Shown here: piece after piece, positions 1-64,000 of the stretch | Numbering within the stretch: position 1 is the first letter of the stretch | How the letters are laid out: every line of letters starts with the position of its first letter | Assembly (NCBI GenBank): GCA_013334765.1 | Contig: JAAXWW010000002.1 | Coordinates: 21,453-85,452, forward strand | DNA from: Candidatus Moraniibacteriota bacterium | Lineage (GTDB): Bacteria; Patescibacteriota; Minisyncoccia; Moranbacterales; UBA2206 | Length of the DNA stretch: 64,000 nucleotides | Direction of reading: 5' to 3' | Position numbers and translations under genes: made by a program | Notes under the pieces: generated by a model | Told to the model about the DNA's origin: nothing | Seen by the model: only the letters and a program-made list of their open reading frames with translations | Database searches by the model: none

Positions 1-248
1 CCTATCGCTTGATCATGGGATTCTTTCCTATTTATATTCCGAAAGGCTTTGCCGCTTCCATCCGACCTGCAGCCAGTATACGTATGAAGCCGTGGAGCGT
101 TTCGGAATCCTGAAAGGATCATGGCTCGGACTGAGACGCATCATCCGATGCCATCCCTGGAACGACGGGGGATATGATCCGGTTCCGAAAGAATAGATCT
201 TTGAATTGAGAATATTCGATCAGAAAGAGGCATTCAACCAACCATAAT

Positions 249-572
249 ATGGAGGAGGAGATGAGAAAGACACTGAGGATTTTCCATGTGATGCTGGAAG
301 ACAAAAAAGGAACCTTTGCCGGAGTTCTTTATTGTCACAAGAAGAGGAAGCTCACAAGACTGGAAGAATTTGATACGCGCAAAACCTGTCCTGGCTGCGC
401 GTGCACCTTTCCCCTTATGAGAACGGAAATTTTCTATGTCTCATCTCTCACTCATCTTGCGCGAGTCATTGCCAAGATGTATGACATGGATGGATTGCCA
501 GTTCCCGAAAGATTTATCATGGGATACATCACCAGCCATTTAAAGACTCCCGATAAGGATATGGCGGCATAG
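249..572 (+). CDS. hypothetical protein (107 aa, Cys-rich CPGCAC motif)
   Basis: ORF in a locally GC-richer segment. No recognisable family. A strong terminator follows the next small ORF. Confidence 0.3.
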   Translation: MEEEMRKTLRIFHVMLEDKKGTFAGVLYCHKKRKLTRLEEFDTRKTCPGCACTFPLMRTEIFYVSSLTHLARVIAKMYDMDGLPVPERFIMGYITSHLKTPDKDMAA

Positions 573-601
573 TTTCCGCGGCCAATCATTATTCAGAAAC
601 C

Positions 602-805
602 ATGGAGGAATGGAAAGTTATGTCGATAGAAGACGGGATAGTGAAGTGCAAGCATCATGTTCCCGGACAATCCCCAGTGGTAACGGGGAAATTTTCCAAA
701 CCGGCTGAACCCGAACCCAAGGAAGAGCAGCCAGACAGATCCAGACATGAAGATTCTGATCGTCAGCCCGGCACAACGCCGTGCCCGTGCATGTATGAAT
801 TCTGA
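602..805 (+). CDS. hypothetical small protein (67 aa)
   Basis: ORF with charged, P/E-rich C-terminus, immediately followed by a 14-bp-stem terminator. Confidence 0.25.
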   Translation: MEEWKVMSIEDGIVKCKHHVPGQSPVVTGKFSKPAEPEPKEEQPDRSRHEDSDRQPGTTPCPCMYEF

Positions 806-812
806 GGCATCC

Positions 813-864
813 GGCCCGGAACGCAAAATCGCAACAGCGATGACTTGCGTTCCGGGCCTTTTTT
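813..864 (+). terminator. rho-independent terminator
   Basis: Perfect 14-bp stem ggcccggaacgcaa / ttgcgttccgggcc followed by TTTTTT. Confidence 0.65.
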
Positions 865-910
865 ATGCTTAAATTCACTCAGCAAATCGTAACTTTTCCA
901 ATAAAAACCT

Positions 911-1969
911 ATGCTTAAAAGACGACGCACGAAAAAAATAAGGATCGGGAATATATTTATCGGCGGAAACGCGCCGATTGTCGTTCAGTCCATGACCAAT
1001 ACCGACACAGCTGACGTGAAAGCCACAGTGAGGCAGATAAAAGCGCTGGAAAAGGCCGGATGCGAGATGATCCGGGTAGCTGTCCCGAATATCGAAGCTG
1101 CCAAGGCTATCGGAAAGATAAAAAAGCAGATCAATATCCCCTTGGTTGCCGATATCCATTTTTCGGCCGAATTGGCAATCGAAGCCATCAATCAGGGAAT
1201 AGACAAACTCAGAATCAATCCTGGAAATATCGGATCCGAAGAAAAAATCAAAGCGGTGGTCGAGGCTGCCAAGAAAAAGAATATCCCAATCCGCATCGGA
1301 GTGAATGCCGGGTCTTTGGAAAAGGACCTGATCGAAAAATACAAAGGCAAAGTGACAGCCAAAGCCATGGTCGAATCCGCCATGCGGCATATCAAGATCC
1401 TTGAAAGGCACAATTTCAAGAACATCCTGATTTCCCTCAAAGCTTCCGACATAGAAAGGACCGTAGAAGCATACAGGCTGTTATCCGAACAAGTGAACTA
1501 TCCTCTGCATATTGGAGTGACGGAAGCCGGCACTTCCTTCCGCGGAACTGTCATGTCATCCATCGGGCTCGGCATCCTTCTTTATGACGGGATAGGGGAC
1601 ACTCTGCGCGTTTCCCTGACGGCCGATCCTATTGAAGAAATGAAAGTAGCATGGGAAATCCTGAAATCACTCGGACTCAGAAAAAGAGGCATAACCGTGA
1701 CCAGCTGCCCGACCTGCGGAAGAACCCAAGTCGATCTCATCGGCCTTGCCAAAAAGGTCGAGGATGCGTTGGTAGGCATCGATAAGGATATTCATGTTGC
1801 TGTCATGGGCTGCGTGGTGAATGGGCCTGGAGAAGCAAGGGAAGCAGACTTGGCGATCATCGGAGGGAAAGGCGTCGGGCTTATCACGAAAAAAGGCGAT
1901 ATCATCAAGCAAGTATCCGAAGACAAACTGATCAAGGAGTTCCTGAAAGAAGTCAGGAAATTCAATTAG
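911..1969 (+). CDS. ispG: 4-hydroxy-3-methylbut-2-en-1-yl diphosphate synthase (MEP pathway)
   Basis: N-terminal motif IGGNAPIVVQSMTNTDTADVKATVRQIKALEKAGCEMIRVAV and C-terminal CPTCGR / Cys cluster are typical of GcpE/IspG. Confidence 0.9.
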   Translation: MLKRRRTKKIRIGNIFIGGNAPIVVQSMTNTDTADVKATVRQIKALEKAGCEMIRVAVPNIEAAKAIGKIKKQINIPLVADIHFSAELAIEAINQGIDKLRINPGNIGSEEKIKAVVEAAKKKNIPIRIGVNAGSLEKDLIEKYKGKVTAKAMVESAMRHIKILERHNFKNILISLKASDIERTVEAYRLLSEQVNYPLHIGVTEAGTSFRGTVMSSIGLGILLYDGIGDTLRVSLTADPIEEMKVAWEILKSLGLRKRGITVTSCPTCGRTQVDLIGLAKKVEDALVGIDKDIHVAVMGCVVNGPGEAREADLAIIGGKGVGLITKKGDIIKQVSEDKLIKEFLKEVRKFN

Positions 1970-2855
1970 CACTGAGCGTTCCTATTTTTTTCATAACTTC
2001 ATCAATTATCCAAGACGGAGTCGAAGCTCCTGCTGAGATTCCGACACTGCTCGCTCCTTCAAACCACCCTAGGTCAATATCAGCCGCTCTTTCTATGAAA
2101 TATGATTTCTGATTCAGGCTTTTCGATATTTCATATAGACGTGTCGAATTGGCGCTGTCGGGAGAACCGATGATTATCATGACGTCATTCTCTTCGGACA
2201 TCTTTCTCGCTTCTGCCTGCCTGTTCTCAGTCGCAAGACATATGGTGTTTTTTATTTCCGCCTGCGGATACCTTTCAACGATTATCCTGGAGGCTTCGTC
2301 GAAAAAATCCTTGTTCTGAGTGGTCTGTGAAATGATGACGATTTTCCTGTCAGGATCAAGATCAAGACGAGAGAGATCATCGCGATCAGAAACCAGAATA
2401 CCTCTTTTCCCTCCGCATTCGAAAATGCCCTTGACCTCCTTGTGATTCTTGTCGCCGATAATGACGACTTGCGAACCGTTCTTCGAATGAAGGGAGGACA
2501 GATTCTGTACCTGGACCACTTTCGGACAAGTGGTGTCGATTATGGCGATGCCCCTTTCTTCGGCCAGCGAATAGATATCCGGGCCGACTCCGTGAGCGGA
2601 AACTATCAATGTCCCGATGTTGCCATACTGCCCGCTTATGAAATCGTCAGGGCTTATTTTCCTGATTCCTTTTTCTTCTATTTTCCTCATCACGTCGTCA
2701 TTGTGCACGAGGGAGCCTAATATGAAAATAGGAGCGGCGGTCTTCGACATATCCAAGCCAGCCACCATGTCATAGGCGCGCTTGACTCCTCCGCAAAAAC
2801 CGGCGAAGCGGCTCAGGGTTATTTCCATAGCGATCAAGTTAGGTTTTTTATCCAC
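1962..2855 (-). CDS. ispH: 4-hydroxy-3-methylbut-2-enyl diphosphate reductase
   Basis: GFCGGVKRA N-terminal motif, plus the length and His/Cys pattern of LytB/IspH. Convergent with ispG. Confidence 0.85.
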   Translation of the reverse strand: MDKKPNLIAMEITLSRFAGFCGGVKRAYDMVAGLDMSKTAAPIFILGSLVHNDDVMRKIEEKGIRKISPDDFISGQYGNIGTLIVSAHGVGPDIYSLAEERGIAIIDTTCPKVVQVQNLSSLHSKNGSQVVIIGDKNHKEVKGIFECGGKRGILVSDRDDLSRLDLDPDRKIVIISQTTQNKDFFDEASRIIVERYPQAEIKNTICLATENRQAEARKMSEENDVMIIIGSPDSANSTRLYEISKSLNQKSYFIERAADIDLGWFEGASSVGISAGASTPSWIIDEVMKKIGTLSAN

Positions 2856-2911
2856 TCAAATATCTCACAAACCAGGCTAAAAATCAAACGAGGGCGCGCT
2901 TCAGGCATTCG

Positions 2912-2940
2912 TTGCCAAACGGGAGAATTGCTGGTATAAT
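2912..2940 (+). promoter_or_regulatory. sigma70-like promoter upstream of obg
   Basis: TTGCCA-17 nt-TATAAT with TG at -14 and -15 (extended -10). Confidence 0.5.
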
Positions 2941-3001
2941 CATACGGATGCAGGATTTCCTGCCCATGCTAGCGACCTAACAACCCTAACGGCAAAACAT
3001 A

Positions 3002-3967
3002 ATGTTCACAGATGAAGCCAGAATAAGAATCTCAGCGGGACGCGGCGGAAACGGAGTCGTGGCTTTCGACAAGATAAAGATGAGCCTCGGACCGACCGGC
3101 GGATGCGGAGGAGATGGAGGGGATATCTATTTCGAAGGCGTAACGAACCTCTCGGCACTCAACAAATACCGCCACAAGAGAGACTACTATGCCAGCGACG
3201 GCAGCAACGGGAAATCGGACAAATCGGACGGCATAAGTGGGAAAGACTTCATCCTGACAGTTCCTATCGGATCCGTTATTCACAACCTCGACACTAAGAA
3301 AGATATCGATATCAAGGAAGCAGGACAAAGGATTCTTGTCGCGAAAGGCGGCAAAGGAGGAAGAGGCAATTTCTATTTCCGATCTTCGACAAACACTTCC
3401 CCTCAAGAGAAAGAGGAAGGGAAGCCAGGCCAGGAGTTCAATCTCTTCATTGAGTTGAGACTGATAGCGAGCATCGGGCTTGTCGGCCTTCCAAGCGCCG
3501 GAAAATCCAGCCTGCTCAATGAGCTGACTGCCACTGACGTCAAAGTCGGCGCCTATCACTTCACCACTCTTGAACCTAATCTCGGCTCAATGGACGGAAC
3601 CATCATCGCAGACATCCCGGGACTTATCGAAGGGGCTTCCGAAGGAAAGGGACTCGGAATGAAATTCCTGCGCCATATCCAAAGAACCAAGGTGCTGGCT
3701 CACTGCATAAGCTCCGAAGCGGAAAATCCCGAAGAAGATTATCGTATAATCCGAGGAGAGTTGGAGAAATTCAATCCTGATCTGATCAAGAAGAAGGAAA
3801 TCATCATCCTAACCAAGACCGATCTTCTGGATGAGGAATCACTGAAGGGAAAAACCAAGGAACTCAAGAGCATAAATCCCGACATGATAGCCGTTTCCAT
3901 ACATGACTTCGACGCCATAGAAAGGCTCAAAAGCTATCTCGTCGAGGAACTCGCCCGGGTTGAATAG
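3002..3967 (+). CDS. obg: GTPase Obg/CgtA
   Basis: Gly-rich Obg-fold N-terminus (GRGGNGVVAF, GGCGGDGGDI). G-domain with GLVGLPSAGKSSLLN and DIPGLIEGA. Confidence 0.9.
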   Translation: MFTDEARIRISAGRGGNGVVAFDKIKMSLGPTGGCGGDGGDIYFEGVTNLSALNKYRHKRDYYASDGSNGKSDKSDGISGKDFILTVPIGSVIHNLDTKKDIDIKEAGQRILVAKGGKGGRGNFYFRSSTNTSPQEKEEGKPGQEFNLFIELRLIASIGLVGLPSAGKSSLLNELTATDVKVGAYHFTTLEPNLGSMDGTIIADIPGLIEGASEGKGLGMKFLRHIQRTKVLAHCISSEAENPEEDYRIIRGELEKFNPDLIKKKEIIILTKTDLLDEESLKGKTKELKSINPDMIAVSIHDFDAIERLKSYLVEELARVE

Positions 3968-4012
3968 GCAATCGGGGATATGCTATAATCCAAAAAAGAT
4001 AAGCATAAAAAA

Positions 4013-4213
4013 ATGGAAAAAAATTACGTACTCCTGTTGATAGCCGTTTCTGTCTGGACTATCCCTTGGAAGGGAATAGCCCTCTGGCGGGCAGCTAAGA
4101 ACAACGACCGGGCATGGTTCCTTGCCATTCTCATCCTGAATACCCTCGCCATTTTGGAAATACTCTATATTTTCGTCTTTTTCCGCAAAAATCGGAACGG
4201 GCGCCTAGACTAG
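4013..4213 (+). CDS. small two-TM membrane protein
   Basis: 66-aa ORF with two hydrophobic segments. No family recognised. Confidence 0.4.
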   Translation: MEKNYVLLLIAVSVWTIPWKGIALWRAAKNNDRAWFLAILILNTLAILEILYIFVFFRKNRNGRLD

Positions 4214-4222
4214 AGCAAGCTC

Positions 4223-4915
4223 ATGTACTGGATATTCCTCGTCTTATTCATAACAGCGGTTCTTGTTCCTGACCTCATAAGAGGCCAGGTCTATTTCATT
4301 ACCGAAGAACGCGCTGAAGAAATCCTCATTTTCGTTCTAGGCATGATAGCTTTTCTGACGTTCATTAATAACGAACGGAAAATCGCCCATCAGAAGAAGG
4401 AAAAGGAAAAAGCAGAGAAAAAGATAGATCAGACAGTCAAGGATCTTGTCGACTCATACAGCTATATCGGAGAGGTCAACAGGAAAATGGATATCCTTAT
4501 GGGAGTGGCGCTGGGACTATCCGACCGTTCCGCGCTCGACAGGAAAAAGGAAAACGAGATATACCTTTCCATCCTCAATGCGGCAACATTCCTTCTCAAG
4601 GCCGAGAGTGTGATGCTTCGCTTCGTCAATATCAAGACAGGTCGCACGGAAAAAGAAATCAAGCTGCCCGAAACGGGAAAAATGACAGTTTCCAATAAGG
4701 TATTGGTTGGGATAGAAGAGAATATGAACCTGAAAAAGCAAAATGACTCGATCATCATCTCCTCTTCGCAGAAGATAAGCGACATCAAAAGCTTCCTTGT
4801 CGCGCACGATTATGATGAGAACGAAGAGAACAAGCCCAAGAACATAGAGATACTGAAACTGTTCGCTTCGCAAGCCATATTCCTGCATTCATACATGAGC
4901 AAATCCGATAAATAA
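4223..4915 (+). CDS. hypothetical membrane-anchored protein
   Basis: 230-aa ORF. N-terminal TM helices followed by a Lys/Glu-rich coiled segment. Same strand as groES, directly upstream. Confidence 0.45.
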   Translation: MYWIFLVLFITAVLVPDLIRGQVYFITEERAEEILIFVLGMIAFLTFINNERKIAHQKKEKEKAEKKIDQTVKDLVDSYSYIGEVNRKMDILMGVALGLSDRSALDRKKENEIYLSILNAATFLLKAESVMLRFVNIKTGRTEKEIKLPETGKMTVSNKVLVGIEENMNLKKQNDSIIISSSQKISDIKSFLVAHDYDENEENKPKNIEILKLFASQAIFLHSYMSKSDK

Positions 4916-4934
4916 TTTTTAACCACATACACCT

Positions 4935-5210
4935 ATGAAAAAAGAGAACATCAAGCCGATCGGTCAGAACGTATTGGTGATGCCGCTTAAGGCTGAAAAG
5001 AAAACCAGTTCTGGAATCGTCCTCCCGGAAACTGCATCCGCGGAACGCTCGCAGGAAGGAAAGGTTATCGCAATAGGGGATAGCGAAAAGATAAAAGTGA
5101 AGAAAGGACAGACGATAATCTTTGCCAAATATTCAGGTTCTGAAATAAAAGCCGACAAAGACGAATGCATCCTCATAAAGGCCGAGGACATATTGGCCAT
5201 AGTCGAATAA
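4935..5210 (+). CDS. groES: co-chaperonin GroES (10 kDa chaperonin)
   Basis: 91 aa with IVLPETA, KVIAIGD, FAKYSGSEIK, ILAIVE. No groEL downstream. Confidence 0.9.
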   Translation: MKKENIKPIGQNVLVMPLKAEKKTSSGIVLPETASAERSQEGKVIAIGDSEKIKVKKGQTIIFAKYSGSEIKADKDECILIKAEDILAIVE

Positions 5211-5234
5211 CGTTTCTCTTTGAGCAATAAAGAA

Positions 5235-5269
5235 AGACCGGTTTCCATTTTCAGGAACCGGTCTTTTTC
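5235..5269 (+). terminator. rho-independent terminator after groES
   Basis: Perfect 9-bp stem agaccggtt / aaccggtct followed by a T-run. Confidence 0.55.
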
Positions 5270-5286
5270 TAAGATATTCCGATATG

Positions 5287-6126
5287 CTATTTGACAGTCT
5301 CGTATCCTTTCTGCTTCCAGACATTAAGCCCCTCTGCCAATGAATATGCATTGATAACGCCCAGATCGTTAAGGCGCACCGCCGCTTTGTACGCGGCAAG
5401 GCTATCGGAATCATAAACGACTATCTTCCTGCCAAGAGGAATCTGCCTCCTTTTGGACTCCAAATCATCGGCGGTTATGTTGATCGCTCCCTTCAGATGC
5501 TCAAGAGCGAATTCCTGATTGCTCCGCACGTCAATAAGAAGAAGGTTCGGATTAGTCGCCATCCAAGCCTTCAGATCGTCAGCTTTGACATAGCTGACTT
5601 TGGCTTGATCGGAAAAGGACATCGGATCGCCGTCGTTTATGGTGGGGTTCATGCCGTTTTTCCAGGCAGAAAAACCTCCGTCGAGAAAGGAAAGATTGCC
5701 GACACCATTGTCCGAAGCAAGCGAAGCTATCTCTCCGATATTCTGAAGATCTCCGGAAGCGTCGACCACGACATAATATTTCTTGCTGTCGAGAGACGGA
5801 ATGAAAGAAGCGAAACTCTCGATCGGGATGTTCTTCGAGTCTATGATATGCTCGGACCTGAAATCGTCCGGATTCCTAAGATCGATGACGACCAGGTTCC
5901 TATCGCTGATCAGCTTGGACCTGAGGCTGTCCAGGCTTATTTTCCCTATTTTCGAAAGGTCGATATCCTTGGCTTTGATTCCATCAGCAGGACCATTTCC
6001 AGTTTTCGAATTGCCGGCATCGAAATGCGCTTTCACGAAAAATATCCCGACAACGAGGACGATTAAGGCGAAACCGACCAGAATAACCTGGACGTTGTCT
6101 TTTTTCTGATTGAGAGTTTTCTGCAT
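5287..6126 (-). CDS. membrane-anchored tandem rhodanese-domain sulfurtransferase
   Basis: N-terminal TM helix. Two rhodanese-like modules (VVIDLRNPDDFRSEHI and LLLIDVRSNQEFALEHL). Confidence 0.7.
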   Translation of the reverse strand: MQKTLNQKKDNVQVILVGFALIVLVVGIFFVKAHFDAGNSKTGNGPADGIKAKDIDLSKIGKISLDSLRSKLISDRNLVVIDLRNPDDFRSEHIIDSKNIPIESFASFIPSLDSKKYYVVVDASGDLQNIGEIASLASDNGVGNLSFLDGGFSAWKNGMNPTINDGDPMSFSDQAKVSYVKADDLKAWMATNPNLLLIDVRSNQEFALEHLKGAINITADDLESKRRQIPLGRKIVVYDSDSLAAYKAAVRLNDLGVINAYSLAEGLNVWKQKGYETVK

Positions 6127-6127
6127 T

Positions 6128-7096
6128 TTATTTTAAGACGCTTCCCAGAAAGCCGGGATTGCCGTTTATGAAATCGCTTATACTGACTTTGTTTTTCCCT
6201 TCCAATTGGACTCCTTCCAGTATGATCGCTCCTTTTCCGGCTTTGACCGTGATTTTTCCGCTGTCAGTCATTATGGCTTCGCCTTCGAAATGCATATCCC
6301 CGAAATCAATATCGCTCAAGGATATGCTGTTGAGTTTCAGCCGCATATTCGTTCCGTTCCTTTCCCAAAAGGTGAATATTCCCGGCCAGGGACAAAGAGC
6401 CCTGAATCGGTCATAAATGGATCCCGCGTCCTCGGACCAAATCACATGCCCGTCGCTTCTTTCAATGAGCTGGCAAAGGGTAGCCTTGGAACTGTCCTGA
6501 GGATGGGACTCGATTTTCCTTTCCACCCAGAGCGGAAGGGTTTTCAAAAGCAATTCCGATGAAACAGCAGAAAGCCTCAGGAGCAGCTCCGGATATGTCT
6601 CATCGCTTCCTATTGCAATCTCTTCTTGTGCGATGATTTCTCCCGTATCAACGCCTTTATCCATCAGCATTATGGTTGTTCCGGTCGTTGTTTCTCCATT
6701 CAGGATGGCATTCTGAACAGGCGATGGACCGCGATATTTCGGCAGCAGGGACGGATGGATATTTATCGCTCCGAAGCCCGGAAGGCTCAGCACGGCTTCA
6801 GGCAGGATCTTTCCGTAGGCAGCGACAATGAGAAGGTCTGGCTGCTGCTGCTCAAGCTCTTTTATTGCCGCATCGTCGAATTTCTTCGGATCAAGCACCT
6901 TTATCCCATTTTTTTCTGCAAGCGCTTTGACCGAAATATCATGCGCCTCCTTTTTCTTTTCAGGCTCCTTGCCGATATTCGTGTATACGGAAACTATGTT
7001 GTATTTCTCCTGGATAAGGCGATCAAGGATGATTGCGGCGAAAGAAGAAGTGCCCATAAAAACAGTCCTGAGACCGATGGCTTTTTTTGTCTGCAT
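6128..7096 (-). CDS. fmt: methionyl-tRNA formyltransferase
   Basis: HPSLLPKYRGPSPVQNAIL formyltransferase signature plus C-terminal Fmt domain. Directly downstream of def. Confidence 0.9.
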   Translation of the reverse strand: MQTKKAIGLRTVFMGTSSFAAIILDRLIQEKYNIVSVYTNIGKEPEKKKEAHDISVKALAEKNGIKVLDPKKFDDAAIKELEQQQPDLLIVAAYGKILPEAVLSLPGFGAINIHPSLLPKYRGPSPVQNAILNGETTTGTTIMLMDKGVDTGEIIAQEEIAIGSDETYPELLLRLSAVSSELLLKTLPLWVERKIESHPQDSSKATLCQLIERSDGHVIWSEDAGSIYDRFRALCPWPGIFTFWERNGTNMRLKLNSISLSDIDFGDMHFEGEAIMTDSGKITVKAGKGAIILEGVQLEGKNKVSISDFINGNPGFLGSVLK

Positions 7097-7140
7097 AATT
7101 CGGATGTATTTATTCGGATTATCTATTTTTATTTTTCCGG

Positions 7141-7611
7141 CTATTTCCTGTCTATGAAAAGCGTCCCGTCCAAGTGGTCGATTTCGTGCTGAAGAGCTCT
7201 CGCCAACATCCCTTCGGCTTCTATTTCGATTTTATCTCCCTCTTTCGTTTCAGCGTGCACTTTGACCTTCTTGGATCTTTTGATCGGTATGAACTCTCCA
7301 GGGAAAGACAGGCATCCCTCTTCCATGACTTCCTTCCTGAGCGATTTGGAGACTATTTTCGGATTTATCAATATGAAAGTCTTCCTTTCCATTTTAATGA
7401 CGCAGAGACGCAGGTTTTCCCCGACTTGCGGAGCCGCGAGACCTAGACCGTTATTGGCTTCCAGCGTATCGAGCATGTCGAAGATGAGCTTCTTGATCTT
7501 GGGATCAGTTGGGTCTTTTATCTTCTTGTTCTTTTTCCGGAGTATCGGATCCGGATAGGTGATTATGGGCAAATCCATTAATTTATTGTTCGGCTTGTTA
7601 TTTCCTGCCAT
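7141..7611 (-). CDS. def: peptide deformylase
   Basis: GLAAPQVG, EGCLSFPG and HEIDHLDG motifs. The start at 7611 overlaps the priA stop (TGATG coupling). An alternative start at 7578 (MDLPIITYP) is possible. Confidence 0.85.
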   Translation of the reverse strand: MAGNNKPNNKLMDLPIITYPDPILRKKNKKIKDPTDPKIKKLIFDMLDTLEANNGLGLAAPQVGENLRLCVIKMERKTFILINPKIVSKSLRKEVMEEGCLSFPGEFIPIKRSKKVKVHAETKEGDKIEIEAEGMLARALQHEIDHLDGTLFIDRK

Positions 7612-9635
7612 CAGATTACGGATATCGGATCGACATCGATGATCCATCCTGCCGGAAGCCATTGCAATGCCTTCCTGAGAGCATCGGGCATCTCTTTTTC
7701 GAATCTGACGATTATCTGACTCCTGAATCGTCCGCGCACTTTAGGAACGAAACTTTCTTGAGACTCGGAAACTTTTATACCATCGATTCCTAGGAGGACC
7801 TCAGCAATTCTTTTCGCTTCGGCATCAGCCTTGTCTTTTCTGAAATCTTGGAAAACCAGCTTGATGAGGCGACCGAACGGAGGAAGGGCAAGCGCCTTCC
7901 TTTCCTTGAATTCCTTTTCATAGAAAGAATCCGGATCCTTTTTCGCTATCAGCTTGAGCAGCCTGTTTTCAGGATGATATGTCTGGATGATCACGCGTCC
8001 CGGATATTTGGCTCCCGGTCGCGAGGTGCGGCCAGCCACCTGCATAAGCAGGTCAAAAGCCCGTTCTTCTGCCGAAAAATCAGGCAATGTCAGCATATTG
8101 TCTGCGTCTATGATACCAATTAAAGCGACATTCGGCAAATCCCAGCCCTTGGAAATCATCTGGGTCCCGATGAGGATATCCGCCTCATGATCCGAAAATT
8201 TCCGATAGGCCTCTTCATGGGCATCCTTCCCCTTGAGCTCTTGGCTATCCGCCCGCATGACGCGAGCTCCTGGAAAGAATTCCTTGATTTCCTTTTCCAC
8301 CTTCTGAGTCCCGAGCCCTACGTTCTTGAAAACGATGCCCTTGCACTTCGCGCACTTCGGAGTGATGGAGGTCCTGAAGCTGCAATGCAAGCATCTATAT
8401 TCTCCTGAATTTTCATATACCAGCGCCCGATCGCATTTGGGACATTTGAGAACCGTCTTGCAGGCAGCGCAGACCGAGAAGTTGCTCATTCCCTGGCGAT
8501 TGATGAAAAGGATCGCCTGCAAGCCGTATTTGAGGGCATAGGAGATTTCGGATCTCAATTTTTTGGAAATCGAAGAGAATACCGGCTGTTGCTGCCTTTG
8601 ACTGCCATATGATCTGTTCTGCCATCTTTCACGGCGCATATCGACCAGTTCCATGGTCGTTTTCACCGCTTCCGATCTGCTATTGGGTATTTCAAGATCG
8701 GGGATGACCAGCAATCCGCTTTTTCCATTCCTGGCTGAATGATATGAGACGACGCTCGGAGTCGCCGAACCGGAAACTATCTGGCAGTCATGGATGCGGG
8801 CGATTTCCAAGGCGGCAGTCCTGGCATCATAGCGCGGATTCATGTCCCACTGCTTGAAGGAAATATCCTGCTCTTCATCGATCACGACCAGCCTGAGATT
8901 CCCGAACGGAGCGAACACTGCCATCCGGGTCCCGATGATTATCTTCGCTTCGCCCGATCTTATGCGCTTCCAGTTGTCATAGAATTTCCCTTTGGAAATA
9001 TTGCTGCTCAAGACGACAATCTCATCTGAATCGAAATATGCCCCATAGCGCTCCAATGCCTGCGGGGTCAATGTTTTTTCCGGCAGGAGAATCAGGAACT
9101 GACCATCCTTGTACTGCTTTTTTAATTCAAGGATGGAATGGATATATACCTCGGTTTTCCCGGAACCTGAGGACCCGAAAAGCAGATATGCGGCATGTCC
9201 CTTTTTCCTGTCCGATATTTCCGACACGGCAGAGTGCTGTTCCTTGGTGAGTTCTATTCCTAGCTTGCTGATCTGCGAAGCAGCTTTCTTTTTTTCTTTC
9301 AGGCTCCTCTTCATTATTTTCGGCACGAAATTCTTCATGACGATTCCAAGAGGGGAGATATAGTATTCGGAAATGAATCGCGCCAATTCCATCTGCTCCG
9401 CCGTCAGAAAATCCTTTTCGATGACATTCCCTATCCTCTTGAGTTCCATCCCGCCAGTCCGTTCGAAATCAGCCGCGCTGTCGATGACGATTCCTTCGAT
9501 CTTCCTTCCAGAGAAGGGAATACTGACCAATGTCCCAGGCGATAGCTTCTCATTGCCCAAGTAATAGAAAAACTGATCGCGCATGAGCGATATCCTAATA
9601 AGCGGAACGACGGAGATGATGAATTTGTCAGGCAT
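7611..9635 (-). CDS. priA: primosomal protein N' (replication restart helicase)
   Basis: Walker A GSSGSGKTEVY, DEEQD box, Cys4 zinc-binding insert (CKTVLKCPKCD...CLHCSF). Confidence 0.9.
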   Translation of the reverse strand: MPDKFIISVVPLIRISLMRDQFFYYLGNEKLSPGTLVSIPFSGRKIEGIVIDSAADFERTGGMELKRIGNVIEKDFLTAEQMELARFISEYYISPLGIVMKNFVPKIMKRSLKEKKKAASQISKLGIELTKEQHSAVSEISDRKKGHAAYLLFGSSGSGKTEVYIHSILELKKQYKDGQFLILLPEKTLTPQALERYGAYFDSDEIVVLSSNISKGKFYDNWKRIRSGEAKIIIGTRMAVFAPFGNLRLVVIDEEQDISFKQWDMNPRYDARTAALEIARIHDCQIVSGSATPSVVSYHSARNGKSGLLVIPDLEIPNSRSEAVKTTMELVDMRRERWQNRSYGSQRQQQPVFSSISKKLRSEISYALKYGLQAILFINRQGMSNFSVCAACKTVLKCPKCDRALVYENSGEYRCLHCSFRTSITPKCAKCKGIVFKNVGLGTQKVEKEIKEFFPGARVMRADSQELKGKDAHEEAYRKFSDHEADILIGTQMISKGWDLPNVALIGIIDADNMLTLPDFSAEERAFDLLMQVAGRTSRPGAKYPGRVIIQTYHPENRLLKLIAKKDPDSFYEKEFKERKALALPPFGRLIKLVFQDFRKDKADAEAKRIAEVLLGIDGIKVSESQESFVPKVRGRFRSQIIVRFEKEMPDALRKALQWLPAGWIIDVDPISVI

Positions 9636-9686
9636 ACCATCATTTTACTACAGAAAACCATCCCGAGCTAAGACCACCATCCGCAA

Positions 9687-9715
9687 TTGCCAAAGAGCTT
9701 ATTCTAAGCTAAACT
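9687..9715 (+). promoter_or_regulatory. putative promoter for thpR operon
   Basis: TTGCCA-17 nt-TAAACT. Confidence 0.3.
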
Positions 9716-9722
9716 GCAAGAT

Positions 9723-10265
9723 ATGAAAAGAAAAATATTCCTAAGCATCAATATCCCGCTGGCAGTCCAGAGAAGGATCGCATCAAGAGCCGAGAAATGG
9801 CGCGATTTGCCCGTCAAATGGACAAAAGAGGCCAATATGCATGTATCCTTGTTTTCGCTCGGCCACATCGAAACGGAACTGCTTCCGGAAATATGCGAAA
9901 AAGTCCGCGAGGCAATAGACGAAAACGAGATATTCGATTTGGAATTCGAGAGCCTGGAATCGGTTCCGGAAGGAGAAGCGCCGCAGCGCATACAGCTTTC
10001 CGGGAAAGCGAGCGAGGGGCTCAAAGATCTTCATGAAAGAATAGAAAAATCGCTCGGAATATTCTCGGCACCCAAAAAAGCCTTCAAGCCGCACATCGTC
10101 GTCGGCAGGATCCGCAGCAACAAATGGGAAGAGCTTGCAGAAAAACCGGAGATCAAAGAGAAGTTCTCTCTCAATGTTTCCGTCGAATCGGTCGATGTCA
10201 TGGCGAGCGACTTCGGAGAAGGGGAGTCGGAATATGCGTTGATAGAATCTTGCCCGTTGAAATAA
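9723..10265 (+). CDS. thpR: 2H phosphoesterase: RNA 2',3'-cyclic phosphodiesterase / 2'-5' RNA ligase
   Basis: Two H-x-T/S-x motifs (HVSLFSLG and HIVVGRI) at the spacing typical of LigT/ThpR. Confidence 0.7.
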   Translation: MKRKIFLSINIPLAVQRRIASRAEKWRDLPVKWTKEANMHVSLFSLGHIETELLPEICEKVREAIDENEIFDLEFESLESVPEGEAPQRIQLSGKASEGLKDLHERIEKSLGIFSAPKKAFKPHIVVGRIRSNKWEELAEKPEIKEKFSLNVSVESVDVMASDFGEGESEYALIESCPLK

Positions 10266-10269
10266 GCCC

Positions 10270-10968
10270 ATGGACATCCTAGGCATCAGAATCGACAATT
10301 TTACTCAAAAAGAAATTATTGAAAAGATAGTTTTCTTTTTTTCGGAAGAAAAGCTCCATCAGGTTGCGACTGTCAATCCTGAATTCATTCTCGAAGCTCA
10401 GAAAAACGAACTCTCCCGTGAAATCCTCAACTCCTGCGATCTGAATGTCGCTGACGGATTCGGCATATCCTGCGCTTTCTTGAGATACGGGAAAATGCTG
10501 AAAGCACGAATCCCGGGAGCTGATCTTGTCCATGAAATCCTCAGGATTGCCGACCAAAAAAAAATGGGCGTATTCCTGGCAATAAATAAAGACGGGCTCA
10601 GTGGTTTTCAGGAAATCAAGGATGCTATTTCGAAAACATATCCCAATATAGCCGTTTCCAGTGCTGATTTGGACAGAAATGACACAAAATATCAATTGCC
10701 AGACAGTGCCGGGAGCATACTGTTTTGCAACTTCGGCCATCCGCAGCAGGAAGCCTTCATAAATAGCCAAAAATGTGGTAATATTAGACTCGCGATGGGA
10801 GTAGGCGGCAGTTTCGATTATCTGACTGGAAAAGTGAAACGTGCCCCGATTTTCATGCAACGCCTCGGGCTGGAATGGCTGTTTCGCTTGATCCGGCAGC
10901 CGAAAAGAATCGGCAGGATATGGAGAGCGGTCGTAGTTTTCCCAATAAGAATAGTCTTGAATAAATAA
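10270..10968 (+). CDS. tagA: WecB/TagA/CpsF-family glycosyltransferase (UDP-ManNAc-type transferase)
   Basis: About 230 aa. C-terminal RLGLEWLFRLIRQPKR is the family hallmark. Confidence 0.8.
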   Translation: MDILGIRIDNFTQKEIIEKIVFFFSEEKLHQVATVNPEFILEAQKNELSREILNSCDLNVADGFGISCAFLRYGKMLKARIPGADLVHEILRIADQKKMGVFLAINKDGLSGFQEIKDAISKTYPNIAVSSADLDRNDTKYQLPDSAGSILFCNFGHPQQEAFINSQKCGNIRLAMGVGGSFDYLTGKVKRAPIFMQRLGLEWLFRLIRQPKRIGRIWRAVVVFPIRIVLNK

Positions 10969-10969
10969 T

Positions 10970-11419
10970 ATGAAAAAAGGAGTAGATTATATAGGTGTCG
11001 GATGCGGAGCTATGATATTCAATGCGGACGGGAAAGTGTTTCTGGCAAAAAGAGGCCCGAACGCAAGAAACGAATCCGGCAAGTGGGATTTTCCCGGAGG
11101 AGGAGTAGAATTCAGCGAAAGATGCGAAGACGCATTGAAAAGGGAAATAAAAGAAGAATACGATATAGAAATAGAAATCATAGAGCTCCTCGACGTCGTC
11201 AGCCACATTTTGCACGAAGAGAAACAGCACTGGGTTTCCCCGTCATACATAGCCAAAATAACTTCCGGCGAACCGAAAATAATGGAACCGGAAAAATGCG
11301 AAGAGATCAAGTGGATAGAATTGAAAGATATTGATTCTGACTCTCTCACGTTAACAAGCCAATCTGATATAAAAAAATATACGGAAAAATACGGATTCGA
11401 TACGCCAAAGATCCAATAA
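10970..11419 (+). CDS. NUDIX hydrolase
   Basis: Nudix box GGGVEFSERCEDALKREIKEEYDIE. Confidence 0.75.
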   Translation: MKKGVDYIGVGCGAMIFNADGKVFLAKRGPNARNESGKWDFPGGGVEFSERCEDALKREIKEEYDIEIEIIELLDVVSHILHEEKQHWVSPSYIAKITSGEPKIMEPEKCEEIKWIELKDIDSDSLTLTSQSDIKKYTEKYGFDTPKIQ

Positions 11420-11424
11420 ATGAT

Positions 11425-12954
11425 ATGAACAAAACAAGAGTCAGATTCGCACCATCACCGACCGGATATCTTCATATCGGAAGCCTCCGGACGGTTCTGT
11501 ATGATTATCTTTTCGCCAAAAAATCCGGCGCTGATTTCATTTTGCGCGTCGAGGATACCGACAGGAAGCGCTATGTCCCCGGATCGGTCGAAAAACTGAT
11601 CGAATCGCTCGAATGGGCAGGCTTGAAATGGGATGAAGGAATTTTCACGCAAAAAGAAATAGCCGACGACAGAGCAACCGTCACTGAATCTGTCTCATAT
11701 CCTGGAACATTCGAAGCCGGGGAATACGGCCCATATGTCCAGTCCGAACGGCTGGAGCTGTATAGGAAATATGCCGAGGAATTAGTGGAGAAAGGACATG
11801 CCTACTATTGCTTCTGTATGCCGGAGAGATTGGAAGAACTGAGAAACCAGCAATCGGCCGCTAAGCAGGCGCCGATGTATGACAGATACTGCCTCACCGA
11901 TTTGAGTCAGGAAGAGATAAACAAAAAACTGAAAGAGGAATGTCCGCATGTCATCCGCCTCAAAGTTCCCAAAGATGAAATCATAGAATTCGAAGATGTG
12001 GTTCGAGGCAAAGTGAAATTCAACACCAACACTACTGATGACCAGGTGCTTTTGAAATCGGACGGGTTCCCGACATATCATCTGGCGGTCGTCGTCGATG
12101 ATCATTTGATGAACATCACGCATGTCATCCGCGGCGAAGAATGGTTGCCCAGTACGCCGAAGCACATCATCCTATACAAAGCACTAGGATGGGAACCGCC
12201 GAAATTTGCCCATCTTCCGCTGCTTCTCAATCCCGACAAAACCAAACTATCCAAACGCCAGGGCGATGTCGCCGTTGAGGATTATACCGCGAAAGGATAT
12301 CTCAAAGAAGCGATCATAAACTTCGTCGCGTTGCTCGGTTGGAATCCGGGAGACGGCGAAACCCAGGAAATTTTCAGCATGGAAGAATTGATTGAAAAAT
12401 TCGACTTGTCCCGTGTCCATAAAGCCGGAGCTGTTTTCGATATCAAGAAATTGGATTGGATAAACAGCGAATATATAAAGAGGCTTTCCCTGGATGAACT
12501 GCATGAAAAAGCGCTGCCGTTTTTCGAAAAGAAGGATTTCTATATCAACGCCCCGACAGAAAGAAAAACGGATGAATATCTCAAAAAAGTATTGGCTATC
12601 GAGCAGGAAAGGCTAGCCAAACTTTCCGAGGTGGGGGAGAGCAACAGATTCTTTTTTCAGGATATCGATTATGCGAAGGAACTATTGAAATGGAAAGAAT
12701 CGAGCGAAGAAGATACGAAGGCTTCTCTCCAGAAAACGAAAGATGTCTTGGAAAAGATTTCCGATTCCGATTGGACAAGAGAAAATCTGCAGAATCTCCT
12801 CATGGAGGCAGCCGGCGAAAAGAGGGGAGACCTGCTCTGGCCGCTCCGCGCATCGCTCACCGGAGAACAGAAATCGCCTTCCCCTTTCGAAGTGGCTTGG
12901 GTGCTTGGCAAAGATGAGTCATTGAAAAGAATAGGACGAGCTATTGAAAAATAG
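11425..12954 (+). CDS. gltX: glutamyl-tRNA synthetase
   Basis: PSPTGYLHIGS (HIGH) and KLSKRQG (KMSKS) motifs. Class I GluRS architecture. Confidence 0.9.
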   Translation: MNKTRVRFAPSPTGYLHIGSLRTVLYDYLFAKKSGADFILRVEDTDRKRYVPGSVEKLIESLEWAGLKWDEGIFTQKEIADDRATVTESVSYPGTFEAGEYGPYVQSERLELYRKYAEELVEKGHAYYCFCMPERLEELRNQQSAAKQAPMYDRYCLTDLSQEEINKKLKEECPHVIRLKVPKDEIIEFEDVVRGKVKFNTNTTDDQVLLKSDGFPTYHLAVVVDDHLMNITHVIRGEEWLPSTPKHIILYKALGWEPPKFAHLPLLLNPDKTKLSKRQGDVAVEDYTAKGYLKEAIINFVALLGWNPGDGETQEIFSMEELIEKFDLSRVHKAGAVFDIKKLDWINSEYIKRLSLDELHEKALPFFEKKDFYINAPTERKTDEYLKKVLAIEQERLAKLSEVGESNRFFFQDIDYAKELLKWKESSEEDTKASLQKTKDVLEKISDSDWTRENLQNLLMEAAGEKRGDLLWPLRASLTGEQKSPSPFEVAWVLGKDESLKRIGRAIEK

Positions 12955-12987
12955 AAGCAGCCATAAAAACACATACCGAATCAGCAA

Positions 12988-14253
12988 ATGCAAAAAAATA
13001 GAAAAACAAACCGAATATTTTTCTCCGGAATCGCGATGACTGGAATAGTCCTATCGGCGCTATATTTTTCAACATTCTCATTCGCAAATGCATCATTGTC
13101 TTTCAATTGCGATGACTATGAGGGAGACATGAAAGACGAATGCGAAGAGAAACAGAAAACTGCCAGGACACTGGAAAGCATAATAAAACTGAAGGAAAAA
13201 CAAGCCGATGTCATCACGACGCAGCTTGATACCATAAACAAGCAACAAGAAAAGAATGTTTCAGACCTTCAGCTTACAAAAAAAACGGTTGAGGATCTCG
13301 CAAGAAAAATAAACGATCTCGACCGCGACATAGCCGACAAAGAAAATCTCATACAGTCGCAAAAAAAACTTCTCACCGGGCTGATGCAGTCATACTATGA
13401 ATATGACCAGCAAGGAACCCTGGATGTTGTTTTGGCTGATCAGGATTTCTCGACGACCTTCGCCCAATCGGATAATATCGAACAGTCAGAAATGAAGGTC
13501 TCCGACATATTGAACACGATAAAGGAAGCCCGCCAGGAATTGCTCCAGGAAAAATCAGATATTTCCGAAAACAAAGAGAAACATTCCGAGATGAAAGAGA
13601 ATCTGGAAAAGAAAGGATTGGACCTCCAATATACCGAAGACCAGAAACAGAAACTGCTTGGACAGACCCAGGCTGAAAAAGAGAAATACGAAAAGCAATT
13701 GAATGATGTCCGCAATGAAATCTATGACCTGGAATCGAACAAAAGCGTTGACTATGGAAACATACCAGCAGCCAAGGGCGGATATTTCGATTATCCCGTT
13801 TCGAAGCCTTCCATAACCCAAAGCTACGGATGCTTGCAGAATTCATTCGCAAAAGCATCCTATCCGGCGTGCAACGGAGGGAAAGGAGGATTCCACAACG
13901 GATTCGATTTTGGAAGCAATAGCGGCTCGACGATATTCGCCGTAAAAAGCGGAAAGGTCATAGGTTCAGGAAACAATGGAAGATATGCCTATGGGCAATG
14001 GATTGCGATCGATCATGGCGACGGCCTAGTGACACTATACGGGCATCTAAGCAAAAAATACGTTTCAAAGGGCGATCAGGTCGATGACGGAGAAAAAATA
14101 GGAATCATGGGAAACACCGGTTATTCGACCGGAACCCATCTTCATTTTTCAGTTTTCGACAAAAAAAGCTTTGAAACCGTAGAATCAACTAAAGTCGATG
14201 GATTGATACTTCCGACTGGCGCCAGCGTGAGCCCGGGAAGATATTTGAAATAG
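12988..14253 (+). CDS. M23-family peptidoglycan endopeptidase with coiled-coil (EnvC-like)
   Basis: N-terminal TM, long coiled-coil, C-terminal LytM motif HNGFDFG...YGHL...GNTGYSTGTHLHFSV. Confidence 0.8.
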   Translation: MQKNRKTNRIFFSGIAMTGIVLSALYFSTFSFANASLSFNCDDYEGDMKDECEEKQKTARTLESIIKLKEKQADVITTQLDTINKQQEKNVSDLQLTKKTVEDLARKINDLDRDIADKENLIQSQKKLLTGLMQSYYEYDQQGTLDVVLADQDFSTTFAQSDNIEQSEMKVSDILNTIKEARQELLQEKSDISENKEKHSEMKENLEKKGLDLQYTEDQKQKLLGQTQAEKEKYEKQLNDVRNEIYDLESNKSVDYGNIPAAKGGYFDYPVSKPSITQSYGCLQNSFAKASYPACNGGKGGFHNGFDFGSNSGSTIFAVKSGKVIGSGNNGRYAYGQWIAIDHGDGLVTLYGHLSKKYVSKGDQVDDGEKIGIMGNTGYSTGTHLHFSVFDKKSFETVESTKVDGLILPTGASVSPGRYLK

Positions 14254-14385
14254 TTTCAAAATACCGAAAAAAACAATCAGCCTTCCCCTATCAAAAAACT
14301 AATTTCAAGAGGGGATAGCCAGACGGGAAATTCAAGACACATATACCCCCGATTGGTATTATCAAAACAGACCCAAAGAAACCAA

Positions 14386-14420
14386 ACAAGCGACTCCTTA
14401 ACCAATCGCTTGTTTTTTTT
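14386..14420 (+). terminator. putative terminator downstream of M23 peptidase gene
   Basis: 7-bp stem acaagcg / cgcttgt plus T8 run. Confidence 0.4.
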
Positions 14421-14891
14421 ATTTTCTAAAAAATATTATTTGCATGCACATAATTTTATTTCATATTTTTTATTTTCATCAAAATAATTTCAAGAAAATA
14501 TTTTTTCGAATCGATGATCGCTTTTTGTCCATTCATGTCATCGGATTCACAAAAACAATGATTCCTGAAAAATCATCAAAAAACGACCTCAAATTTTGAG
14601 CTCTAAGCGTCTTTGAAAAATATGGACATACATCTATGTATCTGTATTTGATCGATTCTGGAAAAAAATCAAAGCATTTTATTTTTGAAATAAAAAAAAA
14701 TAAAAAAATAATATAACGACAGCTAATAGGTTAAGAGTAGAGGAATGAAATAAAAAAATATTTTTTATTATCTGCGTATTAAAAAACAATCTGTTCTGAA
14801 AAAATAAAATACGGATAGGGAATAGCGGGTTCAAAAGACGCCGAGGCTCAAATAGGCGTATATATGGGAATAAGCCCTTTTTCTGAAATGC

Positions 14892-14925
14892 ACAGTGTCG
14901 TAAAAGATACATTGTGCGACACTGT
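14892..14925. repeat. perfect 9-bp inverted repeat (hairpin) in AT-rich island
   Basis: acagtgtcg ...16 nt... cgacactgt. Confidence 0.5.
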
Positions 14926-15112
14926 ATATATTTCCGCAGGGACAACTCCCCGCTTATTTTCTTCCTATTTTCGAACTCAATAATACCTTCGGAAATATTC
15001 TCCTCGCTCCTCTATTCCTCATATAAAAAAAGCGATTCAAAAAAAATAATACTCTTCTTCATCTATTCCTGCCTCCGTCTGTTATCCTCGTATTTTAAAT
15101 AGTTTTCTTTAT

Positions 15113-15141
15113 TTGACATAAATGTATTTTATGTTATAAAT
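15113..15141 (+). promoter_or_regulatory. sigma70-like promoter facing GC-rich segment
   Basis: TTGACA-16 nt-TATAAAT. Confidence 0.4.
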
Positions 15142-15142
15142 A

Positions 15143-15460
15143 ATAACTCTAAAAAAGCCGCCCGGTGAAATGATCTCCACTGGGCGACTATGAAATGTGC
15201 AAGGAACGGAGCGGGCCTATCTAGGCAGCTGCCTTCTCTCTCGCTAAGGGACAACCGTGCTCCGCTGAGCAGAGGATGACCTCGGCAGGATCGTTAGCCC
15301 GCAAGCATGGACACGCTCTCGGATTCCTGACCGGACATGGTTTTTTAGCGAGATTATCCCCATGAACATGGCCCACGGATTCCGATCCTTCCCTAATCAT
15401 ATGGCGTTACCCACCTTTTTAAAAGGTTTAATCCTCTTGACCAACAAAGCCAAGTTCCCT
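15143..15460. other. GC-rich structured non-coding segment, candidate ncRNA (identity and strand unresolved)
   Basis: About 300 nt at GC near 55% inside a segment at about 25% GC. No ORF. Multiple palindromes (ggcagctgcc). Bounded by a plus promoter and a minus terminator. A minus-strand promoter TTTACA-17-TACAAT lies at 15615-15643. Confidence 0.3.
15151..15188 (-). terminator. strong minus-strand rho-independent terminator
   Basis: 11-bp stem (gccgcccggtg / cactgggcgac, one G-U) followed by UUUUUU on the minus strand. Confidence 0.55.
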
Positions 15461-15664
15461 TCCATTATTGCCTCCATGTAGAGAGGCCTTCTCTACTGAA
15501 TAAATGGCCAGGAAACCGAAAACAAGCACAACGCAAAAGACTAGAGAAAGCAACATTGGGCAATTCCCTCGCTTGTTTATGTTGATATTTGTCAAGGACC
15601 GATTTAATTTCCGTATTGTAGCGCTTATATGGATTTATGTAAATAGCAGCGAAGTGATGGGGTG

Positions 15665-15693
15665 TTGACGATCTATTCGTATTATGATACATT
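15665..15693 (+). promoter_or_regulatory. promoter for small ORF
   Basis: TTGACG-17 nt-TACATT. Confidence 0.4.
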
Positions 15694-15721
15694 CTCAGGC
15701 TAGGCAAAAGGAGGCCGAGAG

Positions 15722-15871
15722 ATGAAAGGGATAATGTCCTATCTTTCAAGAGTTTTGGAATGGTGGCAGATAATAGCGTTATTATTGATAATAATCGTAA
15801 TACTACTGCCCCTCATCTGTTCATATTCCATATGGATCCACTCCATACTAATAAGAAACCTTTTCAATTAA
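15722..15871 (+). CDS. 49-aa hydrophobic small protein (MKGIMSYLSRVLEWWQIIALLLIIIVILLPLICSYSIWIHSILIRNLFN)
   Basis: AAAGGAGG Shine-Dalgarno 7 nt before ATG. Upstream promoter and downstream hairpin. Below the ORF-track size cut-off. Confidence 0.4.
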   Translation: MKGIMSYLSRVLEWWQIIALLLIIIVILLPLICSYSIWIHSILIRNLFN

Positions 15872-15905
15872 GCCGCTGCTCCCAAACGTGGGAACGGCGG
15901 CTTTT
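15872..15905 (+). terminator. putative terminator after small ORF
   Basis: Imperfect hairpin gccgctgctccca/aac/gtgggaacggcggc plus TTTT. Confidence 0.3.
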
Positions 15906-15938
15906 AATGTCGTGCTATGAATCTTCTTCAGATGAGAC

Positions 15939-16319
15939 TTATTTTTTCTTCCGATAATCCTCTATCGCCGCGTGCAATGCGTCGCTGGCCAGGTTGGAGC
16001 AATGCATCTTGATCGGTGGCAGTCCGCCAAGCGATTCGGCTACCGAATCCCTTGAGATTTTCATCGCTTCATCGATGGTTTTCCCTTTTGCCATATCAGT
16101 GACCATCGATGAGGTGGCAATCGCGCTGGCGCAGCCAAGGGTTTCGAACTTGATATCCGAAATGAACTCCCCTGCCGTCTTATCCTTCTTGACCTTGATA
16201 TATATCTTCATCAAATCGCCACAGACCGGATTCCCGACCATGCCGGTTCCGCTCGGGTTCTTGATGACGCCCTGATTATGAGGGCGCGTAAAATGCTCTA
16301 TGACTTTTCTTGAATACAT
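15939..16319 (-). CDS. nifU: Fe-S cluster assembly scaffold NifU/IscU
   Basis: NPVCGDLMKIYIKV, ETLGCASAIATSSM, MHCSNLA: three conserved Cys of the U-type scaffold. Confidence 0.85.
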   Translation of the reverse strand: MYSRKVIEHFTRPHNQGVIKNPSGTGMVGNPVCGDLMKIYIKVKKDKTAGEFISDIKFETLGCASAIATSSMVTDMAKGKTIDEAMKISRDSVAESLGGLPPIKMHCSNLASDALHAAIEDYRKKK

Positions 16320-16355
16320 ATAGTTTGTACTTATTTAAATACTTACCTGTTTCAT

Positions 16356-17612
16356 TTAGTGGCAAGCGCAGCTGTCAGCCTCGCCTTTCTTGTTATCGTA
16401 ATATTCTTCCAGTATATCTCCGGAAACCTTCCTCAGCTTTCCGACAACTTTCTTGAGCTTCTCGATGAACATCTCGATTTCCCTTTTCGTCGTGTGCCGG
16501 CCGAGCGTCACCCGGAGCGATCCATGAGCGTCTTCGTGCTTGAGCCCGATAGCGAGAAGCACATGGGACGGATCAAGCGAACCTGACGAGCAAGCCGAGC
16601 CGGTGGAACAGGCAACGCCTTCCATGTCGAGATAGAGAAGCAGGCTCTCCCCTTCCGTGTCGCGGAAACTGAAATTGGCATTGTTGGGAGAACGCTTTTC
16701 CGCCGAACCGTTGAGGCGCGTTTTGGGGATTTCTTTCGTGACGCGTTCGATCATGTAGTCTCTCAGGAGTTCCATCCTTTTTATGTCTTTCTTCTGGTTC
16801 TTTTCGACAAGCCTGATGGCCTGCCCAAGACCCACGATTCCGGGAGAATTGAGCGTCCCGGCCCGCTTTCCGGATTCCTGCTCTCCCCCATCCTGAACCT
16901 GCTTTATCCTCGTTCCTTTCTTCACATACAGCGCTCCGACGCCTTTCGGGCCATATATCTTGTGCGCTGACATAGACAAAAGATCAACCCCGATATTCCC
17001 GACGTTGCAATCGAAATAGTTGACTGCCTGCGTGGCATCGGTATGGAACAAAGGATATGCTTTGTCTTTCGAAGCATTCTTCTTTTCATTGATAATTTTC
17101 CCTATCTCGGCAATCGGCTGAACCGTCCCGATTTCATTATTAACATACATGACCGAGACCAGGATAGTGTTTTCCTTGATGGCCTCTTTCACGTCTTTCG
17201 CTTTGACTATCCCGTCGCTATATACCGGCAAATACGTCACTTCGGCAATCCCTTCCTTCTCCAGATTCTGACAGGCCTTCAGGATGCAGCTATGTTCGAA
17301 CTGGGTAGTGATGATGTGCGGCTTCCTGACCTTATTGCTTTCGTCTCGAAAATATGCCCGGATAACGCCCTTTATCGCCAGATTGTTCGATTCCGTCGCG
17401 CCGCTCGTGAAGATTATCTCCTCAGGCGCCGCGTTGAAAAAGCCGGCCAGGATCTTGCGCGATTCACCGACCGCTTCGGCCGCTTCCTGCCCGAATGAAT
17501 GAAGCGAAGAAGCATTGCCAAACTTTTCCGAAAAATACGGCAGCATTGCTTCCAGCACTTCCGGATCAACCGGAGTGGTCGCAGCATGGTCAAGATATAT
17601 TCTTTTTGGCAT
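16356..17612 (-). CDS. nifS: cysteine desulfurase (class V aminotransferase)
   Basis: IYLDHAATTP start, PLP-lysine region SMSAHKIYGPKGVGALY, active-site SSGSACSSG. Start placed at 17612 to avoid overlap with iscR. Confidence 0.9.
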   Translation of the reverse strand: MPKRIYLDHAATTPVDPEVLEAMLPYFSEKFGNASSLHSFGQEAAEAVGESRKILAGFFNAAPEEIIFTSGATESNNLAIKGVIRAYFRDESNKVRKPHIITTQFEHSCILKACQNLEKEGIAEVTYLPVYSDGIVKAKDVKEAIKENTILVSVMYVNNEIGTVQPIAEIGKIINEKKNASKDKAYPLFHTDATQAVNYFDCNVGNIGVDLLSMSAHKIYGPKGVGALYVKKGTRIKQVQDGGEQESGKRAGTLNSPGIVGLGQAIRLVEKNQKKDIKRMELLRDYMIERVTKEIPKTRLNGSAEKRSPNNANFSFRDTEGESLLLYLDMEGVACSTGSACSSGSLDPSHVLLAIGLKHEDAHGSLRVTLGRHTTKREIEMFIEKLKKVVGKLRKVSGDILEEYYDNKKGEADSCACH

Positions 17613-17620
17613 ATTTTTTT

Positions 17621-18004
17621 TTAAATTAATTTGCTTAATCTTATTCCAAATAATGTTTCCCTTATCTTGGCGTTGAGCGTTCCCCAGACAAGGCTCGAGG
17701 AGCATTTGCCGCTCATGGCACAGCCTTCATGGTCGCACTTGGAAACGAGCGGGCCTTCCAGGACTTCGACTATTTCCCCTACTGAAATGGCTGCCGGTTT
17801 TTTCGAAAGCACATATCCCCCGTTCTTTCCTTTGCTGCTTTCAACCAAGCTGCTTTTTCTCAGATCCCCCACGATGCGTTCGAGATATTTCATGGAAATA
17901 TTCTCTTCGACGGATATTTCTTTGATATTCTTTTTTTCCGGATAGACCCTGGCTAGATTGACCATGGCGCGCAGCCCGTATTCCGCTTTGGTGGAGAATT
18001 TCAT
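17621..18004 (-). CDS. iscR: Rrf2-family transcriptional regulator (IscR-like, Fe-S binding)
   Basis: N-terminal HTH KAEYGLRAMVNLA. Three clustered Cys (CDHEGCAMSGKC). Confidence 0.8.
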   Translation of the reverse strand: MKFSTKAEYGLRAMVNLARVYPEKKNIKEISVEENISMKYLERIVGDLRKSSLVESSKGKNGGYVLSKKPAAISVGEIVEVLEGPLVSKCDHEGCAMSGKCSSSLVWGTLNAKIRETLFGIRLSKLI

Positions 18005-18043
18005 TATATATAATCCTACTCTTTTAGTATGCTTTAATGTTAC

Positions 18044-18071
18044 AAAAAGACGCCTGACTTGTCAAGCGTCT
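18044..18071 (-). terminator. terminator between ABC exporter gene and iscR
   Basis: 6-bp GC stem agacgc / gcgtct flanked by an A-run and a T-run (bidirectional). Confidence 0.4.
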
Positions 18072-18098
18072 TTTGAAGGCTTATTTAAAGCAATACCA

Positions 18099-19829
18099 TT
18101 ACACAGAAATCTGCTGCAGCTCGCTCAGTTTCTGATAGACTCCGCCTTTTTCGAGAAGCTCCTTGTGGTCTCCTGATTCGACGATGCGTCCGTTTTCAAT
18201 GACCAGGATCAGATCAGCCTTCCTGATGGTGCTCAAACGATGGGCGATGACGAAAGTCGTCCTGTTCTTCATCACTTCCTGGAGCGCCTCTTGAACATAT
18301 TTCTCCGATTCGCTATCAAGCGCGCTGGTCGCTTCGTCAAGGATGAGGATCTTCGGATCGCGAAGGATCGCCCGAGCTATCGCCACTCGCTGCTTCTGCC
18401 CGGTCGAAAGCTTCACGCCTTTGTCTCCGACCACTTGGGAATATTTCTTTGGAAAAGACATAATAAAATCATGGCAATTGGCTGACTTGGCAGCCGCGAT
18501 AATCTCTTCTTCTGTCGCATTCATCTTGGAATATGAGATATTGTTCCTGATAGTGTCATTGAAAAGAGCAATCTCTTGCGGCACGATCGCGATCTGCCTT
18601 CGAAGATCTCCAAGCCTTATTTTCCTCGTATCGATCCCATCAAGCATCACTTTCCCCTTGCTAGGGACGTTATAGAGAGAAATCAGGTCCACCAACGTGC
18701 TTTTCCCCTCTCCGCTCTTGCCGACAATCGCTATCATCTGTCCAGGTTCAGCTTTAAATGAGATGTTTTCCAGAACAGTTTCTTTGTCATATGAAAAGCT
18801 GACGTTTTTGAACTCAATCTCGCCTTTGCAGCTTTCGAGAGCTATGGCATTCGGATTATCATAATCCTCCGTCGCTTCGGAAAAAATCCTGTCAGCCCGC
18901 TCAATAGTCACCAAGCTTTCTTGGAACTGCTTATACCGGCTGCCAAGGCCGGAAATAGCGGTGGTAGCATAGCCGACATATCCCAGTAGCATGATGAATT
19001 GCCCAATAGTTATTCTTCCGATACTGACAAGATACATCCCGGCAGAAAACAATGATAGGAAACTTATAGCATAGATGAAATCCTGCCAAGAAGAAACCTC
19101 AGACCATAATCCCAGTTGTTTTATATGGGATCGCCTTCCTTTTTTGAAATTGCGGATATTGTTGCTACATTCGAAATCTTCCGCCACATTCGATTTGATA
19201 CTGATGATGTTCTGCGTCCGATCGAAAATATCGCCATATGCTTTCTCATGGATCTTGTTCATTTCCGTCTGGCATTCAATGACCGGCTTGGTCTTTTTCA
19301 CGGTAGCCCAGAAATATGTCAGGGTAAAAACGACGTATATCGCTGCCAATATCCAATCGATCCAAGCGATCACGGCAAAAGCCAGGAATGAAGTCAGCAA
19401 GTTAGGCAATATTTCGAAAATCCCTTCGGAAGACAAATCAGCTATTCGCATGTCGGCCCGAGTAAATCGTTCCAATAACTCGCCGATTTTCTGTGATTTA
19501 TGAAAGGCCAGTGGTAAGCGAGACAAGCGATCGACTGATTTAACAGTCAGGTCAGTTGCCACTTGGTATCCGATGTCCCAAGAACGTCTTTCCCGAATTC
19601 GTCCAAACCAACTGCCCATGAGGCTACCGGCTGTCCAGACTGCCAGAAGAACAAGCACTGATCGCTCAAAGAAAATTCCCTTCGTCACGATATCCACCAC
19701 GCGGCCATAAACTACTGGCAAAACCAATTGGATCGCATTCTCCAACACGACAAAAACAGCCGTCGCATATATGGCTTTCTTATACGGCTTCAGGTATTTT
19801 ATGATCGGTTTGAGTTTTCCGGTTTTCAT
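18099..19829 (-). CDS. ABC transporter, fused permease/ATP-binding (MsbA-like exporter)
   Basis: Six-TM N-terminal domain. Walker A GKSGEGKST, signature LSTGQKQRVAIARA, Walker B ILILDEATSALD. Confidence 0.85.
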   Translation of the reverse strand: MKTGKLKPIIKYLKPYKKAIYATAVFVVLENAIQLVLPVVYGRVVDIVTKGIFFERSVLVLLAVWTAGSLMGSWFGRIRERRSWDIGYQVATDLTVKSVDRLSRLPLAFHKSQKIGELLERFTRADMRIADLSSEGIFEILPNLLTSFLAFAVIAWIDWILAAIYVVFTLTYFWATVKKTKPVIECQTEMNKIHEKAYGDIFDRTQNIISIKSNVAEDFECSNNIRNFKKGRRSHIKQLGLWSEVSSWQDFIYAISFLSLFSAGMYLVSIGRITIGQFIMLLGYVGYATTAISGLGSRYKQFQESLVTIERADRIFSEATEDYDNPNAIALESCKGEIEFKNVSFSYDKETVLENISFKAEPGQMIAIVGKSGEGKSTLVDLISLYNVPSKGKVMLDGIDTRKIRLGDLRRQIAIVPQEIALFNDTIRNNISYSKMNATEEEIIAAAKSANCHDFIMSFPKKYSQVVGDKGVKLSTGQKQRVAIARAILRDPKILILDEATSALDSESEKYVQEALQEVMKNRTTFVIAHRLSTIRKADLILVIENGRIVESGDHKELLEKGGVYQKLSELQQISV

Positions 19830-19919
19830 AATAATAAGCCCATTTTATCACCTTTTTGGCTTATAGTAAAGGAAATCTACCTCGAAATCTATCTATTTTT
19901 GATGCCTGCCATGTCGCCA

Positions 19920-19948
19920 TTGACATAATATGTTTTTTCTGCTATCAT
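19920..19948 (+). promoter_or_regulatory. promoter for small gene at 20002
   Basis: TTGACA-17 nt-TATCAT. Confidence 0.4.
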
Positions 19949-20001
19949 AACGCGATGCCTGATTTCAGCATCAAAAAAACATCAAGAAAAGGAGCTCCCA
20001 G

Positions 20002-20226
20002 ATGAGCCAAAAAGGGCGTCTCAACCGTGAAGTAACAACCCACGAATGCAACTGGCTCAAGGAAGACCTTCCTAAAGGTCTGAAAGTTCACAAGTTCAAT
20101 GGGTACACCTATGGGTGCATCGAATCCGGAGTGGCCGTCACCATAAAACCCTGGTGGCACTGGATTCTTTTTTGGCGTAAACCTCCTTTCTTCGAGGTTC
20201 CGTCCGACGCCGTGGGTTGGAAATAG
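20002..20226 (+). CDS. hypothetical small protein (74 aa, His/Cys/Trp-rich)
   Basis: AAGGAG RBS 7 nt upstream. Own promoter and terminator. Confidence 0.45.
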   Translation: MSQKGRLNREVTTHECNWLKEDLPKGLKVHKFNGYTYGCIESGVAVTIKPWWHWILFWRKPPFFEVPSDAVGWK

Positions 20227-20248
20227 CCTCCCGCACAGCCATCCGCAA

Positions 20249-20290
20249 GCCGCTACCTACGAATCAACGATTCGCAAGGGGCGGCTTTTT
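20249..20290 (+). terminator. bidirectional terminator
   Basis: gccgc...cgaatc/gattcg...gcggc nested hairpin plus TTTTT. Confidence 0.5.
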
Positions 20291-20298
20291 AATATAGT

Positions 20299-20916
20299 TT
20301 ACAAAGACAGTTTTTCAGATAAGAAATTCTCTACTCGTCTGTATATTTTTTCATGTCCTTTGGCATTCGGATGCAATCCATCTGACAAATCTTCCTTTGT
20401 CAAAACATCCCACAAAGGAATAAAATCCAAATCGTATTTTTTGCAAATATTTTCAATCTCATCATTATACCTTTTCATATCCTCATTTTCCCAATACTCG
20501 TTTTCTGACCATGGCTTGGTTTTTTCTTCGTCAACAATCATGAGTCCGGTGAAAACAATATCGTTTGAATATTTCTTGGATATTTCGACAATCTTTTCCA
20601 GATTACTCCGATATGAATCGAATGGAACTCCGACATTATCCTTAGTGTCTACATAGACAGGATCGTTCGATCCGATTGAAAATATGAGGGTATACTCTTC
20701 GGGTTCGATTTTGTTGAATTTTTCAATATCGCTCTCAATCGTTTCTAATACTCCCGCGGTATTGTTAGACGAGACTGACAAATTGTAAACGCCAATCCTC
20801 TTCCCTTCGCTGAAAGTGTCCAGATATCTCGTCTTCAATCTCTCAACCCATCCGCCCTTTTCATCATCGAACGCGCCCCAAGATATGCTGTCACCGAATA
20901 TTAGAATCTTTTTCAT
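20299..20916 (-). CDS. SGNH/GDSL-family hydrolase (lipase/esterase)
   Basis: Block I IFGDSIS, block III GSND, block V DGLHPN. Confidence 0.8.
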   Translation of the reverse strand: MKKILIFGDSISWGAFDDEKGGWVERLKTRYLDTFSEGKRIGVYNLSVSSNNTAGVLETIESDIEKFNKIEPEEYTLIFSIGSNDPVYVDTKDNVGVPFDSYRSNLEKIVEISKKYSNDIVFTGLMIVDEEKTKPWSENEYWENEDMKRYNDEIENICKKYDLDFIPLWDVLTKEDLSDGLHPNAKGHEKIYRRVENFLSEKLSL

Positions 20917-20925
20917 AATGTTATT

Positions 20926-20953
20926 GGATGTAAAATCGAATTATCCTTTCACT
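20926..20953 (-). repeat. conserved 3-prime-end element, copy 1 (NUDIX gene)
   Basis: Plus-strand reading ttggatgtaaaat...ttcact. The TGA stop lies inside ttcact. Confidence 0.4.
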
Positions 20954-21389
20954 GCCTCAATCTTTCCCCATACTCGCCAATCGATTCCCTGACCGCAGGT
21001 GACAGGTTATCCTTACTCAATGCTTCTTCTATCGTGAAATATTCCAGCTTCTGACCTTCGTTCAATTTCAATCCTTCAAGCGATTGATCGGTCTTCGCAA
21101 GGAAAACGAAAAGTCTGATCGTTTCGGTTTTCTTGTCGCCATCACTCCTGGTTGCATATGTGACCATCCTGCTTCCCATCTCCTCAATATCATAAACGCA
21201 AATATTCGATTCTTCTTGAAGCTCGCGTTTCAAAGCTTCGATCGACTGCTCGCCTTCTTCGATGCCGCCACCCAGAAGACCATACATACCCGGGTTCGGA
21301 ATGGTAGGCTTATTATCCCTTAGAACGAACAGGTATTCGCCGAGATTCTCGTTTCTTATGAAGACCTTGGCACCGTTTTTGATTGCCAT
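20949..21389 (-). CDS. NUDIX hydrolase
   Basis: Nudix box GGGIEEGEQSIEALKRELQEESNI. Confidence 0.75.
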   Translation of the reverse strand: MAIKNGAKVFIRNENLGEYLFVLRDNKPTIPNPGMYGLLGGGIEEGEQSIEALKRELQEESNICVYDIEEMGSRMVTYATRSDGDKKTETIRLFVFLAKTDQSLEGLKLNEGQKLEYFTIEEALSKDNLSPAVRESIGEYGERLRQ

Positions 21390-21477
21390 ATGGAAAAATA
21401 AGTCTTATTTATGACAGCATTTATGTGATTTGAGTGAAAGAAAAGATTCAACCTTTAAAAATCTATCTGCACGCTTT

Positions 21478-22044
21478 TTATTGAACTTCATACATGCTGT
21501 TGTCGGCAAATCTTTCCTGCCAGCTTCTCAGCTCATCGAATATTCTATCGTCAAAATCATCCGGTTTGAATTTTAAGATGGCGTTGGCGTTCTTTACGCA
21601 GTGGTTTTTCAATTCATTCTCGTTGTTTTGGCTGGAATACCATTTGAAGCTGTCAATAATATCAGCCGTTTTGACAATGAGAGCGTCTTGCCCGTTTTGC
21701 ACGCATCTTTGAATCAGTTCATTCGTCTTTTCCATCTTGTCCGCAATCGTATCATCCTTAGTACTCGCAAAAACCAAGCGGACAACATTGTCACCGAATT
21801 CATCCCTTAATGATTGTTCCTCAACATCAGACCACTCGATTGCGTCGTGCAGAACGCCAGCCAAAACAATATCTTCCGAATAACCGTTTTCATACAAATA
21901 CACGCCGACGCGTATATCGTGGAACATCACAGGCTTTCTGCTGTTTTCATCCGACGGCGGCATATGTTCCGACAGAATCCGCACGGCTTTTTCAAATTTT
22001 ATGCTAAGTGATTTTGACATGAAGCATTCAATAGACTTTACCAC
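21478..22044 (-). CDS. HD-domain phosphohydrolase
   Basis: H...HD metal-binding motif (FHDIRVG...VLHDAIE). Confidence 0.6.
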   Translation of the reverse strand: MVKSIECFMSKSLSIKFEKAVRILSEHMPPSDENSRKPVMFHDIRVGVYLYENGYSEDIVLAGVLHDAIEWSDVEEQSLRDEFGDNVVRLVFASTKDDTIADKMEKTNELIQRCVQNGQDALIVKTADIIDSFKWYSSQNNENELKNHCVKNANAILKFKPDDFDDRIFDELRSWQERFADNSMYEVQ

Positions 22045-22357
22045 CCAATGGTATTTCTTTGTCAGGACTCAGTAATACGCATTCGTTTTCAGCATCGGGA
22101 ACACCCAGTGTAAGCACTTCAGAGATATTTTTGCCGATTTGCTTGGGTGGAAAATTGAGTATCCCAATGATGTTTTTGCCAATCAGCTCTTCGGTGGAAT
22201 AGTTTATCAACCTGGCGCATGATTGCTTTTGACCGATTTTTTCACCGAAATCTATAATGATTCTGTGTGTCGTATATTTGGCATTTTCGATCCGTTCCGC
22301 TTTAACTATCTTGCCTATTCTGACATCGATTTTACTAAACTCTTCGTATTGAATCAT
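22028..22357 (-). CDS. csaA: tRNA-binding protein (CsaA/Trbp111-like OB-fold)
   Basis: KIDVRIGKIVKAERI and LGVPDAENECVLLSPD are typical of the MetRS C-terminal-like tRNA-binding domain. Overlaps the HD gene by 17 nt. Confidence 0.7.
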   Translation of the reverse strand: MIQYEEFSKIDVRIGKIVKAERIENAKYTTHRIIIDFGEKIGQKQSCARLINYSTEELIGKNIIGILNFPPKQIGKNISEVLTLGVPDAENECVLLSPDKEIPLGGKVY

Positions 22358-22413
22358 ATGTTTTATGATGAAAAATTTGGTCGATAAAATTTTACTTTCC
22401 TTTTGAGCCGCAT

Positions 22414-22443
22414 ACTCAGTGTTGTCGGATGTAAAAATTCACT
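22414..22443 (-). repeat. conserved 3-prime-end element, copy 2 (cupin gene)
   Basis: tcagtgttgtcggatgtaaaaattcact. Confidence 0.4.
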
Positions 22444-22801
22444 TCTCATTCTTGTCTATCTTGTTGTTCGGTATGCTAGGAGTCCTTACGGAAACAGTAA
22501 TGGTTGGCTCATATACTTCGAGGATAGCTTCGGTTACATTGTTTCTCAGAAAAATAAAATCGCCATCGCTCAGTACGGAATCTTCACCATCCAACTGCCA
22601 CTTCAATTTTCCCTTGATGACAATGCAGACTTCCGTGCCATGCGGATGATAATGCGGCGGATAAGCATCACCGGGTTTCAGCGTGTCATACTTCACTTCC
22701 AGCTCAGAATTTTTTTGAATGGAATCATCAGGAAAAAACTGCCCGCAAAGCCAGCCTTTCGTTTCTGTATAATTTCTAACGTTATCAACCTTATATCTCA
22801 T
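22439..22801 (-). CDS. cupin-domain protein
   Basis: PPHYHPHGTEVCIVIKGK: cupin motif 1 with His ligands. Confidence 0.6.
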   Translation of the reverse strand: MRYKVDNVRNYTETKGWLCGQFFPDDSIQKNSELEVKYDTLKPGDAYPPHYHPHGTEVCIVIKGKLKWQLDGEDSVLSDGDFIFLRNNVTEAILEVYEPTITVSVRTPSIPNNKIDKNEK

Positions 22802-23049
22802 AGAAATGTGATAAATTACAGAACCGGATGTTTTATGTTAGGCGATGTAGCAAAAAATTTTATTCAACATAATTATAAAAAGCAAATTTAAAAAAGAAAA
22901 AGAATTTTATTTCACATAACGTATCCAAATATGAGAAGTTTTTGTCCGCTTCCTTATTATATATCAATAGAAGAAAAGGGCGAAAATTTGGGTTGAGAAA
23001 AATTTGCTTTCCTTGTTAATATAATTGTGCAAATTTTTTGAACCTCATA

Positions 23050-23092
23050 TTCGGTGTTGGACGATGTGAATAATATTTTTTAATTTTTCACT
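23050..23092 (-). repeat. conserved 3-prime-end element, copy 3 (P-loop kinase gene, more divergent)
   Basis: tcggtgttggacgatgtgaataat...ttcact. Confidence 0.35.
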
Positions 23093-23622
23093 TCATTATA
23101 AAATGCTATTTCTTTTTTCATTTGCTCGGCTATAATTTCAGGCTTAGCATGGGAAAATATTTTGATATCACCAAGCTCTTTATAAATCGGAAAGCGTTGA
23201 ATAAATTTTGTTTTTTCTCTGTCTTCCTTCAAGCCAAAGCCCCTTGAAAGTTGTCTTTTAACGACGATTTCCGCACTCTCATCTAAAGACTTTGATGGCA
23301 AAAGTAAAACGGAAATTCCTTGGTCTTTCAAAGTTTGTTTATGTTTCAAAGTTAGTTCATCCATATTCTCATGAATCAAAAATCCAGAGGACAGAGAAAA
23401 AACAAAATTTTCTAAATGTTGGCCCAAAATCTCATAGAATAACTTGGAGTTCTCGAGGCAATATTTTTCATAACCTAAGTTGTTGATATAAGTACCAACA
23501 TTTTCAACGCGTTTGCAAAATTCCAAATCTAAATCGATGAAATTATAGCCGAGCAAATTCGCTAAAATTTCTCCGCACGTTGACTTACCCACGCCACCTG
23601 GACCAATTATAAATATTTTCAT
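23080..23622 (-). CDS. P-loop NTPase, shikimate-kinase-like small kinase
   Basis: IIGPGGVGKST Walker A followed by DLD. AroK/gluconokinase-like size of 180 aa. Confidence 0.5.
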   Translation of the reverse strand: MKIFIIGPGGVGKSTCGEILANLLGYNFIDLDLEFCKRVENVGTYINNLGYEKYCLENSKLFYEILGQHLENFVFSLSSGFLIHENMDELTLKHKQTLKDQGISVLLLPSKSLDESAEIVVKRQLSRGFGLKEDREKTKFIQRFPIYKELGDIKIFSHAKPEIIAEQMKKEIAFYNEVKN

Positions 23623-23818
23623 AGCGGGAAAAAAGAAATAGCAATCATTAGAAGAAAAATTTAAAAATATTATTTATTTCGCCCAACTCTTTCATACGCG
23701 AAGTGTTTTCGCATATCATGCCCGACACCTCGCTAGTTCCAAAAATAACAGCTTAAATATAGCATAAAACAGACATAATAACCAACTTCGGCGGCTGAGC
23801 CTGGAAGCAAGGCTCCAA

Positions 23819-24961
23819 ATGCGATATACTGGGAATATGCGCATATCATATTCGTCATTCGAGACATATAACAACTGCCCCCTGAAATACAAGTTCCAGG
23901 AGATCGACAAGATCAGGACTCCAAAATCCAAGGAGGCCGTTTTCGGTTCCGTCATCCATGGAACCATGAAATTCATCCACACGCCCGGCATCCTCTCCCC
24001 CACCATGGAGCAGACCATGGAGCATTTCTCCAATTCATGGAACCCGGCCGTTTTCGATTCGGAACAGGAAGAACGTTCCGCCTTCGCGCAAGGCGTCAGG
24101 ATCATTCAGGACTACTATAAACGCAACCGGCCCGAAGATTTCAATATCGTCAATCTCGAGTCCCGCTTCGCCATCGAGATCGGAGAAGAGGGCGGAAAGC
24201 ATATCGTTTCCGGGATCATCGACCGCATCGACCGCACGGATGATGGCTTTGAGATCATCGACTACAAGACCGGCAAGAAGATGCCGACCCAGAAGGATAT
24301 CGACGAGAACGTCCAGCTGACCGTCTATTTGCAAGCCTTCCTTTCGCAATATCCCGAAGAAGCCAAAAACCTCAGCAAGCTCAAAGTCAGCCTATATTTC
24401 CTGAAGCACGGCGTGAAACTGAGCGCATTCCGAACCGAAGAGCAATTGAAAGCCAACGAGAAGATGTTCCTCGAGACCATAAAACTCATCGAGGAAGGCA
24501 AGTTCGAACCGAACATCTCGCCGCTTTGCGACTGGTGCGGCTATCAGAAGAACTGTCCGATGTGGAAACACAAATTCAAAGAAGAAAGGAAAATCGACAC
24601 CGAAGAAATCAACTCTTCCATCCAGGAATATATCGACTTGAAATCCGCCATGACCATCACCAAGGAAAGGCTCGGCAAGCTTCAGGAAGATATCATGCAG
24701 TATATGGAGCAGGAGGAAGTGGAAAGGGTCTTCAGCGAGAACGGCATCGTCTCGAAGACGCTCCGGAAGACATATAAATATGACGACGCCAAGATAAAGG
24801 AACTGCTTGAGCCGATCGGGAAATGGAAGGATGTCCTCAAACTCGATCCGACAGCCCTCAAGAATATCTTTCCCGTGCTTCCCGGCGCCGTCCAGCGGGA
24901 AATCGAAAAAGCCAAAGTCATCGACAAGGAAAGCGCCAGCTTGAATGTGAGGAAGAAATAG
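23819..24961 (+). CDS. Cas4-like / RecB-family PD-(D/E)XK nuclease with Fe-S cysteines and a roughly 130-aa C-terminal extension
   Basis: N-terminal Cys (YNNCPLKY). Catalytic core IIDRIDR...EIIDYKTGK...QLTVY. C-terminal CDWCGYQKNC three-Cys cluster. Confidence 0.6.
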   Translation: MRYTGNMRISYSSFETYNNCPLKYKFQEIDKIRTPKSKEAVFGSVIHGTMKFIHTPGILSPTMEQTMEHFSNSWNPAVFDSEQEERSAFAQGVRIIQDYYKRNRPEDFNIVNLESRFAIEIGEEGGKHIVSGIIDRIDRTDDGFEIIDYKTGKKMPTQKDIDENVQLTVYLQAFLSQYPEEAKNLSKLKVSLYFLKHGVKLSAFRTEEQLKANEKMFLETIKLIEEGKFEPNISPLCDWCGYQKNCPMWKHKFKEERKIDTEEINSSIQEYIDLKSAMTITKERLGKLQEDIMQYMEQEEVERVFSENGIVSKTLRKTYKYDDAKIKELLEPIGKWKDVLKLDPTALKNIFPVLPGAVQREIEKAKVIDKESASLNVRKK

Positions 24962-24996
24962 TCTCATGAAAAAAGGCTCGGCATCCGTGACGGAGG

Positions 24997-25488
24997 TTGA
25001 GCCTTTTGAATAATAAGGATATGCCCCTAGAAAAAATCGTTTCAAAAATCAAAAACTTCCTCTTGAAGTTCTTCCTGATCGACGACACGCCGCACAAGGT
25101 CGCAGCCGGGGCGGCATTGGGGGTTTTCTGGGGAATCATGCCAGGCGAAGGGATTGGGACGACCATCGTCACAGCGGCGATCTTCCGATTCAACCGGCTA
25201 TCCGCGGTCACTGCCGCTTTGGCGACGAACACCTGGACATCTTTTTTCATCCTGCCTTTGGCCGCAGTCATCGGAGGATATATTTTCAAGACCGATCCAG
25301 GAAAGCTGATCGACGATTTCAAGAATACCTATCACCTAGACATTAGATACTTTTTCACTGAAGACATACTGTTCGGGCTTATCATCCCACTCCTCGCAGG
25401 TTTCGCTATCGTATCGATCGCGATTTCCATGCTCGTATATTTTTCGGTCTATTTCCTGTTGAAGTATAGGAAGATAAGATTCCGATAA
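24997..25488 (+). CDS. DUF2062-like membrane protein
   Basis: 163 aa, 3-4 TM helices. Gene starts 36 nt after the nuclease gene. Confidence 0.45.
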   Translation: MSLLNNKDMPLEKIVSKIKNFLLKFFLIDDTPHKVAAGAALGVFWGIMPGEGIGTTIVTAAIFRFNRLSAVTAALATNTWTSFFILPLAAVIGGYIFKTDPGKLIDDFKNTYHLDIRYFFTEDILFGLIIPLLAGFAIVSIAISMLVYFSVYFLLKYRKIRFR

Positions 25489-25592
25489 AATCAAAATCCC
25501 AAAGATCAAAGTCTAAACCCAACCTAAATACGAAAAATAGGAGACCTGATCTCTGGATTTTGAAATCGATTTGCCGTTTGGATTTTGGATCT

Positions 25593-26039
25593 TTATTTGC
25601 ACCCTTTCCCGGCGACCCTGCCCTGCCCGATCGCTTCCTGCTCAGAGGAAAAGCAGACCAGATTTTCAGGCTTGATCCTTTTCGCCCATTGGCAAGTCGG
25701 CGGATAGTATTTGTCCGAACTTTTGCTGCCAACATAGGCGCAACCGGTTTTCACTGGAGAGGCACTCCCAGCACTATTCTGGAGCGTTTCAGCGGCCTTA
25801 TTGCCCGTGTCCGGTGTCTTAGCGGTTTCGCAACCCAAAACGCTTCCTGGGTCATTTTTAGGGCTTTCGGGTGTTTTTTCAATCACAATCGGGCTCGATT
25901 TGGCATTTCCAGCCTTCAGATAGCCCGCCTCAAAGGAAACCGCCCCCACCAAAAGAAGCCCCACAACCAGGACAATCTTGTGTTCGTATTGCTTGAAAAA
26001 CTCTTTTATTTTTTCTTTCATTGACTTATTATTAAACAT
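25593..26039 (-). CDS. membrane-anchored protein with C-terminal Ada-like metal-binding domain
   Basis: N-terminal TM. C-terminal YYPPTCQWAKRIKPENLVCFSSEQEAIGQG...GCK resembles the Ada Zn-binding domain pattern. Confidence 0.4.
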   Translation of the reverse strand: MFNNKSMKEKIKEFFKQYEHKIVLVVGLLLVGAVSFEAGYLKAGNAKSSPIVIEKTPESPKNDPGSVLGCETAKTPDTGNKAAETLQNSAGSASPVKTGCAYVGSKSSDKYYPPTCQWAKRIKPENLVCFSSEQEAIGQGRVAGKGCK

Positions 26040-26086
26040 GTGTTAACAATATATATTCGAACAACCTATAACAGAAGGAGTTCGGC

Positions 26087-26467
26087 ATGGAATCGCCCCT
26101 TAAAAGAGAGCGCGAGAATATCCAGCCCATGATTGATAAGACAGTTATGGTTGATTTCCTGGATTTACTGGATGGTATTTTATGGCTGGTTGAAGATGCG
26201 TCTGATTCCTGTGCATCCGAAATGGCAGAGATTCTTTTATTGGTCAGTGTTCTTTTGAAAAAAATTAACAAATTGAGCGAGCAAGCCAGGCAGGAACTAG
26301 TCAATCTGGCCAATACCCAAGATTACCGGTCTTTTTCCAGGGAAACCGTTCAGGAATTGATAACCCTGAGCATCATAGGAAAGGACGGGGCTATCAGCCT
26401 GCCCATGCGGAGCGCGATTGTGGTATTTTTCAAGGGCAATAACAATCCCTCCGAGGTGGCCGCCTAA
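26087..26467 (+). CDS. hypothetical protein
   Basis: 126-aa acidic ORF. Hairpin terminator downstream (ccccttacgaaa...tttcgtgagggg). Confidence 0.35.
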   Translation: MESPLKRERENIQPMIDKTVMVDFLDLLDGILWLVEDASDSCASEMAEILLLVSVLLKKINKLSEQARQELVNLANTQDYRSFSRETVQELITLSIIGKDGAISLPMRSAIVVFFKGNNNPSEVAA

Positions 26468-26625
26468 CTCCCCATCTCCGGCACACGCCAGCACCATCCC
26501 CAGCCCCTTACGAAACGCATTTCGTGAGGGGCTGATTTTATTGAAAAACCGTTTAATCCCCTCTCTTATCGTTCTATATGTTCTATGTTTTATGTTCCAT
26601 GTTTCGTGTCCCATGAGGACGGCTA

Positions 26626-26654
26626 TTGACATTATATCACGGATTGGTTAGAAT
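26626..26654 (+). promoter_or_regulatory. near-consensus sigma70 promoter for rpmA
   Basis: TTGACA-17 nt-TAGAAT, about 105 nt upstream of the ATG. Confidence 0.55.
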
Positions 26655-26760
26655 TGGACTTGTAGGAATATGGCTGGTTTACAGCTGTTTTTTAAGTAAA
26701 TAAACCTAACTTTTGCATAGCCACCTTGCTTGACGCATCTTGAGTTTTGCATTCTGAAAT

Positions 26761-27054
26761 ATGGCGCATAGAAAAGCTGGAGGATCCACCCAACTGGGAC
26801 GCGATTCCATATCCAAAAGACTCGGAATAAAGATTTTCGGAGGACAGAAAATAAAGACCGGACAGATAATCGCTAGGCAGCGCGGAACCAAATTCCGCCC
26901 CAGCAAGAATGTCGGTCGCGGAGAAGATGATACGCTCTTCGCTCTGAAGGACGGCATCGTCAAATTCACAACCAGGAAAATCCGCCTCTTCACCGGAAAG
27001 CTGGCTAGCCGGAAATTCATCTCTGTCGTGACTGAAGAGAAAGCTGCGAAATAG
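26761..27054 (+). CDS. rpmA: 50S ribosomal protein L27
   Basis: [16 protein letters not shown]...[14 protein letters not shown]...[13 protein letters not shown]. Confidence 0.9.
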
Positions 27055-27076
27055 TTTCCAAAATCCGAAATTTGAA

Positions 27077-27102
27077 AGTCCCCTTCGCGGGGACTTTTTT
27101 TA
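27077..27102 (+). terminator. rho-independent terminator after rpmA
   Basis: agtcccc-ttcgc-ggggact followed by TTTTTTT. Confidence 0.65.
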
Positions 27103-27129
27103 TTGTCTGCAAAAGACAGCTTGGATCAC

Positions 27130-27161
27130 TAAAAAAATCCCCAACCACGAGAGTTGGGGAT
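27130..27161 (-). terminator. rho-independent terminator after pyrG
   Basis: Perfect 9-bp stem atccccaac / gttggggat. U-run on the minus strand. Confidence 0.6.
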
Positions 27162-27181
27162 TTTCATTTTCAATCGGGAAA

Positions 27182-28822
27182 CTATTTCTTCTTCTTGGCC
27201 GCGGCCGCGATGAGCCCCAGGAACAACGGATGAGGATCAAGCGGTTTCGATTTCAGCTCCGGATGGAATTGGGAAGCCATGAAGAACGGATGGACGCTGG
27301 ACGGAAGTTCCGTTATCTCCATAAGCGTTCCGTCCGGCGATTTGGCAGAAAATACCAGTCCGCCCTTAGCAAGCTTGTCGACATATTCAGGATTGACTTC
27401 CCAGCGGTGCCTGTGGCGCTCTGAGATTTTGCTCTTTCCATATAGCTTGTATGCGGCTGTACCCTTTTCAACAACGGCTGGATACGCGCCGAGCCTCATG
27501 GTCGCGCCATAATTGTGATCTTCGAGATTCTTCTTCTGTTCAGGCATGATGTCGATCACCGGATATTTGGTGTTGCGATCGATTTCCGTAGTGTTGGCTC
27601 CAGTGAGCCCCAAGACGTTCCTGGCATATTCAATGACTGCCAACTGCATGCCATAGCAGAGTCCCAGGAAAGGGATCTTGTTCTCGCGGAGATATCTGAT
27701 GGCGCTGATCTTGCCTTCTATGCCGCGCGAACCGAATCCGCCAGGAACGACCACTCCGTCAAGGTCTTTGAGCTCTTCGAGCTTCTCCGGATTCTTTTCG
27801 AAACTCTCACTGTTGATCCAGACTATTTCCGGTTTCAGGCTGCTTTTGAACGCGGCATGCTTGACCGCTTCGATCACTGAGATATACGCATCGGAAAGGA
27901 CGAAATCGCCCGTTCCGAAATATTTGCCGACGATTCCTATTTTTACTTTGCCTTTCGGATTCTTCACCCTGTCAAACAGGTCGTACCACTCCTTGAGATC
28001 GGTTTTGCCATATGGCAGGCCGAGCTTCTTGAGAATGAGCCTGCTCAGGTCATCGCGCTCGAAGTTGATGAGCACTTCGTATATATTGTCGACATCCGGA
28101 GCGGAAATGACATACTGTTCCGGAACATTGCAGAACATCCCGATCTTCTCTTTCCTTTTCTTGTCCAGATAGGTCTCGCTCCTGGCGATGATGACGTCAG
28201 GCATGATTCCTGAGCTGTTAAGCGTCCTCACGGCATATTGCGTCGGTTTGGTTTTCATTTCGCCGACCTTGGACGGGATAGGCAGATAGCTCACCATGAC
28301 GAACATCACGTCATCCGGATTCTTTATCTTCATCATCCTGGCCGCTTCCAGGAAAAGGATATTCTGATATTCTCCGACCGTTCCTCCGATTTCGATTATG
28401 GTTATGTCCGATTTGGCTTTCTCGGAAGCCTTGGTTATCCTTTCGATGACTTCCATCGGGATATGCGGAACCACCTCCACGCATTTTCCGTTATATTCCA
28501 AGTTGCGTTCCTTATGGATCACGGTTTCGTATACCCTGCCGGTAGTCATATAGTTCATGCGGGTCAGAGTGATGTTCAGGAATCTTTCATAGTTTCCCAT
28601 GTCCTGATCGGTTTCGTCCCCGTCATCCAGCACGAAAACCTCACCGTGTTCGGTCGGGTTCATGGTTCCGGCATCCACGTTGATATATGGGTCGATTTTG
28701 ATGGCGGTGACATTGTATCCGCGCGCTTTCAGGATCGCTCCTATTGAGGAAGTAGTTATGCCCTTGCCCACTCCGCTCATCACTCCCCCAACCACAAAGA
28801 TGTACTTCCTGTCGACTTTCAT
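27182..28822 (-). CDS. pyrG: CTP synthase
   Basis: N-terminal GGVMSGVGKGITTSS, glutamine amidotransferase C-domain GLCYGMQ, 546 aa. Confidence 0.92.
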   Translation of the reverse strand: MKVDRKYIFVVGGVMSGVGKGITTSSIGAILKARGYNVTAIKIDPYINVDAGTMNPTEHGEVFVLDDGDETDQDMGNYERFLNITLTRMNYMTTGRVYETVIHKERNLEYNGKCVEVVPHIPMEVIERITKASEKAKSDITIIEIGGTVGEYQNILFLEAARMMKIKNPDDVMFVMVSYLPIPSKVGEMKTKPTQYAVRTLNSSGIMPDVIIARSETYLDKKRKEKIGMFCNVPEQYVISAPDVDNIYEVLINFERDDLSRLILKKLGLPYGKTDLKEWYDLFDRVKNPKGKVKIGIVGKYFGTGDFVLSDAYISVIEAVKHAAFKSSLKPEIVWINSESFEKNPEKLEELKDLDGVVVPGGFGSRGIEGKISAIRYLRENKIPFLGLCYGMQLAVIEYARNVLGLTGANTTEIDRNTKYPVIDIMPEQKKNLEDHNYGATMRLGAYPAVVEKGTAAYKLYGKSKISERHRHRWEVNPEYVDKLAKGGLVFSAKSPDGTLMEITELPSSVHPFFMASQFHPELKSKPLDPHPLFLGLIAAAAKKKK

Positions 28823-28922
28823 ATTTATGTTTATATAAAAAAATTAAAGAATGCCTGGATGGATTTTATAGACAAAAAGTCGCATTCCCCGCGACTTTCT
28901 GTTTGTGATTTCTAAGATCAGG

Positions 28923-29366
28923 TTATTTCTCTTCCGTGATTATGACCTTTATCTCGCTTTTGATTTTCGGTCCGAAAACGACTTCGACCGAATACTCCCC
29001 GGCTTTCCTGATGGGAGACTTGAGCATCAGGTCCTTTTCCTTTATTTCGAATCCTTTCTCCTTGAGCTTGGCTATGATATCCTTGGCGCCGACCGAACCG
29101 AACAGCTTCCCGTCTTTTCCTTTGGATCCGATTTCCACCTTCTCGCCTTTCAGCTTGTCAGCTTCTTTCCTAATGAGATCATCGTGGAGCTTCTGTTCCT
29201 CCGCTTCCCTTTTCTTTTTCGTTTCGGCCTGCACCACGGCTTCTTTCGTCGCGATGGCAGCCAGTTTCTTGGGTAGCAGGAAATTCCTAGCATATCCTTC
29301 GGAAACTTCTTTCACGTCTCCCTTGTTACCGAAACCCTTCACATTTTGGAGCAGTATTATCTTCAT
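28923..29366 (-). CDS. rplI: 50S ribosomal protein L9
   Basis: MKIILLQNVKGFGNKGDVKEVSEGYARNFLLP. Confidence 0.85.
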   Translation of the reverse strand: MKIILLQNVKGFGNKGDVKEVSEGYARNFLLPKKLAAIATKEAVVQAETKKKREAEEQKLHDDLIRKEADKLKGEKVEIGSKGKDGKLFGSVGAKDIIAKLKEKGFEIKEKDLMLKSPIRKAGEYSVEVVFGPKIKSEIKVIITEEK

Positions 29367-29419
29367 AACCTATATATTATACCAAAAGAATCAACGTGAC
29401 AAACCAGCGCCGGTTCAGC

Positions 29420-30682
29420 CTATATTTTCCCTTTGATTATCTCCAGCGCCTTGTCCAATTGCGGGTCGCGATTGTTCTCATAGTCATCCCGTGTCATGTC
29501 CACCTCGACATCCGGACTGATGCCTTTTTCCATGATATAGTCGCCGCTGGGCGTGAGCCATTTGGCAACCGTTATCTTGACGCTTGATCCCCCCGGAAGA
29601 TTGGAAAGCTCCTGAACGGAACCTTTTCCGAAAGACTTCTTTCCAACCAGGACGTCTCCCTGATTATCCTTGAGCGCGCCAGCCAATATTTCCGAAGCGC
29701 TGGCGCTTCCTTCGTTGATAAGGACCACAATCGGAAGATAGGAAAGCTTGTCCCCGCCCTTGGTGTTCAGATTGCTCCTGTTTCCGGAGCTGTCTTCTTC
29801 AGTAACGACAACTTTTCCTTCGGGTATCATGCGGCTGGCTACGGAAACGCATCTGTCCAGAAGCCCTCCCGGATCATTGCGCAGATCAAGGACTATGCCT
29901 TTGGCTCCCTGAGAGAGAAGCGAATTCATCGCCGCGTCGAATTCCTTGTCGGTGTTCTCTCCGAATTCGTTTATCTTGAGATAAGCGATACCGCCATCCT
30001 TCATTTCCAGCTTGACGCTTTTCACCTGGATGGTATCGCGAGTGATAGTTATGTCTTTGGTGTCTTTCTGCCCGTTCGGAATAATCGTTAGATGGACATC
30101 GGTTCCTTTCTTTCCTCGGATAAGGCTCACGGCTTCGTCCACTGTCATGTCGGAAACCGTTTTGCCCTCGATCTTCAATATCTTGTCACCGGTGCGGAGC
30201 CCGGCTTTTTCAGCAGGAGATCCGTCAAGCGGAGCGATGACTGTCAGCATGTTGTCTTTGACTCCGAGTTCCGCCCCGATCCCTTCGAAACTGCCGCCGA
30301 GATCCTCCGAGAAGGCCTTGTTTTCGGCCGGATCGAAAAAGGAAGTATACGGATCGCCGGTCGCCTTGAGCATTCCGCTGATCGCGCCGTATATCATCTT
30401 CTGGGAATCGAGCGAACTCTTGCTGATATGCTTTTCCCGCACCAGATCCCAGACTTTCCAAAAAAGCGAGAAATTGACGTTCTTGTCTTTGATCGGGCTC
30501 TTGTTTTCCAGTATCGCTTTGTCCAAAGGAACGCTTGACGCGTCCTGAGGACCGGCGGCTGTTTTCTGACCGCGCGAAAAGCCGAAAGAATAGCTTCCGC
30601 CGATCATGAAAGCGACCAGGAAAACCAGGATGGCCTTCCTGAATATCATTCTGTTTTTCTCATGCGCGATATTCTCTTCCAT
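29420..30682 (-). CDS. ctpA: S41 carboxyl-terminal processing protease
   Basis: N-terminal TM, PDZ domain. Catalytic region VLINEGSASASEILAGALKD...KSFGKGSVQ. Confidence 0.85.
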   Translation of the reverse strand: MEENIAHEKNRMIFRKAILVFLVAFMIGGSYSFGFSRGQKTAAGPQDASSVPLDKAILENKSPIKDKNVNFSLFWKVWDLVREKHISKSSLDSQKMIYGAISGMLKATGDPYTSFFDPAENKAFSEDLGGSFEGIGAELGVKDNMLTVIAPLDGSPAEKAGLRTGDKILKIEGKTVSDMTVDEAVSLIRGKKGTDVHLTIIPNGQKDTKDITITRDTIQVKSVKLEMKDGGIAYLKINEFGENTDKEFDAAMNSLLSQGAKGIVLDLRNDPGGLLDRCVSVASRMIPEGKVVVTEEDSSGNRSNLNTKGGDKLSYLPIVVLINEGSASASEILAGALKDNQGDVLVGKKSFGKGSVQELSNLPGGSSVKITVAKWLTPSGDYIMEKGISPDVEVDMTRDDYENNRDPQLDKALEIIKGKI

Positions 30683-30703
30683 ATGATTTCAGGTTTTTGA
30701 TTC

Positions 30704-31516
30704 TTAGTTATGTTCCGGAAGCGGCTTCCCCCAATATTTCCTGAAATACTTCACCGAACTGATGATATGGATCCAGGTCAGGCGGTTCGAGACAAGCAGC
30801 TTGAGGATGTTCTTGCCGGCCGATCCTCTCCCGTGATAGTGATACATTTCCGAATCAGGATTGAAAACAACCTTGTATCCTTTTTCCCAAAACCTCCTGC
30901 ACCAATCAGTGTCTTCGAAATACATGTTGAACTGCGGATCCAGAAGCCCGATTTCCTCGATCATGGATCGCCTGGTCATGAGCGCCGAGCCCATGAGCCA
31001 ATCGACTTCCTTGATCGTCTTGTGATCGAAACCCTTCATCAGGAAGCGGTCCAGATGGTTCTTAGCGAAACCGAACCTGCCCAAAAATGTCCGCCGATAG
31101 AGTATCGTAAGCGGCGTATAGAAACGGAAACAGGACAGCTGGAACGTTTCGTTGAAATTGAGAAGTTTCGGACCGACAATGCCGACGTCCGGATTCTTTT
31201 CTATATAGCCAAGCAGCGTCTCTATGGAATCCTTCTTGATGATGATATCGCCATTAAGGACAAGCACGTATTCCCCTGAGCTTTTCCCGTATCCATTCCT
31301 CACCGCGCCGCCGAATCCGACGTTCTCCTTAGAAGGAATGAAGGTCATCTCCGGGAATTCATCCTTCATCATGAGAGCCGTGTCTTCCTCAGTGGCGCTG
31401 TCAGCGACGATGGTTTCATAGTCCGTCATAGACAGATTCTTCCTGATAGAATCCAGGCACACCCAAAGAAGATCCGGATTCTTATAATTCGTGACTATGA
31501 TGGAAAGTTTAGGCAC
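30704..31516 (-). CDS. family 2 glycosyltransferase
   Basis: LSIIVTNYKN...ADSATED...LNGD GT-A motifs. Confidence 0.75.
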   Translation of the reverse strand: MPKLSIIVTNYKNPDLLWVCLDSIRKNLSMTDYETIVADSATEEDTALMMKDEFPEMTFIPSKENVGFGGAVRNGYGKSSGEYVLVLNGDIIIKKDSIETLLGYIEKNPDVGIVGPKLLNFNETFQLSCFRFYTPLTILYRRTFLGRFGFAKNHLDRFLMKGFDHKTIKEVDWLMGSALMTRRSMIEEIGLLDPQFNMYFEDTDWCRRFWEKGYKVVFNPDSEMYHYHGRGSAGKNILKLLVSNRLTWIHIISSVKYFRKYWGKPLPEHN

Positions 31517-31526
31517 AAGAATGATC

Positions 31527-32771
31527 TTACTGTTTGACGTCTTGCGGCGCTATGTCTGACTGCGCCGGAATATCGAATATTTTGGCAGCCACTTCATGGA
31601 TCTTGTCGTAGTTGTCCCCGCGCGGAAGCAGGATATATCCGGCGTCCCCTTCGGCCGGGTGATAAAGCAGGCCCTCGTCGGAATCTTCGAGCACGCGCTG
31701 ATAACTCTTGGGATTCTCCATTTTCCTGTATACATCGAAAAGCGCCTGCATTTCCCAGATCTGCATATCGGTTCTCACATTATCGCCGAGACTATTGAGC
31801 ATTCCGTTTATCTTGGAAAAATCAGTCAGAGTCCCCAGGCTCAGCATCTTGTCTTTCACGAGCTGCATGACCAGCTGCTGCCGCTTGGCTCTTTCGAAAT
31901 CGCTGGAAGTCTTCCTTGACCTCACGAAACAGAGCGCCTTTTCGCCGTTCAAAGTCTGCTTGCCGGCCGGCAAGCTGAAGTTCCCGCCGCACTCCGTGTC
32001 AGGATTGGTGCAAAGAGGATAGCGGGCCGTCACTTTCTTGATGCCTGTCTTTTTGTTGGTCTTGGTCTTGGTCTGATATTCTCCAGTCGGCACGGTGAAG
32101 ACATAATCATCGCAGACATGAGCCTCATTGAACTGCATGCTTTCATCGAAAGGCTTGTCCAAAGTCACATCCACTCCGCCGATAGCGTCGACTAGCTGAG
32201 TGAATCCGGTGAAGTTGATCGATGCAGCATAGTGGATCGGGAGTCCCGTGACTTCAGAAGCGATGGTCTTCATATCTTCCAGTCCCTTGCCTTTGCCTTT
32301 CTGTTCGCCATAGGCATGAACGGCGTTTATCTTCTGTTTGTCTCCGGTTCCTGGAACGGTCACATAGAGATCGCGCGGAATGGAAATCATCGCTATCTTG
32401 TTTTCAGCCGGCTTTATGCTGACAACCTGTATCGAATCAGCCAGCAATCCGCCGCCAGGAAGGTTCTCGCCGCGCATTCCGAGCACCAGGACATTTATCC
32501 TTCCGTCCTTCTCGCCTTTCAATTCATCACTGACCCCGGGAATGGAATGAACGATCGAATTCAATATCCCTCCTGTGGAAATCTTATTGAGGGTCCGTCC
32601 GGTCTTCCACGCGAACACGGCGCCTCCGATCAGGATGATTCCGAGGATGGCAGCCGTTATCTTGAACCACCTTTTCTTATAGAACTTCTTGGCGCTCTCT
32701 CTGGAAACGCCTCTTCCTCCGATATAAGCCATCTTTTTTAATAATCCCGAAATATTCGGGACTCTGGACAA
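31527..32771 (-). CDS. LytR-CpsA-Psr (LCP) family glycopolymer phosphotransferase
   Basis: N-terminal TM. INVLVLGMRG...DSIQVVSI...ISIPRDLYV LCP core. Confidence 0.8.
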   Translation of the reverse strand: MSRVPNISGLLKKMAYIGGRGVSRESAKKFYKKRWFKITAAILGIILIGGAVFAWKTGRTLNKISTGGILNSIVHSIPGVSDELKGEKDGRINVLVLGMRGENLPGGGLLADSIQVVSIKPAENKIAMISIPRDLYVTVPGTGDKQKINAVHAYGEQKGKGKGLEDMKTIASEVTGLPIHYAASINFTGFTQLVDAIGGVDVTLDKPFDESMQFNEAHVCDDYVFTVPTGEYQTKTKTNKKTGIKKVTARYPLCTNPDTECGGNFSLPAGKQTLNGEKALCFVRSRKTSSDFERAKRQQLVMQLVKDKMLSLGTLTDFSKINGMLNSLGDNVRTDMQIWEMQALFDVYRKMENPKSYQRVLEDSDEGLLYHPAEGDAGYILLPRGDNYDKIHEVAAKIFDIPAQSDIAPQDVKQ

Positions 32772-32903
32772 TATTTAATAAAAAATGCATAACATTTATA
32801 TTCTACTTTGATTCCGTTCTTTGTCAACAGCCGATTATTAATTCATAAACCATTGAAAACCGCCTATTTCAAGAGCTTTTTGAAACACAGGACTTACGCG
32901 TTC

Positions 32904-34088
32904 TCAGCCCATGCTTCTGAATATCTCAAGCACTTTCTCAGCCGAACTTTTCCAAGAAAAAAGACCAGCCCTCTCTTTTTCGTTCTTGACGACCGAGGCT
33001 CTCAATTTTTCATCGCTCATGATCCTCACCAGATCGCGGGACAGCTCGGCGGCATCCGCCGGATCGAAAAGGACCGCTGTTCCGCCCGATATCTCTTCAT
33101 GCGGAGGAATCCTGGAAGCGACGACCGGCACCCCGGCCACGAATCCTTCCAGAACCGGAATGCCGAATCCCTCATAGAGAGACGGCGAACAGACGCACGA
33201 GGCAAGCGACATAAGCGCCGCCTTGTCCTTTTCTCCGACAAATCCAGGCATAATAACCTCGGATTCCAAACAATTCTTTTCTATTGCACTGTCTATCCTC
33301 GCGTCGTAGTTATAGCCTTTGCCTCCTGCCAGGACGAGCTTCGCTCCATCCAGCCGGTCTTTCGCTTTGGCAAAAGCCTCGATGAGCAGCGGGATGTTCT
33401 TTCTCGGCTGCAATGTTCCGATATATAGGATGAACTTTTCCGGAAGATCGAATTTCCTGACTGCTTCTTCCTTATCATCCTCGCTCAGCGATTCCAATTC
33501 CTTGATAAAACCATCAGAAACGGCATTATGCATCCAAGCGACTTTTTTGGGTTCGGTCTTGAAATATTTCACTATTTCCCTCTTGGTGAACTCGGAAACG
33601 CCGATCACCTTATCAGCTCTCTTGATGCTAAGCGGTATGAGCATCCGCAGAAACAGGAGGTCGCGCTTCCTGATCAGCTCCGGGAAGACTATGAATGAAA
33701 CGTCGTGAATGATCGTCGCTATCTTTATTTTCCTTGGCACGAAAAACGGCGTTATGTATTGAGTGAGATAGATATCGACCGGATGCTTGCGAAGGCGGCG
33801 CTGGACCGTCCAAAAATTCCATACGAACTTGTTTCCTGAACCGAGCGGAATCATCTTGAAATTATTGCTCCCGTTTATTCCGAGATCCGTTCTCATCTTC
33901 TCAAGGGCCTCTTCGCTTCTTGAGTCGATGAAAAGATAATATTTGTTCTTGCTGTCCAGCTCGGCGAAGTTCCTGACCAGATTGGAAAACACCGCCTCAT
34001 CGCCGGTTCTTTTCTTTCCGATATTCCTGATGTCGATCGCTATTCTCATATTTTCCTTATTGTCATCTATTATACGTCCGGTTCTCAA
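32904..34088 (-). CDS. family 4 glycosyltransferase
   Basis: C-terminal EGFGIPVLEGFVAGVPVVAS GT-B motif. Confidence 0.8.
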   Translation of the reverse strand: MRTGRIIDDNKENMRIAIDIRNIGKKRTGDEAVFSNLVRNFAELDSKNKYYLFIDSRSEEALEKMRTDLGINGSNNFKMIPLGSGNKFVWNFWTVQRRLRKHPVDIYLTQYITPFFVPRKIKIATIIHDVSFIVFPELIRKRDLLFLRMLIPLSIKRADKVIGVSEFTKREIVKYFKTEPKKVAWMHNAVSDGFIKELESLSEDDKEEAVRKFDLPEKFILYIGTLQPRKNIPLLIEAFAKAKDRLDGAKLVLAGGKGYNYDARIDSAIEKNCLESEVIMPGFVGEKDKAALMSLASCVCSPSLYEGFGIPVLEGFVAGVPVVASRIPPHEEISGGTAVLFDPADAAELSRDLVRIMSDEKLRASVVKNEKERAGLFSWKSSAEKVLEIFRSMG

Positions 34089-35676
34089 TCAGCGATACGC
34101 TGATTCCCAGCCACACCCACACATATGCCATCAATATTCCAGCGTTGAACAGATTGGGAATGACGATTGCGAACCAGGATGCGGTCAGGAATATCCCGAT
34201 CGCCTGATCGGCATTGCCCTTCTCTTGAAAAAAACATCTCAATCCTCCGAAAAGAATATACCCAAAAACAGCCACGAAAGAAAGAATCCCGATGATTCCG
34301 CTTCCGAGCCAGATCTCGAGGAAGATATTGCTGGAATTAAGGGTCGCGCCGTTCTCATCTTTCCCGAGAACTTGCCCGATACTCCCCCATCCGATTCCGA
34401 AAACCGGACTCTTCTTGATTTCCTGCCAGGATTTCTTGTATATCTCGGCACGGATATTGGACGTGGGATCTTTCCTGGAAATTTCTCCAACGGAAAATCC
34501 CCTTGATTTTTCGCTTTCGATATCTTCAAGATCGATATGCTCGCATCCGGTATTTTCCAGTTGCGAAATATTCTCGATCGGATTTTTGAGGGAATCGAAT
34601 TCTGATTGCGTCTCGCAGGCAACCGTTATTTTCTGCAGTCCCGAGCTGGTGCTTGTCGCCCTGTTGAACAGCTGGAAAGAAGTGAGATGGAAAATGAAAA
34701 CGAAAGCCAAGGCTATGACGGCCATCGAAACGATGCCTATTTTCATTTTCGCGAACTCCCAAAAATTCCACTCTTTGCGCATAACTCGGATGAATGATAC
34801 GCACAAAAAAACGACAGTCACCGCCGCTGCGCCAAGCCAAGCGGAACGCGACACGGCAATGAAGAGAAGGATGAAAATAGGGATGAGAAAAACATATAGC
34901 AAAATTTTTCCGATTCTTGAAAGCGGATCATCCAAAGATTCTTCCGCACTTCTTCTCTCATAGAAATACATAAGTGCATAAACGGCAGCGAGCGCGAAAA
35001 CCAAAAACATCCCGAGCCAATCCGGCTCAGGAAAAGTCGCGTTCGGGCGCCCCGGCATAACCTCGAAAGAGGATTGACCGAGAATGTTCCTGATGTTCTG
35101 CCAAATGCCATATGCGGAAACTATCAGCACGGAACTCAGGAAAAACGGGGCTATTCTTCCGAGATCAGTTCTATCCTGAACATAATTCCTGACAAGGAAA
35201 TACAAGGCGGCGAAACTGGCAAGGATTATGGACAACTTGAAACTCGCGCCTTTCGATGAAGAGAAGGCCGCGCTCAGGAATCCGGAAACCGCTATTGCTA
35301 TGACCAGATAGTCCCAAAGAGTGATTTTCGCTAATTTGAATCCGAGTTTTTTCGAAGCGAGCCTTGCGATGACTGCAAGGATGACGAGCGCGCCCAAAAG
35401 CTGATACGGACGGACCATAATGCCGATATTTTCCGGAGCAAGATTCACATTTTCAATTGTTATCACTGAAATGAAAAACAGGAATGCCCAACTCGGACGA
35501 TACATCGCCAATCCCAGAGCAACCAAGGCAAAAAAGAAAAAATCGCTCGCTCCAAGCGGCAATACTCCGGTATTTTGAAGGACAATAAGAAAAAACACCC
35601 CCGATGAAGCCCAAAAAACCAGCCCGACCCGGGTCTTGTTGAGGCTATTGACAAAATATTTTATTTGTGCTAGCAT
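34063..35676 (-). CDS. O-antigen ligase/Wzy-like polytopic membrane protein
   Basis: At least 10 TM helices with a large loop. Size and topology match Wzy_C-type polymerases or ligases in glycan loci. Assigned by context and topology only. Confidence 0.45.
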   Translation of the reverse strand: MLAQIKYFVNSLNKTRVGLVFWASSGVFFLIVLQNTGVLPLGASDFFFFALVALGLAMYRPSWAFLFFISVITIENVNLAPENIGIMVRPYQLLGALVILAVIARLASKKLGFKLAKITLWDYLVIAIAVSGFLSAAFSSSKGASFKLSIILASFAALYFLVRNYVQDRTDLGRIAPFFLSSVLIVSAYGIWQNIRNILGQSSFEVMPGRPNATFPEPDWLGMFLVFALAAVYALMYFYERRSAEESLDDPLSRIGKILLYVFLIPIFILLFIAVSRSAWLGAAAVTVVFLCVSFIRVMRKEWNFWEFAKMKIGIVSMAVIALAFVFIFHLTSFQLFNRATSTSSGLQKITVACETQSEFDSLKNPIENISQLENTGCEHIDLEDIESEKSRGFSVGEISRKDPTSNIRAEIYKKSWQEIKKSPVFGIGWGSIGQVLGKDENGATLNSSNIFLEIWLGSGIIGILSFVAVFGYILFGGLRCFFQEKGNADQAIGIFLTASWFAIVIPNLFNAGILMAYVWVWLGISVSLIENRTYNR

Positions 35677-35733
35677 TCGAAGTTCCTTTACAATAGAATT
35701 ATACCTTTTTTCTCAACTACAACCAAGCGGGAG

Positions 35734-36195
35734 TTGACCATGAACACGCAGCAAGCAGAAAATAAGACGAGCAGCAACTTTGCATTTGTCCTTCTATGGT
35801 CATTTCTTTTCGTCGCCACTTTGTTCATCGGATTCAGCGCGGGAACGTTATACGAGGGAAGGTTTGGCGAAAGCGCCGAAACCATCACGTCCCTGAAGGA
35901 ATTGGTCAAGGTCAAGACTGAAAACATCAACAGTAAAAGCGAGATCATCTATGCTCAGGATGATTTAATCAGGAATCATAATAAGTTCATTGGCGACACA
36001 GATGAGCTTATTCTCCATCAGCAAGACTCTATCAATAAATTGGAAAAGATGAACAAGATTGTCAAAGCGTTTATCGGTGCATTGAGCCATCCTGCTGGTC
36101 CACAAGAAAGGGGGAAATTTTTAAAGCGAGCCTCCAGGCTGACGGATGAATTGAACCGCAAACACATACAAGGAGACGCACCAAGCAATAAATAG
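35734..36195 (+). CDS. hypothetical membrane-anchored protein
   Basis: 153 aa with N-terminal TM. Followed by a bidirectional terminator. Confidence 0.35.
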   Translation: MTMNTQQAENKTSSNFAFVLLWSFLFVATLFIGFSAGTLYEGRFGESAETITSLKELVKVKTENINSKSEIIYAQDDLIRNHNKFIGDTDELILHQQDSINKLEKMNKIVKAFIGALSHPAGPQERGKFLKRASRLTDELNRKHIQGDAPSNK

Positions 36196-36232
36196 TTTGG
36201 GGCTGTAATAACGGCTCCTTGCGCTCTCAAAA

Positions 36233-36264
36233 GGCTTCGACGAAACTTCGTCGGGGCCTTTTTT
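36233..36264. terminator. bidirectional rho-independent terminator
   Basis: 12-bp stem ggcttcgacgaa / ttcgtcggggcc (two G-U pairs) plus TTTTTT. A-rich 5-prime flank. Confidence 0.55.
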
Positions 36265-37431
36265 CTATTCCACGCTTTCAATAATATTCAAAACTTTCTT
36301 CGTGAAAACCTTCCAGGAAAATTTCTTTGCCCGTTCTTTAGCTCGCTCAGACAGCGACCGGCGAAGCTCATGATTCATGATCAGGTTCTTCATGACCATC
36401 GCCACATCTGCGACATCGTTCGGTTTGCAATAAAGGACGCCGTCTCCCCCAACCTCCGGCAGGGACGATGTCTTGGAAGCGATGACCGGCTTTTCTTGAT
36501 TCATCGCTTCAAGCACCGGCATGCCGAATCCTTCATATAAGGAAGGATAGATGAAGAAGAGCGACTCAGCATAAAGAGCCGGCAGACTGTCTTGAGGGAC
36601 GCTCCCGAGCAGTTCCACGTGTTTTTTGAGGTTGAGTTCAGCCACGAGATTTTCAGCGTCCGTCACAAGCGGAGCGAGTTCCGGCATCAGATGTCCGAAA
36701 ATGGCCAAGCGCGGAAAATCATGAATGAAATGCTCGCGAGAATTCCTATCGAGAAGCATCTTGTATGCCCAAATCACGCTTCCTATGTTCTTGCGCAATT
36801 CCATTCCCCCGCCAGCGAAAATATACCCCGGTTTCAGTTTGTATTTTCCCAACACCTTTTTGCGCGCCTCGGCGGACGGCTTTTTCTTGTATATCCTATC
36901 GACATCGATATAGTCGACGGCGATCTTGTCGCCCGGAATTCCGAGATGATTGATGATGTCTTTTTCGGTGTGCTTCGAAACAGCGATCAGCCTATCCGCT
37001 TTCTTGATGGCCGCTTCGATCATGTTCTGATAAATCTTCTTTCTCAGATTATTGAGATATTCCGGGAACAGTTTCGGAATGATGTCATGCACCAGCACGA
37101 TGTGCTTGATGCTTTTCGGCATGACAGTCGGGCATTGATAGAGGCTCAGGAAAACTTCGCAGCCGTCTTTCTTGGCGCGTTTCGGAAGAGCATATTTTTC
37201 CCACCAGATCTTGCGGATGAGATCGTCGCGACGATAGAGCGACGGCAAGAAGGCTTCGCATTTGAAGCCGGACGGAAGCTCGAGGCCTTTCGGCAGCTCT
37301 TCTTCCAGATACAATATGAATTCGTCTTTCTTGTTCGCAACGCCAGAAAGCTCTCGCAGGAAGTTAAGAGTGACTTGTCCGATACCGGTATTCGGTTTTC
37401 TGAGAAACGAAGCGTTTATTCCTATTTTCAT
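36265..37431 (-). CDS. family 4 glycosyltransferase
   Basis: EGFGMPVLEAMNQEKPVIAS... Confidence 0.8.
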   Translation of the reverse strand: MKIGINASFLRKPNTGIGQVTLNFLRELSGVANKKDEFILYLEEELPKGLELPSGFKCEAFLPSLYRRDDLIRKIWWEKYALPKRAKKDGCEVFLSLYQCPTVMPKSIKHIVLVHDIIPKLFPEYLNNLRKKIYQNMIEAAIKKADRLIAVSKHTEKDIINHLGIPGDKIAVDYIDVDRIYKKKPSAEARKKVLGKYKLKPGYIFAGGGMELRKNIGSVIWAYKMLLDRNSREHFIHDFPRLAIFGHLMPELAPLVTDAENLVAELNLKKHVELLGSVPQDSLPALYAESLFFIYPSLYEGFGMPVLEAMNQEKPVIASKTSSLPEVGGDGVLYCKPNDVADVAMVMKNLIMNHELRRSLSERAKERAKKFSWKVFTKKVLNIIESVE

Positions 37432-37538
37432 GATGGAATTATATCATTTCGTTTCCCTTTTTGCTATGCCTTGTCAAGACATGAAAACTTGCCTAGAATA
37501 CAATCCAGTAGGAATATTAAACTCTTAAATCAAACTAG

Positions 37539-38822
37539 ATGGAAAAAAACATGAAGAAAACCGTCTGCGTGATCGGCCTGGGATATGTCGGGCTTCCGAT
37601 AGCAGTCAGAAGCGTCGAGAAAGGATATGACGTTATCGGTTATGAGCTTTCGAAAGAAAAGGTGGACATGATAAACAAAGGGAAGAGTCCGATCGAGGAA
37701 AAATACCTCGATGACAACATGCAGAAATTCCCAGTGAAAGCATCGACGGACGAAAAGGTCATCAAGAAAGCCGACATAACCCTTATCTGCGTCCCGACTC
37801 CGGTCGATGAGTTCTATAACCCCGACCTCTCTCCGGTGATCGGAGCAACCGAAGCGATCATCCGCAATCTCAAGAAAGGATCTTTGGTTGTCCTTGAATC
37901 GACCGTGAACCCTGGCGTTTCAGAAGAAGTTTTGAAACCGATGTTCGAAGCTGCCGGATACAAAGTCGGCACGGATGTCTTCATCGCCCACTGTCCGGAA
38001 AGGATCAACCCGGGAGACCCGAAATGGAACGTTTCCAATATTCCAAGAGTGGTCGGATCATTCGACAAGAAAGGATTGGATGCGGCTGTCGAATATTATA
38101 GGAACATCACTACCGGAGAAGTGCGCCCGATGAAATCCATCCGCGAAGCCGAAGCAGTCAAGATCCTGGAAAATTCTTTCCGCGATATCAATTTGGCTTT
38201 CGTCAACGAAGTGGCGAGATCGTTCAATATCCTCGGGATCGATGTGAAAGACGTGATTGCCGGTTCTGCCACCAAGCCGTTCGGATTCATGCCGTTCTAT
38301 CCTTCTTGCGGAGTCGGCGGACACTGCATTCCGGTCGATCCGTATTATCTCATCGAGCGCGCCAAGAAAGCCGGATTCGATCACAAGTTCCTGAGGCTAT
38401 CGAGGGAAATCAACAACTCCATGCCGGTATATGCCGTCGAGCTTCTGAAAGATGCTTTGAACGAAGTGAAATTGCCGCTCAATGGAACTGCGGTCGGAAT
38501 CATGGGCGTGGCATACAAGGCCAACATCGATGATGTGCGCGAATCGCCAGCTGTGAAGATCATGGAGCTGGTGAAGAAGGGCGGCGCCAAGATGAATGTC
38601 TTTGATCCGCATATTCCGAAATCATCGAATGTGAAAACGCTTGAAGAAATCCTCAAGAAATCGACAGCGCTCGTGATCGCCACCGATCATAACGAATTCA
38701 AGCTGATCGACCCGAAACTGTTCAAAAAACACGGCATCAAAGTCATCATCGACGGAAGGAACTGCCTGGACAAGAATGCCATCAAGAAACTGGGAATCGT
38801 TTATAAAGGGATCGGGAGATAG
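37539..38822 (+). CDS. UDP-sugar (UDP-glucose/UDP-ManNAc/GDP-mannose family) dehydrogenase
   Basis: VCVIGLGYVGLPIAV Rossmann motif. Catalytic Cys region GGHCIPVDP. Confidence 0.85.
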   Translation: MEKNMKKTVCVIGLGYVGLPIAVRSVEKGYDVIGYELSKEKVDMINKGKSPIEEKYLDDNMQKFPVKASTDEKVIKKADITLICVPTPVDEFYNPDLSPVIGATEAIIRNLKKGSLVVLESTVNPGVSEEVLKPMFEAAGYKVGTDVFIAHCPERINPGDPKWNVSNIPRVVGSFDKKGLDAAVEYYRNITTGEVRPMKSIREAEAVKILENSFRDINLAFVNEVARSFNILGIDVKDVIAGSATKPFGFMPFYPSCGVGGHCIPVDPYYLIERAKKAGFDHKFLRLSREINNSMPVYAVELLKDALNEVKLPLNGTAVGIMGVAYKANIDDVRESPAVKIMELVKKGGAKMNVFDPHIPKSSNVKTLEEILKKSTALVIATDHNEFKLIDPKLFKKHGIKVIIDGRNCLDKNAIKKLGIVYKGIGR

Positions 38823-38848
38823 ATATAGCTTATTACCGAAATAAAAAA

Positions 38849-38874
38849 AGAGAGGCTGGACCTCTCTTTTTTTA
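38849..38874 (+). terminator. rho-independent terminator
   Basis: agagagg-ctgga-cctctct plus TTTTTTT. Confidence 0.6.
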
Positions 38875-39216
38875 TTTCCCATGAATATATTTACCTTTTC
38901 TGCCTTGCCTTATCCAAGATAAGCAGTACCAGTATCAATATCAAGATTATGACAGAAAATCCAAACAATTCAATAACATTTTTTAATATCCCGAAAAAAA
39001 CAACGTCGCAATCCATTCCATCGCTCCCGGCATTATATTTTGTCCGATCATCCCTAAGAGGATAAATAGTAAAAAGGCCACAAGCATCAAAAAAACGTGT
39101 GGTTTTTCATCTTTTCTATTTCTGAATAAAACCACTTATTGATTTTCATTTTTGTTTTTTTATTTGTTACAATTTTTATGCTTTATATTATACCACATTT
39201 AAAGCTTATACATTAC

Positions 39217-39245
39217 TTGCCTTCCGGCCCCAAAAAAGGTATAAT
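39217..39245 (+). promoter_or_regulatory. putative promoter for 39286-40501 operon
   Basis: TTGCCT-17 nt-TATAAT. Confidence 0.4.
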
Positions 39246-39285
39246 CCGAGCATAATAATCCGAATACATAAAAAAACAAAAACAT

Positions 39286-39516
39286 ATGTTTTCATTATTG
39301 AAACTGGTCGTTTGGCTGGCAGGAATCGTCGTTATCGCCTATCTGGTTCTCGGCTATTTCGGCTATGAAGTGAATATGGCCTATTTCAAAGAGACGAAGG
39401 CCGCTTGCCAGGCAAAATTGGACGAATGTAAGAGCAAACTCATACATAACGGCATCGACAATGCGAAATGCGATTTCGCCTGCGCCGATCCGAAACTAAT
39501 CATTAGCAAGAAATAA
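39286..39516 (+). CDS. small membrane-anchored Cys-rich protein (76 aa)
   Basis: N-terminal TM then 4 Cys (CQAKLDEC...CDFAC). Directly precedes the GT2 gene. Confidence 0.4.
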   Translation: MFSLLKLVVWLAGIVVIAYLVLGYFGYEVNMAYFKETKAACQAKLDECKSKLIHNGIDNAKCDFACADPKLIISKK

Positions 39517-39517
39517 C

Positions 39518-40501
39518 GTGAAACTGATCGTAAACATCCCGGCGTATAACGAAGAAAAGGAAATCGCCAAAACCATAACGCGCATAAGAAAAAGCTTCGA
39601 TTTGGATTTCTATTCCAAAGAAGAAGGAAAAGTTATCGACGAAAAACTGATCCAGGTGGTTGACGACGGATCAAGCGACAATACGGCCGAGGAGTGCAGA
39701 AAAGCCGGAGCGGATATAGTCATTTCATACAAACCCAACCGCCGCCTCGCCTATTCCTTCAAGCGCGCAGTCGAAAGCTCTCTTGAGAACGGAGCTGACA
39801 TGATGGTCAATATCGATGCAGATGGTCAATTCGACCCTAATGACATTCCCAAGTTGCTAGTCCCTATCTTGGATGGGAAATGCGATATGGTGATTGCTAA
39901 CCGTTTCGGAGAACACGAAGCTAAAAACATGCCGTTTATCAAGCATTTCCTTAACCGTTTCGCCGCCAACATGATTGGATTCTTCCTTAATTATCCGATT
40001 CAGGATCTCACTTGCGGATTCCGAGCGCATAACCGTGAAACAATGTTGCGCTTCAATTTGACCAATGTCCATTTCACCTATACGCAAGAAACCATTATTG
40101 ATGCGATAGGAAAAAACCTGAAACTTCAATGGGTGCCAGTCAAAGTTTCCTATTTCGCCGACAGGGAATCCAGGATCGTGAAATCGGTCTGGAAATTCGT
40201 CTCCAATTCCGCCAAGATCATCCTGAAAGCAGTCCGTGATGTGCGTCCGATGAAATTCTTCGGCATTCCCGGACTTGTGATGATGCTTGCCGCACTTGCC
40301 GTTTTCATCGTTTTTCTTTTCCATTATTTCGCTACTTTCCAAATCACGACTTATAGGAATTACGTTTTTCTTTCGGTTATCCTTTTCTTCATCGGTCTCC
40401 AATTCTGGGTTTTCGCCCTCATTGCAGACATGATCAAAACCAACCGGAATCTCACAGAGGAACAATTATATTTCATCAGAAAAGAAAAATACAAGAAATA
40501 G
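39518..40501 (+). CDS. polyprenyl-phosphate sugar synthase-type GT2 (DPM1/ArnC/GtrB-like) with C-terminal TM helices
   Basis: NIPAYNEE...VDDGSSDNT...DADGQ motifs and two C-terminal TM helices. Confidence 0.8.
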   Translation: MKLIVNIPAYNEEKEIAKTITRIRKSFDLDFYSKEEGKVIDEKLIQVVDDGSSDNTAEECRKAGADIVISYKPNRRLAYSFKRAVESSLENGADMMVNIDADGQFDPNDIPKLLVPILDGKCDMVIANRFGEHEAKNMPFIKHFLNRFAANMIGFFLNYPIQDLTCGFRAHNRETMLRFNLTNVHFTYTQETIIDAIGKNLKLQWVPVKVSYFADRESRIVKSVWKFVSNSAKIILKAVRDVRPMKFFGIPGLVMMLAALAVFIVFLFHYFATFQITTYRNYVFLSVILFFIGLQFWVFALIADMIKTNRNLTEEQLYFIRKEKYKK

Positions 40502-40676
40502 CAAAGAGAACATGTTTGGGAAATCGCAAGCTCATTTTGAAAATCACTATTGCGAATTTTGTGGAAACAAGCCTGCTTTTCAGGAAAAGCGTAGAAATGG
40601 ATATTTCTGGAAGCATCTGATATGAGTAATTTCCAAAATGAGCATACGATTTCTGATCATTGAAAGACCATAGCTT

Positions 40677-41795
40677 TTGTTTATGAAAATATTATTCGTT
40701 TCACATTCCTATCCTCCGACGCTCGGGGGCGTGGAAATCCAGAATTTCAACCTGGCAAAAGGCCTCGGACAAATAGCCGAGGTCAGAGTCATAGCTAATG
40801 GCAAAGGGAAAAAGCATCTCCCTGTTTTTTTGCCCCTGACATTTTTCAAGATTCTTTTCCTGATGCCGAAATACGATGCCTGCCTCATGGGAAACGGCGT
40901 TCTTGCTCCGCTCGGAGCGGCTGCCAGGATATTCCATCCTAAAAAGAAATTCTTCTGCGTCATCCATGGACTCGACATCACTTTCGCCAGCAAGAAAGGA
41001 CTGCTTTCCAGGATATATTCCGCGGTCAATATCCCCTCCCTCAAATTCGTCGACAAGCTCTTCATGGTTGGAAACGCGACAATCGAAGAAGCGGTCAAGA
41101 TCGGGATCGAACGAAACCATTGCATCTTCATTCCGAACGGAATCGATGCTAAGAAGCTCAGGAAGCCGCATGACCGAACCGAACTTTCAAAACTGTTCGG
41201 GAGCGACATTCAAGGCAAGCAAGTCATCTTGAGATTGGCGCGTTTCGTCAAGCACAAAGGAACAAGCTGGTTCATCGAAAACGTCATGCCGAAACTTCCA
41301 GATTCTGTCGTCATGATAGCAGCCGGGCACCGCGTCGGGAAGAATACAGCCGGAGACAAGGACAACTTTTCGGTCTGCGAAGATATCATCAAAGAAAAAC
41401 ATCTTGAAAATCGAGTGAAGCTCATGCCGTCACTGCCGCAAAAAGACATGGAAACGCTTCTTAATACCGTCGACATCTGTGTTTCCCCGAACATCGAAGT
41501 TCCTGGAACCATGGAGGGATTCGGCATAAACGTCATCGAGGCCGGCGGATGCGAACGGGTGGTTATCGCGTCCGATCTTGAAGGTCTCAAGGACGCGATC
41601 AAAGACGGAAAGAACGGATTCCTGGTCGAACCGGAAAATGCCGAGGCCTGGACGGAAAAAATCAATGAAATCCTCGGGAAAGACGACGCTTTCAGGAAAG
41701 AATTCGGCAAGAAAGCCGCAGCATACGTGGAGGAGAATTTCAATTGGGAAAAGATTTCGAAGAGATACCTGGAAGAAATGACAAAAATGCAATAA
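40677..41795 (+). CDS. family 4 glycosyltransferase
   Basis: GT-B. MEGFGINVIEAGGCERVVIAS. Confidence 0.8.
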   Translation: MFMKILFVSHSYPPTLGGVEIQNFNLAKGLGQIAEVRVIANGKGKKHLPVFLPLTFFKILFLMPKYDACLMGNGVLAPLGAAARIFHPKKKFFCVIHGLDITFASKKGLLSRIYSAVNIPSLKFVDKLFMVGNATIEEAVKIGIERNHCIFIPNGIDAKKLRKPHDRTELSKLFGSDIQGKQVILRLARFVKHKGTSWFIENVMPKLPDSVVMIAAGHRVGKNTAGDKDNFSVCEDIIKEKHLENRVKLMPSLPQKDMETLLNTVDICVSPNIEVPGTMEGFGINVIEAGGCERVVIASDLEGLKDAIKDGKNGFLVEPENAEAWTEKINEILGKDDAFRKEFGKKAAAYVEENFNWEKISKRYLEEMTKMQ

Positions 41796-41810
41796 CCTCT
41801 TAAAATAGTT

Positions 41811-43748
41811 ATGATGCTTTCATTCATCAGCCAACAATTTGCCTTCTATCTGACCCTTCTCCTGCTGTTCTTCCTGCCGGGATATTTTTTGCTGGGCGCG
41901 GTTTTCAAGAAGGACAGCTTCTCCTTTTTTGAGCACGTCATCATCGGATCCGGGCTTAGCATCATCACGACCGATTTCACGATACTCGTTCTCGATCGCG
42001 CGAATATCCCCCTGACAAGATATTCGCTCGCGCTCTCCATACTCGCCATAACTGCCGTCGCATATTTCGTCTCGAAGAAAGGGCAGACCGGAAATTCCAG
42101 CTTCGCCAAACTGAACTTCACTAAAAAGCAAGGCATGCTGATAATAATCCTGATCTGCTCGACTGTCTTCATAAAGGCCTATTATCTCAGAAACGCCGTC
42201 ATGCCGGGAACTACCGACCTGGGGCACCATCTCTATTGGTCGAAAGTCATCGCCGAGACCCACCATATTCCCGAATACACCCAAAGAGACGTCATCAGCC
42301 GGGACGAGACGAACATGATCGGCGCGCCGAAAAAGATCAGCGACTTCATCATCGGCGAACAGCTGTTCTATTCTTCCGTTTCTATCGTTTCCGGAATCGG
42401 TTTCATCTCATATTTCCCGGTGCTCGCGCTTTTCCTGGTGAACACGATGAGCATCCTGGCGCTCTTCATCCTGGCGCTCGAGCTTTTCAGGAACAACCCC
42501 AGGAGAAAAAGCATCGCCATCCTTTCGCTCCTTTTCATCGGTCCGCTTTTCTCGATCGATCCGCCGCAAGCAAAGTTCGTCGCCGGAGGAGTGACCGGGA
42601 ACCTGATCGCCAACTTCCTCGTCCCGCTCACGCTCTATTTCTATATCCGCTTTTTCCATGAAAGAACGAGGGGCTTCCTTTTTTTCGCGTTGCTTTTTTC
42701 CATGGGATTGTTCTATACGCATCACCTGACCGGTTTCATGTTCCTGATCTCATTCGCTTCATTCGTCATCCTTTCTTCCGTCTTCAATTTCAAGGAATTC
42801 TTCGCGCTCATCAAGGATAAATCCAAATTGCTGCTATCCCCACAGATAATCGGATTTTTCGTTTTCGCGCTGATTTTCGTCGCTGCCATATACACCCCGT
42901 CATATCTCACCAATAAAGCTGTCACGACTGTGGTCGGCGCAGTTTCGAAAGCAGGACACGGCGGCCTCACCCTCAATCAGTTCCGGGACACGCTCGGGGA
43001 GACAAGGATCGTCTGGGGAATGATGGGGCTCCTTTTCGCCATCTTCCTTATCAGGAAAAGCGCTGAAAAATTCTCGCTCATCATGGTTTCCGCATGGGCA
43101 GGCGCCATCTTCCTAGTTTCCATGTTCCCGGATATCGTCAAGATCGACCTCCCATCCGGAAGGGCCGCCAACTATGCCAGCTATCCCCTTTCCATCCTTT
43201 CCGCATTCGCGATAGTGACGCTCGCAGCGAAAAGTTTCTGTTCAAAGAATGCTGTCATCCAAAAAACCAGTTCCCGCTTCTTCCTTGGCGCTTTCGTGCT
43301 TCTTGTTTCATTCATAATGATAAACGGCGTGAGCGACAACGTCGGATATCTCATGAAAGACAACTTCTATCCGGACAAGATCCAGGAAACATACGCCGCG
43401 TCGAGCTATCTTTCTTCCAAGATGAGCGGTCAGGATATTCTCGCGGATGATCATATATATATCACTGCCGATTCATTCGTGAAACTCTTCTTCATGCGCG
43501 ACTACAACTTCCCGCTCTATCGGGCGAACCTGGAACGCTACACTAACAACGTCGACAAGGATGAATTCTGCACCCTTTGGATGATATCGGGACCGGAAAC
43601 TCCGGACAGCGAGAAATGCTTCCGGGACCTCGGGGTGAATTTCGTCCTGGTCAACGGAAAGACCGACGCGGCGCAATTCGAGAAGCTCGGCAATTTCCAG
43701 AAGGTATATTCGAACAACGAATTAAATGCTTATTATCGAACAAACTAG
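41811..43748 (+). CDS. large polytopic membrane protein (putative glycosyltransferase-associated, GT-C/YfhO-like)
   Basis: 645 aa, at least 12 TM helices followed by a soluble C-terminal domain. No sharp motif. Confidence 0.45.
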   Translation: MMLSFISQQFAFYLTLLLLFFLPGYFLLGAVFKKDSFSFFEHVIIGSGLSIITTDFTILVLDRANIPLTRYSLALSILAITAVAYFVSKKGQTGNSSFAKLNFTKKQGMLIIILICSTVFIKAYYLRNAVMPGTTDLGHHLYWSKVIAETHHIPEYTQRDVISRDETNMIGAPKKISDFIIGEQLFYSSVSIVSGIGFISYFPVLALFLVNTMSILALFILALELFRNNPRRKSIAILSLLFIGPLFSIDPPQAKFVAGGVTGNLIANFLVPLTLYFYIRFFHERTRGFLFFALLFSMGLFYTHHLTGFMFLISFASFVILSSVFNFKEFFALIKDKSKLLLSPQIIGFFVFALIFVAAIYTPSYLTNKAVTTVVGAVSKAGHGGLTLNQFRDTLGETRIVWGMMGLLFAIFLIRKSAEKFSLIMVSAWAGAIFLVSMFPDIVKIDLPSGRAANYASYPLSILSAFAIVTLAAKSFCSKNAVIQKTSSRFFLGAFVLLVSFIMINGVSDNVGYLMKDNFYPDKIQETYAASSYLSSKMSGQDILADDHIYITADSFVKLFFMRDYNFPLYRANLERYTNNVDKDEFCTLWMISGPETPDSEKCFRDLGVNFVLVNGKTDAAQFEKLGNFQKVYSNNELNAYYRTN

Positions 43749-44123
43749 ATGAGCGAGAAAAAAATAATCATCGTCATTTCCGTTTTCGTCCTTGTTGTCT
43801 TTTCGGCGCTTTCCTGGCGGGAGATGAAATTCCAAACAGGAACATACAGGAACGGCTGGTGGGGCATATATTTCAACGACCCCAAAGGATCAAGCCTTGA
43901 TTTCACTATCAACAACGAAAGCAAGCCGGAAAAATTCTCATGGAAAGTCACCTCTCAGGATGGCAGCACGACATTCCTGCAGGGAACGGAAAACGTTTCT
44001 TCAGGAGAAAAAAGAGAGCTGTCCTTCTCCAGCCAGGATATTCCCCAGAGTCAGAAGATCATCATCAAGGTAACGAATGGGAGCGACGGAACGGAAAAAG
44101 ACATATACAAGACCCTTCCTTAG
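43749..44123 (+). CDS. small secreted/membrane-anchored protein
   Basis: 124 aa with N-terminal TM. Start overlaps the stop of the upstream gene. Confidence 0.35.
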   Translation: MSEKKIIIVISVFVLVVFSALSWREMKFQTGTYRNGWWGIYFNDPKGSSLDFTINNESKPEKFSWKVTSQDGSTTFLQGTENVSSGEKRELSFSSQDIPQSQKIIIKVTNGSDGTEKDIYKTLP

Positions 44124-44150
44124 TTTGAGAAAAAGAACCGCTTGATAAAA

Positions 44151-44177
44151 AACAAGACCCGAGGGTCTTGTTTTTTG
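44151..44177. terminator. bidirectional terminator
   Basis: aacaagaccc / gggtcttgtt stem plus TTTTT. Confidence 0.6.
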
Positions 44178-44202
44178 TTCCTATTCGTCACTGCTTCGAA
44201 CG

Positions 44203-46053
44203 CTATTTCTGAGCCTTATAGACCTCCACATAATTCTTGTCGCGCCCGTTTATGGATATCCTCCAGACCGGTTCGGCGTCGGAATAGTTCACGATATTTT
44301 TCTTGATCTCTTTCCAGGTGTCAGCATACATTACCGATCCGCGCCTGGTCCTCACGACATAGTCTATCTTATCGAGTTCTCCAGTGCTAGCATTCCTTTT
44401 GTAAGCTAGATCCCCTTTTATGCATATTCCCTTGAAGAAAGGGCAGAATCCGTTCTGATCAGCCCAGACAACCATTTTTTCGGCCCCAGGAAGGGCGTTC
44501 AGGTGCTCCGCGGCCTCATAGCCTCCATAGCCCCATGAATCGGCTATGAGCGATTTCTGAGGCAAGAAAGCGTTCGTGTAGTTGAAATAGAAAGGCTTGG
44601 CCGACCAAAGGCTCGCGGCGCCTATGATTAGCAGCCCGGCGGTCAGATATTCTTTTTTTATGCCCGCTATCCTTTTCCAGGAAAACAGCTCCCATATCCC
44701 GATAGCGGAAAGGATGAAAATCAGCGGATAGAGCATTATGGTATAGCGGATATTGACCAGAAGCCCCTGATATATGACGGCTCCATAGAAAGCGGCTATG
44801 AAAACAGCGGTGGACGCGACTATCCATGCCTGTTCCGTCTTCTTCCAGAAAGACTTCGCAAGAACAAAAAACAACAAGAAAAACACTAATGGCAAAACGG
44901 AAAAGATAAGAGGAGCCGCTTCCAGGAAAATCTTTTCATGGAGCTGCTGTTTTCCGAAAATTATCCCCATGTCGGAATCGAACGGAATTTTCCTCAGATC
45001 CGGCATGAGACGGAAACCCGAGGAATGATTCAGGAAAGTTATCAGGAAAACAGCAAGAACCAAGAATATAGGAATGGAAAAAATCAGCCTGCCCGCTTTT
45101 GCAATAAAGCGATATGCCAGATTCATAATCCTTCCCCTATTGAGAAATGCGTCCAGAATGAAAAGCAAGTCAGCAGCAACAGTCGCCCAGAATATTTTCG
45201 ACATGCCGGAAAATCCGATCGTCCCAGCATAGAATATCTTCGGATTGACTATGCCTGCGGGCAGGAATATCGCGAAAACCAGGAAGGCTCCGGCAATCAG
45301 GCAGAGATGCGCCGCAGCGAATCGGCCTATTTTCCTGCCAGTATCGCCTTTCCAATCGGAATATCTGAAAATGGCGATCATCAGGAAGGCGGACAGATAG
45401 AAAGGAATCAAGACAAGGGCGGCATATTTGGTCAAAAGCGCCAAACCCAAGGAAGCAGCCGAAATGGCAACCGATTTCTTTTCTTCCGATTTCAGGTAGT
45501 CGAGAAAGGAAAGGATGGAAATCGCCGAGAAAAGCCACAGCAAGGCATCAGGATTGACGATCTGGGAAACTCCGACGATTATGGGACTCGTCAGGATGAA
45601 GATAGTCGACCAGAGGGCTATCCAGTCGTTTTGGGTTATCCTCCTTATCAGCCAGAAAATGATAATCGCCCCGAATGCATTGAAAATGATTATCGGGACG
45701 CGGAAGAACAGATCAATTGTCCTTATTTTTCCAGGATCATATATGCGGTAATAGTCATGATCAGAAAAAATATTTTCCCTGGAAACATTGAGCAAGGCAT
45801 TCCCTATTCCGGAAATGAGAGCGACGGTCACTCCGGGCTTGTCGTTTATGTATGTGTGTTTCCAATCGCCGGAAAGGATAGCCTTCCAATATTGATCCAC
45901 CCGTCCTGTTCCAGGATCATATATCCAGTAATGCTCATCCACCGTTTCGAATTCGGAAAGATGATAGAACGCGAAAGAAAGATACGTCAGGATAGCCAGC
46001 GAAAGAAAGATGATTACGGTTTTTTTGGATGCGCGGTTTTTCGTCGAAAGCAT
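44203..46053 (-). CDS. GT-C-fold membrane glycosyltransferase (ArnT/PMT-like), paralog 1
   Basis: 616 aa. TM1 then a loop with a DEHYW (DE) motif. KPGVTVALISGIG, SQIVNPDALLW, C-terminal WGYGGYEAAEHLN and GFCPFFKGICI. Confidence 0.55.
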   Translation of the reverse strand: MLSTKNRASKKTVIIFLSLAILTYLSFAFYHLSEFETVDEHYWIYDPGTGRVDQYWKAILSGDWKHTYINDKPGVTVALISGIGNALLNVSRENIFSDHDYYRIYDPGKIRTIDLFFRVPIIIFNAFGAIIIFWLIRRITQNDWIALWSTIFILTSPIIVGVSQIVNPDALLWLFSAISILSFLDYLKSEEKKSVAISAASLGLALLTKYAALVLIPFYLSAFLMIAIFRYSDWKGDTGRKIGRFAAAHLCLIAGAFLVFAIFLPAGIVNPKIFYAGTIGFSGMSKIFWATVAADLLFILDAFLNRGRIMNLAYRFIAKAGRLIFSIPIFLVLAVFLITFLNHSSGFRLMPDLRKIPFDSDMGIIFGKQQLHEKIFLEAAPLIFSVLPLVFFLLFFVLAKSFWKKTEQAWIVASTAVFIAAFYGAVIYQGLLVNIRYTIMLYPLIFILSAIGIWELFSWKRIAGIKKEYLTAGLLIIGAASLWSAKPFYFNYTNAFLPQKSLIADSWGYGGYEAAEHLNALPGAEKMVVWADQNGFCPFFKGICIKGDLAYKRNASTGELDKIDYVVRTRRGSVMYADTWKEIKKNIVNYSDAEPVWRISINGRDKNYVEVYKAQK

Positions 46054-46054
46054 A

Positions 46055-48106
46055 TTATTCCTGATCAGTTCCGGTTATTTCCACAGCTTTATATATCTTG
46101 AGATAATTCTCCCCTCTGTTGTCTATTTTCATCTGCCAGACCGCCTTGCTTGCTCTTGGATGAGGGAAGCTCGGCTTCAACTGGCCTCGCAGGGTATTGT
46201 AATAATAGTCTATGCGGTATTTCTCCGTATCCACCTTCGTCTTGTGGATGCATTTTCCGACAAAGAATTCACAGAATCCGTAGGAATCGGCCCAGACAGT
46301 CAGATTTCGAGCCCCAGGCAGCTTGTTCATATGCTCGGCTGCTTCATAGCCTCCATAGCCCCAAGCGGCTGTAATCATGTATTTCTGAGGCAGGATGCTG
46401 CTGGTATAGTTGAAATAGAACGGCTTGATGTGCCATATGCTCGCGAAACTTATGGCGACGATGCCAACAAAAACCAAAAGGCCGTTGGTTGCGAAAGCCG
46501 GCTTTCTGATTGGAAACTTCTTCATTATGAATATCGAAAAAGCCGCGGCTGCGATCGGGATGACAAACCAGAACCATTCGTGGTATTTCAGGAATTCCTT
46601 AATGCTTCTCTCCTTGATCATTCCGTTCTTGATAGCAAGGGAATAAAGGATGACTCCTCCGATAATGAGGAGGATGGTCAGATATGCTGCTGCCGGAGCT
46701 ATGCGGCGATCATTCGCATTTTGGTTTTCTTTGTTTGAAAAGAATTCGAAGACAGCCAATCCGCAAAGGAACGAAGCGACTGGATAAAGGATCATCGAGT
46801 AGCGGATCTGCAGGAGAAGTCCTTCAGCTATGGATGCCAGAAAGAATATGAGGATGAAGCTCGAGAGCATGAAGGCAGTCGTCTTATGCAATATGTCATT
46901 GAAAAGGCCTTTCGCCCAAAGATAGAACAAGGAAAGGATCGCGAGCGGAGTCAAGGAAAAAGCCAGCGGAACCGCTTCTGCCGCATATCTCTTCAGAAAG
47001 GGAATCTTGGCGAAATCATCTTTTAGCTTCATGTCGAACGGGATGCTTTTGAAGCTGGCAAGAAGCTGCCCTGATATCCAATTCACGAGGACGAAGACGA
47101 AAGTGGCGATCAGGATAGCATAAAGGACCGGCGGCAGGATCTTGCGAAGAGGCTTGAGCTTCTCGAAAATCCCGAACAGCAACCGGCCTTGCAAGAAACG
47201 ATTCTCCAGAATAAGCAGGATATCCAGTGCTATGACCAGCCAGAAAACCGGCACCATGTCGCGCGACCCGATCGTATTTTGGGAAAGGTATTTTATATCA
47301 GTGAATATGGCCGGCATCATGAGCGCGAAGATCAGGAAGCCTCCGAAAGTGATAGCCAGATGGCTCATGAGGCTTCCGAACATCCTTTTCCTGAATTTTT
47401 CCCTGTCCTCGGCGAACACATCGAACTCCATGAAGAAATATGCCAGGATCATGAACAGGATGAACGGAACCAGGATGAACGCCACGTATTTGCTGGCCAT
47501 GCCAAGACCGAAAAAGAGAGTCGTGAGCGCCACCAGCTTCCTGCTCGGCTCTTTGAGATAGCCCATGAAGGTGAGGACTCCGGAAAAAGTAAATATCCAG
47601 AACAGCGAGTCCGGATTGACTATCTGCGACATGCCAATGACTATCGGCGAAAGGAGGATGAAAGTCGTCGCATAGAGCGCGATCCAGGGGTTGTCCGTTA
47701 TTTTCCTGATTATCCAGAAAAAATAGAGCGAGAAAAGGCCGCCGATGAGAAGGATCGGAAAGCGATAAAGAAAATTCAGCCTCTTGGTTTCTGATGGATC
47801 ATACACTCTTGCGGTTCCGTCATCGCTCAGGATCTGGGCATCCGGATTGCGGTCGATAAGGACTGCCGAGATGGATGAGTATGCCAATGTCACGCCCGGC
47901 TTGTCATTTATGCGAGTGCCTTTCCAGTCGCGGTTCGCGACTGCCTCCCAATAGTTCCCGATGCGGCTCTGCCCGGCGCCGAACCAATAATGCTCGTCTG
48001 ACGTGATAAAATCGGTCAGGTGATAGAGACCGAAAGAAAAGAATATTATAAGCGGGATAAGAAGGAGCGCCTTCGGATTGCCAGCGTATTTCTTTATGCT
48101 ACCCAT
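46055..48106 (-). CDS. GT-C-fold membrane glycosyltransferase, paralog 2
   Basis: 683 aa. Same DEHYW, SQIVNPDSLFW, AWGYGGYEAAEHMN and GFCEFFVGKCI motifs. A 1-nt gap separates it from paralog 1. Confidence 0.55.
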   Translation of the reverse strand: MGSIKKYAGNPKALLLIPLIIFFSFGLYHLTDFITSDEHYWFGAGQSRIGNYWEAVANRDWKGTRINDKPGVTLAYSSISAVLIDRNPDAQILSDDGTARVYDPSETKRLNFLYRFPILLIGGLFSLYFFWIIRKITDNPWIALYATTFILLSPIVIGMSQIVNPDSLFWIFTFSGVLTFMGYLKEPSRKLVALTTLFFGLGMASKYVAFILVPFILFMILAYFFMEFDVFAEDREKFRKRMFGSLMSHLAITFGGFLIFALMMPAIFTDIKYLSQNTIGSRDMVPVFWLVIALDILLILENRFLQGRLLFGIFEKLKPLRKILPPVLYAILIATFVFVLVNWISGQLLASFKSIPFDMKLKDDFAKIPFLKRYAAEAVPLAFSLTPLAILSLFYLWAKGLFNDILHKTTAFMLSSFILIFFLASIAEGLLLQIRYSMILYPVASFLCGLAVFEFFSNKENQNANDRRIAPAAAYLTILLIIGGVILYSLAIKNGMIKERSIKEFLKYHEWFWFVIPIAAAAFSIFIMKKFPIRKPAFATNGLLVFVGIVAISFASIWHIKPFYFNYTSSILPQKYMITAAWGYGGYEAAEHMNKLPGARNLTVWADSYGFCEFFVGKCIHKTKVDTEKYRIDYYYNTLRGQLKPSFPHPRASKAVWQMKIDNRGENYLKIYKAVEITGTDQE

Positions 48107-48161
48107 GTGCCGATTATTTTATGATGAATTAATATGCCACGACTGCGAACATTCCAGTCCC

Positions 48162-50090
48162 CTATTCTATGCCTGTGTCGGATTCATCGCCGCCGCTTGA
48201 CTGAGCCTCTTCTGAATCGACAGAAGCCGCTTTCATGATTTCAAAGATGTTATATTTAGAACTGTACACATCCACGCTGTTTCCTTCGCGACCGTCGATC
48301 GCCAGATGCCAGGCAGCATCGGTATCATCCATTTTTCTGATATTTTTCCAGATGCCCGCGAAATCGCTTTCGATCCCGCTTCGGGTAACCACATAATAAT
48401 CGATATTCATCCCGCTTTCTATGAGAGATTTCTTCTTTATGCCCGTGCTCTTTATGCATGTCCCACGAAAGAAAGGACAGAATCCCCAATAATCGGTCCA
48501 GACCACCAGTTTGTCGGAATCAGGCAAAGCATTGAGATATTCGGCTGCTTCATAGCCCCCATAGCCCCAGGCTCCGGTTATGATCCGGCTCTTGGGCAGC
48601 ATATCGTTAGTATAATTGAAATAGAAAGGTTTGATAAGCCAAAGGCTTATGGAGCTTATGGCTATCGCTCCGACATAGATGGCGATCCTCCATCGGCTCC
48701 TGAGTTTTTCCCAATCGAAAAGCTCATAGATGCCGATGGCTGCCAGAATCGAGATGATCGGATAAAGCATCACTCCGTAACGTATGCTTATCAGCAATTT
48801 CTGCTGCAGGACTCCGGCATAGAAAGAAATGATGAACGCCGAAAGGATGAAGACCAGCTTCTTTTCGGAAAAAGGATTGGATATGCCTTTTATCCAGGCG
48901 AAAAGGGCTGAAAAAAAGACTATCGGCGTCAGCGAAAAAATGATCGGATAAAGCTCCAAGAAAATCTTGGTCATGATGCTCTTGCTGAAAAAAATCTTGT
49001 CGCGTCCGGCATTGAATGGCACGTCTTTTATCACAAAAGGCTTGTTATCCAAGGCATAATTCAAAAAGACCGCCAGAAAAGACAAGGCTATAAGGGCCGA
49101 CACAAAGGGAACGAGAGCCATGAAGATCTTTTTCGTTTTGGAAAGGAAAAGCAGCAGGAAGCGGCTTTTCCTGATTCCGGCATCCAGGAAAATAAGCGCG
49201 ACGAAAAGGAACAGTCCCAAAAAAGCCAGCAAAGGACTGGTTTTTTTGAATCCGATAGTGCCTTGATACAGGATGCTCGGGTCAACGAAGACCGCCGGCA
49301 TCAGCAAAGAAAAAACAGCGGCGGCAACGGCAAGGATCAAGAAATATCCGGCGATGAAACGTCTGGCTTTCTTGTGCAGGACGCCATCCTTGTTCCACTG
49401 TTCAAAACCATAATAAAATTCGATCGCAAGCGTCAGGATGAAGAACGGGACCAGAATTATGGCCGCGTATTTGCTGAGAAATGAAAGCGCCAGGAAAAAT
49501 CCTGTCAGGAAAGCATATTTCCACTTGTCATCTTTCAGATATATCAGGAAGCTGAGAATGGAAGCAACTGAAAATTCCCAAAGCATCGAATCCGGATTGA
49601 CGATTTGGGATATGCCGATGATTATCGGAGAAAGCAAGATCAGGGATCCGGCCAAAAGCCCCAGCCAGATCTTCCCAGTCAGCTTCCCTATGAGCCACAT
49701 AAGAACCAGACCAAACAGCCCGTTGAATATGAGAAGCGGCAAACGGAAAGCCAGATTGACCTCCTTCATCCTGTCGGGATCATTGACCGTATAGCCGGAA
49801 CCTTTCAAAGTCATCCGGGTGTCCGGCGTTTTTTCAAAAATAGTCCCGATTCCGGAAACATACGCCAGCGTCACTCCCGGCTTGGTGTTTATGCGGGTAG
49901 CAATCCAATTCTCATTCTTAATCGCGTCCCAGTATTGGAAAATCCTGGAAGTGGAATTGTAATACCAATAATGCTCGTCAGCGGTTGAGAAATCGGTCAG
50001 ATGATAAAGGCCGAAAGAAAAATAAACGGCCAACGGAACAAGCGCGAGGAGCGCCAGCTTTGAAAACCCCAACTTCCAGTGATGCGGCAT
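48162..50090 (-). CDS. GT-C-fold membrane glycosyltransferase, paralog 3
   Basis: 642 aa. DEHYWYY, SQIVNPDSMLW, AWGYGGYEAAEYLN, GFCPFFRGTCI. Acidic Ser-rich C-terminal tail. Confidence 0.55.
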   Translation of the reverse strand: MPHHWKLGFSKLALLALVPLAVYFSFGLYHLTDFSTADEHYWYYNSTSRIFQYWDAIKNENWIATRINTKPGVTLAYVSGIGTIFEKTPDTRMTLKGSGYTVNDPDRMKEVNLAFRLPLLIFNGLFGLVLMWLIGKLTGKIWLGLLAGSLILLSPIIIGISQIVNPDSMLWEFSVASILSFLIYLKDDKWKYAFLTGFFLALSFLSKYAAIILVPFFILTLAIEFYYGFEQWNKDGVLHKKARRFIAGYFLILAVAAAVFSLLMPAVFVDPSILYQGTIGFKKTSPLLAFLGLFLFVALIFLDAGIRKSRFLLLFLSKTKKIFMALVPFVSALIALSFLAVFLNYALDNKPFVIKDVPFNAGRDKIFFSKSIMTKIFLELYPIIFSLTPIVFFSALFAWIKGISNPFSEKKLVFILSAFIISFYAGVLQQKLLISIRYGVMLYPIISILAAIGIYELFDWEKLRSRWRIAIYVGAIAISSISLWLIKPFYFNYTNDMLPKSRIITGAWGYGGYEAAEYLNALPDSDKLVVWTDYWGFCPFFRGTCIKSTGIKKKSLIESGMNIDYYVVTRSGIESDFAGIWKNIRKMDDTDAAWHLAIDGREGNSVDVYSSKYNIFEIMKAASVDSEEAQSSGGDESDTGIE

Positions 50091-50172
50091 GGTGACTTTT
50101 TTAGACGGTTATGGTACCATTCGATTGTAATATTTTTTCAACCTTTTCGCAATAATACCCCGATTTATCCAT

Positions 50173-51306
50173 ATGAAGATATTGTTCTTGAATTATGAAT
50201 TCCCACCGCTCGGCGGAGGGGCAGGAAATGCCACATCATATCTTCTCAGGGAATTCTCAAAAATTCCCGGTTTGGAAATAGACTTGGTGACATCTTCAAC
50301 AGGATCTTTCCGCATCGAGAAAAAATATCCGAACGTGACAATCCATTATCTCGATATCGGGAAGAAAGGCAACCTGCACTATCAATCGATGAAGGATCTC
50401 CTGGTCTATTCCAAAAAAGCCTTGAGCTACAGCAAAGGACTGATAGAAAAAAACCGCTATGACCTTTGCCATGCCTTCTTCGGCATCCCGTGCGGATTCA
50501 TCGCGATGCGGCTCGGCATTCCCTATATCGTGTCCCTTCGCGGAAGCGATGTCCCCTTCTATAACAACCGCTTCTTCCTTCTGGACAAGCTGCTTTTCCA
50601 AAGGATAAGCCGCAAGGTCTGGAAAAATTCAAGAAGGGTTGTCGCATTGAGCCATGACCTGAAAAACCTGGCCATGAAAACCGCATCCGACCAGGATATT
50701 TCCATAATATATAACGGCATCGACACTGACGAGTTCTCTCTCGGAACAGATGTCAGGCAAAATGAAAAGCATACCAACATCCTTTTCGTCGGCAGACTCA
50801 TCGAAAGGAAAGGCCTCGGATATCTCTTGGAAGCATTCCGCAACATTTCAAAAGGCTATCCTGATTCCAGGCTGATCGTTACTGGAGACGGACCGCTTCG
50901 GGAAACCTATCAAAAATATCTGGAAGACAACCGTCTCGAAGACAAGGTCGAGATGCTCGGAATAGTAAGCCATGACAAAATCAAGGAAATATACCAGAAA
51001 TCGCATATCTTCGTTCTCCCCTCTCTCAACGAAGCGCTCGGCAACGTTACTCAGGAAGCGTTGGCGACCGGACTGGCCATCATAACGACCGACACCGGCG
51101 CTGCCGAAATCATCCAGGGAAACGGATTGATCATCGAAAAGAAATCTTCGGCATCGATCGAAGAAGCATTGAAAAAACTGCTAGATGACAAAACGATGAT
51201 CGACGAGATGTCGAAAAAAAGCCGCCAATTGGCTGAGAAGATGGATTGGAAAGCGATAGCCGAAAAATATCTGGAAATATACAAAGAGGCTTCTTCGGAA
51301 AAATAA
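50173..51306 (+). CDS. family 4 glycosyltransferase
   Basis: MKILFLNYEFPPLGGGAGNA... GT-B. Paralog of the 54483-55649 gene. Confidence 0.8.
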   Translation: MKILFLNYEFPPLGGGAGNATSYLLREFSKIPGLEIDLVTSSTGSFRIEKKYPNVTIHYLDIGKKGNLHYQSMKDLLVYSKKALSYSKGLIEKNRYDLCHAFFGIPCGFIAMRLGIPYIVSLRGSDVPFYNNRFFLLDKLLFQRISRKVWKNSRRVVALSHDLKNLAMKTASDQDISIIYNGIDTDEFSLGTDVRQNEKHTNILFVGRLIERKGLGYLLEAFRNISKGYPDSRLIVTGDGPLRETYQKYLEDNRLEDKVEMLGIVSHDKIKEIYQKSHIFVLPSLNEALGNVTQEALATGLAIITTDTGAAEIIQGNGLIIEKKSSASIEEALKKLLDDKTMIDEMSKKSRQLAEKMDWKAIAEKYLEIYKEASSEK

Positions 51307-51370
51307 TAACTTGGCTTGAGACACAAAAAAACCTCGACGTCTTGTCGAGGTTTTTTGTTTTTCAGGATCA

Positions 51371-53416
51371 TCACTCCGCAACGCTTTCTGATTTGTACAG
51401 GCGGATATAGTTCTTATATCTTCCGTCGAGCGTAATCTCCCAGACCGGATTTTCGCTCAGCTTGTATTTGAAAGCCGGCGCTACCGAGCTTTTTGCTGTC
51501 TTATAAAAATAATCTATATGATATTTGCTGGTGTTCACTTTGGCTTTATGGATGCACTTTCCCACGAAAAACTCGCAGAATCCGTATGAATCCGCCCAGA
51601 CGGTCAGATTTTCGGCTCCAGGCAGCTTGTTCATATACTGCGCCGCTTCATAGCCTCCATAGCCCCAAGACCCCACGGTGACGTATTTCTTAGGCAGGAT
51701 GTCGTTCGAGTAGCTGAAATAGTATGGCATGATCAGCCAGACGCTTATGAAAGAAAAGGCGATGATAATGAAGGATATCATTTCCGGCTTGGTCTTCTTG
51801 AGTCCTTCCAGCGAAAGCACGCGATACATGACAAAAGCGATTGCTCCCATTGAAGCGGCCAGGATTAGGGAAAATACGGCTTTATGGGAAGCCATAAATA
51901 TCCCAAATCCGCTCTCGCTCACGATCCCTGCCTGCATGATGGCAGAAAGCGCCCAAAGAAACGCAATCGCCGAAATGACTATTGAGAAAGTCCCGAAAAT
52001 CTTCCTGAATAAGCCGTCCTTCGCCCGATCATAGAAGAATTCCCAAATGGCGATGGAGATGAGGATCATGCACAGCGGATAAAGGATGATGCTGTAGCGG
52101 ATCGTCAGAAGAAGCCCCTGCTCTATGACAGCTATATAGAATATGATGATGAATGAAGAGAACAGGAATGTCAGATATTCATAATTAGATTTCCTGAAAA
52201 TGGACTTTATCCAGACATAGAGAAGGAGCAGCAGCGTGAAAGGCGTCAGCGAAAAGACCAGTGGCACCGATTCCATCAGGAACTTATACAGGAACGGGAG
52301 TTTGGCGAATGACGGATCGCGCTTGGTGTCGAAAGGAATGCTTTCGAGATCCAGCAGCCTGTGGCGCGACAGCCAGTTGATGAGTATGAAAACGAAAGTG
52401 AAGGCAAGAATCAGATAGACCAGTTTCGGCAGCCATTTCTTGAGCGGTTGGAGCTTGGCAAGAACCCAAAGCCAAAACCTGCTTTTCAGGAAATAGGCAT
52501 CCGCCATAATCAGCAGATTGAAAGCCATCAGTGGCCAGAATACCGGTCCCATGCCGGGAAACCCGATCGTCCCTTCATAGAAATATTTCCATTTCACAAA
52601 AACCGCCGGCATCATGAGAGCGAATATGAGGAAGCCGCCCATGACTATCGCAAGATAGCCGAGACTAAGAGACAGCAATCGTTTGGAAAACTCGTCTGTC
52701 TTGTCCTTCCATTCATCATATTCGAAATAATAATAGGTGTGCAGCATCATGAAATAGAATGGAATGAAGATGATGCTCACGTATTTGCTGGCCATGGAGA
52801 GGCCGAAAAAAAGAAGCGTCAGCCAGCAATATTTCTTTTCGAAGAACTTGAGATAGGCCAGGTATGTCAGGATGGAAGCGAAACCGAAAATCCAGAAAAC
52901 AGAATCCGGGTTGACGATCTGGGACATGCCGATGATAACCGGAGAAAGATACATCAGAATGATCGACCAAAGGGCGACCCACGGATTGCCCAGGATCTTC
53001 TTGAGCATCCAGAAAAAGAAGATCGCGAAAAGGCCGGCGACGATGAGGATCGGCGTGCGATAAATGAAGCTTATTTCCTCTATTTTTCCCGGATCGAAAA
53101 TCTTGACTGTTCCGTCGGTGAATTTAAGCTGAGCTTCCGGATTATGTTCAAAGAAAAGCCCGATACCGGAGGTATACGCGAGCGTGATTCCCGGCTTATC
53201 GTTTATGCGGGTCTTCTTCCAATTCTGGTCGGCTATGGCTTGCCAGTATTGATGGATCCTGTCCGATTCTGGATTGAAAAGCCAGAAATGTTCATCGGAA
53301 GAAACGAAGCGCGTGATATTGTGGAATCCGAAAGCGAAAAACATCACTATGACCGAAGCCAGGAACAGCTCGACTTTGATATTCTTGCGCCCTTTCATTT
53401 TTTGGAATAATTTCAT
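51371..53416 (-). CDS. GT-C-fold membrane glycosyltransferase, paralog 4
   Basis: 681 aa. DEHFW, SQIVNPDSVFW, SWGYGGYEAAQYMN, GFCEFFVGKCI. Confidence 0.55.
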   Translation of the reverse strand: MKLFQKMKGRKNIKVELFLASVIVMFFAFGFHNITRFVSSDEHFWLFNPESDRIHQYWQAIADQNWKKTRINDKPGITLAYTSGIGLFFEHNPEAQLKFTDGTVKIFDPGKIEEISFIYRTPILIVAGLFAIFFFWMLKKILGNPWVALWSIILMYLSPVIIGMSQIVNPDSVFWIFGFASILTYLAYLKFFEKKYCWLTLLFFGLSMASKYVSIIFIPFYFMMLHTYYYFEYDEWKDKTDEFSKRLLSLSLGYLAIVMGGFLIFALMMPAVFVKWKYFYEGTIGFPGMGPVFWPLMAFNLLIMADAYFLKSRFWLWVLAKLQPLKKWLPKLVYLILAFTFVFILINWLSRHRLLDLESIPFDTKRDPSFAKLPFLYKFLMESVPLVFSLTPFTLLLLLYVWIKSIFRKSNYEYLTFLFSSFIIIFYIAVIEQGLLLTIRYSIILYPLCMILISIAIWEFFYDRAKDGLFRKIFGTFSIVISAIAFLWALSAIMQAGIVSESGFGIFMASHKAVFSLILAASMGAIAFVMYRVLSLEGLKKTKPEMISFIIIAFSFISVWLIMPYYFSYSNDILPKKYVTVGSWGYGGYEAAQYMNKLPGAENLTVWADSYGFCEFFVGKCIHKAKVNTSKYHIDYFYKTAKSSVAPAFKYKLSENPVWEITLDGRYKNYIRLYKSESVAE

Positions 53417-53493
53417 ATCGTTTTCCCCATCAGGACTTGCGCATTTGCCTCAAAAACCTTTTAAACCGCGAGGCTATGCGGAATCCGTCCGGG

Positions 53494-54486
53494 TTATAAT
53501 GTTTCTCCTATTTCTTTTTCTTCTATCTCTTCTATGATTCCCCTGTCCTTCTTCGTTTTGAGATACATCGGAAGCGCCGCGAAGCTGATGAGCATCTGAA
53601 GAAAACGGCTAACAATGGAAACCGCCGTCACCGCCGCGCTATTGACTCCGAATATCCCGAAAAAAGTCACAAAAGCCCATTCTTTGAGCCCGATGTTGTT
53701 GATTGAGATCGGAATGGAAGAAACGATCGTGATTATGAATATCACGGACAAATAATTTATGATCCCGATATGGACTCCGAAGGCCAGCAACAGGACATAG
53801 TTGGCAAGCGCCATGCCGACTATGGAAAACACGCCGCCCATCATGACGCTCTTCACCAGTATGCCGTGATCGCTGCTATACAATCCCAGTTCATGAAAGA
53901 ACTCCGTGATCTTCTCCGGAAGGATTTTTTTGGCTTGGTTCTTTATGAGCGGGATGCTTTTCACTTTTGCCAGGAAAAGGTCGAAAAGGAAGGAAAGGAA
54001 AATAAGCGCATTGGCAACCAAAAGGGCTTTATTTCCCATGACCGTTCTGAAATTGATCAGGCTGAAAACAAGGACCAGGACGGTCGCGCCAACCAGCCCG
54101 GTTATCCTGTCCATCATGACCGAAGACGCCGCCTGAGCGAATTTGTTGCCCTTCTTGCCGATTTCATACGACTTGTATGTGTCGCCGCCAAGGAAGCCGG
54201 GCATGAAGTTGTTGATGAATGTGCCAGTCAGATAATATTTGAAGAAATCGCCGAACGGGCGATGGATGCCTTTGAATCCGGCCAGCATCCTCCATTTGAA
54301 AGCCGAGATGAATATCCCGGAAACGACGATCGCGAGATACAGGGCGATCTGCCAATAATTCACTTGCCCTAAATAAAAAAGGACTTCGTTCCATTTGATC
54401 TTGAAAACCAGCCAGGCGATGAAACCGAGGCTGACCAATATCTTGACCGCGTTCTTGAATATCTTTCCCTTGAATATCTTTTTCAT
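53494..54486 (-). CDS. flippase-like membrane protein (lysylphosphatidylglycerol-synthase TM-region / UPF0104 family)
   Basis: 330 aa, about 8 TM helices. N-terminal ILVSLGFIAWLVFKI...LAGFKG pattern of this family. Overlaps the GT4 gene by 4 nt. Confidence 0.6.
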   Translation of the reverse strand: MKKIFKGKIFKNAVKILVSLGFIAWLVFKIKWNEVLFYLGQVNYWQIALYLAIVVSGIFISAFKWRMLAGFKGIHRPFGDFFKYYLTGTFINNFMPGFLGGDTYKSYEIGKKGNKFAQAASSVMMDRITGLVGATVLVLVFSLINFRTVMGNKALLVANALIFLSFLFDLFLAKVKSIPLIKNQAKKILPEKITEFFHELGLYSSDHGILVKSVMMGGVFSIVGMALANYVLLLAFGVHIGIINYLSVIFIITIVSSIPISINNIGLKEWAFVTFFGIFGVNSAAVTAVSIVSRFLQMLISFAALPMYLKTKKDRGIIEEIEEKEIGETL

Positions 54487-55649
54487 TTTTGTCTTGTTAT
54501 CTTTTCGTATTCGCCGGCATATTTTTCGGCGACTGTCTGCCAGCTCATTTCCTTGGACATCTCCAGGCTCTTTCGTGACATCGATTCCCGGAGATTATTG
54601 TCGTCCATTATGAGCTTGATTTTCTCGGCGATGTCATGGCTGTTTTCGAATCCGACGATGAATCCGTTTTCTCCTGGTCTGACCAGTTCGCTCGCTCCGC
54701 CGGTATTGGTCGTCACGATCGGAAGCCCGGTCGCCAATGCCTCAAGCATGGCGTTGCTCATGCCTTCGTTAAGTGAAGGCAGAACGAAAAGGTCCGCTTC
54801 CTGATATCGCGGCACGATATCTTCATGCGAAAAACGCCCCAAAAATTCGATATTCTTTTCCAGCTTCAATTCGCGGACCAGGTTCTTGAGGTTTTCGCTT
54901 TCGTTGCCCTCCCCCATTATCCTGAGCCGGATATGCGGATGATCCGGAACAAGTTCAGAAACGGCTTCGACCAGATATTTGAGTCCTTTTCTTGCGGTTA
55001 TCCTCGATCCTCCCGGAGTGATGACGAATTCCTGGGGGTTCTTTCTTTTTTCATCAGGTTTGAATTGTTCGATATTGACCCCGTTATGAATCACGCCGAT
55101 CTCCTGATCAGGGCTTGACTCGAGAGCCAGTTCCCGAAGCCCCATGGAATTGGAGATGACGCTTCCGGCTGATTTCCAAATCTTCACGATCAGGGGTTTC
55201 AAAATATCATATATGAACATGAAGCGGTCGCTATAGCCGGGAACATCCGAGCCTCTGAGGCTTATGATATAGGGTATGCCGAATTTCTTTTTGAACCTAT
55301 AGGAGAGATATCCGCAAGGGACGGTGAAAAAAGAATGCGTGGCGTCGTATCCGTTGTCGCCGGCTTCCAGAATGAGTTTCTTTGAAAACCAATAGGCTTC
55401 CCAGGTATAGACCAGCAGGTCCTTTTGGGATTGGAAATGGAGATTCCTGCTGTTTTTCCCGATAGGAAGGCGGTGGACGCGGACATTCTCCCCCATCTTC
55501 TCGAGGTGATATTCGCTATCGACAGATGAAGTCACCAGGTCTATTTCCAAATCGGGATTCTTTGCGAATTCGCGCAGGATGCAAAAAGCCGCATTGGCTG
55601 CGCCCCCTCCCAATGGCGGATATTCGTAGTTGAAAAAAAGTATTTTCAT
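54483..55649 (-). CDS. family 4 glycosyltransferase
   Basis: MKILFFNYEYPPLGGGAANA... GT-B. Confidence 0.8.
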   Translation of the reverse strand: MKILFFNYEYPPLGGGAANAAFCILREFAKNPDLEIDLVTSSVDSEYHLEKMGENVRVHRLPIGKNSRNLHFQSQKDLLVYTWEAYWFSKKLILEAGDNGYDATHSFFTVPCGYLSYRFKKKFGIPYIISLRGSDVPGYSDRFMFIYDILKPLIVKIWKSAGSVISNSMGLRELALESSPDQEIGVIHNGVNIEQFKPDEKRKNPQEFVITPGGSRITARKGLKYLVEAVSELVPDHPHIRLRIMGEGNESENLKNLVRELKLEKNIEFLGRFSHEDIVPRYQEADLFVLPSLNEGMSNAMLEALATGLPIVTTNTGGASELVRPGENGFIVGFENSHDIAEKIKLIMDDNNLRESMSRKSLEMSKEMSWQTVAEKYAGEYEKITRQK

Positions 55650-55758
55650 AACAGGGTTATTATATCAGACAAATGAGGCCGGAACAATATGCTGCTCGAA
55701 ACAAAAAAGGCTCCTGAAACCCGCTTCGATCGGATTTCAAGAGCCCTGGAAACTGGGC

Positions 55759-56259
55759 CTATGCCGTATAGAATTTTTCTCCCGGGGTGTTGCAGACCGG
55801 ACAGTTGTCAGGCGCGGCTCCGATAGCCGGATATCCGCAGACCGGACAGATATAGTATTCCTCGTCTGAGACGTCTTCGCCGAGTTCCAGTTTCTCAAGA
55901 GCCAAGTTGAAAAGATCCTGATGGACGCCTTCGACTTTCAACGCTCCCTGGAATGAAATTTCAGCCGCTTTGATTCCTTCAGCCTTGGCATCTTCAAGGA
56001 ATTCCGGATACATTTTTTCTATTTCATAAGTCTCTCCGGCAATTGCTGCTTCGAGATTTTCCTTGGTGCTTTTGATTCCTCCGGAAGCTTGCAGGTGATT
56101 GAGCGCATGCACTGTTTCCCCTTCCGCTGCCACGCGGAAAAGTTTGGCTAGCCCTGGTTTTCCCTCTTCTTCGGCTTTTTTGGCAAAAGCCAGATATTTC
56201 CTGTTAGCTTGGGACTCGCCGGCGAATGCCGCTTTGAGGTCTTCTTGTGTTTTTGACAT
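55759..56259 (-). CDS. rbr: rubrerythrin
   Basis: Ferritin-like diiron E...EXXH pairs plus C-terminal rubredoxin CPVCG...CPVCN. Confidence 0.85.
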   Translation of the reverse strand: MSKTQEDLKAAFAGESQANRKYLAFAKKAEEEGKPGLAKLFRVAAEGETVHALNHLQASGGIKSTKENLEAAIAGETYEIEKMYPEFLEDAKAEGIKAAEISFQGALKVEGVHQDLFNLALEKLELGEDVSDEEYYICPVCGYPAIGAAPDNCPVCNTPGEKFYTA

Positions 56260-56326
56260 ATTTTTTATGGATTATTGAAAAATATTTTTTGCTTCTTTAT
56301 GCCTATTCTAACATAAATTGGAAGAT

Positions 56327-56361
56327 AAAAAAACGGGCACACGCAGGTTCACGTGTGCCCG
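56327..56361 (-). terminator. rho-independent terminator
   Basis: Perfect 10-bp stem cgggcacacg / cgtgtgcccg. U7 on the minus strand. Confidence 0.55.
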
Positions 56362-56390
56362 TTGGGGGCGGAGCGACTGACCAATGTCAG

Positions 56391-56600
56391 TCAAAGTCGC
56401 TGAGCAACTTCCCTTCCTTCAATGAAAACTTTTGCATTGGCAAGGTTGATGTCGTCAATGCCGAGCTTTTCAAACAAAGTCTGCCCAAGACACCTCGCGA
56501 TATCTTCCTTGGCACACACATTGTCAGAAACAAGGAAGTGGTGCTTTCCTCCCTTGAAAAGATAAAACCCCACAACCATGCCATTCGCTTTTTCAGCCAT
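56391..56600 (-). CDS. hypothetical small protein (69 aa)
   Basis: AAGGAG RBS 9 nt upstream. Own terminator. A second hairpin (gactgac/gtcagtc) overlaps the stop codon. Confidence 0.4.
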   Translation of the reverse strand: MAEKANGMVVGFYLFKGGKHHFLVSDNVCAKEDIARCLGQTLFEKLGIDDINLANAKVFIEGREVAQRL

Positions 56601-56699
56601 TTCTTGACACTCCTTAGCGCCAGTTTTTTCTGGTTAAGAACAAAAGATAACAATAAGACCTTACAACAATATCCACACAAAGTCAATAGCGTGAAAACA

Positions 56700-56737
56700 T
56701 AAAAAATCCCCGATACGCAAACGTGTGCGTGTCGGGG
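56700..56737 (-). terminator. rho-independent terminator
   Basis: ccccga-tacgca...tgcgtg-tcgggg extended hairpin. U6 on the minus strand. Confidence 0.55.
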
Positions 56738-56756
56738 AATAAGCGAGGAAAAGATT

Positions 56757-57089
56757 CTAAGCGGCCTTTCTCCTTGAAAGAACAAACTTATCAGCGATGG
56801 CACCTGTCGTCATTCCTTTCAGTGCTGCCACGCTGATTTCCGGAATTGCATAAACGGCACCCATGGTATGAAGCTCAATGCCGCTGATAACGCCAATCGC
56901 TGGCTTCCTTTTGAAAAAATTCGCAAGTTCCCGAGCAGCATCAAAAAGGGCCGGCTTGAGATTGATATGTCCCTTCAGCTCGATTCTTTTAACGAGCGGA
57001 ACGATACTGCCTTTCGCGTCATACGAATTAGGGCTCAAGAAAGACAATGTGCAACACGTAGCATTCTGCTGTGAAGTTTCCTTTTTCAT
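56757..57089 (-). CDS. hypothetical protein (110 aa)
   Basis: ORF with its own terminator. No family recognised. Confidence 0.35.
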   Translation of the reverse strand: MKKETSQQNATCCTLSFLSPNSYDAKGSIVPLVKRIELKGHINLKPALFDAARELANFFKRKPAIGVISGIELHTMGAVYAIPEISVAALKGMTTGAIADKFVLSRRKAA

Positions 57090-57269
57090 GACGCCATGTC
57101 CTTTCTTCTGATTGTTTCAGAAAATGTTTCAGGCTTTCCCCTGCCAAAAGTACTATATACGCACGAATAATGAAGAAACTATACCAAAACAAGCTTCGGA
57201 AGTCAAATAGGGAAACAAAAACCGCCCTCAAAGAATGAGAGCAGTTTATTGAAAGAATATTCTTGAAAT

Positions 57270-58586
57270 CTATTCCGCGTCCACTCGTCCGACAGAATAA
57301 TATTTGAAACCTTCTTTCTTCATCGCTTTCACGGTATAGACATTTCGGAGATCAACAACGACCGGGGCATTGAGAAGCGATTTGACGCGTTCCAAATCAA
57401 GCGCGCGGTATTCGTTCCATTCGGTCATGAAAACGAGCACATCCGCTCCCTCGCAAGCCTTGTACGGATCATCGACATATTCCAGATCAGGCATGATCTT
57501 CTTGGCTTCTTCCATAGCTTCAGGATCATGAGCTTTGATCCTGGCTCCCTTTTCGGAAAGAGCCGAAAGGATGGTGATCGCCGGAGCATCGCGCATATCA
57601 TCGGTTTCTGGCTTAAAAGCAAGTCCGAGAACAGCAACAGTTTTTCCTGATTCGCTTCCTCCCAACGCCTTCTTGATTTTCCTGATCATCTTGGCTTTCT
57701 GAGCTGAATTGACTTCGACAACCGTTTCAACAATGCGAAGAGGCGCTCCATATTCCTGTCCAGTCCTCATGCAAGCCTTCGTGTCCTTCGGAAAGCATGA
57801 TCCGCCATATCCAGGACCAGCCTGTAGGAATTTCATTCCGATACGGCTGTCCAGTCCCATGCCTTTCGAGACATCATCGATATTGGCTCCGATCGCCTCG
57901 CAAAGATTAGCGATTTCATTGATGAAGCTGATCTTGGTCGCCAAAAATGCATTAGCGGCATATTTTGTGAGCTCAGCTGACATGAGATCAGTGATAACAA
58001 TCGGGGTCTTCGAAAGATAAAGAGGTTCATATATTTTCTTCATGGTCGCCTCAGCCTTTTCAGAAGCTACTCCGATGACCACGCGATCAGGTTTCATGAA
58101 GTCGCTGATCGCGGCACCTTCCCTGAGAAATTCAGGATTGGACGCCACATCGAAATCAGCTTCCGGATTGGTTTCTTTGATGATTCTCGCCACCTGATTG
58201 GCGGTTCCAACTGGAACGGTGCTTTTGTCCACGATGACGGTATAGCCTTTGAGATGCTCGGCGATATTTTTCGCCGCTTCGAATACATAGGTGAGATCCG
58301 CATAACCGTCTCCTCGCCTGGAACTCGGGGTTCCGACAGCGATGAAAACAGCGTCCGCTTCTGAAATAGCAGGATCATAGGAAGTGGTGAAATTCAATCT
58401 TCCAGCAGATGTGTTCTTCTTGACCAATTCATCCAGTCCTGGCTCATAGATAGGAATTTTACCCTCTTTAAGGCTTGTTATTTTCTTTTCATCGATATCG
58501 ATGCAAGTGACAGTGTGTCCGAAATCAGCGAAACATGCTCCGCTCACCAATCCCACATATCCAGTTCCAATGACTGCTATTTTCAT
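57270..58586 (-). CDS. ugd: UDP-glucose 6-dehydrogenase
   Basis: MKIAVIGTGYVGLVSGACFA, catalytic GGSCFPKD, 438 aa. Confidence 0.9.
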   Translation of the reverse strand: MKIAVIGTGYVGLVSGACFADFGHTVTCIDIDEKKITSLKEGKIPIYEPGLDELVKKNTSAGRLNFTTSYDPAISEADAVFIAVGTPSSRRGDGYADLTYVFEAAKNIAEHLKGYTVIVDKSTVPVGTANQVARIIKETNPEADFDVASNPEFLREGAAISDFMKPDRVVIGVASEKAEATMKKIYEPLYLSKTPIVITDLMSAELTKYAANAFLATKISFINEIANLCEAIGANIDDVSKGMGLDSRIGMKFLQAGPGYGGSCFPKDTKACMRTGQEYGAPLRIVETVVEVNSAQKAKMIRKIKKALGGSESGKTVAVLGLAFKPETDDMRDAPAITILSALSEKGARIKAHDPEAMEEAKKIMPDLEYVDDPYKACEGADVLVFMTEWNEYRALDLERVKSLLNAPVVVDLRNVYTVKAMKKEGFKYYSVGRVDAE

Positions 58587-58606
58587 ATTTTTGGTATTTT
58601 AATTTA

Positions 58607-59545
58607 TTAGGCTTCTGTGATTTCTTTTATCGAATAGTTCATGCGGTTCATGCTTTTGTAGTAGTTCTTGACCAGGATATCGGACAGGATTCCGGAAACG
58701 AACAGCTGGATTCCGACGACGATAAGGAGCACTCCGACCAGCGGCCAGATCTTTTCGGAAATGGAAGCTTGGAAAACGATCTTGTCGATGGCCATCCAAA
58801 GGAGAATCAAGCTTCCGATGAGCGAGAGGAAGATGCCGGTTCCGCCGAAAAGATGCAGCGAGCGGTTGGAATATTTCCGCCAGAACCAAATGGAAATCAT
58901 GTCGACAAAGCCTTTGACAGCGCGTCTCCAATTGTATTTCGTCACGCCGTGCATCCTGGCTCGGTGATTGACTTTCACTTCCCCGACGCTATACCCTTGA
59001 AGCTCGAGAAGGGCCGGGATGAAGCGATGCATTTCCCCAAAAAGATCGACTTCCTTGAAACATTCCCGCTTGTATGCTTTCAAGCTGCAGCCGCTGTCGT
59101 GGATCTTGTCCTGAATAAGGACCTTCCTGAGAAGATTGGCGCCGCGCGAAAAGAATTTCTTGGAAAAAGTATCCTTCCTTTTGAATCTCCAGCCGGAGAC
59201 GATATCATATCCGCCCTCTTCCATTTCCTTGATGAGCAGCCCGATGTCGTTGGGATCATTCTGGAGATCTCCGTCCATCGTGACAACCACTTCTCCGGTC
59301 GATGCCTTGATGCCGGCATCGAAGGCGGCGGTCTGTCCGAAATTCTTGCGGAACCTTATGAGCCGGAGCGGCGTGAGGCCTTTGCATTCCTCGACTGTCT
59401 TGTCGCTCGAACCGTCATCGATGAAAACTATCTCGTATGACCTTCCCAATTTCTTGCAGGCGTTATTGATCTGCTTGTGGAGTTCTATGACATTCCCCTC
59501 TTCGTTGTAAAGCGGAACGACCACGGATAAGAACTTTCCTTCCAT
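58607..59545 (-). CDS. polyprenyl-phosphate sugar synthase-type GT2 (ArnC/GtrB/DPM1-like) with C-terminal TM helices
   Basis: LSVVVPLYNEEGN...FIDDGSSDKT...MDGDLQNDP plus two C-terminal TM helices. Confidence 0.8.
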   Translation of the reverse strand: MEGKFLSVVVPLYNEEGNVIELHKQINNACKKLGRSYEIVFIDDGSSDKTVEECKGLTPLRLIRFRKNFGQTAAFDAGIKASTGEVVVTMDGDLQNDPNDIGLLIKEMEEGGYDIVSGWRFKRKDTFSKKFFSRGANLLRKVLIQDKIHDSGCSLKAYKRECFKEVDLFGEMHRFIPALLELQGYSVGEVKVNHRARMHGVTKYNWRRAVKGFVDMISIWFWRKYSNRSLHLFGGTGIFLSLIGSLILLWMAIDKIVFQASISEKIWPLVGVLLIVVGIQLFVSGILSDILVKNYYKSMNRMNYSIKEITEA

Positions 59546-59607
59546 GTGTTTTTAAGATAAATGATTATGGCCGACTCATATAATGTTAGTATAAAAGGCG
59601 GAAAATA

Positions 59608-59910
59608 TCAATTATTCCCGTCTTTTTCGTTCCTCAGCTCACGAATCGCCATCATGACAGTGAAAATCAGGAAATAATAGGCATAGATAGCGGTCTGTTC
59701 GGCAATATCCCTCCTTTCAGTCATCAGGAAAAAAGGGGTGGCGACAAGCAGCGCTATCGCTCCTGAAGCGAAGATCCGGCTCGGAAGCGGATGCAGTATT
59801 ATCCATACGAACAGCGTAAAGAAGACAGTATCCAGCCAGGCCCATTGGAAATGGACGCCCATCGCGACCGCCGCTGCCAGGAATATCAAGTTGATGATTT
59901 TCTTTTTCAT
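59608..59910 (-). CDS. small polytopic membrane protein (100 aa)
   Basis: Three hydrophobic helices. Downstream of the GT2 gene. GtrA-like role is possible but not demonstrated. Confidence 0.35.
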   Translation of the reverse strand: MKKKIINLIFLAAAVAMGVHFQWAWLDTVFFTLFVWIILHPLPSRIFASGAIALLVATPFFLMTERRDIAEQTAIYAYYFLIFTVMMAIRELRNEKDGNN

Positions 59911-59914
59911 ATGG

Positions 59915-61576
59915 TTATTTCCTATTGAACCCGGCTGTGAATTTCAGATTCTTGAGCCCGAAATATTTGGATTTCTGCGGGCTGTCCGGGTCATATGCGA
60001 TTTTCAGGTATACGTCTTTCGAGCTTGTCGAGACTTGCGAAGCGAAATCGAATTCCTGAAGCTGAGCCCCGGCTGTTCCCGAAGCGGTATCTGAAACCGA
60101 GTTGTCGGTATCGTCCGCTTGCGAATCACCCGCGGATTGATCAGAGCTGTCGGGTTCTTGACTGCTATCATCTTCCGAGGAAACATCAGTGTCCGACTGG
60201 TCACCTATCCCAGCAACCTCAGCACTTGGGATTTCCTGCCAATTCAAGTTGTCGAAAGAATAATAGGCTTTGACGCTGTTCCAGCCCGCCCTCGCCTGTT
60301 CAGCCTGGAAGGAAATGGCAAAAATAGGATGCCCCGCGTGGAAACGATAGACATATTCGCTGCCTGGTTTGGACGAACCGATGATTATCTTCTTGCTGCT
60401 ATCAAAACTCGCTCCTTTGGAGGAATCCAGATCAGCCATGTCCATGAATGTCCCAGAGGTCGCGTATGCATACATGCCTTTTCTTTTTCCTGAATCTTCG
60501 ATGCTGGCGCCGGAAAGCAGTTTCTGTCCGTCGTATTCCTCGAACCCGGCACCGTATGTCGCGAAGAACAGGTCCCCGTCTATCTTATAGAAATTCTTCC
60601 CCTGTTTCATGAAGGCGCTGCCGTCCGAATAGGCGCTCTCTTTTTTCGAACCGAGAAGCACCAGATGATTGGAATCGCTGACATCCACTTTGGAATTGTC
60701 TATGCCTATCATATACAATTTCCCTTTTTCAATAGGCCCATAGAGAGGGAAACGGAAAGATCCGTCATCCTGGCGGTATTTGTCCAGATCGCTCCCGACA
60801 GAAAACCTCACCTCGGCAATAGCGGAACTTATATCGTCCACATTGACTCCGTCATAATCGGCTTCTTTCAAGAACAGGGAATATTCGCGCGATCCGGGAT
60901 CGAGGCCTTTGACGATATTCATCTTGAGCGAAACGCCTGAGAGATAGTCGCTGTCAGCCTTGAACACCTGGCCGATGACCGTCTTCGGGCTCTTGAGCCA
61001 TGGGAATTCATAGGAAGAATCCTTCGTCTCGGATTGATCGACAAGCGTCGTGTCGACATTCCCGAAAACGGTCGGCAGAAGAGCGGCGAATTCCGCATCG
61101 CTTGAAATTCCGAGCTGAGACAGCTTGACGCTTTTTATGAAAACGCCAGCTCCGTCTTTCGGATCGTTTTTCTCGAAAACGACATTCGGGTATGTGCCGT
61201 CCACCTGGAAGAGTATTTCCTTGTTCCGATATTCGCCCGATGGGGCCAGGTCGAAATCCTGCAAGCCTTGGTCCTTCTCGGAATAGGTGGCCATCTTGAC
61301 CGCGACATGCGTTTCCTTGTCAGTTTTCAGCTGATATGTCAGCCGATAATAGCCGGCGTTTCTGTCTTTCAGGATATCGTCGACATAATAGAAAGGGTTC
61401 TCGTCGCTGAGATTCGGCACATCGGCAACCTTGGCGCATTTGCCGGAAGTGCAGTCTTCCGTCTTGATCGTCTGGGTCGTGAACAGTCCTTGGCTTATGG
61501 AAAAAGCCAAAACCAAAACGATGACAGCCAGGATATGCCGGGTATATTCTTTCAGAAATTGTCTCATTGTTCCCAT
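59915..61576 (-). CDS. large membrane-anchored extracellular protein with acidic Ser/Asp-rich linker
   Basis: N-terminal TM. About 450-aa ecto-domain. D/S-rich low-complexity segment near the C-terminus. Start chosen downstream of the overlap with the next gene. Confidence 0.45.
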   Translation of the reverse strand: MGTMRQFLKEYTRHILAVIVLVLAFSISQGLFTTQTIKTEDCTSGKCAKVADVPNLSDENPFYYVDDILKDRNAGYYRLTYQLKTDKETHVAVKMATYSEKDQGLQDFDLAPSGEYRNKEILFQVDGTYPNVVFEKNDPKDGAGVFIKSVKLSQLGISSDAEFAALLPTVFGNVDTTLVDQSETKDSSYEFPWLKSPKTVIGQVFKADSDYLSGVSLKMNIVKGLDPGSREYSLFLKEADYDGVNVDDISSAIAEVRFSVGSDLDKYRQDDGSFRFPLYGPIEKGKLYMIGIDNSKVDVSDSNHLVLLGSKKESAYSDGSAFMKQGKNFYKIDGDLFFATYGAGFEEYDGQKLLSGASIEDSGKRKGMYAYATSGTFMDMADLDSSKGASFDSSKKIIIGSSKPGSEYVYRFHAGHPIFAISFQAEQARAGWNSVKAYYSFDNLNWQEIPSAEVAGIGDQSDTDVSSEDDSSQEPDSSDQSAGDSQADDTDNSVSDTASGTAGAQLQEFDFASQVSTSSKDVYLKIAYDPDSPQKSKYFGLKNLKFTAGFNRK

Positions 61577-61577
61577 G

Positions 61578-63683
61578 TCATTCATTATGCCTTTTTTTAG
61601 CGTCGAGGACAAGAAAAGCGGCAGTTGTCAGAAAAGCCGCTACCATGGCGATGATGCCGAGGTTGAGATAGGCTTGGGGTTTGAAAAAAATAGTCAGCCG
61701 GATATCTATGCTTCCGTCGCTGTTCATGGAATAGCTTCCGGATGGAAATTTTTTCTTCACATATTCCGGATCGATCAGGAATGAATTGAGTTTGGCGTCG
61801 TTTTGGAAGTGATCGGCATCAGGAAGAAAATAATCGCTTTTCGCGATAGCATCCATCCAGCTGATGCCGTCCGCGCCCAGTTTCCAATCAGGATGATAGG
61901 CTTCGGAAAAATTGAGCCAGACAGGATTCCTGACATCCTTGATGGTGAGCGAATATCGAACCGGGCTTTTTTGGACATACTCGACAGCCTGAAACGGCAG
62001 ATTCCTGTGAACGGTTTCCATCCGATCGGTCGCATAGATATGCGGGCGATAATCCGGGTTCTCGAAAATTTCACTTTTTTCCAAATCGACACCGCTATCA
62101 ACAAGCCCCGAGACACTGCTTGCGCTATCGACATACAGCCCGCCTTTTTTTTCTGCGATAACATATTTTACGGAACTGATATCGAGGATGTTCTTGAAAT
62201 ACGGCAGATTGAAAGTATGGATTATTCTTTCTCTTCTGCTAGCATCATCGCCCTGCCCGTAATTCTTGGAAAAGCTGCCCCAATCCCCTTTCTCCATTTC
62301 AACCATATTCATTTTAGGGTGCCGATTGCTATAGGTCGAAAAAATAGATTCCGAAGGAACCATGAGCGTCCGATAGAAATCATCTTTGCTGTTCACGATC
62401 TCCCGTATGGCAAGATCCTCAGCCGACGGATTCTTCGGCACGAACATAGTCCCGATCTTTCCAGTAAGGATTGACTGAGCGTTCCACAGGAACAATCCCG
62501 AAACGAAAACCGCGACGGCATATTTTCCCCAGGACGCAAATCGGCTCCCTTTGCGGCTTTCAATGATCCAGGAAACGAAAGATCCGATCAGAATGGAATA
62601 TCCCATGGCGATCAGAACGAAGAATTTGCTGGCTTCGCGGAAAGCTCCGAATCCGGGAACGCTGTCATGCAGCCAGAGATAGAAATGACTGAAAGGCTCA
62701 GCGGTCTGCTTAGTGAGGACTATTCCGATCATCGAAACTATCGCAAAAAAAACGACGTTCCTGTTTTTCCTTCCGAACCAAAGTCCGCAGGATGCGAAGA
62801 CCGGAACGAGCCAGAAATACAGAGGGATGGATTGCTCTTCGAACCAGAGCGGGACCGCTCCGGTCCAGAAAGGATGGAACAGCGTCATGGCGCGCGGAAG
62901 ATCCAACGAGAAATCGATGATATCCCTTGAAAGGACATCATTGGCAGCGAGCGATCCCATCTTGGCGAAAGCCAGGATCCAATAGAGATTGAAAAGGATC
63001 GTGAGAAGAGCGAAAACCGAAAGGCTCGCCAGCGCTTTTTTGAAATGATTTTCTTTCTGCTCCGTGGCGATCGAAAAAAGGAAATAGAAAAAAACGATGA
63101 AGCCCAGGATATATGCGACTCGGAAATCATATGACCCGACAACGAAAAACGAGAGCGCCGAGAGCGCCGAAAAAGCGATTCTTGATTCTTCCAATGCCTT
63201 GATGAAGAACAAGATGACCAGCGGCGCAAATGATCCGGCAACAGACAAGGAAAAATGGCCCTGTGTGTTTATGGCCAAGAAATAGGTATTGAAAGAATAG
63301 GCTATGGCGGCAACGATGGCGCCGATGTCGTTTTTGAGAATTCTTCTGCCCAAAAAGAAGCTGGCGAGCGGCGTCACGAAGATGAACGGCCAGAAAATGA
63401 AGAACTTGTCCGCCACATTGGAAGGAAATCCGAAATGTCCGAAGATTCCCGGCAGGGCATCGAAAAGGAGCATCCAGATGGTGATATTGGGCGAACCGAG
63501 ACCGATGCTCCCCCGCCAGATGGAAAGGGTGAAATATTCCTTGAGCGTTTCGGGAAAACGGAACCAATAGTCGGCGAAGGAGAAGATATCGAAAGACATC
63601 CAGCGGTGATATATGACCGCGGAAATGACGATGAGCGCGACAATCGCCCAGTTTTTCTTGAAAGTGTTTTTCAGTTTTTCCAT
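61578..63683 (-). CDS. large polytopic membrane protein with C-terminal extracytoplasmic domain (YfhO/GT-C-like)
   Basis: At least 12 TM helices then a roughly 250-aa soluble domain and a final TM. Start placed at MEKLKNTF. Confidence 0.45.
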   Translation of the reverse strand: MEKLKNTFKKNWAIVALIVISAVIYHRWMSFDIFSFADYWFRFPETLKEYFTLSIWRGSIGLGSPNITIWMLLFDALPGIFGHFGFPSNVADKFFIFWPFIFVTPLASFFLGRRILKNDIGAIVAAIAYSFNTYFLAINTQGHFSLSVAGSFAPLVILFFIKALEESRIAFSALSALSFFVVGSYDFRVAYILGFIVFFYFLFSIATEQKENHFKKALASLSVFALLTILFNLYWILAFAKMGSLAANDVLSRDIIDFSLDLPRAMTLFHPFWTGAVPLWFEEQSIPLYFWLVPVFASCGLWFGRKNRNVVFFAIVSMIGIVLTKQTAEPFSHFYLWLHDSVPGFGAFREASKFFVLIAMGYSILIGSFVSWIIESRKGSRFASWGKYAVAVFVSGLFLWNAQSILTGKIGTMFVPKNPSAEDLAIREIVNSKDDFYRTLMVPSESIFSTYSNRHPKMNMVEMEKGDWGSFSKNYGQGDDASRRERIIHTFNLPYFKNILDISSVKYVIAEKKGGLYVDSASSVSGLVDSGVDLEKSEIFENPDYRPHIYATDRMETVHRNLPFQAVEYVQKSPVRYSLTIKDVRNPVWLNFSEAYHPDWKLGADGISWMDAIAKSDYFLPDADHFQNDAKLNSFLIDPEYVKKKFPSGSYSMNSDGSIDIRLTIFFKPQAYLNLGIIAMVAAFLTTAAFLVLDAKKRHNE

Positions 63684-64000
63684 GAAAAGAAGCCCGTTAT
63701 GCGATATTCCAAGGATATCACGGAAGGAAAAATTAAAAAAGGCGGCCTTCCTGTTGGAAGAACCGCCATTGAAAAAGAAAACGCGCCCTAGATTCACGCT
63801 CTCAGCTCGACATGGCATGAATGATCGTCGGAAAGCAGAACGCCGAATTGACATTCGACGTGTCTGCAAATCGACGCGATACACTTGATGACAGCCATCG
63901 CCTCTTTCGGCCTCAGTGTGCCTTCTTTAAGAAAGAGGCGCAGCGCCGCAATGACAATCCGGCAGGATAGCTCCGATCGAACCAATAGGTCATATACCTC

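Follow-up and report, generated by a model that had tools for sequence, protein, structure and literature searches.

A conserved Cas4-like nuclease with an additional C-terminal domain is a backbone gene of Parcubacteria-type CPR and a likely housekeeping DNA-end resection enzyme

Is the Cas4-like nuclease gene carried by this 64-kb stretch of DNA (the window) an orphan, perhaps kept for defence, or does it belong to the housekeeping equipment of its host lineage? An earlier note, made from the letters alone, had described an orphan Fe-S nuclease with an extra C-terminal domain, paired with a DUF2062 membrane protein, and had left both DNA-end processing and anti-phage activity as possible roles. 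The two open reading frames concerned, 23819..24961 (380 aa) and 24997..25488 (163 aa), lie on the plus strand.

The nuclease gene likely starts at ATG 23837 rather than at the in-frame ATG 23819, with which the earlier description began, since nearly all homologues recovered by the protein search are 374 aa long and open with MRISYS; the 374-aa numbering is used throughout (Table 1). The match is far beyond chance, given 2303 homologues (top E 6e-232) and a set of invariant residues. PDDEXK_1 (PF12705) aligns to residues 8-247 over its whole length (profile 1-247/247) at E 5e-36, with 125.3 bits over a Pfam cut-off of 22, and the protein, a nuclease of the PDDEXK_1 / COG2887 'RecB family exonuclease' type, has the RecB-type restriction-endonuclease-like fold. 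The AF2 model was built from a 139-sequence alignment (pLDDT 87.6), which was used instead of the single sequence because the latter gave a pLDDT of 42. Among the 139 aligned homologues (alignment A3), C14, E108, D129, D142-Y143-K144, Q160, Y164, C231, C234 and C240 are all invariant. The catalytic E/D/DxK/QxxxY residues are likewise invariant in a more divergent set of 35 homologues (alignment A2), where C231 and C240 never vary but a few members lack C234.

These results bear out the assignment to the Cas4/AddB-type PD-(D/E)XK nucleases, and every motif that had been quoted for it (YNNCPLKY, IDRIDR, EIIDYKTGK, QLTVY, CDWCGYQKNC) is present in the translation. The description of the catalytic region holds for the invariant D129, DYK and QxxxY, but not for an ExK: as read from the alignments, motif III is D142-x-K144, the DYK of EIIDYK, and E139 is conserved yet is not the E of any ExK. 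In AdnAB chain 6ppu_A, Cys14 aligns with the cysteine of the CPL motif, the cysteines of CDWCGYQKNC align with those of CanCpvrssC, and the catalytic residues find their counterparts as well. The four Fe-S-type cysteines, one N-terminal and three C-terminal, are placed for binding a predicted 4Fe-4S cluster. Scans for promoters and terminators at the locus gave nothing exceeding background, and the tRNA and Rfam scans gave no matches.

Table 1. Coordinates of the nuclease gene, its domains and motifs, and neighbouring features in the window.
Feature	Position	Strand	Basis
Nuclease gene, 374 aa plus stop	23837..24961	+	Homologue length and MRISYS start
PD-(D/E)XK domain (PDDEXK_1, RecB/AddB/Cas4-type), aa 1-248	23837..24580	+	
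Cys14 codon, N-terminal ligand of the predicted 4Fe-4S cluster	23876..23878	+	Invariant in 139 homologues
Catalytic motifs E108, D129 (GIIDRID), D142-Y143-K144 (EIIDYK), Q160xxxY164	24158..24328	+	Invariant in alignments A2 and A3
C231-x2-C234-x5-C240 cluster (CDWCGYQKNC)	24527..24556	+	Invariant in A3
C-terminal domain, ~125 aa, DUF7376 / Gam/Gp157-like resemblance	24581..24958	+	AF2 secondary structure and profile matches
DUF2062 membrane protein gene, probable start ATG 25021	24997..25488	+	PF09835
NifU-IscS-Rrf2 Fe-S assembly operon	15939..18004	-	tblastn synteny
Insertion between Rrf2 and nuclease	18099..23622	-	Pfam, synteny, GC

The extra C-terminal domain is a genuine feature of the family, as homologues with as little as 25% identity retain it and R297, F299 and W330 are invariant. 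In the AF2 model (pLDDT 67-91 over this part) it opens with a long helix (aa 255-293), continues through a beta-hairpin and three short helices, and closes with a strand. DUF7376 (PF24091) is matched by 29 of the 30 members compared (best E 3e-9), PF22709 by 23 of them at E<0.1 (best E 1e-6), and Sipho_Gp157 (PF05565) by five. The window protein itself stays below threshold for the first two, scoring 23.5 bits with DUF7376 and 14.5 bits with PF22709 (cut-off 27 in each case), while the relative P0130 reaches 34.4 bits with DUF7376 over profile positions 78-204/219 and relatives score 26.1-26.2 bits with PF22709. By eye, the sequence of Mu Gam offers a similar order of elements (long helix, hairpin, short helices, strand). 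For a direct comparison, a Mu Gam sequence confirmed to be 100% identical to phage Mu gam was used, and hhalign gave a probability of 3.4% for the C-terminal domain against a six-sequence Mu Gam alignment and of 0.05% against Mu Gam as a single sequence, which lends homology to Mu Gam no support. A structure search returned no solved structure matching the domain. In phages, gam and gp157 genes flank annealing-protein modules (PMC8093625). The C-terminal domain probably serves to dimerise the protein, or to bind DNA ends or a partner.

The nuclease was found in at least 483 species-representative genomes, with one copy per locus retrieved. The genome search used the close alignment A1, and the named genomes are therefore mostly Moranbacteria; the best 80 species genomes are Moranbacteria/Parcubacteria. 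Around the gene, Parcubacteria-type CPR share a conserved order (GluRS, M23 peptidase, NifU-IscS-Rrf2, nuclease, L27, CTP synthase, L9), which is kept from Moranbacteria to Azam-, Sung- and Pacebacteria. Over the 80 species, median identity is 68.6% for the nuclease, 63.0% for GluRS, 62.8% for IscS and 45.6% for L9; judged by these sequence identities, constraint on the nuclease is stronger than on any of the other three. Its GC content (0.50) equals that of IscS, L27 and CTP synthase. The impression that the gene is locally GC-richer is hence correct only against the low-GC genes upstream of it. Since it is present in at least 483 species, shares its gene order and core-gene GC, is highly conserved and has no relatives on viral contigs, the nuclease is a vertically inherited housekeeping gene of the Parcubacteria-type CPR backbone, here in a Moranbacteria-like genome, and not an orphan in an island of small hydrolases.

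As for gene order in itself, its conservation may merely reflect slow rearrangement of genomes in these lineages.

The island in question is a genome-specific, low-GC insertion, separate from the nuclease unit. It holds genes for an ABC transporter, a GDSL/SGNH hydrolase, NUDIX and HD proteins, a tRNA-binding domain protein, a cupin and a shikimate-kinase-like P-loop protein. Not one of the six small genes occurs in any of the 84 related loci, and the ABC gene occurs in 10. Genes of the insertion have a GC content of 0.33-0.46, whereas the core genes on either side have 0.50, and the nuclease stands on the conserved side of the boundary. Beyond the insertion lies the Fe-S assembly operon, which most close relatives have upstream of the nuclease as its divergently oriented neighbour: by tblastn synteny, 63 of 78 loci have Rrf2 upstream, 40 of them at a distance of no more than 700 nt. 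A functional link between this operon and the nuclease was considered and rejected, as the linkage is missing in the group of 60-63% identity and in the Azam-, Sung- and Pacebacteria loci.

Downstream, a DUF2062 gene does follow the nuclease (PF09835, E 2e-21, 77.1 bits against a cut-off of 27.4, residues 18-161 on profile positions 4-144/147), yet the proposed pairing is facultative. The gene lies downstream in 40 of 74 related loci, immediately adjacent in 31; none of the four distant relatives examined has it beside the nuclease, and one lineage has a GIY-YIG gene standing between the two. An obligatory nuclease-DUF2062 operon is therefore rejected, the linkage being present in about half of the close relatives and in none of the four distant ones.

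What, then, does this conserved gene do? We consider it fairly likely that its product is a stand-alone, metal-dependent Fe-S DNA nuclease of the RecB/AddB/Cas4 branch which serves housekeeping DNA-end resection; stand-alone DNA-end processing, one of the two roles suggested earlier, is thus the best reading. Structurally the protein comes closest to the AdnA/AddB nuclease modules, to ACE1 and to Cas4, and AdnAB chain 6ppu_A is the top PDB match by sequence and by structure alike; the NCBIfam addA/addB models match partially and far under their cut-offs. Fold alone fixes neither role nor polarity, because ACE1, which is among these closest structures, is a defence ssDNA endonuclease. We draw the link to recombination because both domains match phage exonucleases: PHROG 69 'exonuclease' aligns to residues 7-293 (E 3e-33), DUF2800 (PF10926) to residues 9-300 (37.5 bits, cut-off 21), and Foldseek aligns both domains with phage proteins over about 400 columns. 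Moreover, the C-terminal domain recurrently matches Gam/Gp157-like profiles. A link to a helicase is suggested because the sister clade, in a rough NJ tree, is formed by CPR proteins in which the nuclease domain is fused to UvrD. These UvrD-PDDEXK_1 proteins (~953 aa; conserved in WWE3, Saccharimonadales and other Patescibacteria) carry a nuclease domain up to 40% identical to that of the window and represent the nearest non-identical architecture.

In such a role, the 4Fe-4S cluster would clamp one end of the nuclease domain to the other, and the enzyme may thread a free DNA end and then degrade one strand. By analogy with Cas4 SSO0001 and the AddB/AdnA nuclease modules, the polarity would be 5'-to-3'. 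The resulting single-stranded tails could be used to mend broken chromosomes and stalled forks through RecA or through annealing, a job equivalent to that of the AddAB/AdnAB nuclease modules and of phage recombination exonucleases. The most likely collaborator would be a separately encoded helicase of the UvrD/PcrA type. Some results, however, count against break resection. Pfam detects no helicase domain in the 374-aa protein, no helicase is a conserved neighbour in 88 loci, and no RecA, SSB or annealing-protein gene is one in the related and distant loci; PriA (7611-9635) is the sole helicase among the scanned ORFs of the window. The sub-threshold Gam/Gp157 scores of the window protein and the low hhalign probability of the six-sequence Mu Gam comparison weigh in the same direction. 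The earlier note had set its orphan nuclease against a housekeeping RecB/AddB context with a partner helicase, and the evidence goes part of the way towards the latter, in the AdnA/AddB structural matches and the UvrD-fused sister clade, but not as far as a helicase partner at this locus.

Perhaps the nuclease serves some other housekeeping DNA transaction. It might trim flaps or 5' ends at replication forks in the manner of Dna2/Exo5/MGME1, or it might process DNA that the cell takes up for nucleotide salvage or for transformation, perhaps working at the membrane together with DUF2062. We regard such a role as rather unlikely. The DUF2062 linkage is lost in about half of the close and all four of the distant relatives and is interrupted in one lineage by the GIY-YIG gene, no competence genes are adjacent to the nuclease, and the top sequence and structure matches come from break-resection modules (AdnA, AddB) and from phage recombination exonucleases.

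That the protein is a stand-alone nuclease against phages or plasmids, which attacks the ends of invading DNA by itself or together with an unlinked partner (for instance an Argonaute) in the manner of ACE1, seems to us improbable, although several observations point that way. PADLOC reports matches to Cas4, DruK and an Argonaute-associated Cas4-like nuclease, ACE1 boosts pAgo interference (PMC12094033) besides being structurally close, and UvrD-Cas4-like fusions have been tied to defence contexts (PMC5704561). All the PADLOC matches are nonetheless partial and weak, the best (E 4e-10) being to generic Cas4 models. Among about 28 of the roughly 65 window ORFs scanned with Pfam or PADLOC, there was no cas or defence gene; pAgo, restriction-modification and other defence genes are also missing as conserved neighbours, and the variable genes adjoining the nuclease encode hydrolases and a transporter. 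Defence genes are typically patchy, fast-evolving and island-borne, and the nuclease shows the opposite pattern, with its fixed syntenic position and high conservation in at least 483 species.

It is very improbable that the gene is a recombination exonuclease of the DUF2800/PHROG 69 type belonging to a prophage or mobile element next to the inserted island. The PHROG 69 match, the DUF2800 score above the Pfam cut-off, the two-domain structural matches to phage proteins and the variable low-GC insertion directly upstream would all agree with such an origin. Synteny largely refutes it, since the gene has core-gene GC and belongs to the conserved flank of the insertion. In addition, the neighbourhood is free of integrase, capsid and other phage genes, identity to any protein of the phage collection is below 30%, and none of 2.9 million IMG/VR contigs carries a relative. 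An ancient phage origin of the family is possible and compatible with a present housekeeping role. That the protein is a bona fide Cas4 serving, in trans, a CRISPR-cas adaptation module encoded at another place in the genome is more improbable still: despite the four-cysteine Cas4-like architecture and a Campylobacter phage PF12705 protein that affects spacer acquisition (PMC5704561), the Cas4 models score under their curated cut-offs (PF01930, 20.2 against 22.7 bits; TIGR00372, 37.3 against 65 bits and in the C-terminal half only), no CRISPR-like repeat array occurs across the 64 kb, as noted earlier, no cas gene appears in the window ORFs scanned or in the gene tables of related loci, and CPR bacteria, hundreds of species of which have the nuclease, are reportedly near-devoid of CRISPR-Cas (PMC4742961).

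Housekeeping end resection is therefore the reading that we carry forward. A motif-only reading ("orphan Cas4, perhaps defence") can mislead, and here the comparative context turned it into a core gene beside a variable insertion. Should the nuclease indeed have the proposed role, the family would mark the minimal break-resection equipment of ultra-small CPR genomes and would offer a compact Fe-S exonuclease of 374 aa, with an uncharacterised C-terminal module, for study. The split or fused state of UvrD across CPR lineages leads to a testable prediction of the helicase partner. Going further, and only tentatively, Parcubacteria-type CPR might have replaced RecBCD/AddAB by a domesticated phage-style exonuclease, a Cas4-like Fe-S nuclease with a Gam/Gp157-like domain acting as the principal, near-essential break resector, either with no dedicated helicase or with a recruited UvrD/PcrA. 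Our literature search on CPR DNA-repair repertoires and on this nuclease family found nothing specific.

Compared with known systems, the nuclease adds a further member to an already known kind of enzyme, and current ideas are not overturned by it. With AdnAB and AddAB (AdnA in 9np6/6ppu, AddB in 3u44/4cej) it shares a homologous nuclease module, at an identity of only 17-20%. Those proteins exceed 1000 aa and have an SF1 helicase fused or adjacent, whereas the window nuclease has neither the size nor the helicase and carries instead an unrelated C-terminal helix/sheet domain. The CPR UvrD-PDDEXK_1 proteins differ from it in the opposite sense, since they begin with a UvrD/PcrA helicase and have no Gam/Gp157-like domain at the C-terminus. 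From Cas4 (SSO0001 in 4ic1, the type I-C Cas4 in 8d3l, and "solo-Cas4"), with which the four-cysteine architecture is held in common, it is set apart by a larger helical insertion in the N-terminal half, by the extra C-terminal domain and by the lack of cas neighbours. ACE1, which is co-encoded with a long-A pAgo and binds it (PMC12094033), has no equivalent of this C-terminal domain, and there is no pAgo at the window nuclease. It is the phage "RecB-like / Cas4 family exonucleases" of DUF2800 and PHROG 69, for example those of Tsukamurella phage TIN4, Arthrobacter phage KellEzio and Gordonia phage Woes (gp41), that share both the two-domain layout and the size (about 390-400 aa), with an identity of at most 30% to any protein in the phage collection. 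The phage genes sit in replication/recombination modules, such as duf2800-gp2.5-polA (PMC8093625), whereas the window nuclease sits in a chromosomal housekeeping block.

The gene encodes an intact PD-(D/E)XK nuclease of the RecB/AddB/Cas4 branch with a predicted 4Fe-4S site. The motifs quoted in the earlier note are all present in the translation of its longest ORF, and the proposed Cas4/AddB-type nuclease with a further C-terminal domain was borne out: residues 8–247 match PDDEXK_1 (PF12705) over its full length (E 5e-36; 125 bits, cut-off 22), and the remaining domain (residues ~249–374) is kept family-wide. Since homologues are nearly all of 374 aa and start with MRISYS, the ATG at 23837 is the probable start. 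In 139 aligned homologues, E108, D129, R130, D132, E139, D142-Y143-K144, Q160 and Y164 of the catalytic region are invariant, as are the cysteines C14, C231, C234 and C240; these cysteines and the catalytic residues have aligned equivalents in a mycobacterial AdnAB chain (6ppu_A). AlphaFold2 gave a confident model (mean pLDDT 87.6) from the 139-sequence alignment but not from the single sequence. The best structural matches of the nuclease domain only were AdnA (20.9), the Argonaute-associated ACE1 (17.7), Dna2 (16.8), Cas4 (13.6), MGME1 (12.8), RecE (12.2), Exo5 (11.1), AddA and AddB (10.9 and 10.8) and RecB (10.4). It is these invariant motifs, their AdnAB alignment, the confident model and the structural matches that place the enzyme in this branch. 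A protein database search returned 2303 homologues (best E 6e-232), and when representatives of 50%-identity clusters were searched, 6334 clusters matched with E<=1e-3 (168 with E<=1e-30), among them dozens of 370–410 aa that aligned over both domains down to 25–30% identity. The family is uncharacterised, yet already annotated as “PD-(D/E)XK nuclease family protein” or “RecB family exonuclease”.

Features of the window discussed in the text
Feature	Position	Strand	Length or remark
Most AT-rich stretch, between M23 peptidase gene and NifU operon	14001-15000		GC 0.346
Imperfect direct repeats within the AT-rich stretch	14415-14435, 14466-14486		21 nt
Variable hot-spot (Rrf2-nuclease intergenic)	18005-23836		
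Nuclease ORF, longest form	23819-24961	+	380 aa
DUF2062 ORF	24997-25488	+	163 aa, 35 nt after nuclease ORF
Region after DUF2062 ORF, with a gap before L27	25489-26760		gap of 720 nt
ORF with N-terminal membrane helix, Cys-rich C-terminus	25593-26039	-	148 aa
ORF in gap before L27	26087-26467		126 aa
Tandem repeat in gap before L27	26577-26615		14 nt x 2.8
Large ORF	41811-43748	+	645 aa
Four ORFs with N-termini alike	44203-53416		616-683 aa
ORF scanned among these four	46055-48106		PMT/PMT_2 membrane glycosyltransferase profiles
Large ORF	59915-61612	-	565 aa
Large ORF	61578-63884	-	768 aa

The C-terminal domain is predicted by AlphaFold2 to open with a 39-residue helix, followed by a beta-hairpin, then three short helices and, at the end, a long strand, with R297, F299 and W330 invariant in the 139 homologues. 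When this domain was searched alone, 29 of 30 family members matched Pfam DUF7376 (best E 3e-9), one of them above threshold (34.4 vs 27 bits, profile positions 78–204), 23/30 matched PF22709, the “Mu Gam/Sipho_Gp157-like domain of TOTE systems” (best E 1e-6; several members at 26.2 vs 27 bits), and 5/30 matched Sipho_Gp157; the window's own protein scored below threshold with both DUF7376 (23.5 bits) and PF22709 (14.5 bits). Sequence profile and fold searches found no solved structure resembling it. In direct hhalign comparisons, the probability was 0.05% against a single Gam sequence (verified at 100% identity to gam of phage Mu) and 3.4% against an alignment of six Gam members, so that Gam homology is a lead rather than a result. 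Phage gam and gp157 genes stand at equivalent places beside single-strand-annealing modules (PMC8093625). End binding or partner binding is a plausible role for the domain.

The earlier note had described an orphan gene in an island of small hydrolases, which is contradicted by its neighbourhood. A pattern scan that took a single genome for each GTDB species counted relatives in at least 483 species genomes, the best 80 of which (60–76% identity) are Moranbacteria, Parcubacteria or Patescibacteria MAGs. One conserved block holds the nuclease in 80 species loci and four metagenomic loci: GluRS, M23 peptidase and NifU-IscS-Rrf2 (opposite strand) precede it, and an optional DUF2062, a conserved 140–150-aa ORF, L27, CTP synthase, L9, CtpB peptidase, GT2 and LytR follow. 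In relatives at 40–46% identity, from Azambacteria, Sungbacteria, one Pacebacteria MAG and one further lineage, the block is partly kept (GluRS/M23 upstream; L27, CTP synthase, L9 and CtpB downstream), and neither DUF2062 nor the Isc operon adjoins the nuclease in any of these four loci. Median identity across the 80 species loci, which were picked by nuclease similarity and thus mildly bias the comparison, is 68.6% for the nuclease, 79% for CTP synthase, 75% for L27, 63% for GluRS, 62.8% for IscS and 45.6% for L9. Many public MAG records with the Moranbacteria-type block carry the evidently wrong title “uncultured Bdellovibrionales bacterium” (related loci L005, L029, L043–L045, L053, L057, L059, L061, L062, L065, L072–L075, L077, L079, L080, L083 and L084).

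The suggested pairing with a DUF2062 protein (Pfam, E 2e-21) stands only in part. DUF2062 lies downstream in 40/74 loci with enough flank and is directly adjacent in 31/74, and in one Moranbacteria lineage a GIY-YIG nuclease gene of 84–93 aa is inserted between the two (loci L001/L002, 9202–9483); the pairing is therefore a lineage-specific gene order and not an obligate module. Further downstream, the 148-aa ORF, kept beside L27 in 60/84 related loci and with a similar-sized ORF at the corresponding position in Azam- and Pacebacteria, has no Pfam or PADLOC match, and neither has the 126-aa ORF. In relatives, an amino-acid-kinase-family gene (PF00696), absent from the window, lies between DUF2062 and the 140–150-aa ORF; the window instead has the gap before L27, with the 126-aa ORF and the tandem repeat.

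Upstream, 5.8 kb separate the end of Rrf2 (18004) from the nuclease start, holding genes for an ABC transporter, a GDSL hydrolase, a NUDIX and an HD protein, a tRNA-binding-domain protein, a cupin and a shikimate-kinase-like protein. The six small genes occur in 0/84 related loci and the ABC gene in 10/84. The nuclease was said to be locally GC-richer, which holds against the insert genes (0.33–0.46; shikimate-kinase-like 0.33, GDSL 0.375), but its GC of 0.50 equals that of IscS, L27 and CTP synthase (CtpB, 0.51). Because of this core-like GC, and because the insert genes are missing in relatives, the nuclease belongs to the native backbone and the hydrolase “island” was inserted alongside it, at a variable spot. 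Elsewhere the same spot carries inserts of 2–5.5 kb of different content, sometimes with an ABC transporter; at the hot-spot in the window there was no sign of an integrase, a tRNA or flanking repeats. Elsewhere in the window, the three large ORFs lie in a glycosyltransferase-rich region and have no Pfam or PADLOC match. The clustering of the four similar ORFs among GT1/GT2-type genes suggests an expanded glycosylation locus.

Most likely, the protein is a housekeeping, end-dependent DNA nuclease with a predicted Fe-S cluster; of the two roles the earlier note had offered, end processing is the better supported. In organisms with very small genomes, it would prepare DNA ends for recombinational repair by resection, its C-terminal domain supplying dimerisation, end binding or partner binding and a separately encoded UvrD/PcrA helicase possibly collaborating. 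Cas4 SSO0001 and AddB/AdnA modules act with 5′-to-3′ polarity, and the same would be expected here. Alternatively, it may serve another housekeeping DNA transaction, such as flap or 5′-end processing or the processing of imported DNA. An ACE1-like role in defence (ACE1 being the second-best structural match) is less likely: the ~28 of ~65 window ORFs scanned (Pfam or PADLOC) gave housekeeping and cell-envelope genes and no cas or defence model, and PADLOC gave only partial generic matches of the nuclease, to Cas4 and DruK. A prophage gene was rejected, as 2.9 million IMG/VR viral contigs yielded no relatives and identity to any protein of 50,697 phage genomes was <=30%. So was a CRISPR gene: the 64-kb window yielded no repeat array, in agreement with the earlier note, and the Cas4 models stayed below curated thresholds (PF01930, 20.2 vs 22.7 bits; TIGR00372, 37.3 vs 65 bits). 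The tRNA and Rfam scans of the window were both empty. CPR bacteria reportedly lack CRISPR-Cas almost entirely (PMC4742961), and the nuclease is present in hundreds of CPR species.

Among known families, phage “RecB-like/Cas4 family exonucleases” resemble the nuclease across both domains (PHROG 69, E 3e-33; DUF2800, 37.5 bits vs cut-off 21). Foldseek alignments of ~400 columns were obtained with 390–400-aa proteins of Tsukamurella phage TIN4, Arthrobacter phage KellEzio and Escherichia phage PTXU04, and tblastn alignments with Gordonia phages and one Bacillus phage, where replication and recombination genes surround the gene, reach residue 324–344. A 2012 survey of PD-(D/E)XK proteins listed DUF2800/PDDEXK_1 as “RecB-like, probable prophage proteins” (PMC3424549). 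Cas4 phylogenomics of 2017 found solo Cas4-family genes over-represented in CPR and also treated PF12705 proteins in phages and UvrD fusions; the two-domain chromosomal family is not described there (PMC5704561). Some relatives of the nuclease domain are proteins that consist of 2–5 tandem PDDEXK_1 domains only (P0126, P0151, P0136, P0175, P0163, P0169, P0173, P0186; one of 1297 aa with five copies), an unusual chain of Cas4-like nucleases in one polypeptide, and repeats at matching positions in different proteins group together in a rough tree. UvrD-helicase/PDDEXK_1 fusions (~953 aa) are among the nearest relatives of other architecture, with a nuclease domain up to 40% identical, and are strongly conserved in WWE3, Saccharimonadales and other Patescibacteria; the fusion proteins P0221, P0392–P0510, P0204, P0472 and P0484 share 57–89% identity among 120 matches, and some copies (1327–1372 aa) carry an intein (Hint/Intein_splicing) within the helicase domain. 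In a rough neighbour-joining tree without support values, the fusions branch as a sister cluster of the stand-alone family. The sole hint of a possible helicase partner is this contrast between fused and split forms, from which such a partner is inferred.

What the first reader, a model, noticed from the sequence alone, without database searches (positions are those of the whole stretch)
30704..63683. 33 kb envelope glycosylation supercluster built around lipid-linked monosaccharide donors
Two polyprenyl-phosphate-sugar synthase-type GT2 enzymes (39518-40501, 58607-59545) carry C-terminal TM helices. A flippase-like UPF0104 protein (53494-54486) and four to six large GT-C-fold membrane transferases co-localise with them. 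Also present are two UDP-sugar dehydrogenases, five GT4 enzymes, an LCP transferase and a Wzy/ligase-like protein. The GT2 + flippase + GT-C combination is the logic of ArnC/ArnT, GtrABC and PMT systems. This predicts periplasmic-face glycosylation of proteins or glycopolymers from Und-P/Dol-P-monosaccharides, here with an unusually expanded transferase set. The target and sugar are unknown.
Basis: partly seen in the sequence, partly recalled or inferred. Interest (0 to 1): 0.65.

Follow-up and report, generated by a model that had tools for sequence, protein, structure and literature searches.

The report
CPR bacterium envelope glycosylation gene cluster
This 33-kb stretch of a Candidatus Moranbacteria (candidate phyla radiation) genome is packed with envelope sugar-building genes, including two enzymes that load sugars onto lipid carriers and six large membrane enzymes that would attach those sugars outside the cell; the logic is already known from other bacteria, but two of the six enzymes belong to families that were unrecognised until now.

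Summary
In 30704-63683, 19 genes with a glycan-related family or fold assignment fill 81.5% of the bases. They are two GT2 enzymes with two C-terminal TM helices that align full-length to ArnC/GtrB/DPMS, four paralogous PMT_2-type GT-C proteins, five GT4, a soluble GT2, two NDP-sugar dehydrogenases, an LCP, a Wzy_C protein and an MprF-type flippase-like protein. All four paralogs keep an invariant Asp-Glu in extracytoplasmic loop 1.

The source is a Candidatus Moranbacteria MAG. The "supercluster" is two independently conserved modules that lie side by side here:
- Module 1: a Wzy/LCP polymer arm plus GT2-TM/GT4/GT-C645 and tandem PMT-like genes.
- Module 2: an operon GT-C701 / 565 aa / 100 aa / GT2-TM / UGDH / GT4 / UPF0104. 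It is contiguous in other Moranbacteria but split here by a rubrerythrin insertion.

Best reading: extracytoplasmic glycosylation from polyprenyl-phosphate sugars, a known "multi-component transmembrane glycosylation" logic, with wall or membrane glycans the likelier acceptors. The new points are a large, Pfam-less GT-C family found only in CPR-titled records, its conserved partner proteins, and a 2:6 donor-synthase:transferase ratio. Sugar and acceptor remain unknown.

The parts
30704..31516 (-). Soluble GT2 glycosyltransferase (270 aa, no TM helix)
   Evidence: Pfam Glyco_tranf_2_3 3.5e-19 and Glycos_transf_2 1.9e-18. No TM helix. The ortholog sits beside the LCP gene in L083.
31527..32771 (-). 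LCP (LytR-CpsA-Psr) glycopolymer-to-peptidoglycan transferase with one N-terminal TM helix
   Evidence: Pfam LytR_cpsA_psr 7.9e-34. TIGR00350 95.5 bits against a cutoff of 62.3; TagU-like 5.9e-33.
32904..34088 (-). GT4 glycosyltransferase
   Evidence: Glycos_transf_1 4.9e-34. No NCBIfam equivalog cutoff reached.
34063..35676 (-). Wzy_C-family polytopic membrane protein (polymerase, ligase or O-OTase type; about 12 TM helices with a large external loop)
   Evidence: Pfam Wzy_C 1.6e-17, 64 bits against a cutoff of 31.7. TM profile. Conserved next to a GT4 in L001, L082 and L083.
36265..37431 (-). GT4 glycosyltransferase
   Evidence: Glycos_transf_1 5.2e-26.
37539..38822 (+). NDP-sugar 6-dehydrogenase, closest to UDP-ManNAc / UDP-GlcNAc dehydrogenases
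   Evidence: TIGR03026 417 bits (cutoff 190). UDP-ManNAc DH models score 314 and 247 bits, below their equivalog cutoffs.
39286..39516 (+). 76-aa single-TM protein directly upstream of the GT2-TM gene; conserved partner of unknown role
   Evidence: 93% identical ortholog at the same position in L001. A small ORF of 86-99 aa holds the same position in L082 and L083. No Pfam hit.
39518..40501 (+). GT2 with two C-terminal TM helices: polyprenyl-phosphate sugar synthase type (donor synthase of module 1)
   Evidence: Glycos_transf_2 7e-17. TM helices at 250-268 and 284-302. Best NCBIfam hit AglJ TIGR04182 at 2e-32, below cutoff. Near-full-length match to DPMS 5mlz at 9e-11 and ArnC at 3e-9.
40677..41795 (+). 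GT4 glycosyltransferase between the GT2-TM and GT-C645 genes
   Evidence: Glycos_transf_1 6.3e-27. Position conserved in L001, L082 and L083.
41811..43748 (+). 645-aa GT-C-fold membrane glycosyltransferase (DUF1616/DUF6541-like)
43749..44123 (+). 124-aa single-TM protein downstream of GT-C645; conserved partner of unknown role
   Evidence: 63% identical ortholog in L001. ORFs of 116-120 aa occupy the same position in L082 and L083. No Pfam hit.
44203..46053 (-). 616-aa PMT_2-type GT-C paralog
   Evidence: PMT_2 4e-11 and PMT 7e-11, both above gathering. DEHYW at residue 39, plus KPG, QIVNPD, IRY and WGYGGYEAA motifs. 100% identical to an NCBI Moranbacteria protein named 'phospholipid carrier-dependent glycosyltransferase'.
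46055..48106 (-). 683-aa PMT_2-type GT-C paralog
   Evidence: PMT_2 1.3e-8. 45% identical to the 681-aa paralog. All family motifs kept.
48162..50090 (-). 642-aa PMT_2-type GT-C paralog
   Evidence: PMT_2 3.7e-11. 40% identical to the 616-aa paralog. All family motifs kept.
50173..51306 (+). GT4 glycosyltransferase
   Evidence: Glycos_transf_1 4.2e-34. A bidirectional terminator-like hairpin lies at 51326-51356.
51371..53416 (-). 681-aa PMT_2-type GT-C paralog, last gene of the GT4-UPF0104 operon
   Evidence: PMT 1.8e-6 and PMT_2 2.2e-6, both above gathering. All family motifs kept.
53494..54486 (-). 330-aa MprF-type flippase-like membrane protein (UPF0104 / LPG_synthase_TM) with no synthase domain
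   Evidence: Pfam 113 bits against a cutoff of 33.4. TIGR00374 69.9 bits against 43.2. Its start overlaps the GT4 stop by 4 nt. 57-59% identical orthologs follow UGDH-GT4 in L008, L010, L011 and L023.
54483..55649 (-). GT4 glycosyltransferase translationally coupled to UPF0104
   Evidence: Glycos_transf_1 1e-41. 57-62% identical orthologs directly follow UGDH in L008, L010, L012 and L023.
57270..58586 (-). UDP-glucose 6-dehydrogenase, last gene of the GT-C701 operon
   Evidence: TuaD model 584 bits (cutoff 700). TIGR03026 495 bits (cutoff 190). A terminator-like hairpin lies at 57247-57219.
58607..59545 (-). GT2 with two C-terminal TM helices: ArnC/GtrB/PgfS-like polyprenyl-phosphate sugar synthase (donor synthase of module 2)
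   Evidence: Glycos_transf_2 1.4e-33. ArnC model 2.6e-45 and PgfS 2.1e-44, both below equivalog cutoffs. ArnC 9hwj matches residues 4-309 at 1.6e-39. 67-75% identical orthologs in Moraniibacteriota.
59608..59910 (-). 100-aa membrane protein with 3-4 TM helices and a conserved C-terminal AE..A.(W/Y)AYY motif; candidate flippase or GT2/GT-C accessory subunit
   Evidence: TM profile. No Pfam hit, including GtrA. Homologs lie near the GT-C701 gene in 15 of the 74 genome loci (plus L004), including Saccharibacteria-, Wirthbacteria- and Falkowbacteria-titled records and Minisyncoccus.
59915..61612 (-). 565-aa protein with an N-terminal TM anchor, an external beta-rich body and an Asp/Ser-rich segment; possibly a carbohydrate-binding accessory. 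The start codon is uncertain (TTG at 61612 or ATG at 61585).
   Evidence: One TM helix at 27-45. Orthologs at 37-41% identity hold the same position in 9 Moranbacteria-type loci. Weak F5/8-type-C (CBM32) hints only: Pfam 7e-4 in 2 of 8 orthologs, and PDB 2w1q at E 0.04.
61578..63683 (-). 701-aa GT-C-fold membrane glycosyltransferase from a family with no Pfam model, found only in CPR-titled records. The likely start is the ATG at 63683; the mechanical ORF extends to a GTG at 63884.

Best explanation
This is a composite cell-envelope glycan locus of a Candidatus Moranbacteria (CPR/Patescibacteria) genome. It is made of two conserved modules that happen to be adjacent here.

Module 1 (30704-50090) has two parts:
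- A conventional cytoplasmic-assembly arm: soluble GT2, GT4s, an NDP-sugar dehydrogenase, a Wzy_C polymerase/ligase-type protein and an LCP transferase. Together these would build a uronic-acid-containing secondary wall polymer and attach it to peptidoglycan.
- An extracytoplasmic decoration unit: a GT2 with C-terminal TM helices that makes a polyprenyl-phosphate sugar, the 645-aa GT-C enzyme, and three tandem PMT_2-type GT-C paralogs.

Module 2 (51371-63683) is one ancestral operon: GT-C701 / 565-aa anchored external protein / 100-aa 3-4-TM protein / ArnC-like GT2-TM / UDP-glucose dehydrogenase / GT4 / MprF-type flippase-like protein. In this window a fourth PMT_2-type GT-C follows it.

Proposed mechanism:
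1. Each GT2-TM enzyme transfers one sugar from a nucleotide sugar to polyprenyl phosphate on the cytoplasmic face.
2. The lipid-linked sugar is moved across the membrane. The carrier is unidentified; candidates are the 100-aa protein and UPF0104.
3. The six GT-C enzymes use an acidic residue in extracytoplasmic loop 1 to transfer that sugar onto acceptors outside the membrane.

Shown here: the families, folds, predicted topology, motif conservation and operon conservation. Inferred: the donor sugars, the flippase, and the acceptors. For the acceptors I favour wall or membrane-anchored glycans over proteins.
For: Donor synthases:
- Both GT2-TM proteins align across their catalytic and TM regions to ArnC, GtrB and DPMS structures. 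Each has two C-terminal TM helices.

GT-C assignments:
- Four proteins score above gathering for PMT/PMT_2.
- Across 27 family members they keep invariant D39-E40, K72-P73-G74, N167/D169, K209 and R436-Y437. The motifs are present in all four paralogs, after K/R-rich N-termini.

Linkage:
- 31 of 74 genome loci that encode a 701-family member have a full-length GT2-TM within 7 kb. All 31 are on the same strand.
- The 7-gene order is conserved in Moraniibacteriota at about 40% GT-C identity and 67-75% GT2 identity.
- Module 1 order is conserved at 40-80% identity.

Glycan acceptor:
- Long members of the 701 family carry CBM_4_9 or LysM modules.
- The best structural match is AftD, a polysaccharide-building GT-C.
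- An LCP, a Wzy_C protein and two uronic-acid-forming dehydrogenases are co-located.
- A TagA/WecG-family enzyme lies at 10270-10968.

Against: - No biochemical datum exists for any of these proteins.
- No GtrA- or Wzx-type flippase was found among the window ORFs scanned.
Their fold rests on partial Pfam matches covering roughly 150 residues, plus topology and motifs.
- The nearest NCBIfam hit for the PMT-like proteins is Agl23 at 28 bits, far below its cutoff. Agl23 has been reported as a lipid-linked sugar flippase rather than a transferase (PMC11182771).
- The PMT name points to protein Ser/Thr acceptors, which I cannot exclude.
- No priming phosphoglycosyltransferase was found in the window for the Wzy/LCP arm.
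- The background frequency of GT2-TM genes near random CPR loci was not measured.
Confidence: 0.72

Rival explanations
1. Protein O-glycosylation. The four PMT_2-type paralogs, and possibly the other GT-C enzymes, act like actinobacterial/eukaryotic PMTs or streptococcal PgfM/PgtC enzymes. They would transfer a single sugar from polyprenyl-P-sugar to Ser/Thr of secreted or membrane-anchored proteins such as pilins, S-layer proteins or Ser/Thr-rich disordered linkers.
For: - Pfam PMT and PMT_2 hits lie above gathering.
- The invariant Asp-Glu in loop 1 is the hallmark acidic motif of PMTs (established knowledge of GT39).
- NCBI names several homologs 'glycosyltransferase family 39'.
- The neighbouring 565-aa protein has a 60-residue external segment that is 55% Ser/Thr/Asp/Glu.
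- Streptococcal GT2-TM/GT-C pairs are known to glycosylate such regions (PMC12041528, listed; abstract only read).
Against: - The Pfam matches cover only about 150 of 616-683 residues.
- There is no similarity to solved Pmt1/2/4 at the sequence level.
- PMT_2 also covers ArnT-like lipid and glycan transferases.
- The genomic company is wall-polymer machinery (LCP, Wzy_C, GT4s, uronic-acid dehydrogenases). No obvious target protein gene is conserved beside the PMT-like arrays.
Confidence: 0.25
2. Extracytoplasmic lipoglycan assembly line, following the logic of mycobacterial PIM/LM/LAM. The GT4 makes a glycolipid primer on the inner leaflet. The translationally coupled MprF-type protein flips it. 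Several GT-C enzymes then polymerise and branch a glycan on it from only two polyprenyl-P-sugar donors.
For: - The ratio of two GT2-TM synthases to six GT-C enzymes departs from the 1:1 GT-A/GT-C pairs of decoration systems (PMC8035078). It resembles one PPM synthase feeding PimE/MptA/B/C (established knowledge).
- GT4 and UPF0104 overlap by 4 nt. They stay adjacent at 57-62% identity in L008, L010 and L023.
- The MprF flippase domain is known to move glycerolipids (established knowledge).
- The best fold match of GT-C701 is AftD, and AftA, PimE, AftB and EmbA are also hit.
Against: - This is purely architectural inference.
- The GT4 reaches no glycolipid-synthase equivalog cutoff. Mgs scores 67 bits against 400, and IagA/BgsA 58 bits against 460.
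- The six GT-C enzymes sit in two separately conserved modules that occur apart in other genomes. That argues against one obligatory assembly line.
Confidence: 0.18
3. Some of the GT-C-like paralogs are not transferases. They would be flippases or scramblases (or their accessory subunits) for lipid-linked sugars, as reported for archaeal Agl23.
For: - The best NCBIfam hit of the 616-aa protein is TIGR03663 'flippase activity-associated protein Agl23' at 8e-7.
- Purified Agl23 translocated a lipid-linked oligosaccharide in proteoliposomes and rescued yeast rft1 deletion (PMC11182771).
- No GtrA or Wzx flippase is present in the window.
Against: - The Agl23 hit scores 28 bits against a cutoff of 126, so membership is not met.
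- All four paralogs keep the full set of invariant catalytic-type residues. This is expected for active transferases under selection.
Confidence: 0.1
4. The 645-aa protein is a divergent oligosaccharyltransferase. It would move a preassembled Und-PP-oligosaccharide, built by the adjacent GT4s, en bloc onto protein.
Against: - There is no WWDxG motif and no STT3 Pfam hit.
- ALG12 (19.9) and ArnT (19.6) score almost as well.
- The gene is operonic with a GT2-TM monosaccharide-donor synthase in all relatives examined.
Confidence: 0.05

Closest known systems
Multi-component transmembrane glycosylation systems of Gram-positive bacteria (CsbB/GtcA/YfhO, GtlA/GtcA/GtlB, L. lactis CsdAB/CD/EF + CflA, S. 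pyogenes GacI/J/K/L; review PMC8035078)
   Same: A membrane-anchored GT2 makes a polyprenyl-P-sugar, and a polytopic GT-C enzyme transfers it outside the membrane. The genes are linked and co-located with wall-polymer and LCP genes. Small membrane accessory proteins are present.
   Different: No GtrA- or Wzx-family flippase is present; the window has an MprF-type UPF0104 protein and an unclassified 100-aa protein instead. Two synthases serve six GT-C enzymes rather than 1:1 pairs. None of the GT-C proteins hits the YfhO Pfam family. The organism is a CPR bacterium.
ArnC / ArnE-ArnF / ArnT (with Ugd) lipid A aminoarabinose pathway
   Different: The ArnC and ArnT equivalog cutoffs are far from met (155 bits against 529; 17 bits against 567). 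No ArnA or ArnB is in the cluster. No SMR-type ArnE/F is present.
Mycobacterial polyprenyl-P-sugar-dependent GT-C network (Ppm1 + PimE/MptA/B/C; DPA + EmbA/B/C, AftA-D; PpgS/Rv3632/Rv3779)
   Different: There is no sequence-level relationship. No DPA pathway genes are present. The acceptor is unknown. The two modules are separable in other genomes.
Protein O-mannosyltransferases (GT39, PMT)
   Same: Pfam PMT/PMT_2 matches lie above gathering. A conserved Asp-Glu sits in the first extracytoplasmic loop. The proteins depend on a polyprenyl-P-sugar synthase.
   Different: The domain match is only partial. There is no MIR domain. No similarity to solved PMTs is seen in sequence searches. A distinct, conserved C-terminal domain of about 110-130 residues (WGYGGYEAA motif, two conserved Cys) is present. 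No protein acceptor has been shown.
Archaeal Agl22/Agl23 and the AglJ-type GT2 + TIGR00374 + TIGR03663 gene set
   Same: The best NCBIfam hits of three window proteins are AglJ (TIGR04182), the flippase-like domain (TIGR00374) and Agl23 (TIGR03663). This is the same three-part vocabulary.
   Different: Only TIGR00374 passes its cutoff. AglJ scores 113 bits against 325, and Agl23 scores 28 bits against 126. In the window the three genes are not adjacent to each other.

Membership tests
Multi-component transmembrane glycosylation system (sensu Rismondo, Gillis & Gruendling 2021) | Membrane-linked GT-A (GT2) enzyme of the polyprenyl-phosphate sugar synthase type | tested here: met
   There are two such proteins. 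Each has GT2 Pfam hits, two C-terminal TM helices, and near-full-length alignment to ArnC, GtrB and DPMS structures.
Multi-component transmembrane glycosylation system (sensu Rismondo, Gillis & Gruendling 2021) | Multi-spanning GT-C-fold glycosyltransferase genetically linked to the GT-A | tested here: met
Multi-component transmembrane glycosylation system (sensu Rismondo, Gillis & Gruendling 2021) | GtrA-type or Wzx-type flippase | tested here: not met
   No GtrA or Polysacc_synt Pfam hit was found in any window ORF scanned. The only candidates are UPF0104 and an unclassified 100-aa protein with 3-4 TM helices.
Multi-component transmembrane glycosylation system (sensu Rismondo, Gillis & Gruendling 2021) | Formation of a C55-P-sugar and its transfer to an extracytoplasmic polymer | not testable with these tools
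   This needs biochemistry or genetics.
GT39 protein O-mannosyltransferase (PMT) | Pfam PMT (PF02366) match above gathering score | tested here: met
   Scores are 28.1-42.5 bits against a cutoff of 22.7 for all four paralogs. The match covers only profile positions of about 81-232 of 245.
GT39 protein O-mannosyltransferase (PMT) | Conserved Asp-Glu motif in extracytoplasmic loop 1 | tested here: met
   D39-E40 is invariant in 27 sequences. DEH[YF]W lies at residues 37-41 in all four paralogs, after a K/R-rich N-terminus and TM1.
GT39 protein O-mannosyltransferase (PMT) | Recognisable homology to characterised PMTs over the whole TM core | tested here: not met
   The profile and single-sequence searches of all PDB chains, which include Pmt1/2/4, returned nothing at E<=1 and E<=10 respectively.
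GT39 protein O-mannosyltransferase (PMT) | Ser/Thr protein acceptor and Dol/polyprenyl-P-mannose donor | not testable with these tools
   No assay is possible with these tools.
ArnC (Und-P 4-deoxy-4-formamido-L-arabinose transferase) | NCBIfam equivalog NF007986 above cutoff, and the presence of ArnA/ArnB to supply the donor | tested here: not met
   The score is 154.8 bits against a cutoff of 529. No ArnA/ArnB-type genes are in the cluster. The only formyltransferase in the window is an Fmt-type gene next to the deformylase gene.
ArnT (GT83) | NCBIfam equivalog NF009784 above cutoff | tested here: not met
Oligosaccharyltransferase STT3/AglB/PglB (645-aa protein) | GT-C fold with closest structural neighbours among OSTs | tested here: met
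Oligosaccharyltransferase STT3/AglB/PglB (645-aa protein) | WWDxG motif in the external C-terminal domain, and an STT3 Pfam match | tested here: not met
   No WW[DE]xG is present in the sequence. There is no STT3 hit even at E<=10.
AftD-type GT-C (701-aa protein) | Structural similarity across the TM core and the soluble domain | tested here: met
AftD-type GT-C (701-aa protein) | Sequence-family membership (DUF3367/AftD Pfam or a PDB sequence match) | tested here: not met
MprF (lysyl-phosphatidylglycerol synthase/flippase) | LPG_synthase_TM flippase domain | tested here: met
   PF03706 scores 113.3 bits against a cutoff of 33.4. TIGR00374 scores 69.9 bits against 43.2.
MprF (lysyl-phosphatidylglycerol synthase/flippase) | C-terminal aminoacyl-PG synthase domain | tested here: not met
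   The protein is 330 aa long and the TM domain spans residues 13-302. No other Pfam domain is present.
Wzy-dependent, LCP-anchored wall polymer pathway (teichuronic-acid-like) | Wzy_C polymerase-type protein, LCP transferase, GT4/GT2 enzymes and a UDP-sugar dehydrogenase in one locus | tested here: met
   The block is conserved in L083.
Wzy-dependent, LCP-anchored wall polymer pathway (teichuronic-acid-like) | Wzx flippase and an initiating phosphoglycosyltransferase | tested here: not met
   Neither was found in the window ORFs scanned. Wzx-type genes are present in related loci L006, L007 and L083. An MsbA/PglK-like ABC exporter lies at 18099-19829, and its counterpart lies beside Wzy_C in L082.

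The most novel reading that the evidence does not exclude
CPR/Patescibacteria build a major envelope glycan or lipoglycan outside the membrane with a lineage-specific GT-C toolkit that has not been described. The toolkit comprises the Pfam-less 701-aa family with its 565-aa CBM-like and 100-aa partners, the DUF1616-type GT-C, and tandem PMT_2-type paralogs. These enzymes would draw on only two polyprenyl-phosphate sugar donors; the one made next to the conserved UDP-glucose dehydrogenase may be a polyprenyl-P-uronic acid. An MprF-type protein, not GtrA or Wzx, would flip the GT4-made primer or the donor. The closest parallel is mycobacterial LM/LAM assembly rather than simple side-chain decoration.
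Probability: 0.17. Interest if true: 0.7.

Novelty: new variant of a known kind. Interest (0 to 1): 0.45.

Why it matters
CPR/Patescibacteria are tiny-genome bacteria, many of which live attached to host cells, and their surface chemistry is almost unknown. Here about 33 kb of contiguous sequence is given to envelope glycosylation.

The analysis assigns a GT-C fold and a likely catalytic Asp to a protein family currently annotated as 'hypothetical'. That family numbers about 2,500 50%-identity clusters at E<=1e-30 and was found only in CPR-titled records in the genome scan. The analysis also defines the family's conserved operon partners.

This yields concrete, testable targets for working out what coats these cells and mediates host contact. 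The targets include homologs in the cultured Minisyncoccus archaeiphilus and in Saccharibacteria. If the acceptor is a wall glycan or lipoglycan assembled outside the membrane, it would be a second lineage, after the Mycobacteriales, with an expanded GT-C assembly network.

Tried and rejected
- **Exact-sequence look-ups.** Look-ups of the window's 616-aa protein and of its 100% hit P0001 found no contig on record. Context therefore came from relatives.
- **PDB sequence searches.** Searches with the A1, A2 and A3 family profiles and with a single PMT-like paralog gave no meaningful hits. No solved homolog is detectable by sequence.
- **Profile-profile comparison.** hhalign of the 701-aa and 645-aa families against the PMT-like family gave only 34-38% probability over one TM segment. 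That is inconclusive and was superseded by the structure searches.
- **Small ORFs.** Pfam at E<=10 on the small ORFs (100, 124, 76, 86, 110 and 138 aa) found nothing, including no GtrA.
- **565-aa protein.** Only weak discoidin/CBM32 hints appeared. I do not treat them as established.
- **GT4 specificity.** No GT4 reached any NCBIfam equivalog cutoff, so none can be given a specific function.
- **Rejected readings.** The OST reading of the 645-aa protein fails because WWDxG is absent. The Ara4N pathway fails because ArnA/ArnB are absent and the cutoffs are not met.
- **Unavailable or capped tools.** The afdb50 fold library was unavailable.
- **RNA scans.** Rfam and tRNA scans of the window and of two ORF-poor gaps were negative.
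- **Literature.** Four searches found no paper describing GT-C systems in CPR bacteria. This is absence in the library searched, not proof of absence.

Full report
**Source and gene map**

The 616-aa protein at 44203-46053(-) is 100% identical to an NCBI protein of a Candidatus Moranbacteria MAG, on a 147,824-bp contig. The 701-aa protein matches a 'hypothetical protein HGB08_02095' from the same contig. The window is therefore from a member of the candidate phyla radiation (CPR/Patescibacteria).

ORF listing, Pfam, NCBIfam and a hydropathy scan give this map:

| Coordinates | Strand | Assignment |
|---|---|---|
| 30704-31516 | - | soluble GT2 |
| 31527-32771 | - | LCP |
| 32904-34088 | - | GT4 |
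| 34063-35676 | - | Wzy_C |
| 36265-37431 | - | GT4 |
| 37539-38822 | + | NDP-sugar dehydrogenase (UDP-ManNAc/GlcNAc-DH-like) |
| 39286-39516 | + | 76-aa TM protein |
| 39518-40501 | + | GT2 with 2 C-terminal TM helices |
| 40677-41795 | + | GT4 |
| 41811-43748 | + | 645-aa polytopic protein |
| 43749-44123 | + | 124-aa TM protein |
| 44203-46053, 46055-48106, 48162-50090 | - | three PMT/PMT_2 proteins |
| 50173-51306 | + | GT4 |
| 51371-53416 | - | fourth PMT/PMT_2 protein |
| 53494-54486 | - | LPG_synthase_TM / TIGR00374 |
| 54483-55649 | - | GT4 |
| 55759-56259 | - | rubrerythrin |
| 57270-58586 | - | UDP-glucose dehydrogenase |
| 58607-59545 | - | GT2 with 2 C-terminal TM helices |
| 59608-59910 | - | 100-aa protein with 3-4 TM helices |
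| 59915-61612 | - | 565-aa single-TM protein |
| 61578-63683 | - | 701-aa polytopic protein |

Nineteen genes with glycan-related assignments fill 81.5% of the interval.

**The donor synthases**

Both GT2-TM proteins align over almost their whole length, TM region included, to solved polyprenyl-phosphate glycosyltransferases.
- 58607-59545 matches ArnC (9hwj, 1.6e-39, residues 4-309), GtrB sll0501 (about 6e-25) and DPMS (1.4e-20).
- 39518-40501 matches DPMS (8.7e-11) and ArnC (2.6e-9).

Neither reaches an NCBIfam equivalog cutoff: ArnC 155 of 529 bits, PgfS 152 of 500, AglJ 113 of 325. They work like this enzyme class, but the sugar cannot be read from the sequence.

**The GT-C enzymes**

*The four PMT-like proteins.* They score above Pfam gathering for PMT and PMT_2. 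They are paralogs at 32-45% identity and fall into two pairs. In an alignment with 23 relatives, D39-E40, K72-P73-G74, N167/D169, K209 and R436-Y437 are invariant. All four paralogs carry DEH[YF]W at residues 37-41, directly after a K/R-rich N-terminus and TM1. That position is the first extracytoplasmic loop, where GT-C enzymes, PMTs in particular, have their catalytic acidic motif (the comparison with PMTs is established knowledge).

- STT3B, 21.8
- AglB, 20.5
- AftA, 20.3
- Pmt4, 18.8
- PglB, 18.2
- ArnT, 16.0

The top 16 hits are all GT-C enzymes. D38, in a GDW-type motif after TM1, is near-invariant. The most conserved block is AFREASKF, with invariant R349 and K353.

So there are six GT-C enzymes.

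**Two modules, not one unit**

*Module 1.*
- L001, at 80% identity, keeps three tandem PMT-like genes, the 123-aa ORF, the DUF1616-type GT-C, GT4, GT2-TM, the 76-aa ORF, the dehydrogenase, GT4, Wzy_C and GT4.
- L082 (49% identity) and L083 (40%) keep small ORF / GT2-TM / GT4 / GT-C / small ORF, divergent from GT4 / Wzy_C.
- L083 also keeps GT4, LCP and the soluble GT2.

*Module 2.*
- A scan of GTDB genomes with the 701-aa family returned 74 loci. All loci that carry an informative title are CPR lineages: Moranii-, Levyi-, Ames-, Doudnabacteria, WWE3, Saccharibacteria, Absconditabacterales, Peribacteria, Wirth- and Falkowbacteria, and the cultured Minisyncoccus archaeiphilus. Several records are titled 'Gammaproteobacteria', which looks like mislabelling.
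- tblastn of the window proteins on these loci shows a full-length GT2-TM within 7 kb in 31 of 74 loci, always on the same strand.
- In L004, L008-L012, L023 and L030 the order GT-C701 / 565 aa / 100 aa / GT2-TM (67-75% identical) is kept, followed by UGDH in all but L030, whose contig ends there.
- In L008, L010 and L023, UGDH is followed directly by the ortholog of the GT4 at 54483-55649 (61-62% identity) and then UPF0104 (57-59%). L012 also has the GT4 (57%) before the locus ends.

The ancestral arrangement is thus a contiguous seven-gene operon. In the window it is interrupted between UGDH and GT4 by rubrerythrin and an unannotated unit of about 1 kb. That unit is bounded by strong terminator-like hairpins at 57247-57219, 56363-56332 and 55747-55707 on the minus strand, with a promoter-like site at 57206-57178.

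The two modules are found apart in other genomes. Tandem PMT-like arrays occur in unrelated contexts. The 'supercluster' is therefore a juxtaposition, and the expansion of the transferase set is not peculiar to this window.

**What the acceptor might be**

Evidence favouring a glycan acceptor for the 701 family:
- Longer members (1,000-1,290 aa) carry CBM_4_9 modules. Three of seven tested are above the Pfam cutoff. Two members carry LysM.
- The best structural neighbour, AftD, is a CBM-bearing polysaccharide-building enzyme.
- The neighbouring 565-aa protein gives weak discoidin/CBM32 signals. This fits the published suggestion that small GT-C enzymes may need a separate acceptor-binding partner (PMC8035078).

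The locus also encodes an LCP and a Wzy_C protein. It has two dehydrogenases predicted to make UDP-GlcA and a UDP-HexNAc uronic acid. A TagA/WecG-family transferase lies 20 kb upstream. Together these suggest a teichuronic-acid-like wall polymer.

For the PMT-like paralogs, a protein Ser/Thr acceptor remains a live alternative.

The 2:6 synthase:GT-C ratio and the 4-nt overlap of GT4 with the MprF-type protein suggest a third possibility. This is a glycolipid-primed lipoglycan extended outside the membrane, as in mycobacterial PIM/LM/LAM biosynthesis. It is inference only.

**The flippase**

No GtrA or Wzx family member was found in any scanned ORF of the 64-kb window. The candidates are:
- UPF0104, which is an MprF flippase domain without the synthase domain.
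- The 100-aa protein. Its family has a conserved AE..A.(W/Y)AYY motif and accompanies the 701-family GT-C in 15 of the 74 genome loci (plus L004) across several CPR phyla.
- One of the GT-C-like paralogs, given the report that the PMT_2-like archaeal Agl23 translocates lipid-linked sugars (PMC11182771). The match to Agl23 is far below its cutoff.

**Comparison with known systems, and novelty**

The mechanism class is the known 'multi-component transmembrane glycosylation system' (PMC8035078). Membership in ArnC, ArnT, AglJ, Agl23, STT3/AglB, AftD and MprF proper each fails at least one defining test; details are in the membership table.

What differs from described systems:
- A large GT-C family with no Pfam model: 12,799, 7,108 and 2,552 50%-identity clusters at E<=1e-3, 1e-10 and 1e-30. 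It has conserved 565-aa and 100-aa partners.
- A DUF1616-type GT-C that is operonic with its own GT2-TM.
- No canonical flippase.
- Several GT-C enzymes per donor synthase.

Four literature searches found no description of these systems in CPR bacteria.

I rate this a new variant of a known kind. It is of moderate interest (0.45). It is a sound, well-supported annotation-level finding with useful new family assignments, but the chemistry and the biological role are unknown.

Noticed in passing
window 55707-57270: A rubrerythrin gene (55759-56259, -) and an unannotated unit of about 1 kb interrupt an operon that is contiguous (UGDH directly followed by GT4) in other Moraniibacteriota. The unit has a promoter-like site at 57206-57178 and terminator-like hairpins at 57247-57219 and 56363-56332. 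It holds only a 110-aa hypothetical ORF (56757-57089) with no Pfam or Rfam match.
   Followed up: partly
window 14254-15938: A 1.7-kb low-GC (about 0.39), ORF-poor stretch lies between an M23 peptidase gene and a NifU/IscS/Rrf2 Fe-S cluster gene set. It has no tRNA or tmRNA, no Rfam hit at gathering score, and only a chance-level hit at E 0.44.
   Followed up: partly
window 911-2855: IspG (GcpE) and IspH (LytB), the last two MEP-pathway enzymes, are encoded at the start of the window. The organism can therefore presumably make the isoprenoid precursors needed for polyprenyl-phosphate carriers.
   Followed up: no
window 10270-10968 and 18099-19829: A TagA/WecG-family ManNAc(A) transferase (TarA model 2e-38, superfamily cutoff met) and an MsbA/PglK-like ABC exporter lie 20 kb and 11 kb outside the flagged cluster. 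In related locus L082 a similar ABC exporter sits directly beside the Wzy_C gene. These may be the missing linkage-unit enzyme and the lipid-linked-glycan exporter.
   Followed up: partly
window 24997-25488: A 163-aa DUF2062 membrane protein (Pfam 1.7e-21) lies 5 kb upstream of the cluster. Its function is unknown, and a link to the cluster was not tested.
   Followed up: no
window 23819-24961: A PD-(D/E)XK / Cas4-like nuclease (PDDEXK_1 5e-36) sits next to a low-GC patch (22001-24000, GC 0.37). No CRISPR-like tandem repeats are present in the window.
   Followed up: partly
loci L013, L016, L018, L020, L022, L024, L026 and others: Many GTDB genome records that carry the 701-aa GT-C family are titled 'uncultured Gammaproteobacteria' or 'Bdellovibrionales'. 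All records with informative titles are Patescibacteria, so these titles are probably taxonomic mislabels of MAGs.
   Followed up: no
window 61578-63884: The mechanical ORF (768 aa, GTG start) and the NCBI model (746 aa) both extend upstream of the ATG at 63683. Orthologs and the predicted TM1 begin at that ATG, so the deposited protein is probably over-extended at its N-terminus.
   Followed up: partly
window 44938-46101 (+), 52361-53410 (+), 36592-37554 (+): Long antisense ORFs (320-387 aa) lie entirely inside glycosyltransferase genes on the opposite strand. Nothing indicates that they are genes.
   Followed up: no
L005 1-2198; L006; L007; L083: Related CPR loci combine the same GT-C families with YfhO-family GT-C proteins, Wzx-type (Polysacc_synt) flippases, methyltransferases and DegT aminotransferases. 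This suggests a modular, frequently reshuffled glycan toolkit across the radiation.
   Followed up: no

Follow-up and report, generated by a model that had tools for sequence, protein, structure and literature searches.

Four Anciently Diverged Membrane Glycosyltransferase Paralogs in a Cell-Surface Sugar Locus of a Moranbacteria Genome

Introduction

How did four similar membrane glycosyltransferases come to lie together in one bacterial locus, and onto what would they transfer sugar? The genome concerned is that of an uncultured Moranbacteria (CPR), and the four genes, here called A–D, are held in a cell-surface sugar locus within the 64,000-nucleotide stretch of DNA that we analyzed (the window). 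CPR/Patescibacteria are generally regarded as living attached to other cells, and the chemistry of their surface therefore probably influences how a host is recognized; to our knowledge, their envelope glycans have hardly been described.

Results

Arrangement and Mutual Similarity of the Paralogs

The four genes and the two features lying between C and D are as follows.

44203..46053, minus strand: A, short-form PMT_2-type GT-C glycosyltransferase, 616 aa (ORF, Pfam, motifs)
46055..48106, minus strand: B, long-form GT-C, 683 aa (ORF, Pfam, motifs)
48162..50090, minus strand: C, short-form GT-C, 642 aa, first gene of the C-B-A unit
50173..51306, plus strand: GT4 glycosyltransferase (Pfam Glycos_transf_1, 4e-34), between D and C
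51326..51356, no strand assigned: bidirectional terminator-like hairpin, 14-bp stem with A and T runs at its sides, between the GT4 gene and D
51371..53416, minus strand: D, long-form GT-C, 681 aa, last gene of a unit of GT4, flippase-like gene, and D

The boundaries of all four reading frames match the first-pass annotation exactly, as does the head-to-tail tandem of A, B, and C; D is cut off from C by the opposite-strand GT4 gene. B and A are separated by a single nucleotide (the TAA stop of B, one T, and the ATG of A). Whole-length alignment gives 38–49% identity among the four proteins, and BLASTP gives E values from 1e-88 to 0 (277–624 bits, against at most 23 bits in 50 shuffles run as a control), establishing them as paralogs. 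Compositional coincidence of the shared motifs, for which the annotation had named less than 20 percent identity outside the TM segments as the sign, does not describe these proteins: identity is 45–56% in the predicted extramembrane segments, exceeding the 34–47% of the membrane core. What the annotation observed is thus confirmed, while its interpretation is partly supported, as described below.

Family Membership and Fold

Assignment of A–D as membrane glycosyltransferases holds. Pfam PMT_2 (PF13231) scores 43.8, 35.7, 43.9, and 28.4 bits in A, B, C, and D, respectively (gathering cut-off 26.1), and PMT (PF02366) is above its cut-off in all four, with E values in A of 4e-11 for PMT_2 and 7e-11 for PMT; the match spans just ~145 residues. 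The fold is GT-C, with a multi-helix membrane core that superposes on solved enzymes of the PMT/ArnT/OST structural class. At E ≤ 0.1, the Pfam scan returned PMT and PMT_2 alone, besides TgpA_N in D below cut-off, with no match to YfhO; the C-terminal segments matched no Pfam family significantly even at E ≤ 10, and a PDB sequence search had none even at E 10. The combination that marks oligosaccharyltransferases (STT3/AglB/PglB), a WWDYG in the C-terminal domain plus STT3 sequence similarity, is absent from A–D.

We also considered whether the acceptor of A–D is a membrane lipid, as for ArnT (GT83, the lipid A aminoarabinose transferase), rather than a polymer or protein. This appears very improbable: the ArnT equivalog model NF009784 gives 17.2 bits against a cut-off of 567, and in A only; hhalign of the profile of the A–D family to E. 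coli ArnT gives a probability of 0.2%; and the ORFs scanned yielded no ArnA/B/D-type genes or other remaining parts of the Arn pathway. We know of no lipid A synthesis in Patescibacteria, which counts against this reading as well.

Conserved Motifs, Long and Short Forms, and Variable Regions

The blocks DEH[YF]W, KPG[VI]T, SQIVNPD, WGYGGYE, and GFCxFFxGxCI are each present in 4/4 paralogs, as the annotation had seen by eye. Its candidate catalytic element, the DE dipeptide after TM1 (D38 and E39 in C), is invariant in 121 family members and lies ~10 residues beyond helix 5–28 of C, in the predicted first extracytoplasmic loop, where PMT/ArnT/OST-type GT-C enzymes bear their catalytic acidic residue; a catalytic role on the outer face would be consistent with this position. 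The Cys-containing C-terminal motif had been proposed as a structural element, and its two cysteines are nearly the only ones in A–D, consistent with their forming a structural disulfide on the outside of the cell.

The annotation had also described the loops and tails as the parts that differ. This is true of the tails and of some segments, whereas most of the conserved blocks lie in predicted extracytoplasmic loops and in the C-terminal domain. Variation is found in the EL1 hairpin (C residues 86–110), in residues 221–250, in residues 291–375 (two helices and the following loop), in two loops of the C-terminal domain, and in the tails. An acidic, Ser-rich C-terminal tail occurs, as noted, in one paralog, C, and is rare in the family (5–13% of members). 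Each long form carries two extra hydrophobic helices, at residues 468–497 and 509–533 in B, ahead of the last TM, and at residues 468–501 and 503–536 in D.

Age of the Duplications and Distribution in Related Genomes

The paralogy agrees with repeated duplication as proposed, but not with a recent local tandem amplification. A–D occupy a clade each, together with closer relatives from other genomes, B and D grouping within the long-form clade, and third codon positions are saturated. The separate old clades and closer relatives elsewhere, together with third-position identities of 0.36–0.42 and best 30-codon windows reaching only 0.73–0.88, argue against recent tandem duplication or gene conversion, and no conversion tracts were seen among A–D. 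The duplications are ancient. The nearest relative of A (P0034, in locus L080) is 80% identical, and relatives of D, at 53–56% identity, occur in many Moraniibacteriota loci, normally with a C-like short form after them.

Whether the same array exists in related genomes was answered in part: C-B-A recurs on one metagenome contig, but what recurs throughout the phylum is a pair, long form first and short form second, rather than the four-gene array. Pairs or triplets are usual in Moraniibacteriota (53 of the 79 related loci), the long form mostly directly upstream of the short form. This pairing is not an absolute rule, since locus L047 has a lone D-like gene.

Neighboring Genes and the Proposed Pathway

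The genes surrounding A–D that bear on their function are listed by position.

30704..37431, minus strand: flanking glycopolymer genes, in the same order in L080, comprising the next five lines
30704-31516, minus strand: GT2
31527-32771, minus strand: LCP ligase
32904-34088, minus strand: GT4
34063-35676, minus strand: Wzy_C protein
36265-37431, minus strand: GT4
37539..38822, plus strand: NDP-sugar dehydrogenase, UDP-ManNAc dehydrogenase-like (Pfam, NCBIfam)
39518..40501, plus strand: second GT2 polyprenyl-phosphate sugar synthase, AglJ/PpgS/ArnC-like (Pfam GT2)
40677..41795, plus strand: GT4 glycosyltransferase, syntenic in L080 and other loci
41811..43748, plus strand: DUF1616/DUF6541 membrane protein, 645 aa, predicted oligosaccharyltransferase-like GT-C fold
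53494..54486, minus strand: flippase-like membrane protein, 330 aa, directly upstream of D (Pfam LPG_synthase_TM 2e-32, NCBIfam TIGR00374)
54483..55649, minus strand: GT4 glycosyltransferase, its coding end overlapping the start of the flippase-like gene by 4 nt
57270..58586, minus strand: UDP-glucose 6-dehydrogenase, TuaD/AglM-like (Pfam; NCBIfam TuaD model, 584 bits)
58607..59545, minus strand: GT2 polyprenyl-phosphate sugar synthase, ArnC/GtrB/PgfS type, with two C-terminal TM helices

The GT2 protein at 58607 has full-length NCBIfam matches to ArnC (2.6e-45) and PgfS (2e-44) and shares 30% identity with E. coli ArnC over its full length (E 2e-47); that at 39518 has AglJ as its top NCBIfam match (2e-32) and a 95% identical counterpart in L080. 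Both are polyprenyl-phosphate sugar synthases, and with them the locus shows the arrangement of multi-component transmembrane glycosylation, a membrane-linked GT-A encoded with a GT-C. Such synthase genes lie within 10 kb in 29–32 of the 79 related loci. Homologs of other neighbors recur too: the GT4 at 50173..51306 in 40/79 loci (its L080 copy is 87% identical), the flippase-like protein in 39/79, and the GT4 at 54483..55649 in 43/79.

Based on these data, on balance it appears that A–D, which diverged long ago within a small and apparently Moraniibacteriota-restricted subfamily of PMT_2-type GT-C enzymes, move polyprenyl-phosphate sugars onto a secondary cell-wall glycopolymer. Nucleotide sugars, possibly hexuronic acids, would come from the NDP-sugar dehydrogenases and other enzymes, and the two membrane-anchored GT2 synthases would charge polyprenyl phosphate with sugar on the inner side of the membrane. 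The lipid-linked sugar would then be flipped, for which the 330-aa protein upstream of D is the candidate, and each GT-C paralog would pass the sugar to an acceptor outside the membrane, relying on the Asp-Glu pair that is invariant after TM1 and on the conserved, putatively outer loops (SQIVNPD, SKY, IRY, WGYGGYE). The favored acceptor is the secondary cell-wall glycopolymer that the GT4, Wzy_C, and LCP genes of the locus may make. Different paralogs may serve different donor or acceptor positions, and the divergence of acceptor specificity that the annotation suggested is plausible.

Several observations count against this scheme. The flippase-like domain is familiar from MprF-type lipid flipping and not from sugar carriers; no GtrA-type or Wzx-type flippase was recognized in the three locus gaps examined, and no multi-TM ORF of GtrA size was present there. 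Furthermore, the locus has four GT-C genes and only two synthases.

Protein as a Possible Alternative Acceptor

The gene context of A–D fits protein glycosylation equally well as wall-polymer modification. A–D could be protein O-glycosyltransferases that transfer individual sugars from polyprenyl-phosphate donors to stretches of surface proteins rich in Ser/Thr, after the pattern of actinobacterial and eukaryotic PMTs and of the streptococcal GtrB/PgtC2 and PgfS/PgfM1 systems. We consider this rather unlikely. A–D differ from the protein O-mannosyltransferases (GT39: yeast Pmt1-Pmt2 and Pmt4, actinobacterial Pmt) in that the Pfam scan found neither of two domains of eukaryotic-type PMTs, the MIR domain of the large luminal loop and the C-terminal PMT_4TMC domain.

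The DUF1616/DUF6541 neighbor hints at a protein target by another route. The annotation had suggested aligning it and another large membrane protein, at 61578-63683, with the paralogs, but neither belongs to the family (hhalign probabilities of 1.5% and 1.8%). The DUF1616 protein models as an oligosaccharyltransferase-like fold, its C-terminal domain matches the isolated AglB domain, and it is syntenic with the array in 14/79 loci and in L080; DUF1616 appeared in one paper, there only as an archaeal glycoprotein. In an archaeal Agl-like pathway, this protein would move a lipid-linked oligosaccharide to protein, and A–D would draw on polyprenyl-phosphate sugars to add finishing sugars, outside the cell, to the glycan already there. 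In a fuller version of this reading, the long and short forms would be obligate partners in heteromers like those of Pmt1-Pmt2 or EmbA-EmbB, and CPR bacteria would glycosylate surface proteins with an unrecognized oligosaccharyltransferase family. Such a pathway is suggested by the AglJ match of the synthase at 39518, by the match of the dehydrogenase to the AglM model, and by weak matches of A and C to Agl23. It also has a precedent in Haloferax volcanii AglS, a mannosyltransferase that uses dolichol phosphate-mannose to attach the final sugar of an Asn-linked glycan outside the cell and whose cluster holds AglJ-, AglM-, and AglB-type genes (PMC3871713). AglS is archaeal and is likened to A–D here by its described role, and all Agl-type matches at the locus fall under curated thresholds. 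We regard the Agl-like pathway, in either version, as doubtful, more so than O-glycosylation.

Discussion

The wall-glycopolymer reading, which we prefer, has its closest parallels in the multi-component transmembrane glycosylation systems of Gram-positive bacteria (GacL, GtlB, GttB, CsdD/CsdF, GtsC, YkcB), which share the PMT_2 domain with A–D, work with a membrane-anchored GT2 synthase of polyprenyl-phosphate sugars and with a flippase (here a candidate), and act outside the membrane. Several GT-A/GT-C pairs can occur in one Gram-positive genome (PMC8035078). Unlike those systems, A–D have a conserved C-terminal domain of their own (WGYGGYE, CxxxxxxC) that matches no Pfam family, occur as long and short forms that mostly lie side by side, have an LPG_synthase_TM-type protein rather than GtrA or Wzx as the candidate flippase, and form a subfamily that appears to be confined to Moraniibacteriota and close relatives. 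The mycobacterial arabinosyltransferases, in the gene order EmbC-EmbA-EmbB, are likewise paralogous GT-C enzymes encoded head to tail, and they transfer sugar from polyprenyl phosphate to a wall polymer, as proposed for A–D. EmbA and EmbB act as a heterodimer (PDB 7bvf).

Our targeted literature search found nothing on GT39, GT-C, or O-mannosyltransferase enzymes in Patescibacteria or the candidate phyla radiation. The four paralogs are genuine and arose by ancient duplication, but their enzyme class is a known one, making this a solid and fairly ordinary finding; because that class is already well known and the genes are already annotated accordingly, they add detail rather than a new principle. 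For the biology of these organisms, the results indicate that Moraniibacteriota carry in each genome several GT-C transferases that putatively act on the outer face, mostly encoded as long/short pairs and accompanied by lipid-sugar synthases and an oligosaccharyltransferase-like protein, and the A–D locus supplies concrete enzymes and conserved motifs for testing.

Organization of the paralog array

The four ORFs proposed as paralogous membrane glycosyltransferases (A–D; A and C of a short form, B and D of a long form) lie exactly where the first-pass annotation placed them, all on the minus strand, with A, B, and C forming the head-to-tail tandem of three:

44203-46053, minus strand: paralog A, ORF of 616 aa
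46055-48106, minus strand: paralog B, ORF of 683 aa
48162-50090, minus strand: paralog C, ORF of 642 aa
50173-51306, plus strand: GT4 gene (GT4_50173), separating D from C
51326-51356: bidirectional terminator-like hairpin with a 14-bp stem, between GT4_50173 and D
51371-53416, minus strand: paralog D, ORF of 681 aa

The single-nucleotide gap claimed between A and B is present (the TAA stop of B, one T, then the ATG of A), and B and C are spaced by 55 nt. Based on gene strands, spacing, and the hairpin at 51326-51356, there are likely three transcription units: a second GT4 gene (GT4_54483) with the flippase-like gene and D; GT4_50173 alone; and C-B-A.

Sequence relationships and enzyme class

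All of the shared motifs quoted in that annotation occur in each of the four proteins, which are 38-49% identical in whole-length pairwise alignments; BLASTP between paralogs gave E values of 1e-88 to 0 (277-624 bits), and shuffled controls never scored above 23 bits. Rather than falling below 20% outside the TM segments, identity reaches 45-56% in the predicted extramembrane segments, versus 34-47% in the membrane core, and the paralogy stands. For both PMT_2 and PMT, each of the four scores better than the Pfam gathering cut-off. NCBI gives a protein with 100% identity to C the name 'phospholipid carrier-dependent glycosyltransferase [Candidatus Moranbacteria bacterium]'; the name carried by relatives is 'glycosyltransferase family 39 protein'. 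This places the window in a Patescibacteria (CPR) genome. Comparison with GT-C enzymes gave values of 22.1 for Pmt4, 21.9 for ALG12, 21.6 for both AglB and ArnT, 20.8 for Pmt2, and 20.1 for STT3B. Oligosaccharyltransferase (OST) subunits held the top Foldseek ranks with modest TM-scores (0.38-0.47), and a PDB sequence search with the family returned zero matches even at E 10; the family is distant in sequence from all solved structures.

Invariant or nearly invariant positions across 121 family members (C numbering)
D38-E39: motif DEHxW, after TM1
KPG: residues 70-72
N165 and D167: within SQIVNPD
K207-Y208
R437-Y438
P488, Y490, and Y493
W508, G509, G511, G512, and E514: within WGYGGYE
C538 and C545: two cysteines

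Since A–D are nearly devoid of other cysteines, the C538/C545 pair would suit an extracytoplasmic disulfide in the C-terminal domain, an alpha/beta domain of roughly 125 residues with no significant match in Pfam. The long forms exceed the short ones by about 75 residues, which make up two additional hydrophobic helices immediately ahead of the final TM; because an even number of helices is added, the predicted topology keeps the C-terminal domain on the same membrane side in both forms.

Age and distribution of the family

In a neighbor-joining tree of the window paralogs and 119 homologs, each paralog falls in a separate clade beside proteins of other genomes; the long-form clade holds B and D, with D nearer to foreign sequences than to B. 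Together with saturation at third codon positions (identity 0.36-0.42) and the absence of conversion tracts among A–D, these clades indicate that the duplications are ancient.

Scanning for motifs in one genome from each GTDB species yielded 146 confirmed stretches, from which 79 loci were kept, titled mostly Moraniibacteriota, Parcubacteria, or Patescibacteria. When 1.84 billion representatives were searched exhaustively with a profile, only 441 clusters matched at E <= 1e-30. The subfamily is small and lineage-restricted. About a third of the 79 loci (L011, L030, L032, L035-L038, and others) bear 'uncultured Bdellovibrionales' titles; on MAG contigs with the Moraniibacteriota-type family, 'uncultured Bdellovibrionales bacterium' is probably a wrong taxonomic label.

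The 79 loci hold two members in 43 cases, three in 10, and one in 26, and 47 of 62 adjacent same-strand pairs are spaced by 60 nt or less. The recurrent order has the long form first and a short form immediately downstream, most clearly as D-like then C-like, a pattern repeated by B then A in the window; the rule has exceptions, such as the lone D-like gene of L047. In at least 7 of 70 genomes there are four or five members, as a rule divided into two pairs that occupy separate loci, and the window unites them at one site. The same array was found in a JGI metagenome contig (L080), in the order opposite-strand GT4, C, B, A, small ORF, DUF1616, GT4, GT2, UGDH, GT4, Wzy_C, GT4. Given this shared order and the identity to the window (A 80%, B 83%, C 85%; remaining syntenic genes 83-96%, except Wzy_C at 76%), the array is conserved in a close relative.

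In six loci (L005, L006, L007, L031, L046, L054), D-like and C-like genes are separated by about 750 nt instead of abutting, and the window counterpart of this junction, apparently a variable insertion point, holds the opposite-strand GT4 gene. Further architectures, drawn from L027, L035, L045, L056, L061, and others (proteins P0316-P0366, P0270, P0297), comprise proteins of about 750 aa with a roughly 145-residue N-terminal extension, usually upstream of a short form, and proteins of 930-1,140 aa with C-terminal extensions.

The surrounding glycan locus

By its gene content, the window from 30 to 64 kb is a cell-envelope glycan locus: GT2, LCP ligase, GT4, Wzy_C protein, and second GT4; NDP-sugar dehydrogenase; AglJ/ArnC-like GT2, GT4, and DUF1616 membrane protein; A, B, C, then GT4, then D; flippase-like protein and GT4; rubrerythrin; TuaD-like UDP-glucose dehydrogenase; and ArnC/PgfS-like GT2. 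Homologs of neighboring genes accompany the paralog family in 24-43 of the 79 related loci.

Several further features were observed. Small single-TM ORFs at 39286-39516 (plus, 76 aa) and 43749-44123 (plus, 124 aa) flank the GT2-GT4-DUF1616 unit, and L080 has ORFs of nearly equal size (76 and 123 aa) at both positions; by analogy with GacJ for GacI, they might be accessory subunits. The 565-aa protein at 59915-61612 (minus) has a hydrophobic segment at its N terminus and, at its C terminus, a low-complexity stretch rich in Ser and Asp (DQSDTDVSSEDDSSQEPDSSDQSAGDSQADDTDNSVSD). Neither Pfam nor NCBIfam matches it, just 1 of the 79 loci has a homolog, and it is a possible target of glycosylation. 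The large multi-TM protein at 61578-63884 (minus; 701-768 aa, according to which start codon is taken) proved unrelated to A–D in sequence comparison; its sole match, weak and sub-threshold, is to the MmpA trehalose-lipid delivery family, and it has no homolog among the 79 loci. The stretch of roughly 1 kb at 56260-57270, flanked by the genes for rubrerythrin and UDP-glucose dehydrogenase, contains no convincing ORF or Rfam match and includes a strong terminator-like hairpin at 56363-56332. G+C is low at 14001-16000 (0.388) and 22001-24000 (0.366), versus a window average of about 0.46.

Proposed mechanism

In multi-component (formerly 'three-component') transmembrane glycosylation, a membrane-linked GT-A makes C55-P-sugar, which is moved by a flippase before a GT-C transfers the sugar outside the membrane; many characterized GT-C components (GacL, GtlB, CsdD/F, GtsC, YkcB) have a PMT_2 domain, and several GT-A/GT-C pairs may share a common flippase in one organism (PMC8035078). 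We favor this mechanism for A–D because the locus has the layout of such systems, with GT2 synthases, a flippase-like protein, and PMT_2 GT-Cs. The fold and family of A–D, the synthases, and the synteny are demonstrated; topology, catalytic residues, flippase, sugars, and acceptor are predicted. The GT2 synthases would load sugar onto polyprenyl phosphate, the candidate flippase would move the lipid-linked sugar, and A–D would transfer it outside the membrane, most likely to a wall-linked glycopolymer that this locus itself produces; the four paralogs may supply different donor or acceptor specificities. GT2_58607, one of the two synthases, aligns with E. coli ArnC along its whole length, C-terminal TM helices included, at 30% identity. 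ArnT-like lipid modification by A–D is unlikely.

An Agl-like protein glycosylation pathway is, in our estimate, improbable. The points behind it include the DUF1616 protein (41811-43748, plus strand), which is syntenic with the array in L080 as well as in 14 of 79 loci, sub-threshold AglJ, AglM, and Agl23-type matches in the locus, and the precedent of Haloferax AglS as a finishing transferase. The DUF1616 protein models as OST-like and has no WWDYG motif and no OST match at the sequence level. A–D are genuine paralogs of ancient origin; their enzyme class is known, and existing annotations already assign them to it. What this locus adds is the pairing of long and short genes, a C-terminal domain that is specific to the lineage and has motifs of its own, and the OST-like neighbor, none of which changes the kind of system to which the paralogs belong.
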